In this document: in pieces, positions 1 to 64,000 of the stretch | Layout of the letters: every line of letters starts with the position of its first letter | How positions within the stretch are numbered: position 1 is the stretch's first letter | IMG/VR virus record: IMGVR_UViG_3300044705_000115 | Span: 1-64,000 of that record | Source of the DNA: a virus | Length of the DNA: 64,000 bases | Direction: 5' to 3' (one strand) | Translations under genes and position numbers: made by a program | Notes under the pieces: model-generated | Seen by the model: the letters and a program-made list of their open reading frames with translations, nothing else | Told to the model about the DNA's origin: nothing | Database searches by the model: none

Positions 1-215
1 AGGTAGTTGGCGCAGTTCTCGCCCTGCGCCCCCCAGACCGTCACGTCGAAGTAGTTCGGCTTGTCGATCCATTCGCCCGACTGGCCGTCTTTGCGGCGGC
101 TGTTGACCGCCACCCGCAGCTTGCAGATTGCCGTGCCGCCGCCGGTATGGCGCAGCTCGGGGTCCCGGGTCAGGTTCCCGGTGATGACGACGACGTTTAC
201 GTTCGATGCGGCCAC
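1..215 (-). CDS. ssb: single-stranded DNA-binding protein (N-terminal part; runs off window)
   Basis: Hand translation from GTG 215: MAASNVNVVVITGNLTRDPELRHTGGGTAICKLRVAVNSRRKDGQSGEWIDKPNYFDVTVWGAQGENCANY, a classic SSB OB-fold (GNLTRDPEL); AAGGAGG RBS upstream. Confidence 0.95.
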   Translation of the reverse strand, partial: MAASNVNVVVITGNLTRDPELRHTGGGTAICKLRVAVNSRRKDGQSGEWIDKPNYFDVTVWGAQGENCANY

Positions 216-220
216 CTTGC

Positions 221-245
221 CTCCTTGGTCGGGGCCACAAGCCTA
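221..245 (-). promoter_or_regulatory. -10 (TAGGCT) + CCGACCAAGGAG leader motif before ssb
   Basis: Exact motif 221-232; TAGGCT 240-245. Confidence 0.75.
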
Positions 246-261
246 CGCGCTGCAGACCCGC

Positions 262-555
262 TCAGGCGACGAGTTCTGCCGGAAAACGCTCACTCTCCTC
301 GACCACGAAGAGGTTCGTGAGCTGGGCGAGGCCGCGGGGCATCGCCCCCTGGCCCGTGTAGGCGTTCTCCCAGATGTTCTTGCCATCGGCGAGGATGCGT
401 TTCCATTCGTCCCGGGCGACTTTCTCTTCGGGCCAGCGCATCCTTTCCAGCCCGCGCTTCCAGGCGAGCTCGAAGCCGATCCCCTTCGGTCGCTGGCGCT
501 CAAGCGATTCGCGCATCTGCGCCGCAGGAGTGGGGAGTGTCCTGCGGGCGCTCAA
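262..555 (-). CDS. hypothetical protein
   Basis: ORF overlapping the upstream stop, phage-like composition. Confidence 0.6.
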   Translation of the reverse strand: MSARRTLPTPAAQMRESLERQRPKGIGFELAWKRGLERMRWPEEKVARDEWKRILADGKNIWENAYTGQGAMPRGLAQLTNLFVVEESERFPAELVA

Positions 556-956
556 TCTTCGCTGCCCTTGCCGATGTTGGGATAGCGCCGATGCACCGCC
601 GCGCGGACAGCCGACTCCTCCGGCTTGCCCGCCGAGCGCGAAAGCGCGTTCCGCGCGTGCGATTCATCGTGGATCGGGTAGGAGCCCGGCCCCGGCGCCT
701 TCTCGGGGAAGACGAAGGCCGACTTGGGCAGCGCCTTGCGTTCTTCCATCTTCAGCTTGGCCTCCTCGAGGGACAGGTCGAGTTCGCTCGCCAGCGCCTC
801 GGCCATCTTCGCCTCGTCCTTGACCGATTCGCCCGAACCGCCCTTCAGCCGCAGCTTCTTGCCGCAGCTCTTGCAGGTCACGGTCATGCCGTGCTTGGAC
901 GACTTCGCCTTCTCGCGGTCGCTCGGGTTGATCGAATGAGGAGGACAGCTAGCCAT
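552..956 (-). CDS. Zn-ribbon + DUF6582-like domain protein
   Basis: CxxC; C-terminal RKALPKSAFVFP..YPIHDESHARNALSR resembles DUF6582; GAAGGAG RBS. Confidence 0.65.
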   Translation of the reverse strand: MASCPPHSINPSDREKAKSSKHGMTVTCKSCGKKLRLKGGSGESVKDEAKMAEALASELDLSLEEAKLKMEERKALPKSAFVFPEKAPGPGSYPIHDESHARNALSRSAGKPEESAVRAAVHRRYPNIGKGSED

Positions 957-1173
957 TGGTGGCTCCTTCGAGTTGGAGGCGGGCATCGCCTCGATAGGTG
1001 CGCACCAGGCCCAGCAGGTCGTTCAACTCGTCGGAGGGCGAACCCTCCATTTCTCCCCTTACCTCTGCTTCGAGGCCCGAGAGCGCCTGGTCGCGCAGCG
1101 CAGGGTCGGCCTGGGTCTTCGCTGCTTCAATCCGCCGGCGGAGGTCAGCAGCAGGATCGGAGAACTCGGCCAC
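949..1173 (-). CDS. hypothetical protein (leaderless)
   Basis: GTG 7 nt after TAACTT (1181-1186); overlaps next gene. Confidence 0.6.
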   Translation of the reverse strand: MAEFSDPAADLRRRIEAAKTQADPALRDQALSGLEAEVRGEMEGSPSDELNDLLGLVRTYRGDARLQLEGATNG

Positions 1174-1206
1174 GAGCGGGAAGTTAGACGCCGCTGCGGA
1201 TGACGC

Positions 1207-1386
1207 TCAGTCGGTCAGCGAGTCGTCGTTGTAAATCGCGCGGGTTGCGGACCAGACCTGCTCTGCGCCCTGGTCGCCGAATAGCTCCTCAGCGACCCCC
1301 TTGGCGTTGTCCCAGCGCTGCTTCTCCTCGGCCGTGCTGACGAAGGGCGGATACTCCTGAATCACTTCTGCCTCTTCGTCAGCCAC
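1207..1386 (-). CDS. small hypothetical protein (59 aa, not in ORF track)
   Basis: MADEEAEVIQEYPPFVSTAEEKQRWDNAKGVAEELFGDQG...; GTG 6 nt after TATTCT. Confidence 0.6.
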   Translation of the reverse strand: MADEEAEVIQEYPPFVSTAEEKQRWDNAKGVAEELFGDQGAEQVWSATRAIYNDDSLTD

Positions 1387-1404
1387 GAGCCGAGAATACC
1401 GCCG

Positions 1405-3111
1405 TTAGACCTCGCCCCGGATGAAAGCCGACATCGCGGCCGGAGCGCTGGTGTCGAAGCCGACGACATCCATGCTTCCGCTGTCGTTCGGATCGGCGAT
1501 GCTGAAATCGGTCGCGGTCATGCCGCAAACGATCAGCTTGGCGTCGATGCCCGATTTCTCGCGGTACTCGCGGAGCGCCTGCATGGGATGGATGTCGCCC
1601 GCCCACGTTTCGTTGTCGGTGTAGACGCAGAAGGCATCGACCTCGCGTTCCTCCTGCATCGCGTAGATCATCGGCAGGGCGCAGTCGGTCATGCCAACGT
1701 GACTGAGCCGGTCGAACTCGGCAGCGACATCGTTCAGCCGCATCGACGGCGTGACCGCCATCGGCGTGAAGCCCCGCTCATCCCGGTAGCCGCTGAAGTT
1801 GCCGTGACCCTGGCCAACCCCCAGCGAGTGCTTGATCCCACCGGGGATTTCGGAGCCAGCGAAGGCTACGGTCTCGTAGCGCGACTCCGAGCGAGCGGTG
1901 ACCATCGCCATGACCGCAGCGGCTTCCAGAGGAAGCAGGCCACCGAGTCCGTAGCGACCCCCAGCGTGGCGCATCGAGTTCGAGACATCGACAGCCAACA
2001 GGAACCGCTTGCCGGTCGGCTCGATGTTCTCGAAGGCCGAGTAGAAGGCGGCGTTCAGCGCATCGACGATCTGCGCCACCGGACTCCAGGTGTTGCCGCC
2101 CCGGTCGCCGTGGCCACTCTTGTACGTCATCAGCGCTGAGAGGACGGTCAGCGGGTGGACGCGAGCGCGACGGATGCGCTCACTGTCGCCGAGCTGGGCG
2201 ATCACCTTCTGGGTCGCCTCCCCGAAGGGGTCGAGCAGTCCCGAGCGCGTCATGTTGCCGAGGTTGCGGATCAACGCCGTCATCGGCATGTCCTCAAGCA
2301 GCGCCTCCTGAACCACCGGATCGGTCAGATGCTCGGAGCGGATCGCCTCACGGGGCAGCTTGTAGTCGCGGATCAGGTTCGCCGAGTTGCGCGGCGACTC
2401 CGCAACCTGGGCCATCCTGAAGCCCTCGATGACGCGCAGCACATGCGAGGGCGCGTCCAAGTCTCCGATGGGCACCGGCTTCTTGGTCGCGTTGCCGGTC
2501 ACGAACTCGAACAGTTCGGCGTGAGCGATCGACGGTGCCTTCGGATGGGCCAGCCGCAGGATGTCGCGGTGAGACCAGCCGTCGCGCTGGCGATACTTGA
2601 TGAGCTGGTAGGCCAGCTTCTCTGCGGGCCGGCCCGTGTACCAAGCGGCGACGCCGTGCCGCGCGGCCGGACCCCAGCCGCGGAACTGCTCCATGAAAGC
2701 CACGAAGTGCAGGATGTGGGTGCCGGTGCGGGCGACGCGCGGCAGGGCCTTGAAGGCGGCGCGGCGCGTCCCCTCGTCCTTGAAGGAGCAGGCCATTGCG
2801 AGGCAGAACAGCGCCGTGTCGTTGTCGCGGGCGAGGCCACGGTCGCTGACCTCGGCGATCAGCTCGACCGTGCGCTCGCCGTCCTCTGCGAGGCAGGCAT
2901 CGAGCGCCGCGACATTGCCCTTGACCATCTCGCGCTGCCCGACGTAGTAGGAGCCGCCTTCGGCGCCTAGGATCAGGAACCGGCGCAGGCGCGTCCAGAT
3001 GTCAACCTCCCAGGCGAAGCCGCCAGCGTTATTGGCGACCTGGCTCGAACCGGGGATCGGCTCGGACTGGGGGGTCTTGCGCGTCGAGTGATCGCGCAGG
3101 TAGTTGCTCAT
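1405..3111 (-). CDS. rsr: Ro60-related TROVE + vWA RNA-binding protein (Rsr)
   Basis: NNAGGFAW, RLRRFLILGAEGGSYY, KYRQRDGWSHRDILRLAHPK, MPMTALIRNLGNMT, vWA MIDAS DVSNSM, TDNETW, DVVGFD; start at ATG 3111 with GAAGGAG RBS. Confidence 0.97.
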   Translation of the reverse strand: MSNYLRDHSTRKTPQSEPIPGSSQVANNAGGFAWEVDIWTRLRRFLILGAEGGSYYVGQREMVKGNVAALDACLAEDGERTVELIAEVSDRGLARDNDTALFCLAMACSFKDEGTRRAAFKALPRVARTGTHILHFVAFMEQFRGWGPAARHGVAAWYTGRPAEKLAYQLIKYRQRDGWSHRDILRLAHPKAPSIAHAELFEFVTGNATKKPVPIGDLDAPSHVLRVIEGFRMAQVAESPRNSANLIRDYKLPREAIRSEHLTDPVVQEALLEDMPMTALIRNLGNMTRSGLLDPFGEATQKVIAQLGDSERIRRARVHPLTVLSALMTYKSGHGDRGGNTWSPVAQIVDALNAAFYSAFENIEPTGKRFLLAVDVSNSMRHAGGRYGLGGLLPLEAAAVMAMVTARSESRYETVAFAGSEIPGGIKHSLGVGQGHGNFSGYRDERGFTPMAVTPSMRLNDVAAEFDRLSHVGMTDCALPMIYAMQEEREVDAFCVYTDNETWAGDIHPMQALREYREKSGIDAKLIVCGMTATDFSIADPNDSGSMDVVGFDTSAPAAMSAFIRGEV

Positions 3112-3141
3112 CTGGGGCGCTCCTTCCGGGTCAGAGTGGAA

Positions 3142-3220
3142 GACCCGGCGAGCGGGTGATGCAGACGGGGGTGATTTTCTCCAATGAAAAGGTAACCCGC
3201 CTGCTTCGGCCCGCCGGGCC
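3142..3220 (-). ncRNA. minimal Y-RNA-like RNA (Ro-binding stem only)
   Basis: 5'/3' stem GGCCCGGCGGGC/GCUCGCCGGGUC with GGGCCGAAG-N6-GGUUAC and 3' CCCGCUC shared with the neighbouring YrlA; G-U pairs support minus strand. Confidence 0.75.
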
Positions 3221-3230
3221 AAAGCTATGT

Positions 3231-3366
3231 CGCGCTGAGCGGGATGTGCGCATCGACGTTTAGCGCTCTACCAACTGAGCTACCGCTGCCTTTCGGCGGC
3301 GGACAGGACTCGAACCTGCGACCTCTCTCTTAGCGTGAGATAACCGATCCGCTTCGGCTCAGCGCG
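3231..3366 (-). ncRNA. yrlA: YrlA-type tRNA-mimicking Y RNA
   Basis: Terminal stem CGCGCUGAGC/GCUCAGCGCG with GCCGAAG motif; permuted tRNA domain: T arm GCAGG-UUCGAGU-CCUGU, acceptor-like stem closed by GAAA, D arm GCUC-AGUUGGUA-GAGC; TATGCT -10 at 3373-3378; adjacent to rsr. Confidence 0.92.
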
Positions 3367-3380
3367 TGCGCGAGCATAGC

Positions 3381-3452
3381 GAACTCGGAGCGGGTTGGTG
3401 CCTGCGGGGTTCGTTGTCAAGGCGATAACCCGCAAACTCCGGCTCCGAGTCC
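3381..3452 (-). ncRNA. second minimal Y-RNA-like RNA
   Basis: Stem GGACUCGGAGC/GCUCCGAGUUC; GAGCCGGAG-N6-GGUUAUC and 3' CCCGCUC as in YrlA. Confidence 0.72.
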
Positions 3453-3499
3453 ACTTCTGACCCGGCTGCTCCTCCCAAAGGAGCGCCGAGCGCCGCAGT

Positions 3500-3889
3500 C
3501 TACTCGTCCAGCGTGCTTTCGAGATTCGGCTCGTGCCGTCGACGACGCCTCCTGCCCCAGCGGATCGGCTGCAGTTGCAGCATCGCGCTCCAGACCCTCA
3601 TGTAGGTGTCGGCCCGCTTCTTGCCCTGCCGCCGTTTGACCGCGTCCTTGAAGTTGTCGTAGTCGATTTCGTCGCCGATCTCCAGCATCGTCGCCAGCCA
3701 TTCCCGTCGCGGCACGACAGCCCGATAGCGGTAGTCGGCGTTCTTGGTCTCGAGGATCTTCATGGTCGGCATGTGCTGGATCAAAGCCTCAAGGTCTTTC
3801 CGAACCCTCGCCCGCACCAGCACGTAGTCGCTGTCTTCTCGATGCTCGACCACGCTGTAGAAACCCTTGGTCGTAAAGAGCCACATCAC
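3500..3889 (-). CDS. conserved phage hypothetical protein
   Basis: MWLFTTKGFYSVV..VLVRAR..DL..ADYRYR..IDYDNFK motif pattern. Confidence 0.8.
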   Translation of the reverse strand: MMWLFTTKGFYSVVEHREDSDYVLVRARVRKDLEALIQHMPTMKILETKNADYRYRAVVPRREWLATMLEIGDEIDYDNFKDAVKRRQGKKRADTYMRVWSAMLQLQPIRWGRRRRRRHEPNLESTLDE

Positions 3890-4428
3890 GCCTCACCCCC
3901 TTGCCGCTCGAACTCTTCGCGGCGCTTTTTCTCCTGCTTCGCCATGACCGCCCTGCCGTAGCGCAGGGCGACCTCGCTCAGCCTGTCTTTTGCCTTTCGG
4001 TCCCGCGCGACTATCGCACTGCGCTCTGGGCCGGGATGTCCCTCGAACAGGCTGATCGTCAGGTGCGCTTCAGCGATTTCCTGCTCTCTGATTGCGGCCG
4101 AAAGTTCTTCGATCAGCTCGACCGTCGCGCCGGGCCGATGCACGTTCATCAGCCCCTCTACGCGCACCCCTTTGACCATCCGCTCGAGCGCCTGGATGCC
4201 GCGCTCGGAGAGGTTGTCTTGGAAGGTGCCGCCCTCGTAGAGGTCGGGCAAGTGATTCAGCAGGTTCCAGAGCCTCGCGCCGTTCTCGGGATCGCCTGCC
4301 CAAGAATCGGGGTTGTCTGGATGCTTACCGGCAAGCGCTAGGGCTTCGCGTAGCTCGACCACATCGCCTTCGGAGAGCGCCACCAGATGCTTCGGCTCCA
4401 AGTTCGTCGGCTGGAATCCCATGCCCAT
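3886..4428 (-). CDS. hypothetical protein
   Basis: Start trimmed to MGMGFQP; overlapped stop/start with the next gene. Confidence 0.7.
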   Translation of the reverse strand: MGMGFQPTNLEPKHLVALSEGDVVELREALALAGKHPDNPDSWAGDPENGARLWNLLNHLPDLYEGGTFQDNLSERGIQALERMVKGVRVEGLMNVHRPGATVELIEELSAAIREQEIAEAHLTISLFEGHPGPERSAIVARDRKAKDRLSEVALRYGRAVMAKQEKKRREEFERQGGEA

Positions 4429-4430
4429 GA

Positions 4431-4805
4431 TCAGCACCCCATCCCGTCGCTCTTGGACATGTCCCCAGCCTCCGGCCCGACCAGCGTGTCGATCAGATCG
4501 TCGGGGATCGACATGGTTTGGCCCAGCGCCGCATCGAAGCCGCAGACGACGAGCGGCCCGTGGATCGCGTCCCCCCGCATCAGCACAGGGGCGAGCAAGG
4601 CAGTCGCTTTCTCGTTCGGCCCGTAGAGGAACTTGCTTTCGTCGTGGATGTAGCAGGTCGCGTCGGAGCGGTCGGGGAATGGAAGCGCGTCGATCAGGCC
4701 GCCGACGAGTCCTTGAAGACCCTCCAAAGCGCTCCCCCTCTCGTCGTCGCGGGGGATGCTGATGACCTTCGCCGCGCCCTCCTCCGGGATAAGCACGACC
4801 CTCAT
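4431..4805 (-). CDS. DUF3846-like protein
   Basis: LEGLQGLVGGLID, YIHDESK, PNEKAT, D.IHGPLVVCG. Confidence 0.75.
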   Translation of the reverse strand: MRVVLIPEEGAAKVISIPRDDERGSALEGLQGLVGGLIDALPFPDRSDATCYIHDESKFLYGPNEKATALLAPVLMRGDAIHGPLVVCGFDAALGQTMSIPDDLIDTLVGPEAGDMSKSDGMGC

Positions 4806-5104
4806 GGCTTTTCTCCCTCGCTGTAGCTGATGGTCGGTGGCTCTTCGTCTTCTTCGCGCTTTCGGTTCTGCTTCTCCACAAGCTCGGCGAGCCTGCGCCT
4901 AATTCTCCGCTGGCGCTTGAAGCTGTCGTAGACGAAGAAGAGGATCAGGAGGAACCCGATGGCCGCGATGAGGCGGCCGAAGCCGTTGGCGTCGGTGTTG
5001 CTCGTGAGACTTCTGCCGGTCAGGGCGGTGTAGGCGAAGCTGACCTCAAGGAGCGCGACGCCCAGCAGCGCAACGACCACCCACCACGGAAACTTGCGCA
5101 TCAA
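4802..5104 (-). CDS. membrane protein (2 TM)
   Basis: Two hydrophobic segments followed by a basic tail. Confidence 0.7.
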   Translation of the reverse strand: MMRKFPWWVVVALLGVALLEVSFAYTALTGRSLTSNTDANGFGRLIAAIGFLLILFFVYDSFKRQRRIRRRLAELVEKQNRKREEDEEPPTISYSEGEKP

Positions 5105-5322
5105 TTCATCTCCAATCTGAATTCGGCGAGCTTCATGGAATGGCCGACCGCTTGGGCCGGAACCGGGATCTCCTCGCCCTCAGCAACGACATGGATCTCG
5201 GCGGTGATCTCCAAGCCGAGGGCTACCTTGATCCGGTTCGGCGCCGTCGTGGACTCACGCATGGCGACTCCGATCAGGGCCGGCCCCTTGCTGTCGAAGA
5301 TGAAGGCTGACATGCGGTCCAT
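5101..5322 (-). CDS. hypothetical protein
   Basis: ATG with AAGGAGG RBS of the leader motif. Confidence 0.7.
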   Translation of the reverse strand: MDRMSAFIFDSKGPALIGVAMRESTTAPNRIKVALGLEITAEIHVVAEGEEIPVPAQAVGHSMKLAEFRLEMN

Positions 5323-5330
5323 TTAGGTAC

Positions 5331-5380
5331 CTCCTTGGTCGGGTGCCAACAAAGTTAGCACAGATAATCGCGGTGTGCAG
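5331..5380 (-). promoter_or_regulatory. SigA-type promoter CTGCAC-N17-TAACTT + TGTTGGCACCCGACCAAGGAG leader
   Basis: One of four near-identical extended copies (also 22900, 42441, 51022). Confidence 0.8.
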
Positions 5381-5693
5381 CACCCCAAAGTGCCTTGCGA
5401 TTAGACCTTGCGAGAACCCTCACAAGCTCTCGCCGGCGCTCGCGCGTCATGTGCCCAAGTAGCCGATGCTCGGGTTCCCCAAGCCGCTTCATAGCGGCCT
5501 TTGCCTTGGTCTCGCCGAAGAAGGGCGCCCACTGGATTACGTCGAAAACGCGGGCGTTGGCGGCACAGTCGGGGCAGATTTCGAGGACATCGTCGAGCCG
5601 GATGTCGCGCCTGTGCAGAGATTCTTTGAGCATCCGGCGTTCGACGCGAACCCGGTTGGCGATCGAGAGGTTGTGGAGCCGCTGGTCGGACAG
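5355..5693 (-). CDS. actinobacterial integration host factor (mIHF)-like protein
   Basis: QRLHNLSIANRVRVERRMLKESL..RLDDVL..ARVFDVIQWAPFFGETKAKAAMKRL..RLLGHMTRERRRELV follows the mIHF H2TH pattern; frame open upstream of ATG 5633 to a CTG 7 nt after TAGGCT. Confidence 0.65.
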   Translation of the reverse strand: MSDQRLHNLSIANRVRVERRMLKESLHRRDIRLDDVLEICPDCAANARVFDVIQWAPFFGETKAKAAMKRLGEPEHRLLGHMTRERRRELVRVLARSNRKALWGAAHRDYLC

Positions 5694-5703
5694 ACAAAAA
5701 AGC

Positions 5704-8700
5704 CTATCCGTCGATGCGTTTGACCCTCGTCTTGGCGTCGATCAGGCCGAGGCTGCCCGACTTGAACCCGACCAGCGTTTTGCCCTCAGGCCCAGGCCCG
5801 ACGACGGAGGCGATGGTGCCGTCTTTGTCGGTGATGACGGCGCCGGGCTCGAGTTCTTCGAGCCGGTAGTGCATGTACTTCCCTTTCGACCCCCACTTCG
5901 ATGTGTAGCCGTTGAGCTCGGAGGTCGGCACATCGTCCATCGCCTGACCAGCTTCCGCCAGCACCTTTTCGACATCGGGCGACCACTGCGACTGCAGCGC
6001 CGCCGTGGGGTCGAGCTTCTGCGTGTCTTTCAGAACCAGCGTCGATGGCAACTGGTTGAGGCTGCCCCCCTCGTCCTTGATGATCGTGTTGCCATCGACC
6101 GTGTGGGCAACGACCTCGTTGGCACCGTTCGTCGTCGTGTACTTCTCCCCCGGCTTCAGGTCGCTGACGACGAACTCGCCGGGCATTGGTTTCACGCCCG
6201 CTGCGGGTTTCGCCGGAGCCAGCGGCCAGTCGCTCGTCGTGGCGCCGGGTGGCGCTTTGTGGAAGTTGCCCTGGGCGTCCTGAAGAACCACGCCATCGAG
6301 CGATTTGGCGATGACGGTGTAGTCCTTCAAGTCGTTACCGAAGAACGTTTCGCCCTCGTGGATGCTTTCGATGTTCTCGCTGGCGAGCGCCTTCTTCAAC
6401 TCGTCATCGCCCTTCGCTGTCAGCTTCACCTTGTCGGGGATGAGCTCCGCTTTGACCGAGAACTTGGCGCCGTCGGGATCGGTCATCTCGACCACTGCGT
6501 CTTCGGGGTGCTTGCCTTTGGACGCACCGACCGTGTAGGCGTAGCCAGCGATGGTGACCTTCGTGCCGACCGGCAGTTTCCCGATCGGCGTCTCGTCGCT
6601 GTTCGGCAGCAGACCCTTGGCGGCATCTGCCTGGCCAGGGTCCGTACCCGGCCCCGGCAGCGGCCCGGTGGCGTCGTTGAAGTCGGCGGTTACGGCGCGG
6701 CCACGCAGCTTCGGGTCGGCGCTGTAGAGGAGCTGGCCGTCGGTGACGATGACATCGCCGTCGTTGGCCTTGACCTTCCACAGCTTGCCTTCTTTGCCGC
6801 GGAAGATCGTTCCCACCGGCATGTCGCCGATCTTGTCGTGGGTGTACTTGCCGCCGCTGCCGTGCTTGGAGATATACGCCTCGAAGCCACCCTCCTCGAC
6901 ATGGGAGGGCATCCCCGAACTGCTCGGCGCTGGCGACTCGGCGTGGATCGCCGGGTTCTTGCCGATGAAGGTGATCGGCTTGTCGGGGTAGCTCCAAGCC
7001 GTTTCGGAGGCGGAGAGGTGGCCGGACGGCTGCACCATCGCCACCGTCAGGTTGTCCTCCGGGCCTCCCTTGGCCTGGACTTTGAAAAGCTCCCCGCCGT
7101 CCTTGAAGTAGTCGCCCACCTCCAGGTTGCTGAGGGTCGTCGAGTCCTCGGGTTTGAGCTGGTCGTGGGGGATCGCTTTCTCGCCGAGTTCGTTCTTCGC
7201 CCACAGCTCCGTGACCTTCGCATCGTCGGGGTAAGCCGTGACATCGCCGCTGGCCAGGTTCTTGACCGGCTTCTTGCCCGGCTCAGTCGATGCATTGGGA
7301 TCGCCGAAGACGGCTTCGTAGACATTCCCGGTCCAGTCCACGAACTTGTCCCCGTGTTCGAGGTCGGCAACCTGAAGCTCGGCGCCGGGAACGTAGTCGT
7401 CAGCGCTGAACGGCGCGTCCGCTGACTTCGGCGTGTTCTTGGGCTCGTCAGGCGCCGGAGAGGCTTCGGCATCGAGCAGACGGCGCACCACCTTGGACTT
7501 GGTCGAGACCCCCGCCTCGCCCGTGTCGAGGTTCTTCCACAGCACTTTGTTGCCCTCGGTGCCGGTGACCAGATAGGGGCGCTGAGACTGGCCGCGGCCC
7601 CCGTGGAAGAGGTCGCCGACAGCGAGATCGCCGACCTTGATTTTTGAGCCGATCTTGTGCGCCTGCGGGTCGTAGAGATCAGCGAGAGCTTCGTCGTCGG
7701 GCGAGATCGCCACGACTTTGCCGCCGGACGGTTTCGCCTTGATCGTCCCATCCTTCAAGACCTTCGTGATCGTGTGCTTCTTGCCCTGATAGGGCAGCGT
7801 CATCCCTTTCTGCGGGGTGAGCTGCGGCGCAGCGACATCCTCTTCGTCGGGGACGTAGCCCTCCTTGGCGACGAGAGTCGGCGTCTTGTAGTCGGTGTTG
7901 ATCGTCCCGACTTTCCCCGTCATCAGGTCGAGAATCTGCGTCTTCGCGCCGTTGATCTGGGCTTTGACTTCGTAGGGGTTGCCGTTGACCTTGAATTTCT
8001 CCCCCTCGGCCATCTGGCCGGTGAACTTCTCGCCCGTGCCGTTCACCCAGGCGTTGGGGTCGAACAGCTCCGACTCGGCCTGCAGCTTGTGCGGGTCGGG
8101 CAGGTCGTAATGCTCGCTCAGCTTGAAGTACTGGTTCTGGCCGCCGCCCTCGAAGTTGTAGCTCTCCCCAGTGAACTTGCCGTTCTCGATCTTCACGTAG
8201 CGCAGGCCGAATCCGGTGTCGTCGCCGGGGTCCTCAACGATCAGGTAGAGCGTGCCTTTCAGCCCCATCATGTAGTCGCCGGGCTTCAGTTCCGACTCCT
8301 TGGCGACGGTCGCTTTCGGCGTGCCGTCGGCGTTCTTGAATGCCCACGGCCCCGACTTGTCGAGCTCTGCCGGAGTCCACGGCTTGCTCTGCTGCGATGG
8401 CAGCTTGTCGGCGAAGCGAGCCGAGAACTCGGCGGCCTCCGCCGGCGGGTCGATCCAGAGCTTCTGCGCCTGGCCCTGCATCTGAACATCGGGCGGCGCT
8501 GGCGGGGTCGGCAGCATCTCGCCGTTCTCGATCGCGTCGCGGAAGCGTTCGATGGTGGCGCCGCCGGAGGGCGCTTTGGTGACGCCCATCAGCCACTTTT
8601 TCTGGTTCTCGGTGATGTCGTAGAGCGAGAAGTACATCGACCGCTTGTCGATCTTGATCTGCTCCGCGACGCTGATCTCCAGCTCGCCGACGAAGTGCGT

Positions 8701-10212
8701 CTGCCCTGGGATCGGCTGCGCCGAGTAGGACGACATCAGGACATGGCGGATCGCCAGCGGCGTAGCGAGCGTGTTGTTGCCGAACTGGAAGTTGGCCCCG
8801 AAGTTGAAGCTCTGCGAGAGGCCGGACATGATCGGCTTCTTGCCGTCGATCATGGCCTGCCAGTAGCTCGGCGCGTTCGTGTTCTTGTGGAAGACCGCGA
8901 CATCCGGCGAGCGGGTGCGGTTGTAGAGGTCCCAGGCGACGATGTCTTTGTGGCGGCCCTGCAGCGCCAGCGCCAGTTTGCGCTGCTCGTCCAGCTTGCC
9001 GAGTTCGGTTTTGCCGCCCTTGAACGCCTTGAACATCGAGGCCAGCGAGAGCGTGAAGCCGCTCGACGACCCATACTGGGCGGAATAGGCGTTCTTGACG
9101 ATTGACTGGATCGTCGCCTCGTAGTCCTTGTAGCTCTCGTCGATCAAGTCCTTCGCCTTGCCCGGCGAGTATTTGCCGAATCTCTGCATCAGCTCGGCGT
9201 AATGCTCCTGATCGACCGAGCCGAAGCGCTGCCACTCCTCCGGCTTGATCTTCGAGTGGGCGGGGATCGCGATGGAAGGGTCATGGGTCGTCGGATCGAC
9301 GTAGGGATCGACGGTCGCCACGCCGGATTCGATGCCCTTGGCCTTGTCCGATTTCAGAGCTACCGGCTTGCCCTCCTTCTTGGCGTCAGCGATGAACGCC
9401 TTGCCGCCCTCAAGGGAAGGGCTGAAGACGCCGGTTTCCGCGTCTTTGAAGCTCTTGCCGATGCGGTTGGCGATGACCTTCCCGCCCGCAAGGTGGGCGA
9501 CCTGCCACTCCTTGCCGTCTCCCGAGATGAAGGTCTCGCCGACCTTGATGAACTCGCCCGCCTTCGGCGTCCCTTTCGGCCAGCGGGGGTGCAGGGTCGG
9601 GTCCCACTTGCCCTCCATCAGCGCCTCCGCGAGGCTGGCGGCGGCGCTGCCGCCGAGGGCGAAGCTGTATCGGTCGCCCCCCCAGGCGAGCGTCACGCGC
9701 GAGAACGCGACCGGGATCGGCTTCTCGATATTCGGTCGCCGGCGGGCGTAGTCGAGCGTCATGTGCGGCGTGAAGCCGTGGTCGCGGCTCGGCGGCAGGC
9801 CCGCCTGGTCGAGCGTATCGACGAGTTCCTGCCGCAGCGGAGGGAGGTCGGGAAGATCGACCGAGAGGTAGGTGACCGGCCCAGCGATGAACTGACCGAC
9901 GCCGCTGATCTCTCCGCGCATCTCTTCCGGGCACTTCGCGGCCCAGGTCGCTACGACTCGCAGCGCGTCTTTGAGGTCGAGATCAGCGGCCTTCCCGAGG
10001 AACGCGAGCGTCACATGGAGTTCATCGGCGTCCTCGCCGTCGGCGATGGCCAGCTCGGCCGCCGTGGCGGCGTCGGGGAAGAGAGCGACCATCGCGCCTT
10101 GCTTGGTCGCCGCCGTCGCGGCCTCCATAAGGGAAGCGGCAGCGGTGTCAGCGAGCAGTTCGTCGGGGTCGCCGTCAGCCTCGACCGGCTCGAAGACAGG
10201 TTCGCGCAGCAC
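5704..10212 (-). CDS. giant (~1500 aa) multidomain protein: 2H phosphoesterase + possible ART-like domain + SH3/KOW-like repeats
   Basis: HVTL and HMTL HxT motifs; WDPTLHPRWPKGTPKAGEF; about nine (D/E/N)L..GD.F-type repeats; start GTG 7 nt after TACCCT. Confidence 0.85.
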   Translation of the reverse strand: MLREPVFEPVEADGDPDELLADTAAASLMEAATAATKQGAMVALFPDAATAAELAIADGEDADELHVTLAFLGKAADLDLKDALRVVATWAAKCPEEMRGEISGVGQFIAGPVTYLSVDLPDLPPLRQELVDTLDQAGLPPSRDHGFTPHMTLDYARRRPNIEKPIPVAFSRVTLAWGGDRYSFALGGSAAASLAEALMEGKWDPTLHPRWPKGTPKAGEFIKVGETFISGDGKEWQVAHLAGGKVIANRIGKSFKDAETGVFSPSLEGGKAFIADAKKEGKPVALKSDKAKGIESGVATVDPYVDPTTHDPSIAIPAHSKIKPEEWQRFGSVDQEHYAELMQRFGKYSPGKAKDLIDESYKDYEATIQSIVKNAYSAQYGSSSGFTLSLASMFKAFKGGKTELGKLDEQRKLALALQGRHKDIVAWDLYNRTRSPDVAVFHKNTNAPSYWQAMIDGKKPIMSGLSQSFNFGANFQFGNNTLATPLAIRHVLMSSYSAQPIPGQTHFVGELEISVAEQIKIDKRSMYFSLYDITENQKKWLMGVTKAPSGGATIERFRDAIENGEMLPTPPAPPDVQMQGQAQKLWIDPPAEAAEFSARFADKLPSQQSKPWTPAELDKSGPWAFKNADGTPKATVAKESELKPGDYMMGLKGTLYLIVEDPGDDTGFGLRYVKIENGKFTGESYNFEGGGQNQYFKLSEHYDLPDPHKLQAESELFDPNAWVNGTGEKFTGQMAEGEKFKVNGNPYEVKAQINGAKTQILDLMTGKVGTINTDYKTPTLVAKEGYVPDEEDVAAPQLTPQKGMTLPYQGKKHTITKVLKDGTIKAKPSGGKVVAISPDDEALADLYDPQAHKIGSKIKVGDLAVGDLFHGGRGQSQRPYLVTGTEGNKVLWKNLDTGEAGVSTKSKVVRRLLDAEASPAPDEPKNTPKSADAPFSADDYVPGAELQVADLEHGDKFVDWTGNVYEAVFGDPNASTEPGKKPVKNLASGDVTAYPDDAKVTELWAKNELGEKAIPHDQLKPEDSTTLSNLEVGDYFKDGGELFKVQAKGGPEDNLTVAMVQPSGHLSASETAWSYPDKPITFIGKNPAIHAESPAPSSSGMPSHVEEGGFEAYISKHGSGGKYTHDKIGDMPVGTIFRGKEGKLWKVKANDGDVIVTDGQLLYSADPKLRGRAVTADFNDATGPLPGPGTDPGQADAAKGLLPNSDETPIGKLPVGTKVTIAGYAYTVGASKGKHPEDAVVEMTDPDGAKFSVKAELIPDKVKLTAKGDDELKKALASENIESIHEGETFFGNDLKDYTVIAKSLDGVVLQDAQGNFHKAPPGATTSDWPLAPAKPAAGVKPMPGEFVVSDLKPGEKYTTTNGANEVVAHTVDGNTIIKDEGGSLNQLPSTLVLKDTQKLDPTAALQSQWSPDVEKVLAEAGQAMDDVPTSELNGYTSKWGSKGKYMHYRLEELEPGAVITDKDGTIASVVGPGPEGKTLVGFKSGSLGLIDAKTRVKRIDG

Positions 10213-10228
10213 GCGAGGAAGGGTAGGG

Positions 10229-10411
10229 CTAGAGGCGGCTGATCTGAATCGACTCGCCGCACTTGATGCACGTAACGGCCCCAGCGCCGCGAGATTTGGC
10301 TGTCGCAAGCACCGCCTCTGAGACTGCGTGACGACCTCCCTCCGCGCACTCCAGGCTGTCCGCCTTCATGCCCTGCTGCTTCAGCGAGACTCCCGGTCCT
10401 TCGGCTTTCAT
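10229..10411 (-). CDS. small Zn-binding hypothetical protein
   Basis: C/H and CxxC motifs; GGAGAG RBS. Confidence 0.55.
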   Translation of the reverse strand: MKAEGPGVSLKQQGMKADSLECAEGGRHAVSEAVLATAKSRGAGAVTCIKCGESIQISRL

Positions 10412-10420
10412 GGCGCTCTC

Positions 10421-10582
10421 CTAGTAGCTGATCTCGGGCGGCGCTTCCTCGCCGATCCCTGGATTGGCCCGCTTGCGGCGGGGTCGTCGACGGCGGGCGG
10501 CCTTCGCCCTCGTCCGCGCGGCCGCTTCGGCGGCCGAAGCCTTCGGTTTGCGCTTCGAGGGCTTGGACTTCGGTCGCTTCAT
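10421..10582 (-). CDS. small basic protein
   Basis: MKRPKSKPSKRKPK...; ATGA overlap with upstream gene. Confidence 0.5.
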   Translation of the reverse strand: MKRPKSKPSKRKPKASAAEAAARTRAKAARRRRPRRKRANPGIGEEAPPEISY

Positions 10583-10881
10583 CGCGGCACGTTCTGGGAG
10601 CGAACGGTGAAGGAGCGCTCCTCCGCGCCCTGGTGATTCCCAGCCCCATCGAAGGCGTACCACCACCGGCCCGACCGATCAACGATGATCGTCGCCCTGT
10701 AGACCCCCGTTTCCACTTTGGAAACAGTTGGCGTCAGGTAGTCAGAGGCGGGTGCTTTCGGTGGTCGCACCGTGCAGACGACCACTTCGGGATCAACCCG
10801 TTCCTTGGTGGTCGCGTCGGTGAAGACGACGGTCAGAATCGGCTGGTCGCCGATGTCGTAGATGTTCTCCTGGTCGCTCAC
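10579..10881 (-). CDS. Ig-like/BppU-like small structural protein
   Basis: YDIGD..L.V.FTD..VDP..TGVYRA..SGRWWY beta-rich pattern; follows the tail-fibre-like gene. Confidence 0.55.
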   Translation of the reverse strand: MSDQENIYDIGDQPILTVVFTDATTKERVDPEVVVCTVRPPKAPASDYLTPTVSKVETGVYRATIIVDRSGRWWYAFDGAGNHQGAEERSFTVRSQNVPR

Positions 10882-13800
10882 GAGAAGCCGTCCGTCATCG
10901 ACAGGTTAGTCGCGGCGCGGTCGTCCGTGTCGCTGCTGAGCGCCGCGATGTCCTCGAGGGAGGTCTTGGTCGAGAGCAGGTCTGCCAGCGCCAGGATCGC
11001 TTTGTGGGCCGCCATGCCTTCCGGCCTGACCCGCTCTTCAAGGTCGGTGAGCTCGTGGAGCGCCTTGACCTGATCCCGTCGCAGGCCCTCTGCGATCGAC
11101 AGCGCCTCGTGGATGTTGACGCCGAGGTTGTGGAGGGTGGTGACCGCATCGTCGAAGGCTGCGGCGTCCTTCGGCGTCAGGCCCAGGCCGCGGCTGCGGA
11201 AGTCGAACGGCAGGATGTGGTCGCGCAGAGACAGGGCGTAGCTGCGGCGCATCTGGTCGGTGAAGGAAGCCGTGTCGCGGCGCCGGGCGGCGGCGCTGGC
11301 ATTCCGCCCGTCAGCAGCGGTCGCCGCGTCGCGGATGCCCTTGCCGGGGCCGCTCCGCCGGCCATCGACCAGAGCGAAGGCGGCTTTCAGTACTTCGGCC
11401 ACATGGTTGCTCCGGGCGTCCTGGGGGATGACCATCTCGTGCAGCGACTTTGAGATCGAGCGCCGCGCCAGCTCGCTCGCCGCGATGCTCTCCGGCCGTC
11501 GCAAGCCGATGCCGCGCCGTACGTGTTCGCCGAGAGCGAGCAGATCGCCGAGGTGCTTGGCGATGGCGCTCGCGTGGCTGTCGGGGACGAAGATGCCCTC
11601 TCGCATGAGGCGCCGGAAGCCGAGCGAGCGGTGATCAGAGACCGTCGCTGCATCTGCCCGTTTGAAGACCGCCGCCCACATCCGCTCGAGCGCGTCTTTG
11701 ACGACTGCGTGCTCGTGGGGGTTGGTGCCTTTGGCGGCCAGGGCTTCGATGGCGTCTTCGAGGGAGAAGAGGTCGGCCACGTTGACGACAGCACCCCAGG
11801 CCCGCTCGCTTTCGTCGGTCAGCACTAGCGCCTCCGCCAGGTGCTTGCCAGCGGCGACCCGGGCGGCATCCAGCAGGCCCAGGGAGTCCGCTGCACGAAG
11901 CTTCGCCGCCCAGGCCCTCGCCACCGCATCGGCGACCTCGACCATGTTGCCGATGCCGATCCCCTCGATCGGGTGGATGGCGTCGGAGACACCGACCATC
12001 TCGGAGAGGCCTTTGCCAACGGCGAGGCGCCGGGCGGCGCTGACGCTGAGCGAGTCGCTGGTGTGAATTCCCGCTGCGCGGCGCACGACTGCGGCCACGG
12101 CTGCCGCGTCAGCCCTCCTCAGCGCCGTAGAGAGCCTGCGCGAGTCCACGGGGGAGAGATGTTCGTCGAGGGCGACATGGGCCGCCCAGACGCTCACAAG
12201 CGCGTCGGAGAGATCGGCGATCTCGTCGATTTCGAGTTCCTGGCCCAGCTTGACGATGAAGTCGTCGCTGAGGGGAATCGAGTCCGCGAGCGAGCGCCGC
12301 GCGATCCAGGCATGGATCAGCAGCTCTTCCAGCAGCGCCGCGTCGGCGATCCGCTTGGATCCGCTCCGCCTCAGCGAGTCGGTCGGGCTGGCAGCGTCTT
12401 TCCGTCGGACGCCGGGGCGCAGGTTGTCAGCATCGGCGGTGGCGAAGGCGTCTTTGCGGGCCACGCCGGCGCGGCGATGCATCACATCGACGATGGTCGC
12501 CGCCTCCGACTTCCGCAGGCCCAGCGTCCGCGCCAGTTTGTCGGTCAGGGCCACCGAGTCCGCCCGCTTCCCGCCCGCCGTGCGTTTGATCGCGTCGGCG
12601 AGGGCGATGATGTCTTTGCGCTGCGGGCCTGCCGCGCGTTTCAGCAGGTCGCTGAGCGCCTGGGTATCGCTGCGCTTCATGCCAGGCCGCTTGCTCCGCG
12701 ACTCCGAGACCGAGAGCAGCGCATCGGTGCGTTTCATCTGGTCGGCGCCTTTGCGCGACTCCGAGGGCGCCACGCTGTCTTCGAGTTTCAGCGTTTTCGC
12801 TTCGCCAGCAGCAGCCTTGAAGCCGATCTGGATGCCGATCGTCGCTTCCGCTTCGCTGACCGTGAAGTTCAGTTCGCCAGTCGCCGTTTCTTTCGTCGGC
12901 ACGACCTTGCGGGCGACGTACTGGGCGTGGGTGCTTTCCACGGCATCGTCGTGGGTCAGGATCGACGCTGCAGGGTAGGCGGTCACTGGGTGCCCGACGG
13001 TGCCACCCACCCAGGCCAGAAGCAGCTCGTCGGCGAATCCGGTGGTCAGCCCTTTCGTTTTCAGCGTGGTCGATGAGGCATTGGTCTGGTTGGTCGAGGT
13101 GTCCAGTCCGACTTTGCCGCCCGAGCGCGGGCGGAAGGACATCACGACAGCCTGGATGCTTGCCGATCCAGACCATTCGATTTTGAGGCTCTGAGAGCCG
13201 TCGTCTTCCTTCCAGAAGACCGCCTGGCGGTCGGTCGAACTCGCTACATCGACCGCCTTTTCCCAGCCAGCAGTGAAGCCGGTGATCGCTGGCGGCGGCG
13301 TCGTGTGGAAGTTGACGAGGACGACGAGCAGATCGCCTTTTTCGGCCCCAGTTGGCCGCGTATAGGTTTTCGAGCTGGAGACGCCTTCGTTGAATTCCGC
13401 CTTCTTGCCCGTCATGAACCAGCGGGCCGGGCGGACGCTGAAGGAGACGTTGGCACGTTCGGCCGAGGTCGCTGCGGTGGCGATCATGGTGCCGGTCGCG
13501 CCAGCCTTCGGCAGGATCGCCGAGGCAACCATGAGCGAGCCGCCGTCGCCTTCCGCCGTCGTGTTGTCGATGCGCTCGTTGATCGACGTGACGGAAGCGT
13601 TGGTCTGAGCGGAGAACTCGGCCGTGCCGGTCGCATCGGGCAGCGAGCCAGCCGAGGCGAAGAAGATGAGGTCGTTATCGACTTTCGTCGTGTGGCCGAA
13701 GACCTGCACTTCTTTGCTCGCGGCCTGCGTGTTGAATTCGCCTTCGTCGAAGGGGTTGTCGCGATCGAAGGTGCCAGCCTTGACGGCGATGATCCGTGCC

Positions 13801-14663
13801 ATCTGGTGATCGCCCGTGTCGGGGACGGTGCGCCCAGGCGCCGTCGACGTGGCGACCTGCCAGAGCACAGTCAGCCGCGTGTTCCCTTTCAGGTTCGATT
13901 CGCCGAAGACATTGCTCCAGCCCGAGATCGTCGGCACCGTTCCCGACCCCTGCGATTCGATGAACATCAGCAGCAGGTCGTCCAGCACGACCCCAGCGGG
14001 CATCCCCGGCGTGATCGTGCCGGTGCCAGCGGCGATGGCACCGACAGCGCGGACTTCCGGCGCCGTGGTCGTGAGCTGGAAGGCGCCTACGTTGGCGACG
14101 CGGCCAGCGGTGCCAGCGATGCCTTCTGACCAGAAGAAGATCGCAGCCCTGAGGGCTACCGATTCCGGCACAGCCCCCGTCGTGCTGAAGGCTTCCGACC
14201 AGGCACCGCCCGTTTTCCGCCAAGCCGTGAGTTTGCCGCTCGGCTCCCAGCTCAGAGCAAAGGAGTCGCCCGCAGCGAGGCCGACTCCGGTTTTTTCCGT
14301 GCCTGCCGGGATGCTGGTGCCGAACAGCGAGAGGGTGCAGGTCGAGGTGCCGGTGCGGATGATCGCCAGCCCTGCTTTCTGGTTTTCCCCAGCGACGCCG
14401 AACTGCATTTCGACCGCTTGGCTGGTGGCTGGCAGAACCGGGATTTCAAAGCCGATTAGGCCTCCGACAGTCCAGACCTGAGCGGTTTTGCGCCGTGCGC
14501 CAGCCGAGCCTTTTTCAGCAGTGATCGTCCATCCGGTAGAAGTCGCCTGGCCGCTGTTGGCTACAGCTTCGGAGGCTTTTTCCCATTCACCAGCGAGCGG
14601 GTTTTCGGTGCGCTTCAGCGTGTCGATGACCCCGAGGCCTTCGACCTGTTCTTTGACCGTCAT
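10878..14663 (-). CDS. tail fibre/receptor-binding-like protein with repetitive C-terminal shaft
   Basis: 1261 aa; N-terminal lectin-like beta domains (P.G...GDLL repeats), C-terminal ~17-21 aa R.D...L.D repeats. Confidence 0.65.
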   Translation of the reverse strand: MTVKEQVEGLGVIDTLKRTENPLAGEWEKASEAVANSGQATSTGWTITAEKGSAGARRKTAQVWTVGGLIGFEIPVLPATSQAVEMQFGVAGENQKAGLAIIRTGTSTCTLSLFGTSIPAGTEKTGVGLAAGDSFALSWEPSGKLTAWRKTGGAWSEAFSTTGAVPESVALRAAIFFWSEGIAGTAGRVANVGAFQLTTTAPEVRAVGAIAAGTGTITPGMPAGVVLDDLLLMFIESQGSGTVPTISGWSNVFGESNLKGNTRLTVLWQVATSTAPGRTVPDTGDHQMARIIAVKAGTFDRDNPFDEGEFNTQAASKEVQVFGHTTKVDNDLIFFASAGSLPDATGTAEFSAQTNASVTSINERIDNTTAEGDGGSLMVASAILPKAGATGTMIATAATSAERANVSFSVRPARWFMTGKKAEFNEGVSSSKTYTRPTGAEKGDLLVVLVNFHTTPPPAITGFTAGWEKAVDVASSTDRQAVFWKEDDGSQSLKIEWSGSASIQAVVMSFRPRSGGKVGLDTSTNQTNASSTTLKTKGLTTGFADELLLAWVGGTVGHPVTAYPAASILTHDDAVESTHAQYVARKVVPTKETATGELNFTVSEAEATIGIQIGFKAAAGEAKTLKLEDSVAPSESRKGADQMKRTDALLSVSESRSKRPGMKRSDTQALSDLLKRAAGPQRKDIIALADAIKRTAGGKRADSVALTDKLARTLGLRKSEAATIVDVMHRRAGVARKDAFATADADNLRPGVRRKDAASPTDSLRRSGSKRIADAALLEELLIHAWIARRSLADSIPLSDDFIVKLGQELEIDEIADLSDALVSVWAAHVALDEHLSPVDSRRLSTALRRADAAAVAAVVRRAAGIHTSDSLSVSAARRLAVGKGLSEMVGVSDAIHPIEGIGIGNMVEVADAVARAWAAKLRAADSLGLLDAARVAAGKHLAEALVLTDESERAWGAVVNVADLFSLEDAIEALAAKGTNPHEHAVVKDALERMWAAVFKRADAATVSDHRSLGFRRLMREGIFVPDSHASAIAKHLGDLLALGEHVRRGIGLRRPESIAASELARRSISKSLHEMVIPQDARSNHVAEVLKAAFALVDGRRSGPGKGIRDAATAADGRNASAAARRRDTASFTDQMRRSYALSLRDHILPFDFRSRGLGLTPKDAAAFDDAVTTLHNLGVNIHEALSIAEGLRRDQVKALHELTDLEERVRPEGMAAHKAILALADLLSTKTSLEDIAALSSDTDDRAATNLSMTDGFS

Positions 14664-14684
14664 CGGGGTTCTCCCCCGGCGGCC

Positions 14685-15134
14685 TTATTCGACCGTGATC
14701 GTCCAGGTGATCGTGAGGGTGTCTTCCGACCCCTTGTTCACGACCGAGAAGACCGCGCGAGCGAACAGCGTGCCTTCCGAGGACGCCGAGAAGATGCCCG
14801 CCTCAGTGATGGCCCCCGTGCCGTCGCCAGCGAGCCATTCGGCTTTGATCGTGACGACTTTGCCCGAGCGCGTCTTTTCCGCGATGGCGTTGCGGTCGAG
14901 CTCGGTTTTGAGTTTGGTGTCGCCGGCGGCGGCGGCTTCGGTGCCGGTTCCGATCGCCATGTGCGTCGGCTTGCCGAGCGTGGGAGCCGCAAGCAGGTTG
15001 TCGGCGATGCCTTCTTTGCCGACCGTCGGGATGAGGTTGTGGATCTCCTCGCGCTGCTTCAGCTCGCCGTCAGGCCCGATCAGATCGACCTGGACGTTGA
15101 TGCTGAAATCGGGCTTCTCGATGACGGCGGGCAT
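14685..15134 (-). CDS. phage tail-collar/fibre-associated structural protein
   Basis: HMAIGTGTEAAAAGDTKLKTEL..ITEAGIF..LFAR..TLTITWTIT. Confidence 0.75.
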   Translation of the reverse strand: MPAVIEKPDFSINVQVDLIGPDGELKQREEIHNLIPTVGKEGIADNLLAAPTLGKPTHMAIGTGTEAAAAGDTKLKTELDRNAIAEKTRSGKVVTIKAEWLAGDGTGAITEAGIFSASSEGTLFARAVFSVVNKGSEDTLTITWTITVE

Positions 15135-15252
15135 GTCGCTCCTTGGCGGGAGGATTGGCGGCTGCTGCGGGTGAAGGTAGCAGCGGCAGCAGCCAGTACC
15201 CGGAGAAAAACTTCTGGGAGGAGATGGCGCCGTGGCGGCGAAGGAAGCTGGT

Positions 15253-15298
15253 GCGGGGCCGGTCGGCTGGGAGGCCGCCTTAGGTCCGCCGGCCCCGC
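15253..15298 (-). terminator. GC-rich hairpin downstream of tRNA cluster
   Basis: GCGGGGCCGG ... CCGGCCCCGC 10-bp inverted repeat; no clear U tract. Confidence 0.4.
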
Positions 15299-15312
15299 GT
15301 CGAGTGGATCAG

Positions 15313-15383
15313 CGAGGGACCAGGGAATCGAACCCCGACAGTGCGGCTTTGGAGACCGACCGGCACAACCTACGCTGTCCCCC
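15313..15383 (-). tRNA. tRNA-Trp(CCA), reduced D arm
   Basis: GGGGGAC/GTCCCTC acceptor, loop CTCCAAA, T arm CGGGG-TTCGATT-CCCTG. Confidence 0.75.
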
Positions 15384-15477
15384 AAGCTTGGCCCGATTCC
15401 CTCGTCACTCAGTTGGGTTGATCATCCGCATCGCCGAGGCGAGAGGCGTACATAGAGGCGGAGGGGCCAGAACCGGA

Positions 15478-15549
15478 TAGCGAGGGCGGGGATCGAACCC
15501 GCGACTTCCGGGTTATGAGCCCGGCGTTCTGCCACTGAACTACCTCGCA
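15478..15549 (-). tRNA. tRNA-Met(CAT), initiator-like
   Basis: Loop CTCATAA, GGG/CCC anticodon stem, 1:72 mismatch (U:U). Confidence 0.92.
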
Positions 15550-15585
15550 GCGTTGGCGCCAGTGTAGCGATCCTGCTGCTGAAAG

Positions 15586-15659
15586 TCGGGACGCCGAGAC
15601 TCGAACTCGGAACCTTGCGGACCCAAACCGCACGCGCTGCCAGATTGCGCCACGCCCCG
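15586..15659 (-). tRNA. tRNA-Pro(TGG)
   Basis: CGGGGCG/CGTCCCG, loop TTTGGGT, GTTCGAG. Confidence 0.93.
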
Positions 15660-15674
15660 TAGGTGTTCTGCGGA

Positions 15675-15747
15675 TGGGACGGGCTGGAATCGAACCAGCG
15701 GCCTTGGGTGTTTCAAGCCCACGCTCTTCCTACTGAGCTACCGCCCC
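15675..15747 (-). tRNA. tRNA-Phe(GAA)
   Basis: GGGGCGG/CCGTCCC, loop TTGAAAC, GGTTCGATTCC. Confidence 0.9.
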
Positions 15748-15845
15748 GAGGAGATTCAGGCGGCAGGGACGCGCAGAACCGGCCCTGCCGCTAGGCGGGC
15801 GGTCGAAATCGGAGCGCGTCGGCCAGAAGAGCCATGCGAGGCAGT

Positions 15846-16766
15846 CTAACAGCGGGACATTTCCCGAGAGAAGACGCGACCCAGCTTGGTCAGCTCGATC
15901 ATTTCGCGGTCGAGTTCGGCTTCGCCGAGAACCGCTTCGATCTGAACCTCAACCTGTCTCGCGCCCGGCTTGTAGGCCACGCTTTTTTCGCGGCCCACCA
16001 GCGGTACTTCGTTCCGATCCATCCGTTCGGTGACCGTCTTCACCACCCAGGCTTCTGAGAGTCCGACGATCTTGAACCTGACCTGCAGCGGTTCAACGCC
16101 TTCTTCCTTTGCGATGCGGGTCGTGTCGAAGAGGAGCAGCGTGCAGATGACGCGAACCTTCGGGGACGGGCGGCTCTGCCCATGCCATAGGTAGTGCTGC
16201 GGGTTGCGATAGCTGGCAGAGGGGAAGTCATCGACGATGACGGGGCGGGGCGGGGGCAGCGTCGCGGGGTCGAACAGCTCGCCCATCTGCAAGCCAGCAG
16301 CTCGCAGTTCGCCCGGCGTGTCGCAGAGCGGCAGGTCGTAGCGCTCCGCGACCTTCTCCGCCAGCGGTGACCAGCGCAGCGCAACTGGGAGCCCCTTCTC
16401 CGACCGCAGGCCGCGGCGGTGCTTGGTGGTCTCGCCGAAAGCGAGGAAGGCGCCGAAGACGAAGTTTTCTTCGGCAGTCAGCTTGAAGATGGAGGTATCG
16501 GCCGGACGCACATGCTCCAAGATCGGCGTCTCGTAGGTACGGGGGATCTCGTAGTAGCCGTAGAGTCCGCAGGTGCATCCACTCTGGCCGGGCGTATGGT
16601 CCCGTGGCTTCTTCGGGCAAACGGCGGAGACAGTCTTCCCCGGAACTCCCCACGGGTTCTTGCCACCCCGCAGGTAGTTCCGGTAGCGAGCGGTGAGGAG
16701 GTCTTCTTCGACCCCCCACTCGCGGAAGACGATGATCGGCTTCGCCGAGTTCTCCGGCTCGGACAT
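15846..16766 (-). CDS. hypothetical protein with CxCG metal-binding motif
   Basis: FREW..AVC..H.P..GCTCGLYGY; start trimmed to MSEPENS. Confidence 0.75.
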   Translation of the reverse strand: MSEPENSAKPIIVFREWGVEEDLLTARYRNYLRGGKNPWGVPGKTVSAVCPKKPRDHTPGQSGCTCGLYGYYEIPRTYETPILEHVRPADTSIFKLTAEENFVFGAFLAFGETTKHRRGLRSEKGLPVALRWSPLAEKVAERYDLPLCDTPGELRAAGLQMGELFDPATLPPPRPVIVDDFPSASYRNPQHYLWHGQSRPSPKVRVICTLLLFDTTRIAKEEGVEPLQVRFKIVGLSEAWVVKTVTERMDRNEVPLVGREKSVAYKPGARQVEVQIEAVLGEAELDREMIELTKLGRVFSREMSRC

Positions 16767-16773
16767 CGCGCCT

Positions 16774-16929
16774 CTAGGCCGGAACCTTCTCCGGCTCCTT
16801 CTCGGGTGCGGGCGCGGCGGGAACCGGCTCAGGCTCCCGCTCCGGCGCACGCTCGGGCTCGCGCGGCGTCTTGACGGGGACGGGATCGGGGATCCGCGTC
16901 GTCTCGATCTCTTCTCCGAGTTCTCCCAT
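16774..16929 (-). CDS. short Pro/Glu-rich peptide
   Basis: MGELGEEIETTRIPDPVPVKTPREPERAPEREPEPVPAAPAPEKEPEKVPA; GAGGAG RBS. Confidence 0.65.
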   Translation of the reverse strand: MGELGEEIETTRIPDPVPVKTPREPERAPEREPEPVPAAPAPEKEPEKVPA

Positions 16930-16940
16930 GATCTCCTCTC

Positions 16941-17174
16941 CTAGTTGGGGAATGTCCAGGCCGTGAAGGGGACGTAGTCGTATCCGGGCGGCGGCGCTGG
17001 TGCCCCGCCGCGCAGTTCGAGGAAGGCGCCGAGAACGTAGGGTAGCCAGCCCGGAAACGCCCACACGGAGCGCTCCCCTGGCTTCCCTGCAACGCGCAGG
17101 AAGCGCTGGAAATTCTCGACCTCGCGCCGGTCGTGCGGGGTCAGTGAGATCAGGGTCTCGGCGAAGCTAGGCAT
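16941..17174 (-). CDS. hypothetical protein
   Basis: Overlaps the upstream stop. Confidence 0.55.
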   Translation of the reverse strand: MPSFAETLISLTPHDRREVENFQRFLRVAGKPGERSVWAFPGWLPYVLGAFLELRGGAPAPPPGYDYVPFTAWTFPN

Positions 17175-17721
17175 CGCGCACCGCAACGACAGCACGGAAG
17201 TCCTCGGAATCGCCGCCAGCGTCGGGGTGGGTCGCCTTCAGCGCCGCGCGGAGCGAGCCGTACTCCTCGACCAGTCGTCGACCCCTCGCAAGAGCGTCTT
17301 CGCTGGTTCCGCCGGCGGGCAGCGCCTTCCAGCCCGTGTACTGCTCGCCGCGCTTGGTGACCCCGTAGCGGTCAACCGCCCGCAGAGCCTCCAGGCCCAG
17401 CGCGATCCCGCGCACGTTGTCGATGAAGCGGTCGAAGGTGTCGGTCGCGTACTGCAGCGGCCCGAACTTCGAGTTGAAGGCGACGATGACGCCGGGGCGC
17501 GAGGGGCGCGAGCCTGAGCGTGGCCAGCCGTCGAGTTTGATCTGATCCTCGCGCAGGTACGCCTGCACGACCACATCCTCAGCATCGAGGTAGGCAAGCT
17601 CCCGTTTGAGCAGGCTCCAGGTCGCGCTCTCGCTCGAGCCGAACAGCGAACGACGTGGCGCCGGGTTCTCCCGCTCGGGCCAGCGCTCGATCGGCCGGAA
17701 GGTGATCTTCTCGACGCCCAT
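17167..17721 (-). CDS. phage J-domain (DnaJ-like C-terminus) protein
   Basis: C-terminal THPDAGG; DGWPRS..PGVIVAF, ALRAVDRYGV..QYTGWKALP. Confidence 0.8.
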   Translation of the reverse strand: MGVEKITFRPIERWPERENPAPRRSLFGSSESATWSLLKRELAYLDAEDVVVQAYLREDQIKLDGWPRSGSRPSRPGVIVAFNSKFGPLQYATDTFDRFIDNVRGIALGLEALRAVDRYGVTKRGEQYTGWKALPAGGTSEDALARGRRLVEEYGSLRAALKATHPDAGGDSEDFRAVVAVRDA

Positions 17722-18111
17722 CTACCTCTCCTCAATCGCGTGGATTTGACGGCGGGGTGGCTCGTTGGGATATGCCCGGCGCAGCGCCGGGCAGTCCTGC
17801 TCCTCCTCGCCCTTGTCGAGCCGCATGTGGCAGTGGATGCAGGTCGGGCGCGGGTCGAGCGAGGAAGCATCGTGCAGCGCATCCTGGGTGCGGCAGAACC
17901 GCGCCGAAGCGGCCTGGTAGCGCTGGACGGCCTGGATGAAACGCTCGGCGTCAACATCGCGCTGCGGGTAAAGCCGATCCTCGCGCACGAGGGCGAAGAT
18001 CGCCTCCCGCGCGTTTTGGACATCGAGGTATGCGTGCGCCCACTCGCGGGCAGCATGGCCGTGGAGGATGCCGTCCTCTACCGGGTCGTATTCGCGTTCG
18101 AGGTCAGCCAT
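17722..18111 (-). CDS. hypothetical protein
   Basis: Coupled ORF with CxxC. Confidence 0.65.
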   Translation of the reverse strand: MADLEREYDPVEDGILHGHAAREWAHAYLDVQNAREAIFALVREDRLYPQRDVDAERFIQAVQRYQAASARFCRTQDALHDASSLDPRPTCIHCHMRLDKGEEEQDCPALRRAYPNEPPRRQIHAIEER

Positions 18112-19223
18112 CAGGCGAAGCCGACTTTGGCCTTCCCTTTCGGGCGACCACCGTCCCGGCGCTCGGCGAGCGCGTAGATGCTGGCGAGCGTGTGCGACTG
18201 AGCGGGCATCTGATCGGCCGCATCGAAGTCAGCCAGCTTTTCGAGCAGGTTGGCGGCCTCGACGACCGACAGCCGGGCGAAATGAACCTCGGAAGCAGCT
18301 CGACCATGCCGAGTCACGGCCTCGTTCAGGTCGCCCAGTTCTTCGTTCGTGGTGACCATCGTCATCACGCGGAGGCCCTGGCCGATCAGCCCATCGACGG
18401 AATTCAGGAAGCGCGAGAGGGCGGCGCCGACCTCGCTCTTGGCGTCCTTCGCCAGCAGCTCGCCCGCGTCCTCGAGGACGAGCAAGCGCCACTTCGCTGG
18501 CGCTTCTCCGTCTTCAAGATCCTCCTCGTCTTCGTCACTGCCAGCGCCAAGCATGACCTGCAGCATGTAGTCAGCATGGGAGCCGAAGAACTGATCGGGG
18601 TCGGTGATGTAGTGGATTTCGGCCCAGTCCTTCCAAGCCTGCCCGAGCGCCCGCAGAGCTGTCGTCTTCCCAGTGCCAGGCTCGCCGTGCCAGAGAACGA
18701 GCTGACCGGAGCGGCCGGGCCGGTAGTCGGGCTGCATCAGCGGCCCAAGGCGCTGTACGGCCTCCGCTGCGTAGTTGCCTTCGATTTCCGCCCAGGTCGG
18801 TGCGAGCAGGTCGCGGCGGGTGGCGTGCGGCCCTTCCGGCGTGTAAGACCAGAAGGTGACCGGGATGCGGCCCTTGTCCTTCGGCTCATGGCGCGGCAAC
18901 ACACCCCGGAAAGACTCGATGCCCGCGCGGGCCTGCTCGGGCTTAACGGCGGCGACTTTGATGTCGGCGTTGCCGTACCCCACCCAAGCGCTGACCGCGA
19001 TCTCGTTGCTGACGATCCACAGGCAGCGGAAGACGCCCGAGTTGATCTCATCGACGATGTCGGGTGCGGGGTCGAGCGTGAACGGGTCCTTGATCACGCA
19101 GGGCCAGGAGGCCGAAGCGAGGTAACGGAGGCCGTTGACGGTGCGGGCCTTGATGAAGTTGGCATCCGCAGGGAAGCCAGTTTCAACTACGAAATCGAAT
19201 TGAACTGCGTTCTGGTCGGACAT
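18111..19223 (-). CDS. AAA+ ATPase (DUF5925-like)
   Basis: Walker A GEPGTGKT, Walker B LLVLED, SRFLNSVDGLIGQG, TTN, arginine finger RHGR. Confidence 0.9.
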   Translation of the reverse strand: MSDQNAVQFDFVVETGFPADANFIKARTVNGLRYLASASWPCVIKDPFTLDPAPDIVDEINSGVFRCLWIVSNEIAVSAWVGYGNADIKVAAVKPEQARAGIESFRGVLPRHEPKDKGRIPVTFWSYTPEGPHATRRDLLAPTWAEIEGNYAAEAVQRLGPLMQPDYRPGRSGQLVLWHGEPGTGKTTALRALGQAWKDWAEIHYITDPDQFFGSHADYMLQVMLGAGSDEDEEDLEDGEAPAKWRLLVLEDAGELLAKDAKSEVGAALSRFLNSVDGLIGQGLRVMTMVTTNEELGDLNEAVTRHGRAASEVHFARLSVVEAANLLEKLADFDAADQMPAQSHTLASIYALAERRDGGRPKGKAKVGFA

Positions 19224-19262
19224 GGCGGCGACCCTAGCCGCTGCACGAGACGCAGTAACCGC

Positions 19263-19655
19263 TCAAACCGGAATGTCCAGCTTTTCCTGCTCCTCTGACA
19301 CCTCGGGCGGCGCGATGACTTCCGGCACCGCGCCGCAGCCCTTGGCGTGCTCCTCCAACGAGTCCCCCGCCCAACCACACTCGCGGCATTCTCGTTCTGG
19401 CGCTGGCCCCTCCTCTGGCACCGCCTCGACCAGTTCCTCCAGCGATCCTGATTCAGAGTCGCAACCGCCGCAGTGATAGCCGGTGCGAGCCTTGTCCCTC
19501 CATTCGGCTTCCCGCTCGCCAGTCTCGTCGTAAGTCAGGCGAGCGGGGTTGTCCTCGTTGGGTCGAATGCCGTCGATTCCCTCCCAGCCCGGCACCTCGA
19601 CCAGAACACTGATCTGGTCGGTTTTGCCGCACTTCCGGCAGGCGTACTTAGGCAT
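19263..19655 (-). CDS. Zn-finger hypothetical protein
   Basis: Three CxxC motifs. Confidence 0.65.
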   Translation of the reverse strand: MPKYACRKCGKTDQISVLVEVPGWEGIDGIRPNEDNPARLTYDETGEREAEWRDKARTGYHCGGCDSESGSLEELVEAVPEEGPAPERECRECGWAGDSLEEHAKGCGAVPEVIAPPEVSEEQEKLDIPV

Positions 19656-20097
19656 CCTTCCAGCCCGAGATCATCACGTAGCCCCGGCCAGCGAGCATGT
19701 CGGCCTGCTTGCCCTCGAAGCCCAGCGTCTCCGGCGTGATGACCTTCCAGAGGTCGAGTACTTGGCCAAGCGCCATCAACCGCAGCGCCACATCCTGCGA
19801 ACCAACGGCGGCGCCGAGCTCGATGTAGCTCGGGCCGCCAGCCAGCCGTTCGGGTTCGGGGTAGTTCTTGCACCAGCCGATCAGCTCGGGCTTCATCGCC
19901 TCGGCCTTCTCGCGGTCGATCCCCACGACGATGAAGTGCATGTCCACCTGGGCGAGGTCGGGCGGCGCGTCCGCGAGGCTGGGCATCGCGTAGATGTGCG
20001 TGACCTTGACCGCTCCTTTGTCTTCCTCGACGACCTCCTCGCCCTTGCGGAATTCCGCCGTCGCGTCGATCAGGGCTTCTATGAAGGCGGACTCCAT
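19648..20097 (-). CDS. conserved phage hypothetical protein
   Basis: VDMHFIVVG..GGPSYIELGAAVGSQ..AL.LMALG..L.LW.V.TP. Confidence 0.8.
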   Translation of the reverse strand: MESAFIEALIDATAEFRKGEEVVEEDKGAVKVTHIYAMPSLADAPPDLAQVDMHFIVVGIDREKAEAMKPELIGWCKNYPEPERLAGGPSYIELGAAVGSQDVALRLMALGQVLDLWKVITPETLGFEGKQADMLAGRGYVMISGWKDA

Positions 20098-20555
20098 CAG
20101 CAGACCCGAGCCTGCATTTCGGTCAGCGTCGGCGCCCGCTGCGGGTATTCGTTGAAGCTGGGGCCAACGACCTTCGCTTCAAAGATGTTCGCCTGCCGCC
20201 GGTTGTAATCGACAACGATCTGGCGGTACTTGGCCTTGTACGCGAGGGCCGGATCTTCGAGCAGCGTCGGTGACTGCCGCGACCCCTTCGAGTTTTCGGC
20301 ACCGCAGGCGTTTTCGGCCGCAGCTTCCATCGCGTTCCAGTCTTCGATGACGGCGTGGTACTGCGCCTTCACGTTCTCGGGGCCAGCGACTTCAGCGGCG
20401 GTGTTGAACCAGTTGCCGATCCAGCCGATGACGCCGATGACGACTGCCAGAACCACGACCACGGCGATGACGCCGAGACCCCAGCGGATGCCGGTGCGGA
20501 CGGGGCGGTCGCCGAAGCGATCCGCCTCCCGTTCCGCGCGGTCTTCCCAGCTCAC
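20097..20555 (-). CDS. membrane-anchored protein
   Basis: One TM helix then soluble domain. Confidence 0.75.
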   Translation of the reverse strand: MSWEDRAEREADRFGDRPVRTGIRWGLGVIAVVVVLAVVIGVIGWIGNWFNTAAEVAGPENVKAQYHAVIEDWNAMEAAAENACGAENSKGSRQSPTLLEDPALAYKAKYRQIVVDYNRRQANIFEAKVVGPSFNEYPQRAPTLTEMQARVC

Positions 20556-21157
20556 TGACCTGCCGCCTGCTTGAGGATCTTCTCCGCCTTGGCCTTGTCG
20601 CCGGCGGCGAGGGCCTTTTCGGCTTCGCCGGTCGCCTTGGCGAGCGAGCCGTCAACCGAGAGCGCGATCGACTGCGTCTGGTATTCGAGCGGCTGCGTCG
20701 TGCAGAGCGTCGGCATGTCGAAGAAATCGACGTACTGGCCGCCGGGCGTGAAGCCGTAGCGATACTGCGGCGGATTCGGGTGGTAGAGGCCATCGACCGA
20801 ACGACGCGGGAGCGCTACTGCGCCGTGCTCGCCGCTGACCCTTTCTTCGGGCCGGAAGAACGTCGTCGTCGAGGAAGTCAGCTTGCCCGCGACAGGAACC
20901 GTGACCGGCTTCTCGGTGGGCGACTGCGGGAACGCGGTGCACCAGAGGATCGTCGCGGGGTTGTCATAGAGTTCCTGCGACTGGTTGTAGTTGTGGAACT
21001 CGACGCCGTTCTTGGGGATGTAGGCGTGGTAGCTGCGGGCGACCGCCGCGACTTCTTCTTCTTCCTTCGAGTGATCTTCTTCGTCGCACGCAGAGATGAA
21101 GATCGCCATCGCCAGCACCGCGACGATGAGCATCAGGAACTTCGGCAACTGCTTCAT
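20552..21157 (-). CDS. lipoprotein
   Basis: Signal peptide with lipobox ISAC. Confidence 0.8.
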   Translation of the reverse strand: MKQLPKFLMLIVAVLAMAIFISACDEEDHSKEEEEVAAVARSYHAYIPKNGVEFHNYNQSQELYDNPATILWCTAFPQSPTEKPVTVPVAGKLTSSTTTFFRPEERVSGEHGAVALPRRSVDGLYHPNPPQYRYGFTPGGQYVDFFDMPTLCTTQPLEYQTQSIALSVDGSLAKATGEAEKALAAGDKAKAEKILKQAAGQ

Positions 21158-21169
21158 GGCTTGGTGAGC

Positions 21170-21196
21170 CTCCTTGGTCGGTTGGCGGGCAGGGTA
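21170..21196 (-). promoter_or_regulatory. -10 (TACCCT) + CCGACCAAGGAG leader motif
   Basis: Exact motif 21170-21181. Confidence 0.7.
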
Positions 21197-21219
21197 GACG
21201 CTGCACCGACCTCGGGCAA

Positions 21220-21540
21220 CTATCCGCGCAGTTCCTCCTCAACCTCGGCATGGCAGTTTGCGCAGAGGAGGTCGCACTTATCGGCCTCGCGGCGCATCCG
21301 CTCCATCGACAAGGAGTTGCCGCCATGAACAGCCGGGTCTTTCTCAGAGGGGTCGCGGTGATGCCACTGAAGCGCGGCAAGGGAGCGGTCGTAACCGCAG
21401 CGTTCGCATTTGCCGCCTCGCTCCTCGACAAGGATCGTCTTGATCCGTCGCCGGCGCCTAGTCACCGCCTCGGAGAGGCATCGACGACATCGCCAAGCAG
21501 CATGGTCCAGAAGTGCCAGGTCTCGCCGTGGCGCTGGCAC
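21220..21540 (-). CDS. HNH endonuclease adjacent to tRNA array
   Basis: GGKCERCGY..ALQWHHRDP..KCDLLCANCHAE; start uncertain. Confidence 0.8.
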   Translation of the reverse strand: MPAPRRDLALLDHAAWRCRRCLSEAVTRRRRRIKTILVEERGGKCERCGYDRSLAALQWHHRDPSEKDPAVHGGNSLSMERMRREADKCDLLCANCHAEVEEELRG

Positions 21541-21564
21541 TTCCGAATCTCGTCGTCCTTCAAG

Positions 21565-21637
21565 CTCCGACGCCTGGACTCGAACCAGGAACCTCCCCGT
21601 TAACAGCGGGGCGCACCGCCAGTTGTGCTACGCCGGA
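21565..21637 (-). tRNA. tRNA-Asn(GTT)
   Basis: TCCGGCG/CGTCGGA, loop CTGTTAA. Confidence 0.94.
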
Positions 21638-21708
21638 ATGCAAGTTGAATGCAGGTTAGCCCGGCAGGACGCCTGCTGCACATTCGATCTGAATGCAATC
21701 TGCATTCA
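21636..21708. repeat. GAATGCA direct and inverted repeats
   Basis: GAATGCA at 21636, 21647, 21691; palindrome TGAATGCA-ATC-TGCATTCA 21690-21708. Confidence 0.6.
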
Positions 21709-21711
21709 CGA

Positions 21712-21785
21712 TGAGGCCGACGGGCCACGATCCCGCATCTCCCGGATTAAAAGTCCAGCGCTCTGCCCACTTGAGCTACAGCCTC
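21712..21785 (-). tRNA. tRNA-Lys(TTT), atypical T loop
   Basis: GAGGCTG/CGGCCTC, loop CTTTTAA, T loop ATCGTGG. Confidence 0.87.
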
Positions 21786-21798
21786 GCGTTGTCTGAGG

Positions 21799-21873
21799 GG
21801 CGACCGACGGGACTCGAACCCGCGTCTGCCTGGACCACAACCAGGAGCCATACCCATCTCGGCCACGGCCGCC
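21799..21873 (-). tRNA. tRNA-His(GTG)
   Basis: G-1:C73, loop TTGTGGT, GGTTCGAG. Confidence 0.92.
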
Positions 21874-21935
21874 ATGTGCGGCCGGCTACCCCGCTGACGA
21901 CGCTCGAACGTTCACGCGCCAGCGGGACCGACCAA

Positions 21936-22008
21936 AGCCGGAGACGGGCCTCGAACCCGCAACCGCCCCATTACGAAAGGGGTGCTCATCCATTTGAGCT
22001 TCTCCGGC
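21936..22008 (-). tRNA. tRNA-Thr(CGT)
   Basis: GCCGGAG/CTCCGGC, loop TTCGTAA. Confidence 0.9.
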
Positions 22009-22014
22009 GTGAAG

Positions 22015-22088
22015 TGGTTGGGGAAGGACTCGAACCTTCGGTCTCCGCCTTATCAGAGCGGCGCTCTAACCTGCTGAGCTACCCAACC
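22015..22088 (-). tRNA. tRNA-Ile(GAT)
   Basis: GGTTGGG/CCCAACC, loop CTGATAA. Confidence 0.94.
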
Positions 22089-22096
22089 GGGTGAAG

Positions 22097-22167
22097 TGGA
22101 GGAGGAGGGAGTCGAACCCTCATCGGTCGGTTGCAAGCCGGCTGCTCTGCCATTGAGCTACACCCCC
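22097..22167 (-). tRNA. tRNA-Ala(TGC)
   Basis: G3:U70 identity pair, loop CTTGCAA. Confidence 0.92.
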
Positions 22168-22243
22168 GAGCGCCAGTCTTTCGCCTATAGCGGCTGGGCA
22201 CTGGCGACCCTTGCTCGTCGCGGGCCGAAGCCGTTGATCGAGA

Positions 22244-22316
22244 AGCGGTAAGTCGGAGTCGAACCGACGGCCTCCACGTTGGCAACGTGGCGCTCTGGCC
22301 TCTGAGCTATTACCGC
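22244..22316 (-). tRNA. tRNA-Gly(GCC)
   Basis: GCGGTAA/TTACCGC, loop TTGCCAA. Confidence 0.93.
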
Positions 22317-22332
22317 GAGCACTGCGATTGAA

Positions 22333-22405
22333 TGGCGTCGGCGGGAGTCGAACCCGCAACCCTCGGATTAAGAGTCCGCTGCGCTACCTATTGCGCCACG
22401 ACGCC
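22333..22405 (-). tRNA. tRNA-Lys(CTT)
   Basis: GGCGTCG/CGACGCC, loop CTCTTAA. Confidence 0.94.
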
Positions 22406-22423
22406 GGGTTGGTGCGACCTGAG

Positions 22424-22495
22424 TTCCGGGCGGAGGACTTGAACCCCCCTCTCGCGGTTCAGGGCCGCGCGTCTTGCCTGATAGACCAACCCGGA
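22424..22495 (-). tRNA. tRNA-Gln(CTG)
   Basis: TCCGGGT/GCCCGGA, loop CCCTGAA (C33), GTTCAAG. Confidence 0.88.
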
Positions 22496-22496
22496 T

Positions 22497-22612
22497 CGGC
22501 TACTGCTTCTCGTAGAGGCCGGGTCTTCGCTGGTGCGAGCCCGGCTAGCTCTGCGCGGGTTGGCCGTGGGGCTTTCGACCCGTGGCCGCATGGCCGCCTG
22601 TGGCGGTAGCCG
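22497..22612 (+). ncRNA. candidate structured RNA (three-way junction), unknown family
   Basis: Closing stem CGGCUACUGC/GCGGUAGCCG enclosing two long hairpins; G-U wobbles valid only on + strand. Confidence 0.4.
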
Positions 22613-22729
22613 CAGTCGCGGCGCTGGCGATTCGTTTGCACAGGTAGGCCATGAACGCAGGGTACTGGTCGCGCCCGTCGTCCGCAAATCGAATGACGCA
22701 ATCTGCGCCGAGCCGGTGCCTCTATCTAC

Positions 22730-22873
22730 ATGAAGACGAAATGGATTTGCGCGAAGTGCGGCTTGCCCGCTGTCCCCTACTACTACGGCTGGAAGCATCA
22801 CCCCGGCGGTGGCCGCAAGGTTCCTTGGCCCCATCGGGCCGTTCCGGTCGAAGTGCAGCGCCGGATTCGGTGA
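22730..22873 (+). CDS. small Cys/His-rich protein (47 aa, not in ORF track)
   Basis: MKTKWICAKCGLPAVPYYYGWKHHPGGGRKVPWPHRAVPVEVQRRIR. Confidence 0.5.
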   Translation: MKTKWICAKCGLPAVPYYYGWKHHPGGGRKVPWPHRAVPVEVQRRIR

Positions 22874-22899
22874 GAAGACGCGGTTTCGCAAATTCGGCG

Positions 22900-22948
22900 T
22901 TGCACGGAGCGCTGGAGGAGTGATAACTTCGTTGGCACCGACCAAGGA
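22900..22948 (+). promoter_or_regulatory. promoter TTGCAC-N18-TAACTT + CGTTGGCACCGACCAAGGA leader
   Basis: Extended copy of the leader motif, oriented with the + strand flavoprotein gene. Confidence 0.8.
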
Positions 22949-22981
22949 ACGCCCCGATACCTCGGGGAGAAGGAGAGAGCT

Positions 22982-24529
22982 ATGTCAGAACGACCCCCGG
23001 AACGAGTCGCTGCTGCGATGGCGAAGATCGCCAGCGACTCGCAGATGAACGACGGCCTCGAGGCGATGATGGGTCGCGTCTCGGAGTTCAACACGCCGAT
23101 GGCGGCAAAACTCACCGGCATCGCCCTGAACCCCATCGCCCGCAGGCTGTTCGACGACACCCTCGACGCAATGTGGGCGACGACCAAAGTGCCGAGCCAC
23201 GCCCAAGAGATCATCATCGGCGGCGGCCTGTCAGCGGCGATCTACTCGGCGGTCAGGGTGAGCGAGGGTCACCCCAAGCCGCTCGTACTTGAGGCCAAAG
23301 AGCGGGCCGGAGGAGCCTTCGCGTCCAGCCGCGAGGCGACCTTCTTCCTCAACAGCCGCAACCGGCCAGGCAAACTCGGTACGCCGGGGCGCGGTGAGGC
23401 GCTGAACTACCTGCCGGGTGCGGTCGTGCAGCCGTCCGACCTCGGCAGCGAGGAGTACCAGACCAATGCGGCGCTCGCCTTCGCGATCCGCGCGACGCTG
23501 GCGATGACGGCTCGGGTGGTCACGGGCCAGAGGGTCGAAAGCGCTGACTCAAGCGGTGTCGTGCTGGCTGGCGGCAAGAAGGTGAAGGCCACGCGGGTCA
23601 TCTGGGCGACCGGTCTCGGCCAACCGATCTCGCCCCCCGAGACCGACGGCAGGTACTTGATGGACTACCTGCAGTTCCTCTCGCACCTCGACCAGCCGTT
23701 CCCCTTCAAAGGCATCGACCGCGTGGCGGTCGTCGGGGCGCAGGACGCCGGGCGCACCGTCATCGAGGCGCTGACCGGGCAGGGGCCGTCGCGGAACTGG
23801 TCGATCTCCTCGCTCGACTACATCAGCACGATCGACTGGTACGGCGTCGCCGAGACCTGCACCACGAAGGAGCGGTGGGAGCAGAACAACCGATCCCGCT
23901 ACAAAGGCATCGGTCGCCTGCTCCCGAGAGTGACCAACGAAGAAGGCAAGCCCATCGGCGACAGCGAGTTCCGGGTAACGCCGATCACGCGCAGGGCCGA
24001 GAATGTCGGCGTCGGATTCGACGGTGCCTACGTCGATGGTGCCCGCTACGACCTCGTCATCTTCGCGGCTGGCTTCACGGGGATGGATGTCGCCGACATG
24101 ATCGAATACCGCGCGGGTGGCCGCGTGGTGGCGCGGATGGGCGAGTCCGGCCTGTTCGTGATCGGACCCGCCGCGAAGATCGCCGACGAGGTCCGCGAAG
24201 CCAATGTCCCAACCACCGTCCCCGAGAACTCGGCGGCGCTCTTCCGCTACGCCGACCGCACGGCGGCGCTGGCGAAGCACCTGCCCGCGTTGGAGTTGTC
24301 ATCGACCGCTGTCGAGCCGAAGCCGAAAGCGCGAGCGCGAGCAGCGGCCCCGAAGAAGAAGGCAAGGGACACGAGCGACTACCGCAACTGGACTCGGGGC
24401 GACACCATCGAACTCGACGGCAAAGAGGCGGAGGTTCTGTCCGTCGAGGGCCGCGATGTGCGGGTGCGGGAACGCAACAAGGAACCCCGCTACCTCTCCC
24501 AGCCGAGCGCTTGGGAGTTCGTTCGCTAG
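22982..24529 (+). CDS. FAD/NAD(P)-dependent oxidoreductase-like protein
   Basis: IIIGGGLSA, LE..ERAGG, WATG, second Rossmann VAVVGAQDAG, DLVIFAAGF, LFVIGPA; AAGGAG RBS. Confidence 0.85.
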   Translation: MSERPPERVAAAMAKIASDSQMNDGLEAMMGRVSEFNTPMAAKLTGIALNPIARRLFDDTLDAMWATTKVPSHAQEIIIGGGLSAAIYSAVRVSEGHPKPLVLEAKERAGGAFASSREATFFLNSRNRPGKLGTPGRGEALNYLPGAVVQPSDLGSEEYQTNAALAFAIRATLAMTARVVTGQRVESADSSGVVLAGGKKVKATRVIWATGLGQPISPPETDGRYLMDYLQFLSHLDQPFPFKGIDRVAVVGAQDAGRTVIEALTGQGPSRNWSISSLDYISTIDWYGVAETCTTKERWEQNNRSRYKGIGRLLPRVTNEEGKPIGDSEFRVTPITRRAENVGVGFDGAYVDGARYDLVIFAAGFTGMDVADMIEYRAGGRVVARMGESGLFVIGPAAKIADEVREANVPTTVPENSAALFRYADRTAALAKHLPALELSSTAVEPKPKARARAAAPKKKARDTSDYRNWTRGDTIELDGKEAEVLSVEGRDVRVRERNKEPRYLSQPSAWEFVR

Positions 24530-24608
24530 GGCGCTTACAGCCAGCCCGTGCCGCCTCAGAGGCGGCGCGGGCCCAAATCGCAGTGCCAACCCAGACAGGA
24601 GGAGAGCC

Positions 24609-25004
24609 ATGCCCAGACAGCCGCGCTTCCGCGCGAAGCGCACCACGCCCGACCCCTACCCGACGCACGATGTGCTGGTCTTCGTCGGCCCTGAGACGAC
24701 GGAGGAGGAGATCAGGCGCTCGCAGATGGTCAACGTGAGCGACCTCGCGGGGCGCTTCCACGAGAGCGCCTACGGCAACGAACTGACCGAGATCGTGGAG
24801 GTCAGCCCCGGCCCGCACTTCCGCGCCAAGCTGACCTCCCAGGACGAAGTCGTTCTGCTCACGACGGCGCTGACGCTGGAGGAGGTCATGGCGCTGCCCG
24901 AGGATGTGCTGCTCGAAATCTCGCACCCCGACGGCGGCCCCGCCCAGGCGGTCAACCGCTCCCAGCTCGCCGAGTTCGAGCCGCTGGCGGCCACCGTCGC
25001 CTAG
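24609..25004 (+). CDS. hypothetical protein
   Basis: ATG with AGGAGG RBS (MPRQPRFRAKR...). Confidence 0.7.
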   Translation: MPRQPRFRAKRTTPDPYPTHDVLVFVGPETTEEEIRRSQMVNVSDLAGRFHESAYGNELTEIVEVSPGPHFRAKLTSQDEVVLLTTALTLEEVMALPEDVLLEISHPDGGPAQAVNRSQLAEFEPLAATVA

Positions 25005-25053
25005 CTTCACGACGCGACGCCCGCTGGCCGATCAGGTCGGCGGGCGTCGAGTT

Positions 25054-25084
25054 GAACGCAATCCTGAACGCATCTGCGAACGCA
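25054..25084. repeat. three GAACGCA repeats at 12-bp period
   Basis: GAACGCA at 25054, 25066, 25078. Confidence 0.6.
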
Positions 25085-25098
25085 TCTCCGCACACCAG

Positions 25099-25190
25099 CG
25101 GAAGGAGCGGGGATCGAACCCGCAGGACCGCCTCTCGACCGTCCACGCCCTTAGCAGGGGCGCCGCGCCGCCAGCCATTGCCGTCCTTCC
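25099..25190 (-). tRNA. tRNA-Ser(GCT)
   Basis: GGAAGGA/TCCTTCC, loop CTGCTAA, long variable arm. Confidence 0.88.
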
Positions 25191-25192
25191 AG

Positions 25193-25274
25193 TGCAGCGC
25201 GATGGACTCGAACCACTCGCCAGAGGCACCGGATTTACAGTCCGGCTCCCGGTTCCGACCGGGTAACGCGCTGC
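25193..25274 (-). tRNA. tRNA-Tyr(GTA)
   Basis: GCAGCGC/GCGCTGC, loop CTGTAAA, variable arm. Confidence 0.85.
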
Positions 25275-25282
25275 GGGTTAAG

Positions 25283-25369
25283 TAGGGGCGGAAGGAGTCG
25301 AACCTTCAATGTCCTTTCGGACCTTCCGGGTCTGAGCCGGACGACTTTTGCCAATTTGTCCACGCCCCC
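25283..25369 (-). tRNA. tRNA-Leu(CAG)
   Basis: GGGGGCG/CGCCCCT, loop CTCAGAC, variable arm GTCC-GAAA-GGAC. Confidence 0.92.
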
Positions 25370-25382
25370 AAGGGGTTTAAGG

Positions 25383-25466
25383 CGGAGGGTGGAGGAGTCG
25401 AACCCCGGCGTGTTACCGCCCCCTGGCTTTCGACGCCAGTTGCCGGCCTACCCAGCGGCACCCTCC
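25383..25466 (-). tRNA. tRNA-Ser(CGA)
   Basis: GGAGGGT/ACCCTCC, loop GTCGAAA, variable arm. Confidence 0.88.
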
Positions 25467-25617
25467 GCGAGTGCGACTAGGCGGTCGGTCGGGATCGACT
25501 AGCGAAGTCGCAGGGCCAAATATCGGCCTAGGGATGAGCGCGAGCGCGACGAGGAACTTCGGGTGTCAGCGGCGACGATCATCTGCTCGGGCAGAGTAGC
25601 CGCCGCCGCCGACACGG

Positions 25618-26052
25618 TCAAGCGGCGAGAGGCGGCTGCTCCTCGTCCTGCTTCGGTTTCGGCATCAACGCCTGCACCTTGCCCTGGATCGACGCCAGGT
25701 CGGCCCGCTCGTCGTCGCTGAGGACGGGGTTGCTTCCGTCGGGTACGAGGTCGTCGATGACGCGCAGGATCGTCTTGCGCTCGCGCGGACTCAGGTTGAG
25801 GTCGCCGGAGGGGCTGACGATGTTGGTCGAGCGGTAGAAGTGCTCGACGGCGCCGCGGCGCGGCTCCGTTTTGACGAGTTCGATGGTGCCGAGTTCGAGC
25901 AGCGTCTTGACGTGGTAGCTGACGTTGCCGAGCGGCGCGTGGAGCTGCTTGGAGAGTTCGTTGGGGCTGGCCATCCTGATCTCCAGGCGTTCCAGAATCT
26001 TCACGCGCAGGGGATGGGTGGTCGCTTTGGACAGGTCCGATTTCTCGGCCAT
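25618..26052 (-). CDS. ArsR-like winged-helix transcription regulator
   Basis: HPLRVKIL..SPNELS..LGNVSYHVKTL..RRGAVEHFYR. Confidence 0.9.
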   Translation of the reverse strand: MAEKSDLSKATTHPLRVKILERLEIRMASPNELSKQLHAPLGNVSYHVKTLLELGTIELVKTEPRRGAVEHFYRSTNIVSPSGDLNLSPRERKTILRVIDDLVPDGSNPVLSDDERADLASIQGKVQALMPKPKQDEEQPPLAA

Positions 26053-26064
26053 TGGCAAATCCTC

Positions 26065-26091
26065 CTCCTTGGTCGGTTATCGACAATCTTA
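26065..26091 (-). promoter_or_regulatory. -10 (TAAGAT) + CCGACCAAGGAG leader motif
   Basis: Exact motif 26065-26076. Confidence 0.7.
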
Positions 26092-26118
26092 GACCAAAAA
26101 GAGGCTTCCTGAACGACA

Positions 26119-26147
26119 GAAGGCCGCCTTCGCGCGAGGCGGCCTTC
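26119..26147 (-). terminator. hairpin, probable intrinsic terminator
   Basis: GAAGGCCGCCT-N7-AGGCGGCCTTC perfect inverted repeat. Confidence 0.6.
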
Positions 26148-26244
26148 CGCTGGAGCTCAGAACTCGCGTGCGGCGCCAGCGTTGCTGCTGACGCTCCTCA
26201 ACGACGCTCGAGGAACCATGAAGCGAGGGTACTGCTGCAGGCGG

Positions 26245-26772
26245 CTAGAGAAGCCGCATCCGCATCGCGATCCCACGCAGGCGCAGCTCAGTGTCGCGGT
26301 CGTAATCGAACCGGTCGGCGTTCTGCACGATGGAGCGGTCGAGATCCCCGTCAGCGTGTCGACGAACGGCGGCGCCCCAGTCGGCCACCATCTCGATCAG
26401 GTCCGCCGTCGACATGCCCTTGATCCCGTTGCGGTGATGCTCAGGGTGATGGCTGTTCCGCGAGTAGTGGCGCTCGATTGCGGGCTTGATGACGCGAAGC
26501 AGTCCCCGGTACTCCGCTGAGCCGTACTCGGTTTCGCGCAGGCGGTGGGAGGTCGCGGCGAACGCCGCCGCCTCGTCAGGCGAGTACTTCGAGAGGTCGT
26601 GGACGACCGCACGCTGCGCGAGGTCGAGCCAGAGACGCCAGTCCCAGTCGTCTGACATCGGCGAGCAGCCCTCAAGGAAGTCGTCGATGATGAACAGGCT
26701 GATGTTGCGGGCGACCCAGAACTTGTGGGTCGTGGTTCCGGCGAAGTGGCGGATCCAACCGATCATCGGCAA
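26245..26772 (-). CDS. DUF5662-family HD-like protein
   Basis: HDLSKY.PDE, HYSRNSHHPEH, DLIEMVADW. Confidence 0.85.
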   Translation of the reverse strand: MPMIGWIRHFAGTTTHKFWVARNISLFIIDDFLEGCSPMSDDWDWRLWLDLAQRAVVHDLSKYSPDEAAAFAATSHRLRETEYGSAEYRGLLRVIKPAIERHYSRNSHHPEHHRNGIKGMSTADLIEMVADWGAAVRRHADGDLDRSIVQNADRFDYDRDTELRLRGIAMRMRLL

Positions 26773-26901
26773 GTGCAGCGGACTCCGATTCGGATGTGAC
26801 CCAGCGGTCCGCCGTGCCGCGGGCAGTTCATGGGAGCTGGGGCTGAACGAAGACGCACCAGGCGGCGACGAAGGCCAGAAGGCCGAGCAGCGCGAGGCGG
26901 C

Positions 26902-27252
26902 TCATCCGACTGGACTCTCGATGCCACGGCCCTCGTCCTTGAGCAGCATTGGGGTACCGGAGGCCAGCGCCTTGCGCTTGGTTCGGCCGATGACCGCCTC
27001 GATTTCATCGAGCGCGTCTTCCCCTAGGTCGGCCCGCTTCTCCGCCCGGGCGCGGGCCGCGCTCTCTGACCCTGCACGTCGCTCGGCGCGAACCTCTGCT
27101 TCCTCCGCCTGCTTCAGCTTCTCGCGCAGGATGATGATCTCGTTGGCGAGGAGCTGAAGGTTCTCCCCCTCGTCGCTGCGGGGGCTGCCGCCGAGCGAGT
27201 TGACGACCTCGCTCACGTTGAGGTTGGTCTGCGCCATGCAAGACAGGTTCAT
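26902..27252 (-). CDS. coiled-coil hypothetical protein
   Basis: ORF track; heptad-like E/R/A composition. Confidence 0.65.
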   Translation of the reverse strand: MNLSCMAQTNLNVSEVVNSLGGSPRSDEGENLQLLANEIIILREKLKQAEEAEVRAERRAGSESAARARAEKRADLGEDALDEIEAVIGRTKRKALASGTPMLLKDEGRGIESPVG

Positions 27253-27269
27253 CCTTGCTGCGGACGGAA

Positions 27270-27548
27270 CTACTCAGTGATGTATGGAGGCGACCAGCCG
27301 ACGATGTCGGCGAGCGCCAGGTGTAGGGGGGCCGAGACAGTGATTCGCGCCTTCGTCCGACCGTTGCGCACGAAGACGGCCTTGTGCAGCGCCTCCTCAT
27401 CGAGCGGGACATCCATCGTCTCGCCATCGACGGTCCAGGTCGCCGGCGGCAACTCTGGGTCGTGGAGGAATTCGGCCCAGAACGCCCACTTCTTTGCCTT
27501 CGCGTCTCGTGCAGACGTGTCCTGCTCGAGGCGCGTGTAGATGTCCAT
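27270..27548 (-). CDS. hypothetical protein
   Basis: TGATG coupling to the Fic gene. Confidence 0.65.
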   Translation of the reverse strand: MDIYTRLEQDTSARDAKAKKWAFWAEFLHDPELPPATWTVDGETMDVPLDEEALHKAVFVRNGRTKARITVSAPLHLALADIVGWSPPYITE

Positions 27549-28090
27549 CAGGGCCTCGGGCGCCTCGTCAGTTCGAGCGCCTGGTAGTAGTAGCGGTGCA
27601 GGAAGCTGAGGGCGAACGGGTCGTCCCCGATCCTCTCCATGTGCCAGGCCCAGATCGCGCGGCCACTGCGGCCGTTGCCGTCGGTGAAAGGGTGCAGCGA
27701 CTCGTAGGCGCCGTGCGCCTCCGCTGGCGAGAGGTCGCCCCGGTTGATCGTTTCGAGCAGTTCTTCCAGCCTCCCGGCGATGTGGGGGCCTCCCTCGGGC
27801 GGCCTGTAGACGACCTCCCCTGTCGCGCCATTGCGAATGAAGACATTGCTGCCGAAGCGAACGCGGAGCCGCGCCTTCGGCTCGATCAACTTGACGAAGG
27901 CGCGGACATTCGTCAGCTCGACCTTCGGCAGAGCTAGGAAGAGACGCAGCGCAGTGACATGGTCCTCGCTCGGCTCTTCGATGCCCTCAATCCGATCAGA
28001 CTCGGCAGCGAACTCACGCAAGAGTTCATCGCGCATCTCGGCTTCGGCATAGCGCTGCAGTTGCTCGGGCTCGATCTTCGGCTCGGTCAC
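27548..28090 (-). CDS. Fic-domain protein
   Basis: Canonical HPFTDGNGRSGR; N-terminal SDRIEG matches the (S/T)xxxE(G/N) inhibitory motif. Confidence 0.92.
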   Translation of the reverse strand: MTEPKIEPEQLQRYAEAEMRDELLREFAAESDRIEGIEEPSEDHVTALRLFLALPKVELTNVRAFVKLIEPKARLRVRFGSNVFIRNGATGEVVYRPPEGGPHIAGRLEELLETINRGDLSPAEAHGAYESLHPFTDGNGRSGRAIWAWHMERIGDDPFALSFLHRYYYQALELTRRPRP

Positions 28091-28293
28091 TCGACCAGCG
28101 CCTTCCCGAAGTCCTCCCAGCGCCGTTTGACGCCGTGGCCGTCTAGCTCCCAGCCGACGACGACGCAATACACCGGGTCGCAGTCCTCGCAGAGGATCGC
28201 CCAAGGATGGGTTTCCGACATCGGCCCCTCGTTCACGGAGAGGCCGCTGACCTCGCCGTGGACGGGGCAGATCAGCGTCTCCTCGTCAGCCAT
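28087..28293 (-). CDS. small Zn-binding hypothetical protein
   Basis: CPVHG...CEDCD. Confidence 0.6.
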   Translation of the reverse strand: MADEETLICPVHGEVSGLSVNEGPMSETHPWAILCEDCDPVYCVVVGWELDGHGVKRRWEDFGKALVE

Positions 28294-28465
28294 GCGCCTT
28301 CGCCTCCAGTACGTACGTCGCCTTGATCGGGCTGGCCTTGTGCCACTTCCCCTTGCACTTCGGCAACTCCGCATCGAGGTTGTAGCTCTGCCCGCTCAGC
28401 CTCTTGCCGCAGGCGGGGCAGCGGTAGTCGATGATCTTCTCGGGGAAGACGCTCTCCTCAGCCAC
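28286..28465 (-). CDS. small Zn-ribbon protein (59 aa, not in track)
   Basis: MAEESVFPEKIIDYRCPACGKRL...; overlaps both neighbours. Confidence 0.55.
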   Translation of the reverse strand: MAEESVFPEKIIDYRCPACGKRLSGQSYNLDAELPKCKGKWHKASPIKATYVLEAKAHG

Positions 28466-28931
28466 CCTGAATCACCGCCTTGACCTCGACCATCTGCGGC
28501 CCCATCGCCCGGCACGGGTAGGGGTGGCTCCGGCACTTGCCCGGCGCCATCGAGAGATACCCGCACTCCGCGACAGGGCAGATGTAGAGGGTCAGCTCCC
28601 TGCCCTCCGGTTGCTGCTGGCGGAGTCGGTGGAGATCGCTGATGTGGATGTAGGCGCCGTCGTCGGTCTGGTCCATGCCGACGCCCTTGCCCTTGCGATA
28701 GCTGGGCGTCCACAGTTGGATGCCGAGCGACCGCGCCAGATCAGCGGGCTTCAGGTTCTGCTCGCTCGCCTCCGGCACATCCTTGTCGGCCGCCACGGCG
28801 GCGAAGCTCTCCCAAGTCTCGGGGTCGCACTCGAAGGTACCGACAAGCTCGCCCTCGGTAGGGGCGACGCCGACGAAGCGGGATCGCTCGTCGTACTCGA
28901 AAACCAGCGGGCCGATGGTTAGCTCAGTCAT
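28458..28931 (-). CDS. hypothetical protein
   Basis: Start trimmed to MTELTIG. Confidence 0.6.
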   Translation of the reverse strand: MTELTIGPLVFEYDERSRFVGVAPTEGELVGTFECDPETWESFAAVAADKDVPEASEQNLKPADLARSLGIQLWTPSYRKGKGVGMDQTDDGAYIHISDLHRLRQQQPEGRELTLYICPVAECGYLSMAPGKCRSHPYPCRAMGPQMVEVKAVIQGG

Positions 28932-29520
28932 CGAAGCTCTCCGTGACGGCGCCGAGCCAGTCGGTCGCTTCCTTGGCCCGCTCCTTGACCTCGGCGATCC
29001 GAGCGTCAGCCCGCTCGATTTCGTCCTTGCAGCTTTGAATGACGGAGTCCCTGTAGTGGGCGGCGCTCTGGGGCTCGGACTGCACGCCGAAGCTGCGGTG
29101 TGTGCCGTCCTGGTCGATGGTTCCCTTGATCTGTTCGACCATGAACTCCTTGTAGCGCTCGTGCATCGGCGTCGGTGGCTCCCAAGCTTCCGCCTTGGCC
29201 AGCACCTTTTCCAGCTTCTCCCGATTCTCGTTGGCTTCCTTCTCCCGTTGCTCGTCGCGCAGGGCAGAGAGCGCGGCGACGTTGTCGGATGCCTCCTGGG
29301 CATCGGCGTCGGACCACTTGCTCGCCGCCTCCAACTGCGCTTCGGCCGTCGCCTTGACCTTCTCGTAGTAGGCGGTGTCCGGCTCGAAGGTCTTCGGAAG
29401 CTCTTGGTCGAGCGGGTATTCGCGCAACTGAGGGACGAACTGGCGAGCGCAGCGAAGGGCGAACTGCTCGAAGGTGAGGTCTTCGCCGTCGATGATGCCA
29501 GCGGTTAAAGCGGTAGGCAT
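28924..29520 (-). CDS. conserved phage hypothetical protein
   Basis: MPTALTAGIIDG..TFEQFALRCARQF..WEPPT..H...KEFMVEQI; leader-motif RBS. Confidence 0.8.
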   Translation of the reverse strand: MPTALTAGIIDGEDLTFEQFALRCARQFVPQLREYPLDQELPKTFEPDTAYYEKVKATAEAQLEAASKWSDADAQEASDNVAALSALRDEQREKEANENREKLEKVLAKAEAWEPPTPMHERYKEFMVEQIKGTIDQDGTHRSFGVQSEPQSAAHYRDSVIQSCKDEIERADARIAEVKERAKEATDWLGAVTESFDD

Positions 29521-29526
29521 GGCAGC

Positions 29527-29554
29527 CTCCTTGGTCGGTTGACCGCAGAGGCTA
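29527..29554 (-). promoter_or_regulatory. -10 (TAGCCT) + CCGACCAAGGAG leader motif
   Basis: Exact motif 29527-29538. Confidence 0.7.
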
Positions 29555-29573
29555 CCTGCTGCATCTTCTCCCG

Positions 29574-30095
29574 TCAGCCTTCTTCCGCGCCCTTGGCGGC
29601 GCCCCCGAGCAGGGAGTTGGCCTCGACCGCATCGTCCTGATGCAGCTCCAGGTGGTTGCCGCCCCCGACCCGCATCGTCGCGCCGTGGCGATCCATCACG
29701 AGAGAACAACGGTGGCTATCCGCGAAGGCCACGAGCGCCTTGATGTGCGCAGCCTCGAAGCGCTCGCGCCGAATCGTGATGCGGCAGTCCCGGTGGACAT
29801 TCGTGCCGTGCTCCTCGTAGTCGCCCCCGTAGACGACGAGTTCGGCCTGAAAGCCGGTCACGGCGACCAGCCGGCGAAGTACCCAGGCGGTGCGGGCGAT
29901 CTTCTCGTCGATCGCGGTGAACGGCGTCGCGGAGCGTCCGGTGCCGAACCGCAGCGTTTCGTACTCCGAGACGGCCTCGTCGAGCGCCGCCAGGCCCGGC
30001 CAGCTCCGTTCCTCGGTGATCTCCCTGACGAGCTCGACCAGCGCATCGGCCCGCTCGAGCGCGACCTCGTTCATGGCGTTCGGTGAAAGCGACAT
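29574..30095 (-). CDS. hypothetical protein
   Basis: ATG with AGGAGG RBS. Confidence 0.7.
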   Translation of the reverse strand: MSLSPNAMNEVALERADALVELVREITEERSWPGLAALDEAVSEYETLRFGTGRSATPFTAIDEKIARTAWVLRRLVAVTGFQAELVVYGGDYEEHGTNVHRDCRITIRRERFEAAHIKALVAFADSHRCSLVMDRHGATMRVGGGNHLELHQDDAVEANSLLGGAAKGAEEG

Positions 30096-30171
30096 CTGAA
30101 CCTCCTGTTTGGACTCCGCCGGCGACTACCGGCGGCTGCTGCGGAGATTTCCATCGGATGCGGATGGAAAT

Positions 30172-30585
30172 TCAGCCGATGACGACCGCAACGAGCGCGA
30201 TCACGGCGATGTGCCAAACCTGATCGGCGGCGATGGTGACCGCCTGCCCGATCGAGAGGTACTGCGGCGGAACCGGCGTCTGCTCCGGTGTCGTCTGGTG
30301 GATCAGCCGCGACCAGCCGATCACCGGCTCTTTCGTGTCGATCACCATGTGGATGAAGCCGATTGCGAGCGCCGCCGCTGGCGGGAAGACGAGCAGCAGG
30401 GCGAGGACGTGGGCGGCGCCGTGGACGTAGAGGCTCGGGTGCCGATCCCACCAACGCGAGGTCAAGGTGCGCCGACCCTGCTTGTGCAGCGCGATCCACT
30501 CGTTCTGGGTGAGCCAGTCAGCGACGAGGTGCGCGACGACACCCCAGACCAGCAGCGTCGTGACCGACTCGCTGAACGAGATCAC
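30172..30585 (-). CDS. DUF3307-like membrane protein
   Basis: HLVADWLTQ, VHGAAH, HMVID, DQVWH. Confidence 0.85.
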   Translation of the reverse strand: MISFSESVTTLLVWGVVAHLVADWLTQNEWIALHKQGRRTLTSRWWDRHPSLYVHGAAHVLALLLVFPPAAALAIGFIHMVIDTKEPVIGWSRLIHQTTPEQTPVPPQYLSIGQAVTIAADQVWHIAVIALVAVVIG

Positions 30586-30755
30586 GATCCGAAGCTATGG
30601 CCGCAGCGCTGCCCTCGCTGTGAGAGGCATCACGCGCCCGCCGCGTGACAGGGGGATGTCGGGCGTCAGGGAGAGCCTGCGGCGGGCGCGGAGAGGAACG
30701 TAGACGAAGCGGGGTGAGCGTCAAGCAAGTCATCCCGCATCCTCCGAGAAACGAG

Positions 30756-30827
30756 CGAGGTCACAGGGACTTGAACCCTGACTTCCGCCTCGACAGGGCG
30801 GCGTCCTGACCTTTGGACCATGACCCC
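30756..30827 (-). tRNA. tRNA-Asp(GTC)
   Basis: GGGGTCA/TGACCTC, loop CTGTCGA. Confidence 0.92.
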
Positions 30828-30835
30828 AGGTTGAG

Positions 30836-30908
30836 TAGCGCCACGGAGGCTCGAACTCCGACTTGAGGCCTGAGAAACCCCTGTCCTGACCGGTTAGACG
30901 ATGGCGCC
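30836..30908 (-). tRNA. tRNA-Glu(CTC)
   Basis: GGCGCCA/TGGCGCT, loop TTCTCAG. Confidence 0.92.
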
Positions 30909-31032
30909 ACGACGCAGTCTAGATGGTCGGCGCCGACACTGGGCGCCCAAGCACAGGGCCTGTCGAGAGGCGGACCAGACAGTCGTCCCCCCCTTCCCCG
31001 GCGCCGACCGAGACGAATGTTGCTCCCGAATC

Positions 31033-31293
31033 CTACCTACGCCCGGTCCAATAGAGCGGCCAAACTTCCGCATCGTCCGGGCAAATCGAGCCGTACTCAA
31101 GGCGGGCGCAAATCAGCTTGATCTTGCGCGGGTTGCCGCGCACCAACTTTGCGTCTTCGATCACGTAGGCCGCGCCGGCGTGGCTCGCCAGCAGGTCACC
31201 CTCGACCGGCATCGCTCCCTCGACCCAGGGCCAGTCGGACTCGTAGGTCAGCTTGACTTCGGTGCCAGCCTCCCAGCCGACCGGCTTGGCCAC
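31033..31293 (-). CDS. hypothetical protein
   Basis: GTG start MAKPVGWEAG coupled to the upstream stop. Confidence 0.6.
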   Translation of the reverse strand: MAKPVGWEAGTEVKLTYESDWPWVEGAMPVEGDLLASHAGAAYVIEDAKLVRGNPRKIKLICARLEYGSICPDDAEVWPLYWTGRR

Positions 31294-31511
31294 TAGATCA
31301 CTTTGACGGTGATGTCGATCATCTCGATCTGCGGCAGACGCACGTAGTAATCGACCTCGCCGATCAGATCGCCGCCGCACCCGCAGAACGGGTCGCCCTT
31401 CACCGTCTCCTCGAGCGGAAAGCGTGCGCCGCAATCGGCGCAGCGGATCGGTCGTGGCCCGACGCGAACCCAGATCGTCGGATCAGCGGATCTGTCGGAC
31501 TTGAACTCCAA
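31293..31511 (-). CDS. Zn-ribbon hypothetical protein
   Basis: CADCG...CGCGG; start uncertain (TTG just after tRNA-Cys). Confidence 0.5.
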   Translation of the reverse strand: MEFKSDRSADPTIWVRVGPRPIRCADCGARFPLEETVKGDPFCGCGGDLIGEVDYYVRLPQIEMIDITVKVI

Positions 31512-31584
31512 AAGCGCCTGCGGGAGTCGAACCCGCGTCGAGACGGCTTTGCAGACCGCCACCTATCCGCTCGGTCAAGGCGCC
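31512..31584 (-). tRNA. tRNA-Cys(GCA)
   Basis: GGCGCCT/AGGCGCT, loop CTGCAAA, U73. Confidence 0.92.
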
Positions 31585-31606
31585 GCTACGGACTGTAGCG
31601 AACCCT

Positions 31607-31858
31607 TCAGCGGTTGACGACCTGGCGGCCACCATCAGGGTCATACCGTTCCTTCTCCCAGTGCCCGTGCCAGCGCCCGACTTCGGGGTTGCACTCCGAG
31701 CAGCGGGCATTGCCGTCGCCAAGCCCGGCCTCGACCCAATCCGGGTGCTCCTCGACTTCTTCCTTGCGGAGGGCGATCTTGCGGCCGTGGTAGCCGCGGA
31801 AGCCTGCGGTGGCGGTGTTCTCGACGCAGCCGCAGATGTCGCAGACGAAGAGGCTCAC
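31607..31858 (-). CDS. conserved phage Zn-binding hypothetical protein
   Basis: MSLFVCDICGCVENTA...CSECNP..GRWHGHW. Confidence 0.75.
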   Translation of the reverse strand: MSLFVCDICGCVENTATAGFRGYHGRKIALRKEEVEEHPDWVEAGLGDGNARCSECNPEVGRWHGHWEKERYDPDGGRQVVNR

Positions 31859-32106
31859 GAGACGAGGTGGAACAGCTCGGGGTCTTGCACTTCGCCGTCG
31901 ATACTTCGATGCACCGCGCCCGTCTCCCTCCAGACCGCGAAGTCGTAGGAAGCGGGGAGCGCGGCGTCATAGGCGATTACCCAGGTGAAGGAGACGAGCA
32001 GCCACGGACTCCCAGGCTGGTCGGTGACGCGCACCGCGAAGTCCTTGCGGTCGTGTCCCTCGACTTCCATCCACGCCGAGAGGCGCTGTGCGGCCAAGTC
32101 CATCAT
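31855..32106 (-). CDS. hypothetical protein
   Basis: Coupled ORF MMDLAAQR. Confidence 0.6.
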   Translation of the reverse strand: MMDLAAQRLSAWMEVEGHDRKDFAVRVTDQPGSPWLLVSFTWVIAYDAALPASYDFAVWRETGAVHRSIDGEVQDPELFHLVS

Positions 32107-32306
32107 CGGTCGCGCCAGCCTTCGTACATGCGGCGGCCCTCGCTGCTGACCAGCGGCCCCTGCTTCGCCGGACACTCCTGGCAGTAGCGGTTCTGCGCGT
32201 GCATCGGTTCCCGTTCGGGGTAGCCGACGATGCTGTCCCAAGTCCACGGCCCCCAGCGGTGGAAGCCGAACCTGCAGCCGAGACGCTGCTTCAACCGAGC
32301 GATCAC
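32103..32306 (-). CDS. hypothetical protein
   Basis: C.FGFHRW...RYCQEC. Confidence 0.55.
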   Translation of the reverse strand: MIARLKQRLGCRFGFHRWGPWTWDSIVGYPEREPMHAQNRYCQECPAKQGPLVSSEGRRMYEGWRDR

Positions 32307-32665
32307 GCCAGCTCCCGGGCGAGCCAGTCGGCGTCCACCCCAGGGGGCAGCGCAGAACGGGCCGTGAAGCCCGTCCCGTCCTTGGCCCGCTCGAGTTCGT
32401 ACAGCGCCTCCAGAATCGAGCGCTCGTAGCGCCATTTCAGGACTTCCTCGAACTTAAACTGGCCCTCGCCGCGGCCCGGAACCATCAGCTTGACCGGGAA
32501 GACCGCCGCCGAGCCCGGCGCGATCCGGCTGAACTCGCACCAGCGGATGTCGTGGTCGCGGCCGAAGTAGGGGCCGCAGTCAGCGAGGCCCTCAAGGCCG
32601 CCGTAAACCCAGCCGTTCTGCGGTCGGAAGTCCTCCGGCATGTTGATGTAGCGGGGCGGACTCAC
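32303..32665 (-). CDS. hypothetical protein
   Basis: GTGA-coupled ORF. Confidence 0.65.
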   Translation of the reverse strand: MSPPRYINMPEDFRPQNGWVYGGLEGLADCGPYFGRDHDIRWCEFSRIAPGSAAVFPVKLMVPGRGEGQFKFEEVLKWRYERSILEALYELERAKDGTGFTARSALPPGVDADWLARELA

Positions 32666-32856
32666 TTCTCCAGCGAGGGATGCGGCGCCTTGGCCGGGTC
32701 GATGCGCACGTAGACACCGCTCTCGGTCTCCTGCCCGCAGTAGACGCAGGTCTCCTTCTTCGGCTCTTTCAGGCGCACCGCTTCGCGGTCTGGATTGCGG
32801 TCGGTCCAGCAGCTATCGCAGCAGGGCTGTGTCCAGCCGTAGCGCTTCTCGCTCAT
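32662..32856 (-). CDS. small Zn-binding protein
   Basis: CCDSCW...CVYCG. Confidence 0.7.
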   Translation of the reverse strand: MSEKRYGWTQPCCDSCWTDRNPDREAVRLKEPKKETCVYCGQETESGVYVRIDPAKAPHPSLEK

Positions 32857-33743
32857 GCGGCCACCAACTCCCGTTCCTGGTCGGCCGCGTAGGCCAGCTT
32901 GCGCCTCACACTCGGCTTCAGGCGGATGCGCGGTTTCCGATCCGTGACATTGGCGGCGGCGACGAAGTCCTCCTCAAGGTCGGGGTCTTCCAGTTGGAGC
33001 TTGGTCGCCAGCGCGACATCGCCATCGGGCATCCAGTCCTCAGGGTGCAGGCAGTAGGAGAAGAGGACAGCGTTGGTCAGCAGGTCGGTCTGCCAGAACC
33101 CGTTGCCAGCCTGCACCACGTAGGAATTGCCGGTCAGCCCGCCGAAGCAGCGGAAGCTTTCCTGCAGGCGGTATTCGAGGAGCTGAGTCGGCGCCAGCAT
33201 GGATTCGAGCAGCGTCTCGGCCCGCTCCTCGGCGCGGCGACGCTCGACCTGCTGCATGATGAACTGGGCGAGCGCCCTGTCCTTCCCGACCTCCTCGACG
33301 AGGCCGTCGAGTTTGCGCGTGTGGTGCAGGGCATCGCGCCAAGTCAACTCGCGCTGCGACCCCTGCATCTCCCAGCCGCCGAAGGATTCGCCCCGCTCAT
33401 CGTCCAGTAACTCGGTGTCCCAGCGGTAGATGCAGGGGCGGTATATCCACTGCTGGGTCGGCTCATGGTGCTGCGGAACTAGGCCGCCTGGCGCCAGCAG
33501 CGCCATCGTCCCGTAGAAGGCCGGGAACATCCTGACTTCCTGCCCGATCTTGCCACCGAGCACATAGAGCATTTCGTAGACCTGGAAGCCATCTTCGGTT
33601 TCGCTGCTCGGCAGCCCGGCGGTGCGCGAATCGGGCCTGATCTTGCCAAGGACAGCCGCCGGCAGGCCGTCCCTGGAGATCCAGTCCTTCGGCGGGATCA
33701 GCTCGGGCTCGCCCGCGTACGGCAGGTCGCCGTTGGTTCTCAT
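32853..33743 (-). CDS. hypothetical protein
   Basis: Start MRTNGD coupled to the upstream gene; C-terminal RAETLLESML..YCLHP..PDGD..LA.KL.LE..F...AN. Confidence 0.75.
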   Translation of the reverse strand: MRTNGDLPYAGEPELIPPKDWISRDGLPAAVLGKIRPDSRTAGLPSSETEDGFQVYEMLYVLGGKIGQEVRMFPAFYGTMALLAPGGLVPQHHEPTQQWIYRPCIYRWDTELLDDERGESFGGWEMQGSQRELTWRDALHHTRKLDGLVEEVGKDRALAQFIMQQVERRRAEERAETLLESMLAPTQLLEYRLQESFRCFGGLTGNSYVVQAGNGFWQTDLLTNAVLFSYCLHPEDWMPDGDVALATKLQLEDPDLEEDFVAAANVTDRKPRIRLKPSVRRKLAYAADQERELVAA

Positions 33744-34102
33744 CGGCGGCGCGGCGCGACTGCCCCAGCGATGTCGGCCATGCCCCGGCCGATGTCGGCG
33801 AAGCCCTGCGGCAGGCTCCCGAGACCCCGCGCTTTGGAGTCGAGCGGACCTCCGGCCATCGCGCGGCCACCTTTGCGCTGCGCCTCGGTCTTCGCGGGCG
33901 CGGGCGCGGCGATGACCTTGCCGAGCTTCTTGGAGAACCGCGTGACGCGCTTGCCCTTGGTCTCGGCGACCTCGAAGAACTCGTAGCCATCCTTCTTCAG
34001 CTTGGCGAATTCCTCCTTCGCCTTCTGGGTCGATTCCCGGTCGCTCGGGTCCCACTCGATCTTCGTGTCCCCGCTCTGGTCGAGAACCAGCATCTCGCTC
34101 AT
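33740..34102 (-). CDS. conserved hypothetical protein (GD..I.WD family)
   Basis: LDQSGDTKIEWD..A..EF..GY; leader-motif RBS. Confidence 0.8.
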   Translation of the reverse strand: MSEMLVLDQSGDTKIEWDPSDRESTQKAKEEFAKLKKDGYEFFEVAETKGKRVTRFSKKLGKVIAAPAPAKTEAQRKGGRAMAGGPLDSKARGLGSLPQGFADIGRGMADIAGAVAPRRR

Positions 34103-34109
34103 GTCGCTC

Positions 34110-34139
34110 CTCCTTGGTCGGTTGCTCAGCTCAAACGTA
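34110..34139 (-). promoter_or_regulatory. -10 (TACGTT) + CCGACCAAGGAG leader motif
   Basis: Exact motif 34110-34121. Confidence 0.65.
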
Positions 34140-34302
34140 GCCGCTGCATCAGCGTCTCCACAGCGTCAGCGTGTCGTGAATGCCCTGAAAGCGAGGAATC
34201 TCGATCTGGGCGGTCATCAAGGATGTCGAGGCCATTGAAACCCCGCAGGGCGGATTCCTCAATAAGGCCCTGCTTGCGGGCGACCTGCTCGTACTCCGTC
34301 AT
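34126..34302 (-). CDS. hypothetical protein
   Basis: ATGA-coupled MTEYEQV. Confidence 0.45.
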   Translation of the reverse strand: MTEYEQVARKQGLIEESALRGFNGLDILDDRPDRDSSLSGHSRHADAVETLMQRLRLS

Positions 34303-34442
34303 GCCGCCTTGCTCTTGCGCTTGGGGGGCGTGGCCGGTTCCTCCAGCAGGGCTTTGTAGACCAGCGCCGCCGCCTCCTCGCGGCCTTCCTTCCTCAGCTC
34401 GCGCACCCACCATTCCGCCATCCGGCGACCCTTGCTGTTCAA
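34299..34442 (-). CDS. small hypothetical protein
   Basis: TTGA-coupled, ..MAEWWVRELRKEG. Confidence 0.5.
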   Translation of the reverse strand: MNSKGRRMAEWWVRELRKEGREEAAALVYKALLEEPATPPKRKSKAA

Positions 34443-34732
34443 GGCGCGACATACTCTTTCTCCGGGTCGCCGTCGGGTCGACGACGGCCCGAGCCGATGT
34501 GCCGATGCCAGCCGTACGGGGGGTCGTCTCCTTCCCCGTCCCACTCGGCGGCGGCGAGGATCGCCTGCCCCGCCGTCGCGTAGCAGTAGGCGTCGTCGTA
34601 GCCGCCCTCGCCAGCGGGTCCAAGGCAGAGCCGCGCCTTGCCGAAGGTCATCGGCGCGACGCTGAGCTCGCGGCCATCATCGAGGTAGCGGGTGTAGAGA
34701 CAGCCGGGGCGGATGTCGGGCAGGTCGCTCAC
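34439..34732 (-). CDS. conserved phage hypothetical protein
   Basis: GYDDAYCY..A...W.G.GDDPP.GWHRH..SGRRRPDGDP..EY. Confidence 0.8.
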   Translation of the reverse strand: MSDLPDIRPGCLYTRYLDDGRELSVAPMTFGKARLCLGPAGEGGYDDAYCYATAGQAILAAAEWDGEGDDPPYGWHRHIGSGRRRPDGDPEKEYVAP

Positions 34733-35010
34733 GCCTCAATCGGCCTCTCCAGCTTCACGCCGTTCACGGAGTGGCAGCGGAACTTGCCCGTGCGAACGTT
34801 GACCGTGCCTTCAAGGGCGACCTCGTAGCCCGAGTAGACGAAGTTGCGTTTGGCGGCCTCGGAGAGATTGGCCTCGACCAGCACTGCGTCGCTCTCCAGC
34901 TTGTACCAGTTGTCGTCCTTGTCGGTGCCGACGTAAAGCTTGATCTCGACCTCCGGCTCGGAGGAGCCCGGAACTCCCAGCTTGTTTTCGATGTCGCGCT
35001 GCAGGCTCAC
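34729..35010 (-). CDS. hypothetical protein
   Basis: GTG with AAGGAGG RBS. Confidence 0.7.
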   Translation of the reverse strand: MSLQRDIENKLGVPGSSEPEVEIKLYVGTDKDDNWYKLESDAVLVEANLSEAAKRNFVYSGYEVALEGTVNVRTGKFRCHSVNGVKLERPIEA

Positions 35011-35147
35011 TCGTCCTCCTTCGTTTCCGCGCTCAGTGCCTCCATCGGCAGCAGGCAGGTTGGGCAGGTCGGCAGGTCGTCCTGCGGCCCTTCGATTGTC
35101 TCGGTGGCGCCGCAGCCGGTGCAGCGGACTTTGACGAGGATCTTCAT
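35007..35147 (-). CDS. small Zn-ribbon protein (46 aa, not in track)
   Basis: MKILVKVRCTGCG...CPTC; coupled at both ends. Confidence 0.6.
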   Translation of the reverse strand: MKILVKVRCTGCGATETIEGPQDDLPTCPTCLLPMEALSAETKEDE

Positions 35148-35359
35148 CCGGGCGTCGTCCTGACATCGAGGTAGTCGCCAGCCACCAGAGTCGAGAGCGC
35201 GGCGAGGCTGTGCGCCTGGGAGACCTGCGCGTAAAGCTCGGCGCGGCGGTTCGTCTCCTCGTCAGGCGTGTGGCCCGAGTGAACGGCTTCCCGGTCGGCG
35301 GCGTCAGCCCAGCGCCGTGCCTCGCTTGCGTGATGGCGAGCTTCGTCAGCCGCGCTCAC
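35144..35359 (-). CDS. hypothetical protein
   Basis: GTG with GGAGG RBS. Confidence 0.55.
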   Translation of the reverse strand: MSAADEARHHASEARRWADAADREAVHSGHTPDEETNRRAELYAQVSQAHSLAALSTLVAGDYLDVRTTPG

Positions 35360-35756
35360 GAAGCGCCTCCATCTTCGCCATGACGCGCTTCGCCGCCGCG
35401 TCGGGGTTGTTGATGCGGGCGATCCCGTGCTGGGCGGCCTCAGCGCCGGAGCCGAAGACCTCCGTGGACGTCTGGTAGCCAACGATGGCGTCAAAGGTCT
35501 TGGAGTCGAGCCGCCCATCGGAGTAGCCGACGCGGATCGCCAGCGAGTGTTCCATGTCGTGAGCGGCGCACCAGCCCGCGCAGACGCGCCCGTCCTGGCG
35601 GTGGCAGAGGAAGATGCCGTGCGGCTGGAATGGCGTCTCCTTGTCGTACTCGATCAGCTTCAAGTACTCGTCCAGCACCCAGATGCCGGACGGCACATCG
35701 ACCCGATACGGGCAAGAACCGCAGGGGTTCGCCGCCGGCGGCAGAATCTCGCTCAC
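35346..35756 (-). CDS. DUF6283-like protein
   Basis: PCGSCPYRVDVPSGIW..EY.KL..YD..FLCH..CAGW. Confidence 0.8.
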   Translation of the reverse strand: MSEILPPAANPCGSCPYRVDVPSGIWVLDEYLKLIEYDKETPFQPHGIFLCHRQDGRVCAGWCAAHDMEHSLAIRVGYSDGRLDSKTFDAIVGYQTSTEVFGSGAEAAQHGIARINNPDAAAKRVMAKMEALRERG

Positions 35757-36215
35757 CTAGAAGACCTCCTCCGGCTCCGGGTCGAGCGTTTCCCCATCGA
35801 AGAGCGGCGGCGTCGGGGTAGAGCCAAGGCGGTTCGGCTTGACGATGTTCCCCTTCTTGGTCTCGATGATCGTGGTGCCGCCATCACGTAGGCGCTGCAC
35901 GGAAGTCGGCTCGACGACCTCGCCGTCGATCCAGACCTTTGACTTCCCGCGCTCGGTGTACGGATCACCCTCGATCCGTACGTATCGACCCTTGCGGGTC
36001 CATCCCTCGACGAAGGGCGCCTCTCCTTCGACGACGATCATCCCTCCCTGCCCCATCTGGTTTCCAACGCGCACGCGGGCCACGACGACATAGGTACCGC
36101 TCGCGGCCGCTCGGTATCGCAGCGTACCCTCGAGGCTCCCGCCCCGTTCTACTTCCGCCTTGATCTCGCCAAGCAACTCGACCAGCTCTTTGCCGGTCAG
36201 CATTCGCCCGTTCAC
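35757..36215 (-). CDS. hypothetical protein
   Basis: Start follows the leader-motif RBS. Confidence 0.7.
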   Translation of the reverse strand: MNGRMLTGKELVELLGEIKAEVERGGSLEGTLRYRAAASGTYVVVARVRVGNQMGQGGMIVVEGEAPFVEGWTRKGRYVRIEGDPYTERGKSKVWIDGEVVEPTSVQRLRDGGTTIIETKKGNIVKPNRLGSTPTPPLFDGETLDPEPEEVF

Positions 36216-36222
36216 TGGAAAC

Positions 36223-36247
36223 CTCCTTGGTCGGAGCCGCCAGCCTA
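36223..36247 (-). promoter_or_regulatory. -10 (TAGGCT) + CCGACCAAGGAG leader motif
   Basis: Exact motif 36223-36234. Confidence 0.7.
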
Positions 36248-36267
36248 CCTGCTGCGTTCCAAGATCG

Positions 36268-36465
36268 CTACTGGTTTTGCACGCGGCGCACAAGCGCTCT
36301 TGTGTTCTGCAGCGAGCGGCGGTCGGAGGGCGTGCGGTGGAGCATCACGGAGCCCTTCTCGTGAACCAGCATCACGCCCTGGGCCTTGGGCCGAACCTCG
36401 AAGCCAGCATCCAGCGCTTCTTCGATCAGGACGCGGAACTCCTTCCGAAAGCCCGTGACCTTCAC
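36268..36465 (-). CDS. HicA-like small protein
   Basis: LIEEALDAGFEV...TPSDRRSLQN pattern seen in actinophage HicA-like proteins; the usual catalytic GH is not evident. Confidence 0.55.
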   Translation of the reverse strand: MKVTGFRKEFRVLIEEALDAGFEVRPKAQGVMLVHEKGSVMLHRTPSDRRSLQNTRALVRRVQNQ

Positions 36466-36743
36466 GGCTCGAACTCGACCGAGACGCTGGGGAAGTGCAG
36501 GGTGATCTCCTCGGTTAGCAGCGGGTTCCACCGCAGCCACCGCAGGGGTTGTCGCCACGGCACCGGCTTCGGTGTCTTCACGCGCGTCGTGAAGGTCATC
36601 TCGAAGGTTCGCGCGACGGTGGGCGCTGGGACGATGCCTAGGAGCTGGCGGTAGACCTCGCCTTCGATGCTCTGAACCCTCAACGACCCGCTGCGTTGGG
36701 GGCGGTTGCCATCGAAGGCTTGGGCTAAGTCGTCGGCGTTCAT
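36462..36743 (-). CDS. hypothetical protein
   Basis: Coupled ORF with RBS. Confidence 0.6.
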   Translation of the reverse strand: MNADDLAQAFDGNRPQRSGSLRVQSIEGEVYRQLLGIVPAPTVARTFEMTFTTRVKTPKPVPWRQPLRWLRWNPLLTEEITLHFPSVSVEFEP

Positions 36744-37030
36744 GGCTCCTCGCCAAAGCCGACCTTCGGCTTCGGGTCGCCGTCGGGATGGTGGGTCTCG
36801 TGGTAGTCGTAGGTGGTCTCGCCCCGGTAGGTCTGCCGTGACTCCTGCCGTGACTCGTCGCGGGCGGTACGGTTGTGGATGTAGTGGCCGCCGGAAGGCC
36901 CGTGGGCGACCGAGCCGAAGGCTTCGGCGGCGGCCTTCAGCAGATCGGCATCCCCCTCTTTGGCGGCGTTCTCGACGCAGGCGATTACTGCGTCGTACAG
37001 GGCCTCTTCGGCGTCAGTTCTCTTCGCCAT
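36740..37030 (-). CDS. hypothetical protein
   Basis: Coupled ORF. Confidence 0.6.
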   Translation of the reverse strand: MAKRTDAEEALYDAVIACVENAAKEGDADLLKAAAEAFGSVAHGPSGGHYIHNRTARDESRQESRQTYRGETTYDYHETHHPDGDPKPKVGFGEEP

Positions 37031-37235
37031 CTGGCGGCCTCAGCCGAAGGTTGAAGTGCTCGCAGAGCGCGTTGAGGCGGTGGCTATTGGCGTGCGTGAC
37101 GGCCATCGTGGCGTCCTGGGGGTGGCCGTCATCGTGGAAGCGTCCCGCCATCTCCTCGAAGGTCTGGGCGTCCCGTAGGTGCTGCTGGATTTTCAGCCGG
37201 CGAGCCTCGGCGACATCGGCGGGGTCAGGCGGCAT
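37014..37235 (-). CDS. hypothetical protein
   Basis: GGAGG RBS. Confidence 0.55.
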   Translation of the reverse strand: MPPDPADVAEARRLKIQQHLRDAQTFEEMAGRFHDDGHPQDATMAVTHANSHRLNALCEHFNLRLRPPDGEEN

Positions 37236-37425
37236 CGGCTTCCTCCAGCGGCAGGCTGCGGAAGGTCTCGACCCGCTTCTCGGGGTGGCCGAGCTTGACG
37301 ATGACGCGGCCCTCCTCGGGCGCTGCGCGGCGCGAGCGCTCCTTCCAGCCTCGCTCGAGCATCTTCGCCAGCCCCTCCTCGTCGATCCAGTTGGCGATCT
37401 TCAACTCAGTTCTTCTCCCATCCAA
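37225..37425 (-). CDS. hypothetical protein
   Basis: ORF track; start uncertain. Confidence 0.5.
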   Translation of the reverse strand: MDGRRTELKIANWIDEEGLAKMLERGWKERSRRAAPEEGRVIVKLGHPEKRVETFRSLPLEEADAA

Positions 37426-37805
37426 CGGCGCATCTCTATCGAGAGCGAGGAAAGATCCTTCGATAAGTTCTGCATCTGGCGCTCCAGCGCCATCTTGAAG
37501 TCGAGGGCCATCTTTCGCGCCCGCTCCTCGGCAGGATCAACCTCGTGCATCGGCTGCCACTCGATCCACTCCCTCGGGAAGCGGCGCTCCATCTCTCGCC
37601 GAACCCCTGGGTCGCACTGCGGCCCCACTTCAATCACGCGGTCGGTTTCCCAGTCGAGGTGGAGGCCTTTGATTTGCATCGGCTGGGAGACGACCTTGAT
37701 CGGGGTCTTGGTCGGATCGACCCCGCGGCTCTTCATCCACTGAACGCCGATGCCTTGGGTGCAGAGCAGAACGATCAGCGGCTTGCGGGCGGACATTGCC
37801 CTCAA
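37401..37805 (-). CDS. hypothetical protein
   Basis: ORF track. Confidence 0.6.
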   Translation of the reverse strand: MRAMSARKPLIVLLCTQGIGVQWMKSRGVDPTKTPIKVVSQPMQIKGLHLDWETDRVIEVGPQCDPGVRREMERRFPREWIEWQPMHEVDPAEERARKMALDFKMALERQMQNLSKDLSSLSIEMRRWMGEELS

Positions 37806-37827
37806 CTACTAGCTGCTGCGCCCGACG

Positions 37828-37986
37828 TTATTCGCGATCCTTTTCCCAAATTCCGGCACCGAAGAAGGCGAGCGCCGCGACCCCGAAGATCGCGGCGCCG
37901 ATGAGATTCTGGCCGTGACCAGGAGCGGCCGCCACGGCGGCTGCCCAGACCGAGATGCCGGTCAGAACGATCCATCGCGTCCTCAT
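37828..37986 (-). CDS. small membrane protein (52 aa, not in track)
   Basis: MRTRWIVLTGISVWAAAVAA...IGAAIFGVAALAFFGAGIWEKDRE; ATGA coupling. Confidence 0.6.
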   Translation of the reverse strand: MRTRWIVLTGISVWAAAVAAAPGHGQNLIGAAIFGVAALAFFGAGIWEKDRE

Positions 37987-38582
37987 GGCGCAGCGACCTT
38001 CTCCTCGGCCTCCTGCATGGCGAGCCAGTCCTTGTGGATCTCCGCCAGCTCCGCCTCGGCCTCAGAGTCGCCGGACATCAACTTGCCTAGCGCGATCCCG
38101 AGCGCGATCGCTGGCGTCTCCTGGGGGTCGAGGCCCGCGACCTCCAGCGCCAGCGGCCCTGGCCCTACGCGGTCAGCGGCCTCTGTGACGCCGTAACGGT
38201 CGCTCAGTTCGCGCCCCGCACGCGCGAGGCGCACGATGGCCTCCTCAAGGGTTCGCCGCGCCGGCGGGGCCGGAAGCCCTTTGCGGAAGGCTGCGCTCAG
38301 CGCCTCTTCGATCGGCTGCTGGTCGCGCAGGTTCGGGGCGTGAAAGGCGCGGACGGCGGCTTTGATCGACTCCGGGCGCATCATCCGCCGCTCGAGGTCG
38401 TCGGCGATCTCCCGGTACATCGGCTCGATGGCGACCCTTGCGTCCTCGAGCCAAGCCTTCCGCTGCTCGCGGCTCAGCTCGTACCAGCCGACATCGAGGC
38501 GCCGGCGACGCATGGCCCTGCCGTACATCTGCTTGGCGAGGGCATCAATAAGACGAGATGGAACTTGAAGGTCATCAGACAC
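37983..38582 (-). CDS. hypothetical protein
   Basis: GTG after the leader-motif RBS; W.ELS...RKAWLEDAR. Confidence 0.7.
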   Translation of the reverse strand: MSDDLQVPSRLIDALAKQMYGRAMRRRRLDVGWYELSREQRKAWLEDARVAIEPMYREIADDLERRMMRPESIKAAVRAFHAPNLRDQQPIEEALSAAFRKGLPAPPARRTLEEAIVRLARAGRELSDRYGVTEAADRVGPGPLALEVAGLDPQETPAIALGIALGKLMSGDSEAEAELAEIHKDWLAMQEAEEKVAAP

Positions 38583-38588
38583 TCGATT

Positions 38589-38614
38589 CTCCTTGGTCGG
38601 TTGCGAGCATCCTA
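38589..38614 (-). promoter_or_regulatory. -10 (TAGGAT) + CCGACCAAGGAG leader motif
   Basis: Exact motif 38589-38600. Confidence 0.7.
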
Positions 38615-38623
38615 TTGCCCTGA

Positions 38624-39256
38624 TCAAGCCCCCAGATCAACGCTTCCTTCCAGCCACTTTGCGGCGTCCACGAACTCCACCCCAGCCGCCTCAGCCGCCG
38701 CCCTGTCGCTGTCCCTGTCGCCCACAAACACGGTGTCTCCGGGCATCGTCCCGTGCTTGACCATCGCCTCGATCAGCATCCCCGGCGCGGGCTTGCGCAG
38801 ATGGAGTTCGTGCGGGGTCGGGTCGCCGTGGCCCGGATAGGCCGTCGCCACATGCACCGAGTAGGGCTGCCAGTTGAAGTTCACCAGCAGGTCGAGCGAA
38901 CGCCTGATACGCAGACGGACTTCCTCCTCGGTCTGGAAGCCGAGCGCGACTCCCCCCTGGTTGGTGGCGATGGCGAAGGAGTTGCCGAGCGAGGGCAGCG
39001 CAAGGTCGCGGATCAACGAACCCACGCGGGGCAGCAGAGCAGGTTCGACATACGCGCGGTCCTCGCGCGGCACGAGCTGGGAGCCGCGCCCATTGCAGAC
39101 ATCGCACTTCCGATGCCCCGGCGCTCGCGGCGGATGGAAGATCGGGTTGCCGGGGTCATAGACCTCGCCCGAGCCGCCGCAGCGCTCGCACTTGCGGTCG
39201 ATCAGGTGGTCCTCGACCAGCGTCCCGTCGAGGTCGAAGATGAACAGCCGCTTCAC
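38624..39256 (-). CDS. HAD-IIIA phosphatase (GmhB/PNKP 3'-phosphatase-like) with inserted Zn finger
   Basis: FDLDGTL, ATNQGG, RKPAPGML, VGDRDSD; insert CERCGGSG...CDVCNGRG. Confidence 0.88.
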   Translation of the reverse strand: MKRLFIFDLDGTLVEDHLIDRKCERCGGSGEVYDPGNPIFHPPRAPGHRKCDVCNGRGSQLVPREDRAYVEPALLPRVGSLIRDLALPSLGNSFAIATNQGGVALGFQTEEEVRLRIRRSLDLLVNFNWQPYSVHVATAYPGHGDPTPHELHLRKPAPGMLIEAMVKHGTMPGDTVFVGDRDSDRAAAEAAGVEFVDAAKWLEGSVDLGA

Positions 39257-39498
39257 GGCTCCTCGCTTTCCCGCGCCCGCTTGGTGGCGATGTAGGCTCG
39301 GCGTTCGTCACGCTCAGACCAGTAGGTGCGCCAGTCCTTCGCGCCGCCGTAGAGGCTGGTGAGTCCCAGCAGATAGACAACGACCGCGCCAGCCGTTTCG
39401 TTGGCGGCAGCTAGGAAGACCAGGACGATGCACAGCGCGATTTGCAACACCGCAGAAAGCAGTTCCATCCGCGAGGGCTCAGGCGGAGGCGGCGACAT
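39253..39498 (-). CDS. membrane protein (2 TM)
   Basis: Two hydrophobic segments. Confidence 0.6.
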   Translation of the reverse strand: MSPPPPEPSRMELLSAVLQIALCIVLVFLAAANETAGAVVVYLLGLTSLYGGAKDWRTYWSERDERRAYIATKRARESEEP

Positions 39499-39929
39499 CA
39501 GATCGTCCCCATCGCCGTCGCGTAGGCCAGTTCAAGGAGCTTCGCGCCCCGGTCGAGCATCGGCACCATCATCCTCCGCGACTCGGCGATGACGCCCGCC
39601 ATGTGCGCTGCGGAGGTCGGGTCCTCGGGATCGCCGAAGTCAGGACTCTCCTGCGGATGCTCTTCGTCGAATTTCACCAGCCAGTACTCGGGCTTCGAGA
39701 GCGCGTTGGCGAGGTCGCGGCCCGCGATGTAGATGGGGATGACGCGCTGGATGCGCTCCGGGCTGATGCCTTCGCCCCGATTCACGATGCCGTTCGTCCA
39801 GCGCTCCACGTTCTCGGCGTCCTCCGGCCCTGGCCAAAGGATCGGCATGACGGCCCGCAGAGCGTGGTTGGCATCGCGCAGCACTTCACGCTCGGCGTAC
39901 TCGAATTCGACGTAGGTGAGCCTCCTCAT
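39498..39929 (-). CDS. hypothetical protein
   Basis: Coupled ORF. Confidence 0.65.
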   Translation of the reverse strand: MRRLTYVEFEYAEREVLRDANHALRAVMPILWPGPEDAENVERWTNGIVNRGEGISPERIQRVIPIYIAGRDLANALSKPEYWLVKFDEEHPQESPDFGDPEDPTSAAHMAGVIAESRRMMVPMLDRGAKLLELAYATAMGTI

Positions 39930-40123
39930 GGCGCCACCGAATCGACCGCGCCGCCAAGCGCCTTCGCCTGGATCGTCTGGTAGACGATCTCGCGCACAGC
40001 CTCTTTCAACTCGGCGGCGAGGATGTCGTCAGCCCTGACCTCGATGTGAACCGCTCCCGGCCCGAGCGTCATCGAGCCTGCCTCGTATGGGCCGATCTGA
40101 ACGTTGATTTCTACGCCCTTCAC
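39926..40123 (-). CDS. hypothetical protein
   Basis: GTGA-coupled ORF. Confidence 0.55.
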   Translation of the reverse strand: MKGVEINVQIGPYEAGSMTLGPGAVHIEVRADDILAAELKEAVREIVYQTIQAKALGGAVDSVAP

Positions 40124-40431
40124 TCTGCAGCCCTCCATTCGCCGTCGCCTTGGTAGACAAGGCCGTCCTCGTTGATTTCTCCAATCCGCTCGCGGTCGCG
40201 GCGGTCTTCGTCCAGCAGCCGGACCTCCTCGCGGTCGAGCGATGCCTTCTCGCCCTGGCGGGCGCCATCGAGCAGCGCCCTGATTTCGTCGCGTATCTCG
40301 ACCGCGCAGCCCGCGCAGACCTTGATCCCAGTTCCGTCGATCTTAGTGGCGGCTCCGCCTGATCGGACCTGAACCTTGACTTCGTGCGAGCGGTCTTGGG
40401 TTCCGCAGCGCGGGCAGGTTCGCTGGCCCAT
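40120..40431 (-). CDS. Zn-finger hypothetical protein
   Basis: CPRCG...CAGC; TGATG coupling. Confidence 0.6.
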   Translation of the reverse strand: MGQRTCPRCGTQDRSHEVKVQVRSGGAATKIDGTGIKVCAGCAVEIRDEIRALLDGARQGEKASLDREEVRLLDEDRRDRERIGEINEDGLVYQGDGEWRAAE

Positions 40432-41183
40432 CAGCCCATCGCCTCCGCCATTGCGCCGATCTCCCTGATGGAGGTCGTCCCGAGTACCCGCAGCGTGGTT
40501 CGCAGGCCGGGGAACCCGTTGGCCCTGCGCCGCTCGCGGTCTTTGGGCCAACGCCCTGCACGAGCGTAGAAGGCGCGGTAAGCCGCCAAGATCGCCTCGC
40601 GGCTCCAAGGGCCGGGCATCTTCGGCGGCGGCGGCGTCCCCGCCAGTTCGCTGATCGTCGTGTTGTTGTGGCCCAGATCCCAGAGAATCGAGCGGCCCGG
40701 CAGTCGCGGGTCGCTGAGGAAGTCCTTGCTCGTCGGTCGTCGACCCTCTTCGCGTACGAAGGCGCGAACGGCCTCGACCGCCAGCTCGAGCGACCAGCCG
40801 CCCCAGTGCCGATGGATGACTGGCCGATTACCGCGCTTGACGGCTTCCATGCGCCTGCGCATGACGGGGTTCGCGGCTATCTCCGCGAGTTCCACATGCG
40901 AGTCGAAATCGACCTCCTCGATAGCAATCTCCTTGGGCGCAGTGTCCTCGTCTGCTTCAAGGAAGGCATCGAGAGAGACATTGCTGCGCTCGCGGCGCCG
41001 CATAGCGTTGAGGAGGCGGCGCCGAGCGCAAGTGACGATGTTCGGCGCGGTCATTTCCCAGCCCTTCTCCAGCGCCTCGGCAACAGCGACCTGGATCGCT
41101 TCTTCCGCATCGTCACGGTTCGCGGCCGAGTGCGCCCGCAGCACGGTCGGCAGAACATCGTCAAAGTCGAAGGCAACCTGCAT
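40431..41183 (-). CDS. sigma-region-2-like N-terminus + two homing-endonuclease-associated-type repeats
   Basis: DDAEEAIQ..ARRRLLNAMRR..VSLD; WSLELAVEAVRAFVREEGRRPT and WSREAILAAYRAFYARAGRWP repeats. Confidence 0.6.
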   Translation of the reverse strand: MQVAFDFDDVLPTVLRAHSAANRDDAEEAIQVAVAEALEKGWEMTAPNIVTCARRRLLNAMRRRERSNVSLDAFLEADEDTAPKEIAIEEVDFDSHVELAEIAANPVMRRRMEAVKRGNRPVIHRHWGGWSLELAVEAVRAFVREEGRRPTSKDFLSDPRLPGRSILWDLGHNNTTISELAGTPPPPKMPGPWSREAILAAYRAFYARAGRWPKDRERRRANGFPGLRTTLRVLGTTSIREIGAMAEAMG

Positions 41184-41659
41184 CAGCCAATCTCCTTCCT
41201 GTACTCGTCGGTGACATGGCGAAGCGTCGAGAAACTGCCGATGTGGGCGAACACCCGCTGGTCGTCGGGGTGCATGTCGGCCACCGCGTCGCGGATCGAC
41301 TGGGTCAGGCGCTCGTAGTTGCCGACCAGCGTCTCGTAGTGGGTCAGCGCCTCTAGACGCATGATGTGCGCCGCGACCGCCTCCTCGTCGTACTCCCACG
41401 CCGGAACCCACTCCTTGTCCCCGCAGCGGCGAAGTTCGAGCGGCTGGTCGGCGCCGGGCGAAACGCATCCTACGGGCAGAGGCAGGACTTCTTGGCGCGG
41501 GATGTGGGGGCGGGTCTTCTGCTTGGAGGGCTCGCGGTCGATGTAGAGGGCGACCTGCCCATTGCCGTAGGTATGGAGGTCGCCTTCCTTGCCCTCCCAG
41601 CGCCCGATCACATGGAAGCGGTTTACGTGGTCGTAGAGCTTGGGCATCGAGTTGATCAT
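41183..41659 (-). CDS. hypothetical protein
   Basis: Coupled ORF. Confidence 0.65.
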   Translation of the reverse strand: MINSMPKLYDHVNRFHVIGRWEGKEGDLHTYGNGQVALYIDREPSKQKTRPHIPRQEVLPLPVGCVSPGADQPLELRRCGDKEWVPAWEYDEEAVAAHIMRLEALTHYETLVGNYERLTQSIRDAVADMHPDDQRVFAHIGSFSTLRHVTDEYRKEIG

Positions 41660-41880
41660 CGTTCCCTCTGCTCCTTCCTGACGCGCCGCTCGCGCAGGAT
41701 GTCCAGTTGGTTGCTCGCCTGCGTGATCAGGTCGATCAGCTTCTTCTCCGTCAGCGGGACGCGCCGCAGGCGGTCTGATTTGCCGACCGCGAGGTCTAGC
41801 GTCGGGCCGCTGTCCTCCTCGCCGGGCCGAGCCGGAGGCTGGCGGCTGATACCGATCAGGCGAATCTCTGCGTCAGCCAT
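41656..41880 (-). CDS. hypothetical protein
   Basis: Coupled ORF. Confidence 0.6.
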   Translation of the reverse strand: MADAEIRLIGISRQPPARPGEEDSGPTLDLAVGKSDRLRRVPLTEKKLIDLITQASNQLDILRERRVRKEQRER

Positions 41881-41882
41881 GA

Positions 41883-42422
41883 TCAGACCTTCTCGACAAC
41901 CGTGCGCGGGAAGCGGATCGGGTTGGCGTAGGGCTTGCCGCCGGAGCGCTTGACCCTGTCCAAGTCGCTCTCCTCGACCTTGACGGAGACGGTGGTGCCG
42001 TTGATGCCAACGACCTCGCCGTGCATGTTCATCAGATACTTGGGCTTGACATTCGGGCCGATGGCGACCTTGTCCCCTTTGGCCAGTTTGCCCGCGCGGT
42101 CGATGCGACGCGAGTCGGGAACCAGTTGAGAGCCGCTACCCGTCTCCTTGATGGCGACCTCCGTACCCAGCTCGTAGTCCGCGCCGTTCTTGTCGATGAA
42201 TTTCAGGTCGCGTTTGATGTCTCTCAACGAAATCCAGCGACCCTCTTGTTGGGCGGCCTTATCCGCCACAGCGAAAACCTGCTCGTCGGGCAGTTCCGCG
42301 AAGACGCCTTTGCCCTCGTAGGCGGCGCCGTCGGACAGGCGCTCGAAGAAGTCGCCGCCCGCTTCCGGCAGGGTCAGAACATCGGCTGCGGTCGAGCCAC
42401 CCTTGATCAGCAGAACCTTCAT
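41883..42422 (-). CDS. KOW/SH3-like domain protein
   Basis: LAKGDKVAIGPNVKPKYL..GEVVGI; AGGAGG RBS; own promoter. Confidence 0.7.
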   Translation of the reverse strand: MKVLLIKGGSTAADVLTLPEAGGDFFERLSDGAAYEGKGVFAELPDEQVFAVADKAAQQEGRWISLRDIKRDLKFIDKNGADYELGTEVAIKETGSGSQLVPDSRRIDRAGKLAKGDKVAIGPNVKPKYLMNMHGEVVGINGTTVSVKVEESDLDRVKRSGGKPYANPIRFPRTVVEKV

Positions 42423-42440
42423 GTCGAACCTCCTCGTAAG

Positions 42441-42487
42441 CCTTGGTCGGTGCCAACAAAGTTAGCACAGAGAGGAGGACGGTGCAG
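42441..42487 (-). promoter_or_regulatory. promoter CTGCAC-N17-TAACTT + TGTTGGCACCGACCAAGG leader
   Basis: Nearly identical to the copy at 5331-5380. Confidence 0.8.
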
Positions 42488-42493
42488 CAGGAA

Positions 42494-42670
42494 TCAGGTC
42501 GGATCGCCGATCAGCCCGTGGTCGGCGGCGGCGAGCAGAGCTGTCTTCGCTCGCGCCGTGTCCCAGCGGAGCCGCTTCGCTACTTCTGCGGCATCCGCGT
42601 TGCCGCCGAGTTCTTCGACAGCAACGGCGGCGTGGTGCATATCGCCGAGCGTGGAGGCGCCTCGAATCAC
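42494..42670 (-). CDS. small HTH-like protein
   Basis: ADAAEVAKRLRWDTARAKTALL..GLI. Confidence 0.5.
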   Translation of the reverse strand: MIRGASTLGDMHHAAVAVEELGGNADAAEVAKRLRWDTARAKTALLAAADHGLIGDPT

Positions 42671-43095
42671 AGGCTCTTTTTGCCCTTCCTGAGGCCAGGG
42701 TCGAGTTCGGGCATCGGGAAGATAGAGACATCGCCGCCATCGGTGGGCATGTGGCGGTCGCCTATCCGCAGGCTCAGGCTGTCGGCTGGCTTGAGGATGA
42801 CATCGAGCTTGTAGTAGGAGAGCGGTTCGTTGAACTGGTTGACCAGCTTGGCGTAGCTGACATGGACGGTCGAAACCTTCTCCGCCCCCAGCAGTCGCCG
42901 CCACACAGACGGCTCACCTGGGCGCTGCCAGAAGAAGACATCCGGCTCGTAGAGGACGCGCAGACCACTATCGCCGGGATTCTTCAGTTCCGGCTGCTTC
43001 GCCTCGTAGAGGCAGTGCTGCGGAGCGAGGCTGGGATCGCCGATGATCGGCAAGCCGAAGTTGTCGAGGAGGATGATCCGGCCCGGCCGCTTCAC
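42667..43095 (-). CDS. hypothetical protein
   Basis: GTGA-coupled ORF. Confidence 0.6.
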   Translation of the reverse strand: MKRPGRIILLDNFGLPIIGDPSLAPQHCLYEAKQPELKNPGDSGLRVLYEPDVFFWQRPGEPSVWRRLLGAEKVSTVHVSYAKLVNQFNEPLSYYKLDVILKPADSLSLRIGDRHMPTDGGDVSIFPMPELDPGLRKGKKSL

Positions 43096-43379
43096 GGGCC
43101 GGAACCTACTGCCGCCAGGCATTCATCGACAACCTCGACGGTGCGGCGATCCCGGTATTTGGGGTCGCCGATCGTCGCCTCAAGCCGGTCGGTCCCCTCG
43201 GCGACGACATGCTGATGCTCGGGCGCGTGTGCGACGGCCATCGTCGTCTGCTCGCCCTTGTCGGTGCGGACGCCCACGTAGATGCGGCAGCCGCAGGGAA
43301 GCTCGGCGGCTTCGCGGGAGACGAACGCGAAGGGGAACTGGCCGCCGGCGGGGATGTACCACAGCCCTTCGACGATCAC
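43092..43379 (-). CDS. hypothetical protein
   Basis: Coupled ORF. Confidence 0.6.
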   Translation of the reverse strand: MIVEGLWYIPAGGQFPFAFVSREAAELPCGCRIYVGVRTDKGEQTTMAVAHAPEHQHVVAEGTDRLEATIGDPKYRDRRTVEVVDECLAAVGSGP

Positions 43380-43672
43380 TGCGCCTCCACCCAGAGCGCG
43401 ATGTCATCAGACCTGAGCTCGAATGCACCGCCGAACTCGAGCGGCTCGATGATGTCGGCCTTGAATGCCTGGTAGTCCACGGGCAGCTCGTCGTCTCCCG
43501 AGAGGCCGAAGTGGTCGAGCAGTATGCAGCGGGCGAGGTCCGAAGGGCCCGATCCGCCGTAGCCCCAGGAGAACCCGGTTGGGCTGTGGCGGACGAAGTG
43601 CTGCAGGTTCTCGACATGGCCGGGGGTTTCAACGACGACATGATGCGGCGGCTCGCCGCGGTAGAGCTTCAC
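43376..43672 (-). CDS. DUF6166-like protein
   Basis: RHSPTGFSWGYGGSGPSDLA..YQAFK. Confidence 0.85.
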   Translation of the reverse strand: MKLYRGEPPHHVVVETPGHVENLQHFVRHSPTGFSWGYGGSGPSDLARCILLDHFGLSGDDELPVDYQAFKADIIEPLEFGGAFELRSDDIALWVEAQ

Positions 43673-44139
43673 GACGCCCTCAGGACGGTCTCGAACTTCC
43701 AGCAGCCGCCGGTCCATCGAGAGGACGCCGTGTGGATGCGCCCATATGGAAGGCGCCCATGCAGCTCTTGAAACTCCAGCTCCGGCGGATGGAAGTCGCC
43801 GAAATCGAAGAGGTGGATGATCGTCCCCATCGGCAAGCCGTAGCGCTCGGTCTCGAAGCGGCTGCGGACGCTGTCGCCCACGGCCAGCGGGCGTCCGACC
43901 CCATCGACCACCGGCACGCTGTCTTGCCAGCGGGCCAAGGGAAACTCCCGCCCTCTCCACATCCGCGCCGAGTCGAGCAGGTCGTCGCCAGTCTTGAACT
44001 CCTGCGCGTACTCCTCGATCAGCGCGATCCGTTCGTTGCCGTCCTGTCGGCGCCCGCGCCGCTTCATCGCCACGGCGGCGTCCAGCGCCTCCACCATGAA
44101 GGCGACTTCCTCGTCTCTGGTCGGTGCTGCGGGCTTCAC
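43669..44139 (-). CDS. hypothetical protein
   Basis: Coupled ORF. Confidence 0.6.
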   Translation of the reverse strand: MKPAAPTRDEEVAFMVEALDAAVAMKRRGRRQDGNERIALIEEYAQEFKTGDDLLDSARMWRGREFPLARWQDSVPVVDGVGRPLAVGDSVRSRFETERYGLPMGTIIHLFDFGDFHPPELEFQELHGRLPYGRIHTASSRWTGGCWKFETVLRAS

Positions 44140-44291
44140 TCGCTCCCCCTCTCCGGGATGTAGAACCCAAGCAGGCCCTCTTTGTGGCTGAACCCGATCA
44201 CGACCGGTTTCGGTATCTGCCGCGCCGGCTCGGCCCCCTCGTTCTCCTCGGCCTCCGGCTTCTCTGCCTCGCTCACATCGTCGCTAGCCAT
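44136..44291 (-). CDS. small hypothetical protein (51 aa, not in track)
   Basis: MASDDVSEAEKPEAEENEG...; GTGA coupling. Confidence 0.45.
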   Translation of the reverse strand: MASDDVSEAEKPEAEENEGAEPARQIPKPVVIGFSHKEGLLGFYIPERGSE

Positions 44292-44430
44292 CGGTCTCTC
44301 GTCTCCTCCCACATCGACGGTTCGTCGTGTTCCTCTGCCCAGTGCAGCAGATAGCTGTACCGGAAGTCCTCGGCCATCAGCAGTTGCAGCGCCAGCAGGT
44401 TCAGGAAGTGCCGACGCAGTCCGCTGTCCA

Positions 44431-44805
44431 TCAGGACAGCAGGTCTATCGACGGCTTCCAGTAGGGCTCGACCTTCGCCCAGAACGCTTCGATCACTTCC
44501 ATCCGCCGGCGGTATTCGCGTACGCGCAGGGACTCGAAATCATCGGGCCAGGTGCCGATTGGCTCGTTGCGGGCGTTGACCAGCCGGTCGCCGATCCACT
44601 GGACGCCAGGCAGGTAGCCGGGGGCGCCGAGCATCGGGCGCTTCTGGATGCTCGTGAAGGCGGCCTCGGGGTCGATGACCACGCCCTCGTTCTCCAGCGT
44701 CACGCCGCCATCGTCGTCTACGGACTCCGGCGCGGCGTCTTCCCGCTGCTGGCGGCGCTCTGCGGCCTTCTGGCGGCGTTCCTCCCTGCGCCTCGCCTTC
44801 CCCAT
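44431..44805 (-). CDS. hypothetical protein
   Basis: MGKARRR start; ORF track. Confidence 0.6.
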   Translation of the reverse strand: MGKARRREERRQKAAERRQQREDAAPESVDDDGGVTLENEGVVIDPEAAFTSIQKRPMLGAPGYLPGVQWIGDRLVNARNEPIGTWPDDFESLRVREYRRRMEVIEAFWAKVEPYWKPSIDLLS

Positions 44806-44949
44806 CTAAACCACCGCCCCTGCGAGAGCGATCACGCCCAACACGGCCGCCACGGCGGCCATGACGAGGAAGACGCTCACGACCAGCATCACCACGATCA
44901 GGGAGACGAACAGCATCGTGAACATCGCTTCTTCCATCCGGTCGGCCAT
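44806..44949 (-). CDS. small membrane protein (47 aa, not in track)
   Basis: MADRMEEAMFTMLFVSLIVVMLVSVFLV... Confidence 0.55.
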   Translation of the reverse strand: MADRMEEAMFTMLFVSLIVVMLVVSVFLVMAAVAAVLGVIALAGAVV

Positions 44950-45104
44950 CAGGGCGCCTCCCAACGGCCCTGCCGCTCGTTCCAGACCCAGCCCCAGCGC
45001 TTCATCTCGACATGCTTGGGGTCGTCACAGCGACAGGTGCCGTCCTCGCGGAAGTGCTGCGGCGCGAGGATCCCGAGCGGGCAGGTTGAGAGCCGCACCC
45101 TCAT
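44949..45104 (-). CDS. small hypothetical protein
   Basis: CP..I..PQHFREDGTCRCDD..H. Confidence 0.6.
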   Translation of the reverse strand: MRVRLSTCPLGILAPQHFREDGTCRCDDPKHVEMKRWGWVWNERQGRWEAP

Positions 45105-45292
45105 CGCCGTGGCCCCAGCGCTTCTAGGCAGTCGATCTTCAGCGTTTCCTTGCTCAGCCCCCGCTGCTTGCCTTCGATGACCAGCGTGGCGCTGCCGCAT
45201 TCAAAGGTCGTGCGGTTGTCGTTTTCGACGATCAGGAACATGGCTAAGACCACGACGACCATCACGAGCGCGGCGAAGACTGCGGCGCCCAT
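45101..45292 (-). CDS. small membrane-anchored protein
   Basis: MGAAVFAALVMVVVVLAMFL. Confidence 0.55.
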   Translation of the reverse strand: MGAAVFAALVMVVVVLAMFLIVENDNRTTFECGSATLVIEGKQRGLSKETLKIDCLEALGPRR

Positions 45293-45492
45293 CAGACCGC
45301 CGCCGCGACGATGATGGCCGCCCCGATGATCGCCACGCCGATGATCACCGCGAAGAGAACCAGCCCGCGAAAGATCGCGTTGCCGATGACATGGAAGTTC
45401 TGCTCGTAGTGGTTCCCGTTGCCGCTGAGATTGACATGGAAGGCTCTCGCTGGCTGCTCGATCTGAACGCGCTGCGGCTCGTTCGCCGCCAT
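45292..45492 (-). CDS. small membrane protein
   Basis: C-terminal TM helix. Confidence 0.6.
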   Translation of the reverse strand: MAANEPQRVQIEQPARAFHVNLSGNGNHYEQNFHVIGNAIFRGLVLFAVIIGVAIIGAAIIVAAAV

Positions 45493-45725
45493 CAGCCCGC
45501 ACCTGCCGGGAAGCGCCAGGTTCCGCCCGGCACGCCGGAGGCGTCTTCCTCGGCCATGTGGGGGTAGCGCTTGACGCCGCGCACCCTTTTGACCGGTTCG
45601 TCGCCGTCGCCGACGCCGAACACCGAGAGCGTCACGATCTGATCTTCGGCGTTCTCGACGGCAGTGACGATAGCCGCGAGGTCGCGGCCGTTCTCGGTGC
45701 GGTAGATGACCGCCTGGGCCAGCAT
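45492..45725 (-). CDS. conserved phage hypothetical protein
   Basis: V.Y...AAIVTAV..V.L.VF..GTWRFP. Confidence 0.75.
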   Translation of the reverse strand: MLAQAVIYRTENGRDLAAIVTAVENAEDQIVTLSVFGVGDGDEPVKRVRGVKRYPHMAEEDASGVPGGTWRFPAGAG

Positions 45726-45769
45726 CAGGCGTGCCTCTGGAACTTCACCTTTTCGCTCAACGCGAAATC

Positions 45770-45795
45770 CTCCTTGGTCGGGTGCGAGCAGGCTA
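45770..45795 (-). promoter_or_regulatory. -10 (TAGCCT) + CCGACCAAGGAG leader motif
   Basis: Exact motif 45770-45781. Confidence 0.7.
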
Positions 45796-45801
45796 CCGGA
45801 T

Positions 45802-46308
45802 TCAGAGACCCCTGCGGCGCATCTCCCGCGCCGGCGGCCAGCGCATCCCGTTACTTGCGGTCTTACTGCCCTTCAGCACGTTGCAGCGCTTGCACATCGT
45901 CTGCAGGTTGTCGTCCTTGGAGGAGCCGCCGCGGGAGACGGGGATGATGTGGTCGAGCGTCAGCTCGCGCTTGTCGTTTTCGCCGCAGCGCACGCACTCG
46001 TAGCCGTCGCGCTTGTAGATGCGCTCGCGCTTGGCCTTGCTGATCTTGCCCCGGCGCCCGCGCTTCTTGCCTTCGGCCTTGGCGAGGGCTCGCTTCTGGG
46101 CGCGGCTGTATGGGCGCTTGGTCTTGGCGCCCTGATCCCCGACTCCGGCGCCCGGCGACGGCGGCTCGGCCACATCCGGGCCGATGCGCCGCCAGCCTTT
46201 GTCGCGGTCCTTGGTGACCTTGACCAGCAGGGTTCGGCAGAAGTCGCACTCCGTCGGCGGAAGCTTGGAATCGAAGATCGTGCCGCAGTACCGGTGTTCC
46301 CAGCCCAT
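45802..46308 (-). CDS. HNH endonuclease
   Basis: IYKRDGYECVRCG..LTLDHIIPVSRGG...NLQTMCKRCN. Confidence 0.92.
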   Translation of the reverse strand: MGWEHRYCGTIFDSKLPPTECDFCRTLLVKVTKDRDKGWRRIGPDVAEPPSPGAGVGDQGAKTKRPYSRAQKRALAKAEGKKRGRRGKISKAKRERIYKRDGYECVRCGENDKRELTLDHIIPVSRGGSSKDDNLQTMCKRCNVLKGSKTASNGMRWPPAREMRRRGL

Positions 46309-46432
46309 CGCCTGATCAAATCAAGCCGCCCGGCCTCTGGGATGAGAAGACCGGGCGGCGGGGGACTGCATCAGGGAGGAGAGTTACCTCTATGTGGCTA
46401 CGGTCACCGCAGCAGGGCAAACCTTAGACCGC

Positions 46433-47146
46433 CTAGCGGTCGGTGACTAGGCCCACTTCGCCTTCCTCGCGCAGGAGCCGATCAACGGTCTCCAGCGGCA
46501 TGTGGACGATGTGGGGGTAGGCGCGACCCCACGAGTTGAGGATCGGCAGCAGTTCGGAGTCGTCGGGGATCCCCACGACCGCCTTGACTTCCTCGGCGCT
46601 GGTCGCCCAGCGGTAGGCGGCGATGCCCTCGCGCAGGTAGGGGCCGTAGTCCTTGCCCGCCCTCAAGGTGACATGGCCCTTGTCGAGCAGGATGCTGAGC
46701 GCGGCGCGGACGGTCGAGCCTTCGCCCGGCGGCGTGTCCGGGAATTCGTCGGCGAGCTGGGCTTCGCGGTAGAGCCAGAGCGCGTCGTAGCGCTTGCGGT
46801 TGAGCAGGGACATCATCCGGCTCGCGCCGAAGCCCGTGCAGGCACCTTCGCGCCCCTGGTCGTAGAAGTCCCACCAGGCGACGGGATCGCCGAGCGCTGG
46901 CGGCTTGGCCGCGAAGCAGTGCCCGCCGCGGACGGTGCCGAGATGATCGACATCGCGGCCGATCAGGTAGATGTAGGCGCCGCTGGCGCTGCGGACTTTG
47001 ACCGGCGTGTCGAAGTCCGTGTACCAGTTGGAGCCGATCACGATCGGCGAGTTGACGGGCTGTTCGGCGGCGCGGAGGGCGCGGAGGGGGTACTTCTCTA
47101 CGTGGGCGAAGTCGGCTGGGATGCGGCGTCCGAGCGGCCCTTGCAT
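46433..47146 (-). CDS. papain-like (C1) cysteine protease with rearranged motif order
   Basis: DQGREGACTGF (catalytic Cys), GGHC, NSWG; leaderless ATG 7 nt after TAGAAT. Confidence 0.8.
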   Translation of the reverse strand: MQGPLGRRIPADFAHVEKYPLRALRAAEQPVNSPIVIGSNWYTDFDTPVKVRSASGAYIYLIGRDVDHLGTVRGGHCFAAKPPALGDPVAWWDFYDQGREGACTGFGASRMMSLLNRKRYDALWLYREAQLADEFPDTPPGEGSTVRAALSILLDKGHVTLRAGKDYGPYLREGIAAYRWATSAEEVKAVVGIPDDSELLPILNSWGRAYPHIVHMPLETVDRLLREEGEVGLVTDR

Positions 47147-47304
47147 GGCTCGGATTCTAGGTTCTCCGCAGCAACGAGCCGGTCTAAATCTTTCCTAAGC
47201 CGCCGAATGCGGTCGTTGTACAGCACCTTGTTCTGCTGCAGAACCCGTCGCCGCCCGCGTTCGGCAAGGTCGAGTTCGGCTTCCACTATCTCGCGGTCGG
47301 TCAT
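47098..47304 (-). CDS. hypothetical protein
   Basis: ORF track. Confidence 0.5.
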   Translation of the reverse strand: MTDREIVEAELDLAERGRRRVLQQNKVLYNDRIRRLRKDLDRLVAAENLESEPCKGRSDAASQPTSPT

Positions 47305-47305
47305 G

Positions 47306-47650
47306 TCAGTAAGCGCTGAGGAGGATGTCGAGCCAACGCAGCATGTGCTGGCGCTGAGCGGAGTCCTTGATCACGCGGCCCGAGCCGCGAGCGAGCCGGA
47401 ACAGCAGGCCAGCGGCGATGACAGCGACGGGATCGTGGATAGGCTCGGCTGGCCGCTCCGGCGCTAGGCGTAGCTCAAGGGGACCGACCTGAACCAGCGG
47501 GCCGCTCGCATACTCGTGGCCCTCGTCTCCCCAGCGGGCCACGATGGTCGGTGGCACCCCTCCGCCGCCTTGGTCGCAGGTGTAGATGTCGTGGCCGACG
47601 AGCTGGCCCCTGAACCTGCAGCGCTCGCAGTCGTGCTGGAACTCGGGCAT
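47306..47650 (-). CDS. hypothetical protein
   Basis: HDCERC..G..DIY.C...TIVARWG.EG.EYASG. Confidence 0.7.
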   Translation of the reverse strand: MPEFQHDCERCRFRGQLVGHDIYTCDQGGGGVPPTIVARWGDEGHEYASGPLVQVGPLELRLAPERPAEPIHDPVAVIAAGLLFRLARGSGRVIKDSAQRQHMLRWLDILLSAY

Positions 47651-47828
47651 CAGCGGTCCCACCAGAAGGAGAACGGCAGCACGACGACGGCGGCGATGAT
47701 GATCCACTGCGTCAAGGACAGCGTCGTGCCGATCACGATTTCGACAGCCGTCGCCGCGATCACGATCAGCAGCAAGGAGATAACCGTTCCGAGCCACCAG
47801 CGCGGCTCCCCGATAACGCCCAGCGGGT

Positions 47829-48038
47829 TCAAAGCACGAACTCCTCCAGGGTCGCCGTCACATGGGCCATCTTCTCGGCGACATCGATCGCGGAGCGCGG
47901 GCCGTGAACCCGCATGTGTTGGCGAGTCGCGTCGGTCATCTGCCGTTTCGCCTCCTCCGTGCCGACTTCCTCTTGCCAGTCGGAGTAGGCGAAGGGGTCG
48001 TCCAGCAGGCTCAGCGGGAACTCCTCGAAGGTACTCAT
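47829..48038 (-). CDS. hypothetical protein
   Basis: ATGA coupling. Confidence 0.55.
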   Translation of the reverse strand: MSTFEEFPLSLLDDPFAYSDWQEEVGTEEAKRQMTDATRQHMRVHGPRSAIDVAEKMAHVTATLEEFVL

Positions 48039-48319
48039 GCATTCGTCCTTTCCAGTAGGCCGCGTATCTCGGTCGCAGCGTTTACTTCGCCCTCGGCCCG
48101 GGCGATGTCGTTGGGCAGACCCTCCTTGGTGGCTGGGCCACGATCTTTCTCGATTCGGCGGCATTCGGCAAGCGCAGCGGATATTGCGTCCTCGCGGTCT
48201 TTGACCTGGCCCCGCGACATCGCCAGCAGACAAGCTAGGAAGTCGGTCTCCTCGTCCACGGTGAAGAGTTTGGGGATGCCCTTCCGCTCGAGCAGGCGGT
48301 TGATCCACGATCTGATCAT
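48035..48319 (-). CDS. hypothetical protein
   Basis: ORF track. Confidence 0.55.
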   Translation of the reverse strand: MIRSWINRLLERKGIPKLFTVDEETDFLACLLAMSRGQVKDREDAISAALAECRRIEKDRGPATKEGLPNDIARAEGEVNAATEIRGLLERTNA

Positions 48320-48329
48320 GGCTCTGCCT

Positions 48330-48716
48330 TCAATCCCACAGGTGGCCGTACCACTCGTTGAACAAGGCTCTGGCCTCGCCGATCACTTCCGTCTTCTCCC
48401 GCGCCTCAGCCGTGTCCTCCAGCGGGTAGCCGCCCTCCTCGGCATAGAGCGAAAAGCCAGCGACGATCTTGTCGAGGATCGCGCCCCAAGCGGCGAGCGC
48501 GTCGGCATCGCTGTCGGTGGCCTCTGACAACTGCATGGGCCAGCCGTGCAGGTTGTCCCTGATCTCCTGCACGCCGCCGGCGATGACGCAGGCGAGGTAG
48601 CCGTCGAAGTCGTAGGTGTCCTCGGTCGAGTAGCCGCGCCGTGCCCGCTGCGCCCAGTTCGTCAACCAGCGACGCGGCGAGTACTCGGAGGCGAGCCGCT
48701 GGATCCGGCGGATCAT
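48330..48716 (-). CDS. conserved phage hypothetical protein
   Basis: QRARRGYS..D...D.YLA..I..HGWP...W..IL.KI..GF...LF.EWY.HLWD. Confidence 0.8.
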   Translation of the reverse strand: MIRRIQRLASEYSPRRWLTNWAQRARRGYSTEDTYDFDGYLACVIAGGVQEIRDNLHGWPMQLSEATDSDADALAAWGAILDKIVAGFSLYAEEGGYPLEDTAEAREKTEVIGEARALFNEWYGHLWD

Positions 48717-48904
48717 GCCTTCTCCCCGAAGCGCCGCCCGTACTCCAAGACGACGATGACGCGCTGCCAATGCCAGTGCCAGTCTTCCTCCTCGAAGCGG
48801 CGACGAAGCTCCTCGTCTGAGGAGTCCGCGATCAGCTTCCTCCATGCATCGCGTTCTTCGCCTTCGCGGTAGGAGCGCTCGTTGCTGGCTTCCGGCCAGT
48901 TCAT
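48713..48904 (-). CDS. hypothetical protein
   Basis: ATGA coupling. Confidence 0.55.
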   Translation of the reverse strand: MNWPEASNERSYREGEERDAWRKLIADSSDEELRRRFEEEDWHWHWQRVIVVLEYGRRFGEKA

Positions 48905-49095
48905 CCCATCGTCGCCTGACAGTGCGGGCAGCGGCAGGACATGCCGGGTCGCAGGTCGCCGCAGTTCTGGCAGTGGGTGATCATCTTGGCGCTCGGCGGG
49001 TTCTTGTGGCCGCAGTGGCAAGTCCACGCGCTCGGGTCGTACTTGCCCTGCACCGTGGCTTTCTCGCTCATCAACTGCGTCAGCGGGTTCTCCAT
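48901..49095 (-). CDS. small Zn-finger protein
   Basis: WTCHCGHKN...CQNCG. Confidence 0.6.
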   Translation of the reverse strand: MENPLTQLMSEKATVQGKYDPSAWTCHCGHKNPPSAKMITHCQNCGDLRPGMSCRCPHCQATMG

Positions 49096-49439
49096 CGTTC
49101 CTCCTCGGGCTTGAACTGCCAGTTGTCGATCCGGCCGAACCACGAGGCCAGCATGTAGCCAGCGGCCGCGACCTTGTACTCGTGCGAGAAGGCGAAGCAG
49201 CCGATGGTCGTCTGAACGGCTTTGAAGGCGTCTTCGGCGACGATGCCCTCGTAGGGGTAGAACTCGACGCCTTTGGGCAGGCCGTTGCGGAACCACGATT
49301 CGACGATCTCCGTCCACTCGTTGCCGTCCCAGAACTCCTTCGGGATGTCCTCCTCCGCAGGCGCCCACTCGGTCGCTCGCGCGGGGAAGGCTACATCGAC
49401 TTTGGTGATGTCGCTGGGCGGTGGCCCTAGCTCAGCCAT
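49080..49439 (-). CDS. conserved phage hypothetical protein
   Basis: VDVAFP...P..EDIPKEF..N.W..IV..WF..G...HE.K.A..GY. Confidence 0.75.
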   Translation of the reverse strand: MAELGPPPSDITKVDVAFPARATEWAPAEEDIPKEFWDGNEWTEIVESWFRNGLPKGVEFYPYEGIVAEDAFKAVQTTIGCFAFSHEYKVAAAGYMLASWFGRIDNWQFKPEEERWRTR

Positions 49440-49770
49440 CGCTTTTATCCTTCGCTGCGGCTAAGGCTTCAAGCCAGCGCGTTATCAGTGCTTCGGCCTC
49501 TTCGTGATCGAAGTCGATTGCCTCGCCTGGGTCGTCGGCTTCCCGCTCTAGCACTGCCGAGAACAACTCGAAGAGCATCAGCGCAGAAAGCGGCTGACGA
49601 AGCCCTGCCTCCCACTCCTCCCGGAGGGCTGAGACCTCGGCTACTTCAACTTTCTCCCCCAGCTTGAAATGCACATCGGGAGTTGCGGGACGAACCTCGA
49701 CGGGGCCTCCCTGCGGCGGACCGACCAGCATCCAGCGCCGTGCCTTGCTCATTGTCTTGACCTCATCCAC
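49432..49770 (-). CDS. hypothetical protein
   Basis: Coupled ORF; more A/T-ending codons than neighbours. Confidence 0.55.
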   Translation of the reverse strand: MDEVKTMSKARRWMLVGPPQGGPVEVRPATPDVHFKLGEKVEVAEVSALREEWEAGLRQPLSALMLFELFSAVLEREADDPGEAIDFDHEEAEALITRWLEALAAAKDKSDG

Positions 49771-50125
49771 CCAGTACTCCCTTCAGCATCGGTTCGAGCC
49801 GCAGCGCCTCGTCGCGGTCGATCACGAGCATGGTGATGGTGCGCGGGTCGTCGGGGTTAGCGTGGATCCGCTGCCACTCGAACTGGTCGTAGATGACCAT
49901 CGCCGCATCGAAGTTCTGGGTCTGGAACACATCGTTTGCGCGACCGCCGCCGATGATCGACCCGATCTTCTGGCCCTCCCGGTTCTCGGCGACAGCGACC
50001 AGCACCTTGCCCTCCGGCACATCGGCCAGCGAGGCCCCGGTGAAGTCCTCAGCGCCGTGGTCGTTGCGCAGGCGAGCCGCCTTGCCGATGCTCAGGCGGT
50101 CGGGCCAGTCGAGGTAGACGCCCAT
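49763..50125 (-). CDS. hypothetical protein
   Basis: Coupled ORF. Confidence 0.65.
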   Translation of the reverse strand: MGVYLDWPDRLSIGKAARLRNDHGAEDFTGASLADVPEGKVLVAVAENREGQKIGSIIGGGRANDVFQTQNFDAAMVIYDQFEWQRIHANPDDPRTITMLVIDRDEALRLEPMLKGVLGG

Positions 50126-50364
50126 CAGCTTCTCCCCGTAGGCGGCGTAGGGAACCAGCTTGCAGCGCGGGTCGCTGTCGCGTGGACATTGCGCATCGTC
50201 AGCATCGCAGCCTTCTGGCCCACGACGGTACTCTCCAACGCCCTGATGTAGGCGTCGATCTGCTCGCCCGTCGCTGGCTCGTCACCCGGTGGCCAGCCCG
50301 CTTCCTCGCGGATGCGCGGCAGCGTTTCTTCCTGTGCCTGCTGCAGCGTGTCGCGGAAGGCCAT
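50125..50364 (-). CDS. hypothetical protein
   Basis: TGATG coupling. Confidence 0.55.
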   Translation of the reverse strand: MAFRDTLQQAQEETLPRIREEAGWPPGDEPATGEQIDAYIRALESTVVGQKAAMLTMRNVHATATRAASWFPTPPTGRS

Positions 50365-50549
50365 CAGTCCGCCGCCAGCAGGTCGTACCAGTTGCCCTCG
50401 GCGTCCTTCTCGAACCCAGCGTCCCGTAGCCGCTGCTCGATTACCTCGGGGTGGTTGGCTTCTAGGTGGGCTTTCTGGCCCGGCAGGTCGGCGGTCGGCA
50501 GCTTGAAGCCGCAAACCGGACAGGCGATGTTCTCTTCGTCGTCGGGCAT
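50364..50549 (-). CDS. C2H2-type small Zn-finger protein
   Basis: CPVCG...HLEANH; RBS in leader-motif variant. Confidence 0.65.
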   Translation of the reverse strand: MPDDEENIACPVCGFKLPTADLPGQKAHLEANHPEVIEQRLRDAGFEKDAEGNWYDLLAAD

Positions 50550-50558
50550 CGAATCCTC

Positions 50559-50584
50559 CTCCTCGGTCGGGTCGGCCAAGGTTA
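50559..50584 (-). promoter_or_regulatory. -10 (TAACCT) + CCGACCGAGGAG leader variant
   Basis: One mismatch to the motif. Confidence 0.6.
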
Positions 50585-50639
50585 CCGCCCGAAACCGGCA
50601 GCGAGGGCGCTGAATGGCCCTCGCTCCGGCTTCGGTCAC

Positions 50640-51002
50640 CTAGGCGTGCGTCAGGGTGTTGAGCGCGAACGCCTTCCAGTCGAGGCAGGCGTCGAGGTTG
50701 ATGCCGTCGAGCAGACCGTTGAGGTCGTCGATCGCCTTCGGGTCGGGCTTGCCGTTGACCGGCGGCTTGTAGCTGTCGCAGTTGAACGAGACTGCGCAGA
50801 CCGGTTGTCCTTTGTCGTCGGTCTCGATCTCCCCGACGACGATCCGCTCGTCGAGGTTCAGCGTGTCGATCCGGCGCTGCAGGTCCTTGATCGCCTCCGG
50901 GCCGGCGCCCAGGTAGCTGAGGGTGGTGACCAGCCGCGTCGTCGCGTCGTGGTCGAGTTCCTTGGTCATGCCTTCTCCTTCGTTGTGCGCCCAGCCCGAC
51001 AT
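50640..51002 (-). CDS. hypothetical protein
   Basis: Follows an extended promoter; may start at ATG 50969. Confidence 0.65.
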   Translation of the reverse strand: MSGWAHNEGEGMTKELDHDATTRLVTTLSYLGAGPEAIKDLQRRIDTLNLDERIVVGEIETDDKGQPVCAVSFNCDSYKPPVNGKPDPKAIDDLNGLLDGINLDACLDWKAFALNTLTHA

Positions 51003-51021
51003 GCCACGGGGGGCGGGCGTT

Positions 51022-51072
51022 TCCTTGGTCGGGATGCCAACGAAGTTATCAGTCCTTCAGCAGCCCTCGCAA
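51022..51072 (-). promoter_or_regulatory. promoter TTGCGA-N18-TAACTT + CGTTGGCATCCCGACCAAGGA leader
   Basis: Fourth extended copy. Confidence 0.75.
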
Positions 51073-51545
51073 GGCTCGGCCAGCGATGGCAGGGAGCGCC
51101 ACCAGCGCAGATGGACATCGGGGACGGACGTATAGCCCCAGAAGGTTCCCGTCTCGGTCGGGATCGCCGGAACCATGAAGCCGATCTGGTCGGTGCGAGC
51201 GAAGTAGCCGGGGATCATCCCGTCATCGTCGATCCCCATCACATCCTTGCTTTCGCGCTCGCCGGCGCAGCGGGCGCACAGAAGAGTCTGCTCATCGGCG
51301 AAGGTCTGGAACTCGCGCCAGAGCTTCACCCCCTCCTCTCCGCATCCCTCGCAGGCGTAGGGAATCCGCCTCTTGGAGCCCGTGCCGCCGCACCCGCCAC
51401 AGGTGACGAAGCCAGCTCGCTGCCCGCTGACGCTGATCATCAGCGTGCCGTAGCCCTCGCATCCAGGGCATTGCTCGTCGCCGTCGAGTTGGCGCTGCCG
51501 AGCCAGCTCATCGGCCTTCCATTTGATCTCCGGTGGGATCGACAT
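51057..51545 (-). CDS. Zn-finger hypothetical protein
   Basis: CxxCxGxG pairs; GVKLWREFQTF..LLC..DQIG..VPAIP..FWGYTSVP..WW..LP. Confidence 0.8.
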   Translation of the reverse strand: MSIPPEIKWKADELARQRQLDGDEQCPGCEGYGTLMISVSGQRAGFVTCGGCGGTGSKRRIPYACEGCGEEGVKLWREFQTFADEQTLLCARCAGERESKDVMGIDDDGMIPGYFARTDQIGFMVPAIPTETGTFWGYTSVPDVHLRWWRSLPSLAEPCEGC

Positions 51546-51550
51546 CGCTC

Positions 51551-51575
51551 CTCCTTGGTCGGGAAGGCGAGCCTA
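51551..51575 (-). promoter_or_regulatory. -10 (TAGGCT) + CCGACCAAGGAG leader motif
   Basis: Exact motif 51551-51562. Confidence 0.7.
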
Positions 51576-51583
51576 GAAGATGA

Positions 51584-51805
51584 GGCGCCCGGCCGCTAGC
51601 CACACGGCGACCTCCGGCTTGACGGGGCGGGTCTCGGTACCGAGATACCCCGCACCGCACCGACGCTCTTTTGAAGCCCTCCCCGGACTACGGACGGGGG
51701 TTGGTGTTTCCCCGCACCGCCTCGAGGCAACTGCTGTCGGCCCTCCGTTGCCAGAGGCCGCAGCCGGATCAGTGAAGCTTCGTTGGCGTACTGAGCTACG
51801 GGCGC
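51584..51805 (-). ncRNA. 222-nt tRNA-scaffold RNA with 124-nt D-loop and 40-nt anticodon-loop expansions
   Basis: GCGCCCG/CGGGCGC acceptor, UA, GCUC/GAGC D stem, G26, UCGGU/GCCGG stem, AGGUC variable loop, GCCGU/GCGGC T stem with 7-nt loop; starts 2 nt after tRNA-Gly. Confidence 0.7.
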
Positions 51806-51807
51806 AG

Positions 51808-51880
51808 AGCGGTCGACGAGACTCGAACTCGCTACCTCCACCTTGGAAGGGTGGCGTCGCTCCTGTGCGACCTCGACCGC
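51808..51880 (-). tRNA. tRNA-Gly(TCC)
   Basis: GCGGTCG/CGACCGC, loop CTTCCAA, GTTCGAG. Confidence 0.88.
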
Positions 51881-51980
51881 GAGACGGCTCGCCGAGCCGC
51901 CGCGTCTTCGAGTCCGAGGAGGATTCGATGAGAGAGGCGACGGCTGCGGTCCGCCATGCGGCGAGACTACCAGCGCCGAG

Positions 51981-52802
51981 CTACAGCGGGTAGGCCCGGC
52001 TCCCGCCTTCCTTCTGGATCGGTGGCCGACTGCGAAGGCGGGCGGTCTTGCGCAGGCGTTTGGCCAGCGCGTAGGCGACGCCACCCCAGCGGTCGGTTCC
52101 CGGCGTCCCGAAAATCTCGGCTTCGCCCTGGGCCTGCCGCAGCGCTTTTGCGGGCACCACAGCCGTCAGCCGTTTCCACTGGGCGGGCGTGAGGTCGAGG
52201 TCGTAGTCGTCGCGCACGAGCAGGCCCAGCGCCCTGATCCAGTGCGAGGTATTGGCTTTCGGGTCCTCGCGCCAGTGCGTGTTCAGCGTCAGCGTGCGGC
52301 GGAGCTCGTCGGGGCCGAGCATCTGGTAGATGCCGTCGAGCGCGTTGACGGTTTCGATCCGGTGGTAGGGCTTGCCCTTGGAGAGTTTGCCGATCTCGAA
52401 GTTCAGCCCCTCTGTGATGGCCTTGATCTCGACGGCGACCGGCTCCTTCATCTTCACCCGCTCGAGGAAATGCTCCAGCGGCGAGACGCGCCGGCGGTCG
52501 CGGTCGATGGCGAGCTTCAGCGCCGCCTTTTCCTGAACGGAGCGAACCTCCGAGTGGACATCGCAGCGCCACTCCTTGACGCCGCGGGCTTTCCCCGCGA
52601 GGAAGCGATGGCGGCCGTCGATGATGCCGTACTTCGGGAAACCGTCCTTGCTCGGCAGCGGCGCCACCACCAGGACGACGACATAGGAGGGATTCCAGTT
52701 CTCGATCATCTGATCGACGCGCCGCTCCTCCAGCGTGTGGTCGATCTGGACGTCTGGGTCAGGGATCAACTGCTCGGTAGGGAGAACCCGCAACGAAGGC
52801 AT
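51981..52802 (-). CDS. ParB/Srx-like (DUF6551-like) protein
   Basis: DPDVQ..RV..M..NWNP, IIDGRHR, EKAALKL..RRRVSPLEHF. Confidence 0.75.
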   Translation of the reverse strand: MPSLRVLPTEQLIPDPDVQIDHTLEERRVDQMIENWNPSYVVVLVVAPLPSKDGFPKYGIIDGRHRFLAGKARGVKEWRCDVHSEVRSVQEKAALKLAIDRDRRRVSPLEHFLERVKMKEPVAVEIKAITEGLNFEIGKLSKGKPYHRIETVNALDGIYQMLGPDELRRTLTLNTHWREDPKANTSHWIRALGLLVRDDYDLDLTPAQWKRLTAVVPAKALRQAQGEAEIFGTPGTDRWGGVAYALAKRLRKTARLRSRPPIQKEGGSRAYPL

Positions 52803-52819
52803 CAGTTCTCTCCTCCTTT

Positions 52820-52842
52820 CTTGGTCGGGTTCCAGCGTTCTA
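52820..52842 (-). promoter_or_regulatory. -10 (TAGAAC) + CCGACCAAG leader variant
   Basis: CCGACCAAGAAAGGAGG. Confidence 0.55.
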
Positions 52843-52861
52843 GACGCTGCACCCGACGCAA

Positions 52862-52932
52862 TAGGGCGGCCCGGAATCGAACCGGGACCTACGGGTTATG
52901 AGCCCGGCGCTCTGCCGTTGAGCTACCGCCCA
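52862..52932 (-). tRNA. tRNA-Met(CAT), second initiator-like copy
   Basis: Loop CTCATAA, GGG/CCC pairs, U1:U72 mismatch. Confidence 0.88.
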
Positions 52933-52936
52933 GCGC

Positions 52937-53167
52937 TTATCGGCCGAAGCATTCGTCGAGCCGTCGGCGAACCCACCGCATCGCGTGCGTGTGGGCCGCA
53001 GAGCGCTGCTCGCGCTCTCCAAGCCGCACCGCCGAGTCCGCTGGCAAGCGCCTGCCCGTTGCCTCCTCTGCGACATCTAGAGCGCTGGCGCGGACGCTCA
53101 TGCCAAGCCCCCGCATACGCGAGAAGGCTGGCACCGGATAGCGGTAGTGGTCGGGGAAGTAGGTCAT
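52937..53167 (-). CDS. hypothetical protein
   Basis: AAGGAGG RBS. Confidence 0.55.
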   Translation of the reverse strand: MTYFPDHYRYPVPAFSRMRGLGMSVRASALDVAEEATGRRLPADSAVRLGEREQRSAAHTHAMRWVRRRLDECFGR

Positions 53168-53195
53168 GGCTCCTCCTTCGGTTTGGCGAACCGCA

Positions 53196-53693
53196 TCAGT
53201 GCGAGCGCGAGTGAACCGGGCATCCGTCGCGCAGGGCGGCTGCCAGCTCGGGCCGGATGTCGCTGCGCTGATGCGCCTCGAAGATGCGCGTGATCAGCCC
53301 CTCGTCAGCGAGCATCGCCGTGGCGCTGTCGGCACAGGTGCAAACCTCGCTCTCGCGCTCGTGCGGGTTCTTCCACGGCAGCGCCAGCCCATCGCCGAGA
53401 CGGCGCGGCAGGACATGGAAGTGGAGATGGCGAACAGTCTGTGTCGCCTCCTTGCCCTTGCTCGTGATGAGGTTGGCGGGGGTGCCGTAGCTGGCCGACC
53501 ATTCGGCTGCCCGCGCCGCGACCTTGCCGGTCACCAAGGGGTTCTCGGCGAAGTCCTCGACATGCACCCACGGGACGACGAGGACATGCCCTGCGGTCAC
53601 CTGGCGCAGCGGCTCGATGACGTAGCAGTCGCCGTAGTCCATCAGCACATCGCTCGGCCCCTCGTAGTCGCAGAACGGGCAGCCGTCTCTCAC
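53196..53693 (-). CDS. HIT-family nucleotide hydrolase
   Basis: CPFC, GHVLVVP..H, ATQTVRHLHFHVLPR histidine triad. Confidence 0.92.
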   Translation of the reverse strand: MRDGCPFCDYEGPSDVLMDYGDCYVIEPLRQVTAGHVLVVPWVHVEDFAENPLVTGKVAARAAEWSASYGTPANLITSKGKEATQTVRHLHFHVLPRRLGDGLALPWKNPHERESEVCTCADSATAMLADEGLITRIFEAHQRSDIRPELAAALRDGCPVHSRSH

Positions 53694-53821
53694 TTTCCCT
53701 CCTTGTCGAAGGCTTCAAGCTCTCGCCGAATCCTGGCCATCTCGACGAGGTCCTTGGCCTGGTTCATGCGGTCGATGATCTTTTGGCGTTCAGCGCGGCG
53801 CTGCGCCTTGGCGTCGCTCAT
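53690..53821 (-). CDS. small hypothetical protein
   Basis: ATGA/GTGA coupling. Confidence 0.55.
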   Translation of the reverse strand: MSDAKAQRRAERQKIIDRMNQAKDLVEMARIRRELEAFDKEGK

Positions 53822-54126
53822 CGAAGCAACGCTTCTTCCCACGGCTCCAGCGCGTAGGCCGCCGCAAGCTCTTTCGCCTGCTCCAAGGTGAAGCGATGGT
53901 GCCGCAGGAACTCGGCGTCTCGGCTCGCTGGCGGTTGTGGCTCGAGTACCCATCTGCCGTCGTCGCACAGCACGCGCCGCTGCCGTTCGATCTTCCATCG
54001 GTCGAGGTCAGCGATGCGGACGAAGCCATCTACGATGGCGCCACTGCGCTTGATCTCGGTGTAGTCGTATGGATGTCGCGGAAAGTCCGGCCCCTCGATG
54101 AGGTAGCCGCATACAACGAAGTCCAT
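53818..54126 (-). CDS. hypothetical protein
   Basis: W..EPQP.SRD.EFL..HRF.LE.A..LA; RBS in leader variant. Confidence 0.75.
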   Translation of the reverse strand: MDFVVCGYLIEGPDFPRHPYDYTEIKRSGAIVDGFVRIADLDRWKIERQRRVLCDDGRWVLEPQPPASRDAEFLRHHRFTLEQAKELAAAYALEPWEEALLR

Positions 54127-54239
54127 AGGCGCTCTCCTCTCCTCGGTCGTTGGACGAGAGGAAGCCTACCGGTAAAGAAGAGATACGGGAAACGATTGTC
54201 CGCGGCCCGCCCAGACACGGGCCGTCGGTCAACCGGAAC

Positions 54240-54416
54240 CTAGCGCGTGTGAATCCAGGCCGAGAGCGTTGCGATCCACTTGGCCGGATAGGCCCCGTGG
54301 CGGGCGAGCGGGTTTTCCGGCGTCCCTTCCTGGCCCGGCACTCGCCAGAACCAGTTGAAGAGCGGCACCCACGAGCCTTCTTCCTTTTCGACGATGAACT
54401 TCTCCTGCTTTGGCAT
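54240..54416 (-). CDS. small hypothetical protein
   Basis: MPKQEKFIVEKEEG... Confidence 0.55.
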   Translation of the reverse strand: MPKQEKFIVEKEEGSWVPLFNWFWRVPGQEGTPENPLARHGAYPAKWIATLSAWIHTR

Positions 54417-54453
54417 GGCGCCGATTGTCCGCGCCGCCTCGGACGCGAGCGTC

Positions 54454-54672
54454 CTAGCTACGAACCTGGCGCCACAGGTAGCGCCTCGCCGGGTACTCAA
54501 CCGGCTCGACGGTTCCGGTGTTCTGCCAGAGGCAGTAGAGGCATTTGCGGGTCGTCTGAATCGAGAGCATCGTCAGAGATGCGATGCGCTTGGTCGAGTA
54601 AGGGCCAGCGATCTCGTTGCGCTCCAACCCGCGAAGAGCGCTCCTGACTTCTCTCAGTGCTTTGGTCGTCAT
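54454..54672 (-). CDS. hypothetical protein (leaderless)
   Basis: ATG 7 nt after a consensus-like promoter. Confidence 0.55.
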   Translation of the reverse strand: MTTKALREVRSALRGLERNEIAGPYSTKRIASLTMLSIQTTRKCLYCLWQNTGTVEPVEYPARRYLWRQVRS

Positions 54673-54679
54673 GGCGATG

Positions 54680-54708
54680 ACGCTACGCACAACAAAAAAG
54701 GCTGGCAA
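54680..54708 (-). promoter_or_regulatory. SigA-type promoter TTGCCA-N17-TAGCGT
   Basis: -35 at 54703-54708, -10 at 54680-54685. Confidence 0.7.
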
Positions 54709-54880
54709 CCGGCCAGTGACTACCTACAGCGCAAGACGGAAGGCTCCGAGCCGCTGCCACCCGCGACGACTCGGAGCCCTTCCCACCGAAAGGAGAGGCC
54801 CAGCCGACCCCTCGACCGGCAAGCTGACGGCGCCCGGTCGATCAGCTTGGCGTCCCCCGTCGCCGCTAGCTTACTCAATC

Positions 54881-54943
54881 TGCGATCTGCGATTTGCGAA
54901 TTGCAAATTGCGATCCGCGATTCACGGTTCATGAATCGTGAAG
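54881..54943. repeat. degenerate 7-bp tandem repeat (TGCGATY)
   Basis: TGCGATC TGCGATT TGCGAAT TGCAAAT TGCGATC CGCGATT CACGGTT CATGAAT CGTGAAG. Confidence 0.75.
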
Positions 54944-55020
54944 AGTGGCTGCGCGGCGCGATGCGCTCGCCCGCAGGCGATGCCTCGCGCCGCGCTTGCC
55001 CGGCCGGAAACTGTGGGGGG

Positions 55021-55269
55021 CTAGCCGCCGGGCGGCGTCCAGCCCAGCTTCTCCCGCGCTCCCTCGTCGTGCGTGATGAAGTTGCCAGCCGATGCGCCAA
55101 GGTCGCGCAGGATGGTGCTGGCCTCTTCTGGGAAGCAGGCGCCCGCCCCGCCGAACCGTTTGTCGGCGCCGTCCCAGACGAACAGGACGAAGCTCACCTT
55201 GCCCTCTCGCGCGGCCCTCTCGCGCTCGGCCTTTTCGCTGGCTTCCTGCTCAGGGGTGAAGTCGGTCAT
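55021..55269 (-). CDS. hypothetical protein
   Basis: AGGAGG RBS. Confidence 0.65.
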   Translation of the reverse strand: MTDFTPEQEASEKAERERAAREGKVSFVLFVWDGADKRFGGAGACFPEEASTILRDLGASAGNFITHDEGAREKLGWTPPGG

Positions 55270-55278
55270 CGCTTCCTC

Positions 55279-56019
55279 CTACTTGTCCAAGATCACGGTG
55301 ATGGTGTTGACGGCGGTGCCGCTCGCCTTGAAGGAGTTCGCGGCGTTGGGGATGTGATAGCCGTGCTGCCCGACCAGATCGGCGAAGGCGATGTTCTTGC
55401 GGCGCTCCCCGGTCAACGCGCCGGCGCCCATGACCGACACCAGCTTGCCGCCCGGCGCGAGCAGCGAGAACGCCTTCGTCACATGGTCGATGTCCTGCTG
55501 GCGCTCGAAGGGCGGGTTCATCACCACGCGGTCGAAGAGCAACGGGAACTCCGCCGCCATGAAGTCCTCCACGAGCAGGTTGGGCAGGCTCAGATGCTCG
55601 GCGTGCTTGGGCTGAATCTCCACCGCCCACAGGTTCTCCGGCGCCACCCCCATCTGCAGCACCCGCTCGACTATCGCGCCGCGCCCGGCGGATGGCTCGA
55701 GGACGGTGTGGTTGGCGTGGACATCGGCGAGGTCGACGAGCAGATCGACCAGCCGCTCCGGCGTCGGGAAGTAGCCCATCTTGTCGATTGGCTCGACCTT
55801 GCCCTCGGCGAGCAGCGCTTCAAAGCGCTCGCGTGACTCCGGCTCGGTCAGCACATGGCCGCCCTTGCTGCGGTTCCACTTCGCGCCGATCGACTTCAGC
55901 ACTTTGTCCACGCGGACGTATTCATCGCGGTCGAGCTGGGTCTTCAAGACGAGCAGGTCGCCGTCGAGCTCAGCGTCGGCGAGGATCGTCAGAATGGCAG
56001 GGTCTACTGCGCGGGGCAC
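55279..56019 (-). CDS. N6-adenine-type SAM-dependent (DNA) methyltransferase
   Basis: YFPTP, VLEPSAGRGAI (motif I), VVMNPPF (motif IV). Confidence 0.9.
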   Translation of the reverse strand: MPRAVDPAILTILADAELDGDLLVLKTQLDRDEYVRVDKVLKSIGAKWNRSKGGHVLTEPESRERFEALLAEGKVEPIDKMGYFPTPERLVDLLVDLADVHANHTVLEPSAGRGAIVERVLQMGVAPENLWAVEIQPKHAEHLSLPNLLVEDFMAAEFPLLFDRVVMNPPFERQQDIDHVTKAFSLLAPGGKLVSVMGAGALTGERRKNIAFADLVGQHGYHIPNAANSFKASGTAVNTITVILDK

Positions 56020-56024
56020 GGCGC

Positions 56025-56050
56025 CTCCTTGGTCGGTTGGCGCCAGCCTA
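56025..56050 (-). promoter_or_regulatory. -10 (TAGGCT) + CCGACCAAGGAG leader motif
   Basis: Exact motif 56025-56036. Confidence 0.7.
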
Positions 56051-56055
56051 TCCGC

Positions 56056-56685
56056 TCAGAGGCCGAGCGGCGCCTTGAAGCCCCGCCACATCAGTTTCTC
56101 GCCCACGATGCGGAAGACGATGCCGGTGCGCAGCTCGATCAGGTCGGCGACCTCGGCGAGCCGGGAAGCGCCCAAGTCCTTCAGATGCACGGTGTAGAAC
56201 TTCTGATGGATCGTGTCGCGTGTGCCGAAGCGGTAGTAGCGCAGCGGGTCAGGCTCGTCTAGCTCTTCCTCTTCGACGCCCCAGGCGCCGTCGCGCTTGA
56301 GGATCTCGATCTGCTCCGGCGTCAGGTCTGCCATCGGGATTTCGTCCGGGCCGGGCGGCCTGTACTCAGAGCCGCCTTTCGCGTAAGCCCCTTCCTTTGC
56401 CTCGTAGCGCCCGCCGATGTAGGTGAGCCGGTCGGGGTCAGGACTCGCCACGTCGATGTAGACCTTGTGCGGCCAGCCGTACTTCCAGTCGGCGACCTCG
56501 AGGCGCTTCGCAGCGCCGGGTTCGCAGAGCTTCACGAAGGTCTCGGGATCGACCGAGCCGCAGTAGGAGCAGTAGCGGGCGCCGGGAATGACGAGCCAGC
56601 CATGATCGTCGCGCTCCTCCCAGACAGCGTCCGCAGTGAGGAAGGGGGACGAATCCGCGCGATGGACATTCGGCAGGTCGCTCAC
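56056..56685 (-). CDS. hypothetical protein (leaderless)
   Basis: CSYCGS..P, ADWKYGWPHKVYID, KFYTVHL; GTG 7 nt after TAGGGT. Confidence 0.75.
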   Translation of the reverse strand: MSDLPNVHRADSSPFLTADAVWEERDDHGWLVIPGARYCSYCGSVDPETFVKLCEPGAAKRLEVADWKYGWPHKVYIDVASPDPDRLTYIGGRYEAKEGAYAKGGSEYRPPGPDEIPMADLTPEQIEILKRDGAWGVEEEELDEPDPLRYYRFGTRDTIHQKFYTVHLKDLGASRLAEVADLIELRTGIVFRIVGEKLMWRGFKAPLGL

Positions 56686-56695
56686 GGGCCGCACC

Positions 56696-56929
56696 CTAGC
56701 TGTCCCAACGGCGCAGACAGGTGCTGCACACCGAGTCGATCTCGCTTCTCGTCGCACAGTCCGCGAAGATCACCATCGCTGGCACCTTCCGCAGGCCGCA
56801 GCACGCTACGGCTGGCTCTGAGCAACACGCCGCCTTGTCGCTGTCGCTGGCGATGTGCAGGACGGCGGATTTGCGGAAGCGCACGAGCGTCGGGCGCTCA
56901 GCGGTGGTGCTGCGGGCAGGCTCAGTCAC
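56696..56929 (-). CDS. Cys-rich hypothetical protein
   Basis: VLHI..ACCG..VCSTC. Confidence 0.5.
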   Translation of the reverse strand: MTEPARSTTAERPTLVRFRKSAVLHIASDSDKAACCSEPAVACCGLRKVPAMVIFADCATRSEIDSVCSTCLRRWDS

Positions 56930-57137
56930 GGATCGACTCGAAGCTACGCACCAGCACGGACGCCGCCTCCAACTCCCTCAGCGGCGGCACTGGCTCGCCC
57001 TCGGGCGGGAGGATCAGCAGATCCATCGTCGACCATTCGCCGAGCATCGGGGATTTCTGATGGAGGATCGCCAGCACTTCGGCCCGCGACATGTGGGTCG
57101 CGTAGCGGTTTCCGTTGACGGTGATGATCGTCGCCAT
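56922..57137 (-). CDS. hypothetical protein
   Basis: Coupled ORF. Confidence 0.6.
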   Translation of the reverse strand: MATIITVNGNRYATHMSRAEVLAILHQKSPMLGEWSTMDLLILPPEGEPVPPLRELEAASVLVRSFESIRD

Positions 57138-57562
57138 CAGGCTGGCGCCTTCTCGCGCTCGCGGTCACGGCGGTTGGCCTCGGCGACGATCTCGGCCATG
57201 CTCTTGTGTTCCTCGGCCGAGAGCGCCTGCAGGATCGCGTTCGTCCCCGCCCACAGCGGCGGTTCGCGCTTGCCTTCCTCGGCCCAGATGCGCTTGACGG
57301 TTTCGAGCATGTCGAGCGCCGCCCAGAGCGCTTCGGCGTCGAGGACGGGCGCCTGGCTCTCGCCCATGATGTCGGCCGCTTCGTTCAGCACCTTGGCCTC
57401 GCGCAGGCAGCCGGTGTAGGCGTCCGCCGCCGCGTCGAAGGTGTCCTGCAGGTCGAAGGGCAGCACCCGTGTCGCCCGCTGCGGCCCCAGCCATGAGAGC
57501 GCTTCGCCGTGGCGCTTGGCCCAGATTTCGGCCTTCGTCGCCTCCTCCCTGATCAGCCTCAC
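57137..57562 (-). CDS. hypothetical protein
   Basis: Coupled ORF. Confidence 0.65.
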   Translation of the reverse strand: MRLIREEATKAEIWAKRHGEALSWLGPQRATRVLPFDLQDTFDAAADAYTGCLREAKVLNEAADIMGESQAPVLDAEALWAALDMLETVKRIWAEEGKREPPLWAGTNAILQALSAEEHKSMAEIVAEANRRDREREKAPA

Positions 57563-57771
57563 CAGATCGCCCCCGCCGCGAGGATGACGCCGCAGATGAT
57601 CGACACGACGACCGCGTAGATCAGGATGCCGAGCGCCGTCACCAGCACCTTCTCGCGGACGCTGCCTTTCTTCGGCTCCCCGCCGGCGACGAGGCCGACG
57701 AGGATCACGAAGGCCATGACGAAGGCGACGAGGATCAGAGTCAGGGCGAGCCGCCCCAAGATGTCATCCAT
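57559..57771 (-). CDS. membrane protein (2 TM)
   Basis: Two hydrophobic helices. Confidence 0.65.
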   Translation of the reverse strand: MDDILGRLALTLILVAFVMAFVILVGLVAGGEPKKGSVREKVLVTALGILIYAVVVSIICGVILAAGAIW

Positions 57772-58006
57772 CCGTGACCGCCTTCTCGACGAACTTCGCG
57801 TAGCGCTTCGCCATCCCTAGCCCGACCGCTGCTGCCTCAAGGTCGAAGTCGATCTCGGCGGCGAGAACGCCCCAGTCGGTGAGCATCTGCGCCGCATCGA
57901 CCGCGTAGGGGTCCTCGATGGTCGCCTCCATGTCGCGTTCGAGCAGTTCCCTGACGATGCGCTCGGCGTCGGGCGATAGGTAGCGGCGGTGTTCGGGGGC
58001 GGGCAT
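57764..58006 (-). CDS. hypothetical protein
   Basis: GGAGG RBS, TGATG coupling. Confidence 0.6.
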   Translation of the reverse strand: MPAPEHRRYLSPDAERIVRELLERDMEATIEDPYAVDAAQMLTDWGVLAAEIDFDLEAAAVGLGMAKRYAKFVEKAVTDG

Positions 58007-58323
58007 CAGTCGCCTCCTCCGAACCCGAACACGGCGCGAGCCTTCGCTTCTGCTGCCTCCCGCTTGCCCTCGTAGGCGAGTTGCGCTCCGCTGAAAGCGA
58101 AGGTCGCCCAGATCCACGGGCCGAACAGCAGCACCGCGACGACGAGGCCCGCGATTTTCAGCGGCTTCGGCAACGCGAAGTAACGCTGCACCCACTTCGG
58201 CGCGTCCTTGGGCAGGAAGGTCGCCTTGTGAACCTCGTCGATGATCGGTTCGGCGACGATGCGGCCTGCCACCGACCACACCGCGATCAGCACCCAGACT
58301 GGCACCACGATCCTGCGCCTCAT
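58006..58323 (-). CDS. membrane protein
   Basis: MRRRIVVPVWVLIAVW...; two hydrophobic segments. Confidence 0.6.
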   Translation of the reverse strand: MRRRIVVPVWVLIAVWSVAGRIVAEPIIDEVHKATFLPKDAPKWVQRYFALPKPLKIAGLVVAVLLFGPWIWATFAFSGAQLAYEGKREAAEAKARAVFGFGGGD

Positions 58324-58538
58324 TCTTCTTCCCCTTCCAGGTCGAACGCCGAGTTGTCCTGACAGACCACGACGCTCGGCGTCCCGTAGCGGTCGGTCGA
58401 GATTTGCCTGACGCCGCCGTGGGCAGCGCAGGCGGCAGAGGCATCGGCCGCGTCGGGCGGTCGGTAGCCGCCCAAGCCGCCGCAACCGACCAGCGACCCT
58501 GCGAACGCGAGGGCGAGAACCAGCGCGAGCGGTCTCAT
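58320..58538 (-). CDS. small lipoprotein
   Basis: MRPLALVLALAFAGSLVGC lipobox. Confidence 0.65.
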   Translation of the reverse strand: MRPLALVLALAFAGSLVGCGGLGGYRPPDAADASAACAAHGGVRQISTDRYGTPSVVVCQDNSAFDLEGEEE

Positions 58539-58777
58539 ACGAAGTAGATGAGGACGGAGTTGTCGCGCTCGCCGACGGTCATCATGCCCTCGCGCTGCGC
58601 CTGCTGGTTGATGTCTTCCAGCCGCCCAATCTGACCGAGCATCGCCGGCACGGTGATTTCGATCTCCACCTTGTAGCTGCGCTCGCCCCCATGCGAGATG
58701 GACACCAGCCGAACGTCGCTGTCCGGGCAGTGGGACTCCAACACGCGAAGCAGGGGTTCTGCTTCTAGGTACTTCAA
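58535..58777 (-). CDS. hypothetical protein
   Basis: TTG start after the leader-motif RBS. Confidence 0.6.
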   Translation of the reverse strand: MKYLEAEPLLRVLESHCPDSDVRLVSISHGGERSYKVEIEITVPAMLGQIGRLEDINQQAQREGMMTVGERDNSVLIYFV

Positions 58778-58783
58778 CTGGTC

Positions 58784-58809
58784 CTCCTTGGTCGGTTCGG
58801 TGAAGACTA
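58784..58809 (-). promoter_or_regulatory. -10 (TAGTCT) + CCGACCAAGGAG leader motif
   Basis: Exact motif 58784-58795. Confidence 0.65.
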
Positions 58810-59006
58810 CCCGCTCGCCAGGGCGCTCGGGGCCGTAGTCGGGCGCCGCTCCCGCCGGGGCCACGGCCTGCCTCGAAGGTGGCCGAGCTTTCGTATGTCC
58901 CGGCGGCAGCGAACTCCGGCACTAGGCGGACTCAGGACATGCCGCACCCGCGACCCTTCCCCGTCCCTGTATCAACCGCCGGCGGGTAGGTCCGCGCTCG
59001 CCGAAC

Positions 59007-59039
59007 CTAGCCGCGCGTGAGGACGGCGTCGATCACCAG
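59007..59039 (-). repeat. displaced duplicate of the MuF gene 3' end (LVIDAVLTRG*)
   Basis: Matches 59213-59245 (LVIDAVLTRS*) with synonymous changes. Confidence 0.75.
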
Positions 59040-59203
59040 AACAGCCAGAAGGCGAAGCTGATCGAACCGCCCATGCACAGACCGCCTGCGGAATAGGCCG
59101 CATTTCGCGTCTCGGGGCCGAAGAACCAGACTGCGTTGCCGAGCAGCAGTAGGACGATGGCCAGTGTCAACAGGAGCCAACGTGGGACGACGATGTAAGT
59201 CAC
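59033..59203 (-). CDS. small 2-TM membrane protein (56 aa, not in track)
   Basis: MTYIVVPRWLLLTLAIVLLLLGNAVWFFG...SFAFWLFW; GTG 6 nt after TAGCCT. Confidence 0.6.
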   Translation of the reverse strand: MTYIVVPRWLLLTLAIVLLLLGNAVWFFGPETRNAAYSAGGLCMGGSISFAFWLFW

Positions 59204-59212
59204 GGCGGCAGG

Positions 59213-62200
59213 CTACGACCGCGTCAGGACGGCATCTATCACGAGCGAGCCGTTCTCCTCGTGAGCGCCAGCGATGCGGACGCTCTGGCCGCGGTTGATC
59301 AGTACCGCGCCCGGCTCGGTCGAGTACTCGCCCATTGGCAGCGCCGGGGCGCCGGCTGGCACGAGGATGCGCATCACGGCTTTGCCGGTCTCCGCCTGGG
59401 AGGGATCGATCGAGGCGATCAGGTAGCCAGCGTCCCGCAGGCGACGGCCCCGCAGCGCTTCTGCGTCCTGGGCGCCAAGTCCCTCGATCGAAGTCGGCAC
59501 GTAGACGTAGGCGTCTTCGGGCGAGCGCACATCGCGCATCAGCGCGTCCATGACATCGACCGTCTTCGCGTGGTCGCCAGGGTCGCCGGAGCGCAGCGCC
59601 GCGTTGATGGCCTCGCCGCCATCCGCCAGGTCGCCCAGCGCGTGTTCCTCCTCGGGGTAGAGGCCGCCGGCCTTCCTCAGCCCGGCGTCGAGTTCGCGCT
59701 GTGCGTCCGCGCCCTCAGCGGGGCCGGGCAGGCCCTCGGTGCCATCGGCGATCTCCCCCATGAACGAGACCCGCGCCTTCAGGTTTTCGCGCACCCGCTC
59801 GCGCATCGCCTCATCCGCGAAGGGCGCGGCATCGACGAGCGCGTCGATCCGCTGCGGCGTCAGCCGCTCGGCGATGTCCCCAGCCTGGTCGCGGAGCATC
59901 TGGTCGTTCAGCGCCATGCGCCCAAACGCCTGCCCGCCGCCGGGCGCCCGCATCGTCCAAGCCTCGGTCGGCACCGGGCCGTAGGGCTTCGGTTTGCCCA
60001 TCGCCCGGAACTCGAAGGTGCCGCCCTGGTCGAGGCGGATCGGTTCGCCGTCCGGCCCCCAGAGGACGTTGTCCTGGTCGAGTCCGACGACATCCCAGTT
60101 GCCGAGCAGCGCATCGGCCATGAAGCCTTCCCCGAGCGGCTGGCTCTCGCCATTCCAGCGTTCGATGTCGCCGTCGCGGGCGGGGTAGGCGACGGCCGTC
60201 CAGCTCTTGCCGCCAGTGGGGAAGGCGTGCTGCTGGGCAGTGGCCTTGCCGAGCGAAGCGATCTGGCCGCTCCATGCAGAGTTCGCAGCGTCGAAGTCGG
60301 CCTTCGAGACCTCCTGATCACCGACGAAGTAGGTCTTCTTGCCATCAACCGTCTTCACTTTCGGGTCGCCCTTGGGAGGGGGTGACGGCTCCTCGACTGG
60401 CGCCTTTTTGAGGGAGCTATCGACCTGCATCTGACCGGCGTTCGGCACGTCGATCCCCAGCTCGCGGTAGACCGCGTTGGCCAGCAGCTCGCTCGCCACG
60501 CGGTCGCGGTTGCCGCGGTAGGGCTTCACCAGCCATTTGCGCCCGTCTTTGTCGGTGGCGAACTGGGCGCCGTTGGATCCGCCGGCGGGCTTGAAGTCGG
60601 TCAGCCCCGCATCCTCGGCGCTGTAGCTCGGCACGCCGAGTACTGGCGCCGGCGGTTTTTCGGCCAGGCTCATCTGCAGCGCCTTGTCCTCCTCGGCAGG
60701 CGCACGCTGCTCAGTCCCGTCGCTGGGCGCCATCTGCGGCGGCACAGCTTTGCCCAGGCGGTCGTCGGTGATGCCGTGGCGTTCGAGTACCCCGACGGTC
60801 TCGGCGTTGGCGAGGCGCTGTGGCGTCGAGTACAGCTTGCTCTCGCCGTCGGGCTTGGTGAAGCGCATCGAGCCTTTCGGCCCGCGTTTGATGTTCGAGC
60901 CGTCGGCCAGCGTGACCATCTCCGGCGCGGCACTGTTGAACGGCTCGTAAGCGGGCAGCGCCGCCATCTTGCGAAGGAGCGAGCGCCGCGGGTCCGAGTA
61001 GTGCCGCGCGTCGAAGAACTGCGGCCCTGACCCCTTCGTCAGCTTGACCGGCTCCCCAGGCGCGTTCTGCGCGGTCTCCGCAGCGATCTGCGGGGCTTCT
61101 ACCGCTCCCCCCGTGTCCGTGGGTCCATCCCCGGTCTTCGACGGCTCAGCGGCGCTGAGAACGCCCTCGGGGACTACCGGGAGCTTCGTGTCGTAGTCGG
61201 GAACCAGCGCACCGCTCTCGTCGGCGATCCCGAGCTCGTGGTCGCGCTCCCCGCGCAGAGTCGCCCGCACGCGGATGCCAGCTTCGCCGGGCGAGATGCC
61301 CTGCTGCTTGGCGAGCAGCCCGCCGAGCAGAAGTACTCGCGCCTGATGCCCCTGCCGGAAGCCCATCGTCTCCACCAGTCCGGCGCGGGCCTCGGCCGGT
61401 ACGCCCGCCTCATCGAGCAGATGCGCGAGCCGCGTGCGCTCCAGCGTGTACGCGCCTTTGGCCGTGGGGTGGTCGGGGTTGGCCTCGGCCCACTTGCTCG
61501 CGCCCTCGAACCCGTCAGCGGCGAGCCAGCGCTTGCCTTCGATCCGCCCCGTCTCCTCGGCCAGCGCCTCCTCGAGGGCGTAGCCGTCCGGCGTCGAGTA
61601 CTCCTCGGGCGTGACCGGGTTTACCCCGTGGCCGACCGCCTCGTGCGCGGCCCGGGAGTAGAGCAGGTAGCCCCGGCGCTGCGCCTCGGCGTTTTCGGGG
61701 TTGGCCCGCAGCTCGTCGAGATGGCCAGGCGCGTCCTTGCCGATCTCGCTCCTCCCGTCGAACCAGCGCAGCGCCGTGGTGTCGGGCTCGTTGGGGTTTA
61801 CGTCGATCCCCTGAAAGACCGCCTTGGCATCGTGCGCCGCGGCGGCCTCGTCGACCCCGTCCTGAACGCGACCGCGCCAGGCGTGGAAGTCCTTGGGCGG
61901 CCCGCCAGCGTGCGGATGCGTGTCCTCGTTGGCTGAGACCGGGCCGTGGCCGCCGGGCATCTTGTCCACACCGACTTCGCGCAGCCGCTTCGCCGTCTCC
62001 TCGCTCTTCGCCCATGCCCGGCGGTAGCTATCCGGCGTGTGACCGCCGGGCGGGCGCGGCACCGCCACCTTGGCCGAGCCGGCGCGGCCACGCTTCTTGG
62101 TGTTCACGGCCAGCAGGTCGCCGACGGCATCTTTCAGGTCGTGGCTGACTGCTGCGGCGAAGCCGCCGACTTTGGGCATGAACTCCCCGCCCTTGACCGT

Positions 62201-63058
62201 GCCTTTGGCGAAGCGCCGGTCGTAGGGGGCCTCGATCAGGTTCATGGCGACGCGGTGATCCTCCATCGCCTCGACTAGGCGCCGCAGTTCGTCCTCGTCG
62301 GTGACCGCCTCGCGCAACTCGGCGAAGCGTTCCTGAAGCTGGCGGGCCAGTGCGATCCCGTCCTCGGGCGGCGGAGGCGTGAAGTCGTGCGGCAGGAAGC
62401 CCTCGCTGATCGCTTCATCCAACCCGTAGAGGCGGCAGGGGCAGTTGGGGTGGCGCGGAGGGTGGATGACGTCCAGCACCGCCCACGGCCAGAACTTCCC
62501 CGCCATCACCAGGCAGTCGATCGTGTGCGACTTCACGAACGGGCTGAGCCGCCAGTAGGCGCCGAGCGGCGAGGTCCGCTTCAGCGACTCGCGCTCCTGG
62601 GCGGAGATGGAGCGGCTGAGCATCGCTTCCTGCCGCTGGCGGATGTAGCGGAACTCGCGTTCGAGCAGTACTCGCAGGGCGGCTTCGGGGTCGTTGGAGG
62701 AGAGCAGCGCCTTCGGGATGTCGCGCTCGAGCCGCGCTTCCATCTTGCGGATGAACTGCGCCCCGCGGTCGGCCTCCTCCTGGGCCAGCTTGCGCAGCAG
62801 GTCTTCTGGCTCGGCCGGGAACTGCCGGCGGAGCGTCTGCCACAGCCAGAAGATGTCGTCGGAGCCGTTCCCCCAGAACTTCCGCAGCGCCTCGATCGAA
62901 GCGGCGGTGGTGGCGGCGAGCGCGGCTGGCTCGAGGACGGCGGCCCCGGTCGCCGGGATCGCGGTCGCCGCCGCGGCGGTTGCGGCTCCTGCACCGGCCG
63001 CTCCGGCGGCCCCAGCGCCCGAGCTGCGTGGTTCTTCGGCGCGGCGAGGCTGCGGCAT
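59213..63058 (-). CDS. MuF-like head morphogenesis protein with C-terminal extensions (peptidase-like, HipA/PI3K-like kinase, degenerate ADP-ribosyltransferase)
   Basis: HTIDCLVMAGK..PPRHPNCPC (MuF); HEAVGH..LEEALAE; GGSNGA..WLVK..SELLA..NWDVVG..DNVL..RLDQG; INAALR..DAGY..ILVPAG. Confidence 0.85.
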   Translation of the reverse strand: MPQPRRAEEPRSSGAGAAGAAGAGAATAAAATAIPATGAAVLEPAALAATTAASIEALRKFWGNGSDDIFWLWQTLRRQFPAEPEDLLRKLAQEEADRGAQFIRKMEARLERDIPKALLSSNDPEAALRVLLEREFRYIRQRQEAMLSRSISAQERESLKRTSPLGAYWRLSPFVKSHTIDCLVMAGKFWPWAVLDVIHPPRHPNCPCRLYGLDEAISEGFLPHDFTPPPPEDGIALARQLQERFAELREAVTDEDELRRLVEAMEDHRVAMNLIEAPYDRRFAKGTVKGGEFMPKVGGFAAAVSHDLKDAVGDLLAVNTKKRGRAGSAKVAVPRPPGGHTPDSYRRAWAKSEETAKRLREVGVDKMPGGHGPVSANEDTHPHAGGPPKDFHAWRGRVQDGVDEAAAAHDAKAVFQGIDVNPNEPDTTALRWFDGRSEIGKDAPGHLDELRANPENAEAQRRGYLLYSRAAHEAVGHGVNPVTPEEYSTPDGYALEEALAEETGRIEGKRWLAADGFEGASKWAEANPDHPTAKGAYTLERTRLAHLLDEAGVPAEARAGLVETMGFRQGHQARVLLLGGLLAKQQGISPGEAGIRVRATLRGERDHELGIADESGALVPDYDTKLPVVPEGVLSAAEPSKTGDGPTDTGGAVEAPQIAAETAQNAPGEPVKLTKGSGPQFFDARHYSDPRRSLLRKMAALPAYEPFNSAAPEMVTLADGSNIKRGPKGSMRFTKPDGESKLYSTPQRLANAETVGVLERHGITDDRLGKAVPPQMAPSDGTEQRAPAEEDKALQMSLAEKPPAPVLGVPSYSAEDAGLTDFKPAGGSNGAQFATDKDGRKWLVKPYRGNRDRVASELLANAVYRELGIDVPNAGQMQVDSSLKKAPVEEPSPPPKGDPKVKTVDGKKTYFVGDQEVSKADFDAANSAWSGQIASLGKATAQQHAFPTGGKSWTAVAYPARDGDIERWNGESQPLGEGFMADALLGNWDVVGLDQDNVLWGPDGEPIRLDQGGTFEFRAMGKPKPYGPVPTEAWTMRAPGGGQAFGRMALNDQMLRDQAGDIAERLTPQRIDALVDAAPFADEAMRERVRENLKARVSFMGEIADGTEGLPGPAEGADAQRELDAGLRKAGGLYPEEEHALGDLADGGEAINAALRSGDPGDHAKTVDVMDALMRDVRSPEDAYVYVPTSIEGLGAQDAEALRGRRLRDAGYLIASIDPSQAETGKAVMRILVPAGAPALPMGEYSTEPGAVLINRGQSVRIAGAHEENGSLVIDAVLTRS

Positions 63059-63094
63059 CGCAGCAGAGGATAGGCGCGGGGGCGGGCTCTTACC

Positions 63095-63295
63095 TCAGCC
63101 GCACGCTACGCAGAGTACATCCGAGCGCAGTGGCGAGGCGCATCGCTTGCAGACGCCGTAGTCCGGCTTGCAGTCCGGGCAGAGCCATTCGCTGTTCTCG
63201 ACTCGGGCGCAGATGCCGCAGACCGGGCGCTGGCAACCGAAGCAACGGAATGCCTCGTCGTGGTCCTCGCCGTCGCCCTCGCGGTGACAGATCAC
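63095..63295 (-). CDS. Cys-rich Zn-finger protein
   Basis: Multiple CxxC motifs; start uncertain. Confidence 0.6.
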   Translation of the reverse strand: MICHREGDGEDHDEAFRCFGCQRPVCGICARVENSEWLCPDCKPDYGVCKRCASPLRSDVLCVACG

Positions 63296-63582
63296 ACAGG
63301 GTCGCCCTTCCAGTCCGTCCCCTCGACGGGCCGCAGGTCTGTGCTGGCCTTCGCCGCGCATCCGGCACACCAGATGTGGTAGCGGCGGTGCGGTTTGGCG
63401 ATCAGGTACGGCTCGCCCTCGGCGAGTCCCTTCAACTCGACGCTCGGTGGCAGTTTCGCGTAAGAGCCGCAGAGCGTCGGGAGCATGGCGCGGCTGTTGC
63501 GCCGCCCGGCGAAGCTTGGACTGCCGAAATAGGCCGGGTCGGACGGGAGGTGGATGACGATGGGGTCATCCACTGGGCGCAC
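63292..63582 (-). CDS. hypothetical protein
   Basis: IHL..TLCG..WCAGC. Confidence 0.6.
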   Translation of the reverse strand: MRPVDDPIVIHLPSDPAYFGSPSFAGRRNSRAMLPTLCGSYAKLPPSVELKGLAEGEPYLIAKPHRRYHIWCAGCAAKASTDLRPVEGTDWKGDPV

Positions 63583-63826
63583 ACCTCGGGCAGAACTCGC
63601 CGCGCTCGTTGGTGGTCCAGCCCTCCGGCAGCGCTGGCTCGCTGACGCGCTTGATGGAGCCGCAGGAATCGCACATCACGCTCATCGTCTCGGAGCCCGC
63701 GCCGGCGCCGCGGCGAATCGCCTCGGCTCGCATAGAGGCGAAGCGCTCCTCAACCGTCTCCTCGCCGGTCGCCTTCATCTCGATGGTGCCAGTGTCTAAG
63801 TGGAGGATGTTTCGCTTGGTCGGCAT
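63566..63826 (-). CDS. Zn-binding hypothetical protein (leaderless)
   Basis: CDSCG..LPEGW..FCPRC; ATG 6 nt after TAGGAT; first codons CCG ACC AAG match the leader motif. Confidence 0.7.
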   Translation of the reverse strand: MPTKRNILHLDTGTIEMKATGEETVEERFASMRAEAIRRGAGAGSETMSVMCDSCGSIKRVSEPALPEGWTTNERGEFCPRCAPSG

Positions 63827-63941
63827 CGCGCTATCCTAGCCGCCATGCTCCTCAGCTACGGAACCCGGCCCCGCTCCGAGAGCGCTCCCGGCCCGCTGGA
63901 ACGCTAGCGCGGCTCGACCGCGCTTCCTCAGCAGTACTCAT

Positions 63942-64000
63942 GCGTCCGTAGCTCAGATCGGTTAGAGGCACGGCAACGTGTCCAGAGCGTCGCCCTTTCA
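63942..64000 (+). tRNA. 5' half of a tRNA-like gene (anticodon probably TTC) with a hairpin inserted in the D loop; truncated by window end
   Basis: GCGTCCG-TA-GCTC-[AGATCGGTTAGA-GGCACG-GCAA-CGTGTC-CA]-GAGC-G-TCGCC-CTTTCA. Confidence 0.6.

Follow-up and report, generated by a model that had tools for sequence, protein, structure and literature searches.

Among described phage elements, the start-associated sequences (SAS) of cluster K mycobacteriophages and cluster EF Microbacterium phages offer the closest comparison for the motif analysed here. According to the accessible part of the published accounts, SAS are 13-bp asymmetric repeats present in 10-19 copies in a single orientation. They occupy the position of the ribosome-binding site (RBS), with a Shine-Dalgarno (SD) core flanked by conserved bases unable to pair with 16S rRNA, are confined to non-structural genes and are rare in the host genome. 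The same accounts give GGGATAGGAGCCC and GGGAAAGGACCCC as the consensus, place an upstream 17-bp inverted repeat (ESAS) at about half of the sites and describe the function as not known; motifs of the SAS type, on record since 2011, are still without a mechanism. Cluster A phages carry operators and stoperators of the L5 gp71 type, asymmetric sites of 13-14 bp that number at least 20 per genome, keep a strict orientation to transcription and are spread over short intergenic spaces and gene termini. The RegB cleavage sites and RegA operators of T4 are signals at the places where translation is initiated on many early, but not late, mRNAs, and through them one phage protein shuts off a set of messages. 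STAB-SD, the 5′ mRNA stabiliser of Bacillus thuringiensis cry3A, is a 5′-proximal SD-like sequence that is not used for initiation.

The window analysed here is a 64,000-nt stretch of the 130,043-bp genome (G000) of an uncultivated soil phage. This phage is to all appearances unrelated to cultured phages: its terminase, capsid and portal match them at less than 30% identity throughout, and two regions of the window gave no megablast or tblastn match among them. The motif CCGACCAAGGAG occurs in 12 exact copies in the window, where shuffling predicts 0.01 and none of 100 shuffles reaches 12, and in 17 exact copies in the whole genome; allowing up to two mismatches, the window holds 36 matches against 9.3 expected. 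All 12 exact copies in the window lie on the minus strand, every exact copy in the genome is directed along its downstream gene, and the plus-strand copies (one in the window, two exact ones elsewhere) each stand ahead of a plus-strand gene. The late structural module at 98-127.5 kb has zero copies. The genes led by the motif are functionally unrelated (SSB, RecT, Ku, HTH proteins), PHROGs gave almost no functional assignment for them, and gene content suggests that they are expressed early or in the middle of infection. An earlier note on this DNA had listed the 12 exact copies, all of which are present where it placed them, and seven variants, all of which were found 1-3 nt or less from the positions given. 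Its claim that these sites point with the downstream gene held at 19 of 19, and in place of the TANNNT-like hexamers that it described, a strict TANNNT ends 7-12 nt upstream at 18 of 19, the exception being 52817 (TAGAAC). Copy counts, strand and position thus bear out a strand-specific, promoter-proximal element.

The motif is identical in two relatives, in which spacers, flanks and promoter type diverge. G003 (terminase 82% identical to that of G000 at the amino acid level) has 19 exact copies, and the 35-kb fragment G001 (51%) has 12. Between G000 and G003 the motif is exactly retained, with divergence in the 7-12 nt that flank it on each side. In G001 the promoters are of another type (TTGACT-N17-TAYNNT) and the motif, itself unchanged, lies further downstream: 11-17 nt separate it from the −10 hexamer, and its distance from the start codon is fixed. 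The element had been called phage-specific; this holds for the family-level lineage to which the motif is common, but a second, unrelated phage lineage uses GACCAAGGAGG, although that lineage was retrieved by searching for the motif itself and the resemblance could be due to chance. A scan of IMG/VR with a 14-mer returned no new multi-copy contig among the matches listed, and a literature string search for the motif returned only eukaryotic titles among the matches listed.

The comparison with SAS, already drawn in the earlier note, is apt in copy number (17 exact 12-mers in G000, 19 in G003, 12 in G001), in the single orientation and restriction to non-structural genes, and in the placement at the RBS, a few nucleotides before the start codon with the SD core included. 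As far as the accessible accounts of SAS go, there are also clear differences. CCGACCAAGGAG is unlike the published consensus, and an ESAS-type repeat, taken as an inverted repeat with at least 9 matched positions within 60 nt upstream, accompanies 0 of 17 copies compared with 6 of 200 controls. The copies here sit just after a −10 hexamer, and their 5′ part is also seen at places that lack an SD and within leaderless genes, none of which those accounts report for SAS. The motif is a different variant of the SAS kind, and no stoperator system.

The exact copies in the window, all on the minus strand, head genes of many sorts. At 221-232 the motif leads the SSB gene, with TAGGCT ending 7 nt upstream and GTG 5 nt downstream; this gene crosses the contig end, and its SSB Pfam match was obtained on the wrapped ORF. 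The copy at 5331-5342 follows the class A promoter TGCTAACTTTGTTGGCAC and precedes a 73-aa gene, whose G003 ortholog has the identical motif and promoter but differing flanks. Those at 21170-21181 (after GCAGC-N-TACCCT) and 26065-26076 (TAAGAT ending 9 nt upstream) lead a 201-aa gene heading a long operon and an ArsR-like HTH gene, respectively. Further copies lie at 29527-29538 (after GCAGCAGGTAGCCT; 198-aa gene), 34110-34121 (after GCAGCGGCTACGTT; 120-aa gene) and 36223-36234 (after GCAGCAGGTAGGCT; 152-aa gene). The G003 ortholog of the 34110 gene keeps the −10 hexamer and motif with unlike spacers, and that of the 36223 gene is an internal cistron with neither promoter nor motif. At 38589-38600 TAGGAT ends 8 nt ahead of the motif of a 199-aa gene, and at 45770-45781 the SD belongs to a mini-ORF of 11 codons (TTG ... 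TGA), the stop of which overlaps the ATG at 45725. The remaining three are at 51551-51562 (TAGGCT ending 7 nt upstream; 162-aa gene), 56025-56036 (TAGGCT, 8 nt; methyltransferase-like gene) and 58784-58795 (TAGTCT, 8 nt). For the last, the automated call had put the start upstream of the motif, and we assigned instead the TTG 6 nt downstream, which opens 80 codons.

Seven sites carry variants of the motif. On the plus strand, CCGACCAAGGAA at 22938-22949 follows a class A promoter, with the ATG 32 nt on; because a hairpin and a separate SD come after it, this copy does not act as the RBS, and the G003 ortholog retains the promoter, the motif and a hairpin of other sequence. The other variants are on the minus strand. 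CCGACCAAGGCT (ending GGCT, 42439-42450) also follows a class A promoter and has its own SD, GAGGAGG, further on, and a further CCGACCAAGGAA (ending GGAA, 51021-51032) lies between a class A promoter and a strong separate SD before the ATG at 50969. CCGACCAAGAAA (ending AGAAA, 52817-52828) has GGAGGAG directly behind it and GCAGCGTCTAGAAC upstream. CCGACCGAGGAG at 50559-50570 leads a 61-aa gene, with TAACCT ending 8 nt upstream, and at ACGACCGAGGAG (54139-54150) TAGGCT ends 12 nt upstream. CCGACCAAG at 63815-63823 comes right behind the ATG (63826-63824) with which a gene predicted to be leaderless begins, and TAGGAT ends 6 nt before that ATG. One site was absent from the earlier note: CCGACC at 19214-19219 forms codons 2-3 of a predicted leaderless AAA/DUF5925 gene (ATG at 19223; TAGGGT ending 7 nt before it), and the G003 ortholog retains CCGACC despite a residue change (MSDQ versus MPDR).

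The simplest reading would be that of a strong RBS, in which a promoter-plus-RBS cassette has spread by duplication with CCGACC hitch-hiking. The motif indeed holds a perfect 7-nt SD, 4-12 nt from start codons, and the exact copies of G000 act as the RBS in 14 of 17 cases by gene call and in the other three after start correction; class A promoter cassettes are alike across about 35 nt, and many of the copies in the second lineage stand ahead of genes that are paralogs. We nevertheless regard this reading as improbable, given the functionally unrelated genes that are served, the exactness of the motif between diverged flanks in G000 and G003, its absence from internal cistrons and its retention without SD function. 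Five or six variant copies do not serve as the RBS, and CCGACC is retained despite another SD in use at 22938 (plus strand), 42439, 51021 and, outside the window, 83310 (plus strand). Among AAGGAG ribosome-binding sites, 14 of 30 have exact CCGACC and the other 16 unrelated hexamers; CCGACC therefore marks a discrete RBS class rather than a graded SD extension, in line with the earlier proposal that anti-SD pairing does not explain it. Its persistence with a distal RBS and in a predicted leaderless gene was also borne out. Gene starts and leaderless calls came from a crude gene caller made for this analysis; by these calls, 7 of the 25 genes predicted to be leaderless have CCGACC within their first 14 nt (codons 2-4), as against 5 of the 358 remaining genes (Fisher p 1.4e-6). 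The 5′ part, CCGACCA(A)G, thus appears to behave as an element separate from the SD and tied to the putative transcript start.

An extended SD pairing with an unusual 3′ tail of the host 16S rRNA, or a motif used by the host itself, is very improbable. The use of GACCAAGGAGG by two unrelated phage lineages could point to a host reader, subject to the chance resemblance noted above. A metagenome probe for such a 16S tail, however, gave no rRNA end among the 120 matches listed, and rRNA pairing cannot account for the leaderless or distal-SD copies. No enrichment was seen in 401 Chloroflexota genomes (at most 3 matches per genome, against 5 for a backwards control), a set that includes the unpublished G280 and G046 with one match each and in which the multi-match cases are coding repeats. 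Nor was the motif enriched in five genomes with Rsr relatives; the host-side sampling consisted of these five and the Chloroflexota.

We then consider the position of the motif relative to promoters. In G000, 21 of 27 motif copies have a TANNNT ending 5-14 nt upstream, and in G003 22 of 27 do, compared with 0.7-1.3% of random positions and with 3/173 and 6/169 non-motif genes in the two genomes. Of the genes preceded by a gap, 19 of 79 have the motif, but of the tight internal cistrons (gap <30 nt) 0 of 114 do, and promoter and motif are gained or lost jointly between orthologs of G000 and G003. By these counts the motif is tied to predicted transcript starts rather than to start codons, and its sites probably are transcription starts. 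A generic scan for sigma-70 promoters and terminators over 20001-40000 found no two-hexamer promoter, with terminators at chance level, and promoters were accordingly called by their −10 hexamers. The motif might then belong to the promoter as an initially transcribed sequence needed by the host or a phage-modified RNA polymerase for start or escape. It does start within a narrow band, 7-14 nt past the −10 hexamer in both promoter classes, and class A hexamers are always followed by it (7/7 in G000, 9/9 in G003). The register varies by 7 nt, however, and G001 combines the same motif with its other promoter type at a greater distance. Moreover, the motif is missing from three tRNA genes that begin 6-7 nt past a TANNNT and from 18 of 25 predicted leaderless genes behind promoter-like hexamers, so that it is dispensable for the promoter itself. 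A promoter role seems quite doubtful.

A DNA operator has more in its favour, although we consider it rather unlikely. Here a monomeric phage protein would bind the asymmetric site (about +2 to +14) and block or tune 20-25 early and middle promoters, as the cluster A repressor does. Like published stoperators, the sites lack symmetry, span 12-13 bp, number about 20 and point in the direction of transcription; their position is set by the −10 hexamer rather than by the start codon, and the phage encodes several HTH proteins, two of whose genes have the motif in their own leader. In contrast to stoperators, the sites occur at promoters only and never at the promoter-less junctions, and their 3′ half is in most copies a perfect SD at working distance. 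In G001 it is the distance to the ATG that stays constant and not that to the −10 hexamer. Searches for a homolog of L5 gp71 were negative in both G000 and G003 (phmmer, E up to 10; tblastn), and no integrase family was detected in 193 proteins. The earlier proposal of the ArsR-like protein as the reader is not supported: this protein is without a reciprocal-best partner in G003, which yet has 19 exact copies.

As for the best explanation, we see about an even chance that the motif is an RNA 5′-leader tag on early and middle mRNAs that is read after transcription. CCGACCA(A)G would tag the initial nucleotides of some early and middle mRNAs, about twenty in number, beginning at about +2 to +8 downstream of a −10-only promoter and mostly fused to GGAGG, so that the resulting 12-13 nt unit doubles as the RBS of the first cistron. 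Recognition of the single-stranded 5′ tag would fall to a reader acting in trans, be it a protein of the phage or a component of the host, and this reader would adjust translation or lifetime for all tagged transcripts together, a logic known from the RegA/RegB operators of T4 or from 5′ stabilisers. Against action on RNA, folding of the leaders gave no consistent structure or accessibility pattern; nor is the orientation of the copies a proof of it, because strand-specific asymmetric DNA operators have precedent. As with RegA/RegB, the motif lies in the initiation regions of early and not late genes, with timing suggested by gene content; the sequence and the extent of conservation are unlike, and in G000 the conserved part is 5′ of GGAG and tied to the predicted transcript 5′ end. 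Four to five copies with a second SD further on fit STAB-SD by position, but it is precisely their SD part that is degraded (GGAA, GGAT, GGCT) and CCGACCAAG that is kept.

A more specific version of the RNA tag is possible but should be held tentatively: a regulon in which the 9-nt single-stranded address CCGACCA(A)G, on leadered and leaderless mRNAs right after the transcription start, would let a dedicated reader sort messages for translation, protection or timed destruction. If true, it would give the SAS motifs of actinobacteriophages a testable mechanism. The present case parts the conserved 5′ portion from the SD, since that portion is present in leaderless genes and alongside a distal SD, and it ties the element to the likely transcript start over family-level divergence, which narrows the choice of mechanism. 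It also provides a rule, at the level of sequence, by which transcription units can be predicted in a family of uncultivated phages.

Several candidates for the presumed reader were considered. The earlier note had suggested Rsr; nothing ties Rsr to the motif, and a Y-RNA-like match adjoins rsr instead. A 128-aa protein (3500-3886) was rejected as a common reader, being missing from G003. The protein families common to every phage with the motif are general ones such as SNF2 and ParB_N, with no other family shared by all, and Pfam and PHROGs scans found no repressor or nuclease family of the RegA/RegB type, with most early proteins lacking any family. A minor observation concerns the site at 26065, where a hairpin followed by a T-rich stretch can be seen by eye ahead of the promoter.

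All 12 exact copies of the motif that the earlier note had listed in the window were confirmed, against 0.01 expected, and all seven of its variants were found; with up to two mismatches allowed, the window holds 36 matches against 9.3 expected. Across the whole phage genome (G000), 15 exact copies lie on the − strand and 2 on the +, 17 in all, and the backwards control gives 0. The motif indeed points with the downstream gene, as the two exact + strand copies and the variant at 22938 (+) all precede + strand genes. At 18 of the 19 window sites a strict TANNNT hexamer ends 7–12 nt upstream, and the 19th has TAGAAC. Gene starts came from our own ORF and codon-usage gene caller, which called 193 genes in G000 (188 on the − strand); at least three starts near motifs (221, 58784 and 127633) were corrected by eye.

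The link to promoters extends to the complete relative G003. Each of the two genomes has 27 copies of the 9-mer CCGACCAAG, and TANNNT ends 5–14 nt upstream of 21 of them in G000 and of 22 in G003. Random positions show the same spacing in 0.7% and 1.3% of cases, respectively, and the equivalent window of non-motif genes contains TANNNT in 3/173 and 6/169 cases. As judged from the sequence, the distance to the −10 hexamer is the common denominator of all motif copies. Tightly packed internal cistrons of G000 never use the motif, which leads 0/114 genes with an upstream gap below 30 nt versus 19/79 with a larger gap; the corresponding counts are 3/102 versus 15/88 in G003 and 0/14 versus 11/29 in the more distant fragment G001. 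Two promoter types feed the motif in G000 and G003. Class A, TGCTAACTT(T/C)GTTGGC, is followed by the motif in 7/7 cases in G000 and 9/9 in G003, and class B reads GC(A/T)GC-N0-4-TANNNT.

The 3' part of the motif, AAGGAGG, is a full Shine-Dalgarno (SD) sequence lying 4–12 nt ahead of the start codon in most copies, and in the majority of copies the motif is fused to the SD in this way. Canonical anti-SD pairing spans AAGGAGG only. The note's claim that such pairing does not explain CCGACC is supported by the AAGGAG sites: 14 of 30 genes in G000 have exactly CCGACC in front of AAGGAG and the other 16 have unrelated hexamers, so that the 5' part does not extend the SD in a graded way. CCGACC precedes AAGGAG in 15/33 cases in G003 and 10/12 in G001. 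A host-matched extended SD is a less likely explanation, as a 16S gene-end probe complementing the motif returned no rRNA end among the 120 metagenome matches listed. Folding of the motif leaders revealed no consistent structure.

In a second context, the motif opens a longer leader equipped with a separate SD (22938 (+), 42439, 51021, 52817 and, outside the window, 83310 (+)). In these copies GGAG decays to GGAA, GGCT, GAAA or GGAT and CCGACCAAG is retained, which bears out the claim that CCGACC persists where the true ribosome-binding site lies further on (22938 (+), 42439 and 52817). In a third context, the motif follows directly after the start codon of predicted leaderless genes. Across G000 and G003, 25 genes have TANNNT 4–9 nt ahead of the start codon and are predicted to be leaderless; CCGACC falls in the first 14 nt of 7/25 of these versus 5/358 other genes (Fisher p 1.4e-6), in line with its proposed presence inside the first codons of such genes. 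In one orthologous leaderless pair (19223 in G000 and 72126 in G003) CCGACC is kept and the encoded residues change. It is less likely that the motif is a mere ribosome-binding-site cassette. The three contexts suggest that the element begins between about +2 and +8 of the predicted transcript, irrespective of where the start codon lies.

The motif could also be an initially transcribed promoter element, which we consider less likely, or a DNA operator at +2 to +14, a serious rival that we nevertheless hold to be rather improbable. The motif is dispensable for promoter-like hexamers as such, since it is absent from 18/25 predicted leaderless genes and from three tRNA genes that begin 6–7 nt after TANNNT (at 30909-30921 and 31585-31597 in the window, and at 65513-65525 in G000) and would therefore be transcribed with almost no 5' leader. 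The best fit, in which we place middling confidence, is a tag at the 5' end of early and middle mRNAs that would be read post-transcriptionally. This 5'-end tag is favored because the motif follows inferred transcript starts, is indifferent to start-codon register, is dispensable for the promoter-like hexamers ahead of tRNA genes, is joined directly to the SD in every minimal leader, and is missing from late genes.

Several other elements were observed around these leaders. The class A core is an imperfect palindrome, GTGCTAAC-TTT-GTTGGCAC, overlapping the −10 hexamer (5343-5365, 22921-22937 (+), 42451-42470 and 51035-51053 in the window; 83.29 kb and 127.66-127.73 kb in G000). Distinct from the motif and kept in 7/7 G000 and 9/9 G003 copies, it resembles an operator at which a dimeric regulator would bind. 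A third promoter-like repeat, GAAGTTTTTyyCAGGGT-N-CTGCTGCGCTGCTACCTTC, precedes structural genes without the motif (about 15150-15215 (−) in the window; about 115.4 kb and 120.8 kb in G000) and is probably a late promoter class. In the leader of the 515-aa + strand gene, a hairpin lies between the motif and the real SD (22950-22981 (+)); G003 keeps a hairpin of different sequence at the same leader position (about 68.68 kb (−)). At 45726-45761 (−), the motif's SD serves an 11-codon mini-ORF (TTG ... TGA) whose stop overlaps the ATG of a 77-aa gene, so that their translation may be coupled.

An IMG/VR scan with a 15-mer matched 89 stretches, with several copies in two contigs only. G003 (134,735 bp, syntenic) has a terminase 82% identical to that of G000 and 19 exact copies. 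The 35-kb fragment G001, at 51% terminase identity, has 12 exact copies, all on one strand, behind promoters of another type, TTGACT-N17-TG-n-TAYNNT, with the motif 11–17 nt past the −10 hexamer. Between G000 and G003 there are 96 reciprocal-best pairs, mostly at 45–75% identity; of their upstream regions, 7 have the motif in both phages, 4 in G000 only and 4 in G003 only, and the remaining 81 lack it in both. The 7 shared cases agree exactly in the −10 hexamer and in the 13-nt motif, but not in the 7–12 nt that separate these two elements, nor in the spacer from SD to start codon. Where one phage only has the motif, its partner's gene usually has no promoter and sits inside an operon as an internal cistron. 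One motif-led gene in both G000 and G003 encodes a HARE-HTH protein with a Lys/Ala-rich N-terminal tail (L009:19042-19341 (−), which is 82938-83240 of G000), kept in G003 (71% identity) and G001 (40%).

As far as the published descriptions available to us go, the closest described kind of element is the Start-Associated Sequences (SAS) of cluster K and cluster EF phages, and the analogy drawn in the note holds for copy number, asymmetry, ribosome-binding-site position and restriction to non-structural genes. In those same descriptions, however, SAS differ in sequence, and the present motif differs further in lacking an ESAS (no ESAS-like inverted repeats were found upstream of motif copies), in its strict promoter linkage and in its copies in leaderless genes. 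A stoperator system was rejected, given the 0/114 count at gaps below 30 nt and the lack of any L5 gp71 homolog in searches of G000 and G003. The T4 RegA/RegB operators and STAB-SD are functional analogies only. None of the literature matches listed placed the motif string in a microbial setting.

A second phage lineage comprises G002 (19 kb) and G409 (130,481 bp, 56% G+C), which are related at 40–90% amino acid identity; in the terminase it shows no similarity to G000. In G409, GACCAAGGAGG occurs 24 times (control 0), at ribosome-binding sites in front of small early genes, of which many are paralogs. Ordinary promoters of the form TTGACT-N17-TAYGAT lie about 19 nt upstream of these copies. 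Because this lineage came from a motif-based search, its motif is possibly a chance resemblance over four bases. Apart from general proteins, it has in common with G000 a 128-aa protein without an assigned family (3500-3886 (−) in the window; 35% identity to G409 and 34% to G002), which is missing from G003 and is the only small protein common to G000 and this lineage. Among 401 Chloroflexota genomes (2 unpublished) no motif enrichment was found: 59 had at least one match, with a maximum of 3, and the backwards control gave up to 5 in one genome. Where a genome had several matches, these were coding repeats. One Chloroflexota contig (L123, G020:C222:1-1576) has TTGACG-N17-TACAAT, 8 nt, the full motif and ATG at about 20-90, a single case that could be chance or a phage fragment.

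G000 is an IMG/VR virus record (130,043 bp, 127-bp terminal repeat, 65% G+C) whose first 64 kb make up the window. It is a contractile-tailed phage according to Pfam (sheath, tube, baseplate J and GpA-type terminase), with further matches to Ro60/Rsr, Ku, ATP-dependent ligase, RecT, SSB and several DNA methylases, and 26 tRNA genes; no integrase family appeared in the Pfam scans of its proteins. It has no close cultured relative: two window regions searched against cultured phages gave no match, and the terminase, capsid and portal matched known phages only below 30% identity. The sequencing runs containing its DNA are soil metagenomes, with no RNA run among those listed. Promoters consisting of a −10 hexamer only and leaderless genes are typical of Actinomycetota, and atlas look-alikes of one G000 protein are mostly from that phylum; the nearest bacterial Rsr proteins found are in Chloroflexota genomes (45–51% identity). 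Genes at 1405-10212, 38624-39256 and 53196-53693 of the window resemble an RNA repair or RNA surveillance set. They encode Rsr, a 1502-aa protein whose N-terminal domain is 2'-5' RNA ligase/LigT-like, a HIT protein and a protein similar to HAD/PNK phosphatases. In the 388-nt gap directly upstream of the Ro60/Rsr gene (1405-3111), a match to Rfam RF01656, a nematode sRNA family related to Y RNAs, lies at 3383-3451 (−) (40.4 bits, gathering score 38, E 7.6e-5); given this position, it may serve the phage Rsr as a Y-RNA-like partner.

Follow-up and report, generated by a model that had tools for sequence, protein, structure and literature searches.

The 222-nt element described here (hereafter E222), encoded by an uncultured 130-kb soil phage, derives, as judged from sequence comparison, from the five-armed tRNA-Glu(UUC) of the Solirubrobacterales, of which it is a reshaped copy predicted to be unable to decode. 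It lies on the minus strand of the window, by which we mean the whole 64,000-nt stretch of DNA that was analysed. Our preferred reading, which we hold with about evenly poised confidence, takes E222 to be a tRNA mimic, nearest to the tRNA-like stable RNAs of phage T5, that does not decode and is freed by tRNA processing. Among phage tRNA-like RNAs it is unusually informative, in that the parent can be identified and the changes traced; indeed, since the parent tRNA-Glu(UUC) is identifiable, the alterations are visible exactly: the anticodon loop has been sealed and extended, the fifth arm enlarged and the elbow apparently re-paired, and the rest has been kept. The identity of the parent also points to the probable host of the phage.

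Structure of the element

The elements of a tRNA framework are present in E222 at canonical spacing (Table 1), as the preliminary description had claimed. Indeed, the pair count on the minus strand gives 21 of 21 stem pairs formed (two of the five anticodon-stem pairs being G.U), U8 and A9 lie directly 3' of the 5' strand of the acceptor, and G26 follows the D arm. Measured against the canonical tRNA family (RF00005), E222 has the 7/4/5/5-bp stems, U8, a purine at position 9 and G26; it lacks the 7-nt anticodon loop, U33 and an anticodon, a 40-nt helical insert occupying that site, its T loop reads GUGGCUA on the minus strand and not UUCRANY, and its 124-nt D loop begins AGUACGCCAAC, without GG (no G18G19). 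RF00005 gave no match on 51584-51805, either at the 29-bit gathering threshold or at E values up to 10, and ARAGORN made no call with its intron mode on or off. A repeat search of the phage's own genome showed a single occurrence of the 222 nt, with no second copy, and the ORFs overlapping E222 matched no Pfam or PHROG family.

Table 1. Coordinates of E222, its parts and related features (positions in the window unless a record is named).
Feature	Position	Strand	Basis or remark
E222, whole 222-nt tRNA-framed RNA	51584-51805	-	stem parse, pair count, R1 matches
Acceptor GCGCCCG/CGGGCGC	51799-51805/51585-51591	-	7/7 pairs, identical to host-order tRNA
Discriminator C	51584	-	
D arm	51665-51796	-	stem GCUC (51796-51793)/GAGC (51668-51665), 4/4 pairs
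D loop, 124 nt	51792-51669	-	
D-loop domain	51673-51781	-	constrained fold and sub-fold
Base stem of the domain, 7 bp, GAAGCUU/GGGCUUC	51781-51775/51679-51673	-	
GCAA-capped hairpin of the domain	51764-51733	-	
Second hairpin of the domain	51727-51681	-	
Extended anticodon arm	51614-51663	-	stem UCGGU (51663-51659)/GCCGG (51618-51614), 5/5 pairs
Insert at the anticodon-loop site, 40 nt	51658-51619	-	
Variable loop AGGUC	51613-51609	-	
T arm GCCGU-GUGGCUA-GCGGC	51608-51592	-	T stem 5/5 pairs
tRNA-Gly(UCC), directly upstream of E222	51807-51880	-	ARAGORN; Rfam 31.5 bits; R1 50.9 bits
TAGTCT, candidate -10 box of the tRNA-Gly and E222 transcript	51964-51969	-	putative; TAnnnT type
TAGGCT box; leader CCGACCAAGGAGG; ATG of the next gene	51575-51570; 51562-51550; 51545	-	
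P96, decoding-type five-armed tRNA	G000:C1:63942-64037	+	first 59 nt (63942-64000) inside the window
L005, 93 nt	soil phage record G001		antisense between two genes, stand-alone
Further look-alike kinds: L007 (and L164, metagenome); L424; L427/L428; L429	viral contigs		

The large D loop with its base stem and GCAA hairpin, and the replacement of the anticodon loop by a helix with 3-nt bulges, had both been described beforehand, and they are recovered when the cloverleaf is enforced. In this constrained fold, the only one in which the three-way D-loop domain is seen, the base stem carries the two hairpins listed in Table 1, and the anticodon arm extends to an irregular, GUAC-capped helix of some 19 bp, interrupted by a GUA bulge on the 5' side, a CAA bulge on the 3' side and a 1x1 mismatch. 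The cloverleaf is not yielded by thermodynamics alone, because the unconstrained MFE is lower (-110.4 versus -103.9 kcal/mol with the cloverleaf enforced) and the D, anticodon and T stems reach pair probabilities of only 0.001-0.06 in the unconstrained ensemble (0.001 for the D stem); the acceptor, with at least 0.93, is the sole cloverleaf stem retained in the MFE structure. Whole E222 folds with z = -1.75 (9 of 200 shuffles as good) and the D-loop domain with z = -1.55 (16/200), and the 50-nt anticodon arm, at -27 kcal/mol, has z = -2.47 (4/200). Since no orthologue was found, the fold of both inserts rests on a single sequence.

Descent from a five-armed tRNA-Glu(UUC)

Outside the T arm, 39 of the 41 core positions of E222 are identical to those of a 96-nt five-armed tRNA-Glu(UUC) of the Solirubrobacterales, the identical letters comprising the acceptor stem, the D stem, G26, the variable loop and nine of the ten anticodon-stem letters. 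E222 has an Arg-like body (GCGCCCGUAGCUCAG ... AGAGCGUCGGU ... AGGUC ... CGGGCGC), and the base stem of its D-loop domain comes directly after CAAC, as in the five-armed tRNA. The resemblance of the 5' end to tRNA-Arg, pointed out in the preliminary description, is explained by descent from this Arg-like-bodied tRNA. The accompanying statement that tRNA-Arg is missing holds within the window and fails genome-wide, the same genome having four tRNA-Arg calls at 63.9-65.5 kb, of which one is a 96-nt tRNA wrongly labelled (P96, see below).

E222 differs from its parent in several respects. The CUUUCAA anticodon loop and the canonical T loop that decoding would require are absent, as is G18G19; the discriminator is C and not the A of the host tRNA; and where the five-armed tRNA has an 18-nt, 6-bp hairpin in its D loop, E222 has a domain of about 110 nt. 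Of the 17 positions of the T arm, 10 are changed relative to the host tRNA, with all five pairs kept and none broken, two of them having been altered on both sides; elsewhere in E222 only 2 of 41 positions have changed (Fisher p 1.8e-5). E222 is, as far as its sequence indicates, a derivative of the five-armed tRNA-Glu(UUC) and not a functional member. The intact stems outside the T arm are no evidence of selection per se, since the near-identity of the core could mean a recent copy.

The likeness of E222 to a tRNA is more than chance, given this core identity and the match to a covariance model (R1), which was built without E222 because a MAFFT alignment including it misplaced its middle. R1 matches the 3' 83 nt of E222 at 26.5 bits (E 2.5e-4 in the 130-kb genome and 7.8e-7 in 401 nt), with a register that is partly spurious, and the 47 nt at the 5' end score 7.3 bits; the model cannot span the 124-nt insert.

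The five-armed tRNA accounts for 195 of 229 pattern matches in metagenome and genome loci, mostly Solirubrobacterales MAGs, and on the one complete Solirubrobacterales chromosome analysed (G003), which has 46 distinct tRNAs, no other tRNA carries a UUC anticodon. In 82 LysRS orthologues the GAA codon aligns with Glu (1538 E versus 148 R). A literature search found no paper on this tRNA.

The phage itself carries P96 (Table 1), a 96-nt five-armed tRNA whose anticodon loop reads CUUUCAA (UUC) and whose 30-nt D loop contains a GCAA hairpin; it appears to be a decoding-type, working-looking phage copy of the five-armed tRNA-Glu(UUC). R1 scores it at 85 bits, and ARAGORN miscalls it as Arg-acg. An exact pattern of the P96-type anticodon arm retrieved no phage copies from viral contigs. 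At the same D-loop site, both P96 and E222 have a GCAA-capped hairpin. The Solirubrobacterales or related Thermoleophilia are the probable host group of the phage.

Genomic setting

The claim that E222 starts 2 nt past tRNA-Gly agrees with the covariance-model ends (51808-51880), ARAGORN giving 1 nt (51807). The spacing of tRNAs in the arrays of this phage is 1-15 nt, a range that includes this gap, and tRNA-Gly(UCC) and E222 are probably co-transcribed. The candidate -10 box of such a transcript, TAGTCT, is of the TAnnnT type that precedes the 16 CCGACCAAGGAGG leaders of the genome; a scan for consensus sigma-70 promoters found nothing at 51964-51969. After E222, the TAGGCT box and one of the 16 leader copies mark the end of the RNA unit, and no intrinsic terminator was found nearby on the minus strand.

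No candidate for a protein partner was recognised: the neighbouring genes belong to no informative family, and no match to a CCA-adding enzyme (PolyA_pol/CCA), RtcB, GluRS or Pth was found among the partner genes sought in the genome (G000). The phage encodes Ro60 (TROVE 6.5e-37, vWA_Ro60 1.1e-56), the relatives of which are actinobacteriophages, and a YrlA-like module and a Y/sbRNA-like match adjoin rsr at about 3250-3451, that is, 48 kb from E222. A haloarchaeal virus with bulge-helix-bulge introns, considered from a weak DUF7573 match (18.4 versus 30.2 bits), was dropped in view of the Ro60 relatives and of the Solirubrobacterales tRNA.

Search for relatives

No orthologue of E222 was found. 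For the 162-aa protein encoded downstream, identity to its relatives does not exceed 55%, and a tRNA-like element is absent upstream of its homologues in all 20 viral loci. Four further exact-pattern scans of viral contigs revealed no second E222-type element, and the matches other than L005 in the viral scans for E222/L005-type elements (4, 41 and 25 stretches) all lacked a tRNA frame. Among 401 host-order genomes, 26 matches in 23 genomes were obtained, none with tRNA context, the reversed pattern used as a control giving 18 matches; the scans of collections covered exact patterns only.

The Rfam check returned no family on E222 in the gathering scan of the window, and only a sub-threshold YrlA alignment touches it at E up to 10 in 51400-52000. 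A blastn search with E222 and its flanks against cultured phages gave a single match, to 50 nt of the flanking tRNA-Gly. Two soil DNA sequencing runs, from which it may originate, contain the E222 stretch, and no RNA run is listed. No description of E222 or of GNRA-sealed phage tRNA look-alikes was found in the literature searched; the supplement of PMC10690425, which comprises 10,006 candidate viral RNAs, some of them tRNA-like, may include relatives.

Anticodon-less look-alikes in other phages

L005 resembles E222 in its cloverleaf frame, its D stem, its D-loop hairpin, its lack of an anticodon loop and its variable loop AGGUC; moreover, its T loop, AUGGCAG, shares UGGC with the GUGGCUA of E222, and a D-loop GCC is present in both. 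Unlike in E222, in L005 the cap is a plain GGAA, the D loop measures 31 nt, G3.U70 is present and CCA is encoded in the gene. The two phages have only about seven ORF matches in common; their shared genes are a SNF2 helicase, DUF6166 and an HTH protein. Pattern scans revealed four more kinds of phage look-alike, in which the anticodon stem is sealed by a GNRA tetraloop (Table 1); some sealed-anticodon look-alikes have their own promoter or terminator, as L007 has its terminator. The D-stem letters are common to E222, P96, L005 and the host tRNA; the D-stem and anticodon-stem letters of the look-alikes are shared by construction, since L005 and the others were found with patterns from E222. Rfam gave no match for L005 and L007 at E up to 1, and no TROVE match was found in their records. 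In blastn searches against cultured phages, L424 had no match and L427 only generic tRNA-Phe similarity in 9 records. E222, likewise a phage-encoded tRNA frame with no usable anticodon, lies near tRNA genes.

Comparison with known RNAs

Phage tRNA clusters have long been known for tRNA-like stable RNAs, such as T5 RNA1 and the RNAC and RNAD of the T4 tRNA cluster. The latter two are described as of unknown function in PMC9697503. T5 RNA1 (NC_005859.1, 30501-30644, 144 nt), annotated as 'tRNA-like stable RNA with unknown functions', shares with E222 its origin in a phage, a length above 100 nt, a place in a tRNA gene cluster, an acceptor-type closing stem and, besides the T arm, a large extra arm. 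In sequence the two are unrelated (T5 RNA1 scores 8 bits with R1), T5 RNA1 retains a canonical UUCAACU T loop that E222 does not have, and it is an observed stable RNA, whereas E222 is a predicted one. As regards the 'new class of tRNA-scaffolded ncRNA' proposed in the preliminary description, a scaffolded non-coding RNA is the best supported interpretation, but 'new class' is too strong, since the T5 RNA was already annotated in a tRNA cluster.

A natural parallel to a laboratory design may also be drawn. In the engineered 'tRNA scaffold', a recombinant RNA is expressed inside the anticodon stem. As in E222, a foreign helix stands on the anticodon stem of an intact tRNA frame, and the graft provides processing by tRNA enzymes and stability; E222 is natural, and it has the D-loop domain and the altered T loop as well.

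The YrlA/Y RNAs (RF02553) share with E222 a non-decoding, tRNA-like module and a long helix at the site of the anticodon arm; unlike E222, YrlA is circularly permuted, has both its ends in the long stem and adjoins rsr. That E222 is not tmRNA, YrlA or a group I intron, as stated beforehand, is borne out in each case. The YrlA alignment scores 15.9 versus 69 bits and spans the T arm of tRNA-Gly and the 5' end of E222; neither ARAGORN nor Rfam calls a tmRNA, and pair 3-70 of E222 is G-C and not G3.U70; and Rfam has no group I match at E up to 10 in 51400-52000.

Alternative explanations

Among the alternatives, the one that survives best is that E222 is a dead paralogue: two insertions and mutations in the T loop would have inactivated a five-armed tRNA-Glu copy, which would now be decaying without function. 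We regard this as possible, even if somewhat unlikely. It would fit a singleton with no orthologue, the weak folding statistics and a cloverleaf that is not the MFE structure; with a core identity of 39/41, the stems could be intact simply because the event was recent, and the decoding copy P96 makes E222 dispensable for translation. However, uniform decay is unlike a change concentrated in the T arm, with two doubly compensated pairs, and both inserts continue existing arms as helices without disrupting them. Moreover, the T-loop UGGC and the D-loop GCC recur in the anticodon-less L005 of an unrelated phage, and look-alikes with a sealed anticodon, some equipped with a promoter or terminator of their own, recur in phages.

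A second possibility, which appears distinctly improbable, is that the tRNA shape serves in cis, as a processing or punctuation signal, a protector of the 3' end or a terminator, with no role in trans. Consistent with this idea, E222 closes a short RNA unit, just before a TAnnnT box and a CCGACCAAGGAGG leader, and no intrinsic terminator was found nearby on the minus strand, so that a stable structure could mark the 3' end. Nevertheless, a promoter-like box belongs to the next gene itself, RNase P punctuation or end protection would need far less than a 222-nt RNA with two elaborate domains, and both L005 and L007 stand alone as genes, L005 in antisense orientation between its neighbours and L007 with a terminator of its own.

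It is very unlikely that E222 represents a second ligand of Ro60/Rsr, i.e., a Y-RNA-like partner using the long anticodon arm as a Ro-binding stem. The phage does encode Ro60, that arm is a long bulged helix, and bacterial Y RNAs mimic tRNAs according to PMC4201824; but a YrlA-like module and a Y/sbRNA-like match already adjoin rsr, far from E222, the ends of which pair in an acceptor stem and not in a long stem. In addition, the low-scoring YrlA match, which spans the tRNA-Gly T arm, is an artefact of adjacent tRNA-like genes, and the records of the look-alikes L005 and L007 lack TROVE.

The other proposal of the preliminary description, a genuine tRNA gene from which two non-canonical introns are spliced out to leave a decoding tRNA of about 75 nt, is not supported and appears extremely improbable. 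In its favour are the completeness of the tRNA frame and the likeness of the anticodon insert, at its 3' end (..GUCAA), to the corresponding part of the host loop CUUUCAA. However, with 124 and 40 nt the inserts are smaller than known group I introns, which measure about 200 nt or more, Rfam showed neither a group I intron nor another family at E up to 10 (51400-52000), the CAA and GUA bulges lie about 10 positions apart (4 bp, a 1x1 mismatch and 5 bp), where an archaeal bulge-helix-bulge motif needs 4 bp, the host group and the related tRNA are bacterial, no excision restores a 7-nt loop with U33, and the T loop lacks the conserved UUCRA, as the D loop lacks GG.

Possible role

If E222 is indeed a non-decoding tRNA mimic, the following steps might be envisaged. 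The tRNA-Gly(UCC) and E222 would be transcribed from the TAnnnT-type promoter; RNase P would cleave at G1 of E222, 2 nt behind tRNA-Gly, and host enzymes would trim the 3' end and add CCA. The RNA might then take an L shape, the elbow of which would be formed by the D-loop G-C-C and the T-loop G-G-C, either as a swapped 19-56 pair or as a 3-bp loop-loop helix. The T54-Psi55-C56 signature serves the translation and modification machinery; since E222 would read no codon and is devoid of this signature, it would represent a stable tRNA-shaped scaffold.

Two different functions might be assigned to such a scaffold. According to the first, E222 would compete for a factor recognising the body of the host's only GAA-reading tRNA, such as a defence nuclease directed at tRNAs or an enzyme of tRNA processing, modification or charging; according to the second, the two domains that it has gained would be displayed to a partner. 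Of the steps in this mechanism, that of the decoy has the least support. In its fullest form, which we consider unlikely, E222 would be an uncleavable, non-decoding decoy, in which the anticodon arm, sealed and made longer, and the larger fifth arm would capture and inhibit a host factor directed against the single, structurally unique GAA-reading tRNA of the host (e.g., a defence nuclease that would stop the translation of GAA codons), with P96 sustaining translation. Should this be true, E222 and L005 would be the first members of an RNA-based counter-defence built on a tRNA scaffold with a re-paired elbow, its 19-56 pair swapped from G-C to C-G. If the mimics prove to be decoys, whether for immunity directed at tRNAs or for tRNA enzymes, a function would also be gained for the 'tRNA-???' or pseudo-tRNA calls in phage genomes, the type of label that ARAGORN gives to L427 and L429.

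Sequence and Fold of E222

Reading the sequence and counting the stem pairs bore out the preliminary description of E222, the 222-nt tRNA-framed RNA, as a cloverleaf frame carrying two inserts, as well as the 2-nt spacing between tRNA-Gly(UCC) and its start (see the table). When the cloverleaf stems are enforced, the D-loop insert folds into a 7-bp base stem plus two hairpins, one of them GCAA-capped, and the anticodon arm forms an irregular helix of ~19 bp that is interrupted by one 1x1 mismatch and two bulges, GUA on the 5' side and CAA on the 3' side. By folding energy alone E222 does not stand above chance, and the decisive evidence is homology. The z value is -1.75 for the whole molecule (9 of 200 shuffles fold equally well), -1.55 for the D domain and -2.47 for the anticodon arm; the MFE structure (-110.4 kcal/mol) retains the acceptor stem only, the enforced cloverleaf is 6.5 kcal/mol costlier, and the ensemble probabilities of the D, anticodon and T stems are 0.001 to 0.06.

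Coordinates and main characters of E222, its genomic surroundings and related RNAs
Feature	Position	Strand	Characters
E222	51805 to 51584	-	sequence read, stem pairs counted
E222 acceptor GCGCCCG/CGGGCGC			7/7 pairs; then U8A9
E222 D stem GCUC/GAGC			4/4 pairs
E222 D loop	51792-51669		124 nt; then G26
E222 anticodon stem UCGGU/GCCGG			5/5 pairs, two G.U
E222 anticodon-arm insert	51658-51619		40 nt in place of 7-nt loop
E222 variable loop			AGGUC
E222 T stem GCCGU/GCGGC			5/5 pairs; T loop GUGGCUA; discriminator C
ParB-like partition protein gene	window 51981-52802	-	upstream of tRNA-Gly/E222 unit; phrog_1033, 6.9e-8
TAGTCT	51969-51964		right behind stop of ParB-like gene, ~85 nt ahead of tRNA-Gly
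TAGGCT box and leader	51575-51570; 51562-51550		directly after E222; belong to 162-aa gene starting 51545
CCGACCAAGGAGG leader sites	window 232, 5342, 21181, 26076, 29538, 34121, 36234, 45781, 51562, 56036, 58795	-	11 examples from 16 in viral record (G000)
P96	G000:C1:63942-64037; window part 63942-64000	+	96-nt five-armed tRNA; start GCG(Y)CCGUAGCUCAG common to E222
Five-armed tRNA(UUC), complete Solirubrobacterales chromosome	G003:C1:2090369-2090464
Five-armed tRNA family	L082-L321		metagenome and genome loci
L005			93 nt; E222-type frame; 31-nt D loop with hairpin; GGAA tetraloop directly on anticodon stem
L007	1730-1843		114 nt; GAAA cap; 49-nt D loop; own terminator; 47.6% G+C
L164	1042-1154		metagenome relative of L007; D-loop hairpin kept through compensated change
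L424	1547-1671		125 nt; GCAA cap; 63-nt D loop; 340-kb contig
L427	3600-3670		with L428: 71 nt, GAAA cap, encoded ACCA
L429	390-459		70 nt; GUAA cap; G3.U70

Genomic Setting

The window spans the first 64 kb of a viral record of 130,043 bp with direct terminal repeats and a G+C content of ~65%, in which ARAGORN finds 26 tRNA genes (21 within the window). An exact 13-nt leader, CCGACCAAGGAGG, precedes the start codons of 16 phage genes, with a TAnnnT box (TAGGCT, TAGCCT and TAGTCT, among others) 10-15 nt upstream; the two together constitute a putative promoter-plus-leader module, repeated along the genome. tRNA-Gly and E222 would be transcribed as one short unit, and cleavage of this unit by RNase P at G1 of E222 would leave tRNA-Gly with a trailer of 2 nt. 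E222 would then be trimmed at its 3' end and supplied with CCA by host enzymes, the latter step being assigned to the host because the phage genome contains no PolyA_pol-family match.

A Five-Armed tRNA of the Probable Host Order as the Parent

The D-arm letters common to E222 and P96, its paralogue in the same phage, were used as a pattern to scan viral contigs, metagenome contigs and species genomes. The viral contigs gave 18 matching stretches, two of which are tRNA-framed; among the matches listed from metagenome contigs and species genomes, one tRNA family accounts for at least 195 of the 229 that were parsed. Its layout is GCGCCCGUAGCUCAG-UGGUCAAC-(6-bp hairpin)-AAA-GAGCG-UCGGU-CUUUCAA-GCCGA-AGGUC-T arm-CGGGCGC-A, and the 6-bp D-loop hairpin, a fifth arm, covaries over 28 distinct sequences. 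The genome records carrying it, among the matches listed, are nearly all Solirubrobacterales or other Thermoleophilia MAGs, and the gene has a conserved chromosomal neighbourhood (lysS - beta-lactamase-like - SDR). P96 is the phage copy of this Solirubrobacterales-type tRNA-Glu(UUC). A GCAA-capped hairpin sits in its 30-nt D loop, its anticodon loop, CUUUCAA (UUC), is normal, and its T loop is canonical. ARAGORN miscalls it as Arg-acg, and the body of the five-armed tRNA is close to tRNA-Arg(ACG).

In a single complete Solirubrobacterales chromosome (G003), RF00005 recovers 47 tRNAs, 46 of them distinct, including a canonical tRNA-Glu(CUC); a canonical tRNA-Glu(UUC) is absent from these 46, and no gene other than the 96-nt one has a UUC anticodon. 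Over 82 LysRS orthologues, GAA codons line up with Glu (1538 E, 148 R); the code is therefore standard, and the five-armed tRNA most likely reads GAA. Our literature search found no paper on it. Since the family resides in Solirubrobacterales/Thermoleophilia and the phage carries a copy, its host probably belongs to that group, in agreement with the Ro60 of the phage being closest to actinobacteriophage Ro60 genes (45% identity).

Further tRNAs with Arg-like bodies and enlarged, hairpin-bearing D loops were also observed (L090, L233, L136, L158, L118, L113); their anticodon loops vary and include UUCCUAA (CCU; an Acidobacteriota MAG and metagenome), UUCGUAA, UUCGCAA and CUACCGG.

Probable Remodelling of E222 and of a Second Phage Element

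E222 and the host-order tRNA agree at 39 of 41 core positions outside the T arm; all positions of the acceptor stem and the D stem are among them, as are G26, the variable loop and 9 of the 10 anticodon-stem letters. P96 and E222 differ at 6 of these 41. The letters CAAC directly precede both the D-domain base stem of E222 and the D-loop hairpin of the host tRNA, and the anticodon-arm insert ends in GUCAA where the host loop ends in UUCAA. In the T arm, 10 of 17 positions differ, more than in the remaining core (Fisher p 1.8e-5), but the T stem keeps its five pairs, 51-63 and 53-61 having changed on both sides. The differences thus cluster in three regions, namely the anticodon loop, the fifth arm, and the T arm together with the D loop's 5' part; with the T-stem pairs retained, the pattern looks like remodelling and not uniform decay. 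The main rival, that E222 is a dead paralogue, is hence doubtful, though it keeps appreciable weight. No orthologue of E222 was found, so the two large inserts are without covariation support, which is the weakest point of the case.

L005, an anticodon-less look-alike, appears to be an independent second case of such remodelling. It belongs to a complete soil phage of 78.6 kb with one tRNA and only about seven ORF matches in common with the E222 phage, and lies antisense between two protein genes, with a TAGCCC box before it and an encoded CCA after it. The T loop of L005 reads AUGGCAG, and its D loop starts with AGAUGCCC; relative to E222, compensated changes occur at acceptor pair 2, anticodon-stem pairs 30-40 and 31-39, and T-stem pair 49-65. 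The two elements have in common T-loop U55-G56-G57-C58 and D-loop G-C-C, from which the elbow might be built of G18.U55 and a swapped C19-G56 pair, or of a short GCC/GGC helix. L005 also carries G3.U70.

Other tRNA-framed genes of phages and metagenomes have an anticodon stem sealed by a GNRA loop (L424, L427, L429, L007, L164), with D loops of 6 to 63 nt; they were found with patterns fixing the Arg-like letters AGAGCGUCG, so that these letters are common to them by construction. L427/L428 and L429, the small ones, are recognised by the Rfam tRNA model (56.8 and 47.6 bits) and labelled 'tRNA-???' by ARAGORN. As a precedent, the T5 RefSeq record has RNA1 (30501-30644, 144 nt) inside its tRNA cluster, annotated as 'tRNA-like stable RNA with unknown functions', whose fold combines a canonical T arm with a closing stem and a large extra arm; T4 RNAC and RNAD are termed 'RNAs of yet unknown functions' in a passage of PMC9697503. 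Phage tRNA-like non-decoding RNA is thus a kind already known, though unexplained; what is new in E222 is that it is the largest found here, has an identifiable lineage-specific five-armed parent, and has a putatively re-paired elbow common to one other phage element.

Possible Roles of E222

That E222 is a functional, non-decoding tRNA mimic, relying on its tRNA frame to be processed and kept stable, seems to us about evenly balanced. The mechanism we prefer is that of a decoy or competitor toward a factor recognising the five-armed tRNA-Glu, because the unchanged parts define the tRNA-Glu body and those for decoding and for ribosome or modification contacts are removed; taken as a whole, it is a tentative and rather unlikely proposal. 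A purely cis-acting structure, in a unit followed directly by the box and leader of the next gene, is less likely still. Although the phage has a Ro60 gene, that E222 is a Ro60 ligand is very improbable; the phage carrying L005 has no TROVE match. The preliminary description had also offered a tRNA with two non-canonical introns, which we can hardly credit: neither the group I model nor any other Rfam family matches, the bulges are not bulge-helix-bulge, and excision restores no loop with U33.

Its statement that E222 matches neither tmRNA, YrlA nor a group I intron holds. ARAGORN and Rfam make no tmRNA call, and pair 3-70 is G-C; the YrlA alignment (15.9 bits, 51773-51840) is an artefact, running from the T arm of tRNA-Gly into the 5' end of E222; the phage's actual YrlA-like module lies beside the Ro60 gene (~3250-3451), as does a Y/sbRNA-like match. 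Overlapping ORFs on both strands have no Pfam or PHROGs match. A repeat or mobile insert was likewise rejected, E222 being single-copy in the genome and without a match in cultured phages.

Other RNA-Related Features of the Window

The Ro60/Rsr gene (TROVE and vWA_Ro60; 1405-3222, minus strand) has upstream a YrlA-like permuted tRNA module (~3250-3370, minus strand) with a T arm, a closed acceptor hairpin and GUAGCUCAGUUGGUAGAGC, where Rfam YrlA stays below threshold. At 3383-3451 (minus strand), Rfam matches RF01656, a nematode sRNA family (40.4 bits against 38), which we take to be stem-bulge, Y-RNA-related RNAs. A 1534-aa protein (5704-10308, minus strand) has an N-terminal 2'-5' RNA ligase/LigT-like domain (4.1e-11) and, taken with Ro60, points to a possible module for RNA repair or quality control. 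Finally, a candidate degenerate tRNA-Trp-like gene (15313-15383, minus strand; acceptor GGGGGAC/GUCCCUC, loop CUCCAAA, T arm CGGGGUUCGAUUCCCUG) adjoins the tRNA-Met/Pro/Phe cluster; it escapes both ARAGORN and Rfam, and R1, a covariance model built without E222, gives it 19.5 bits (E 0.016).
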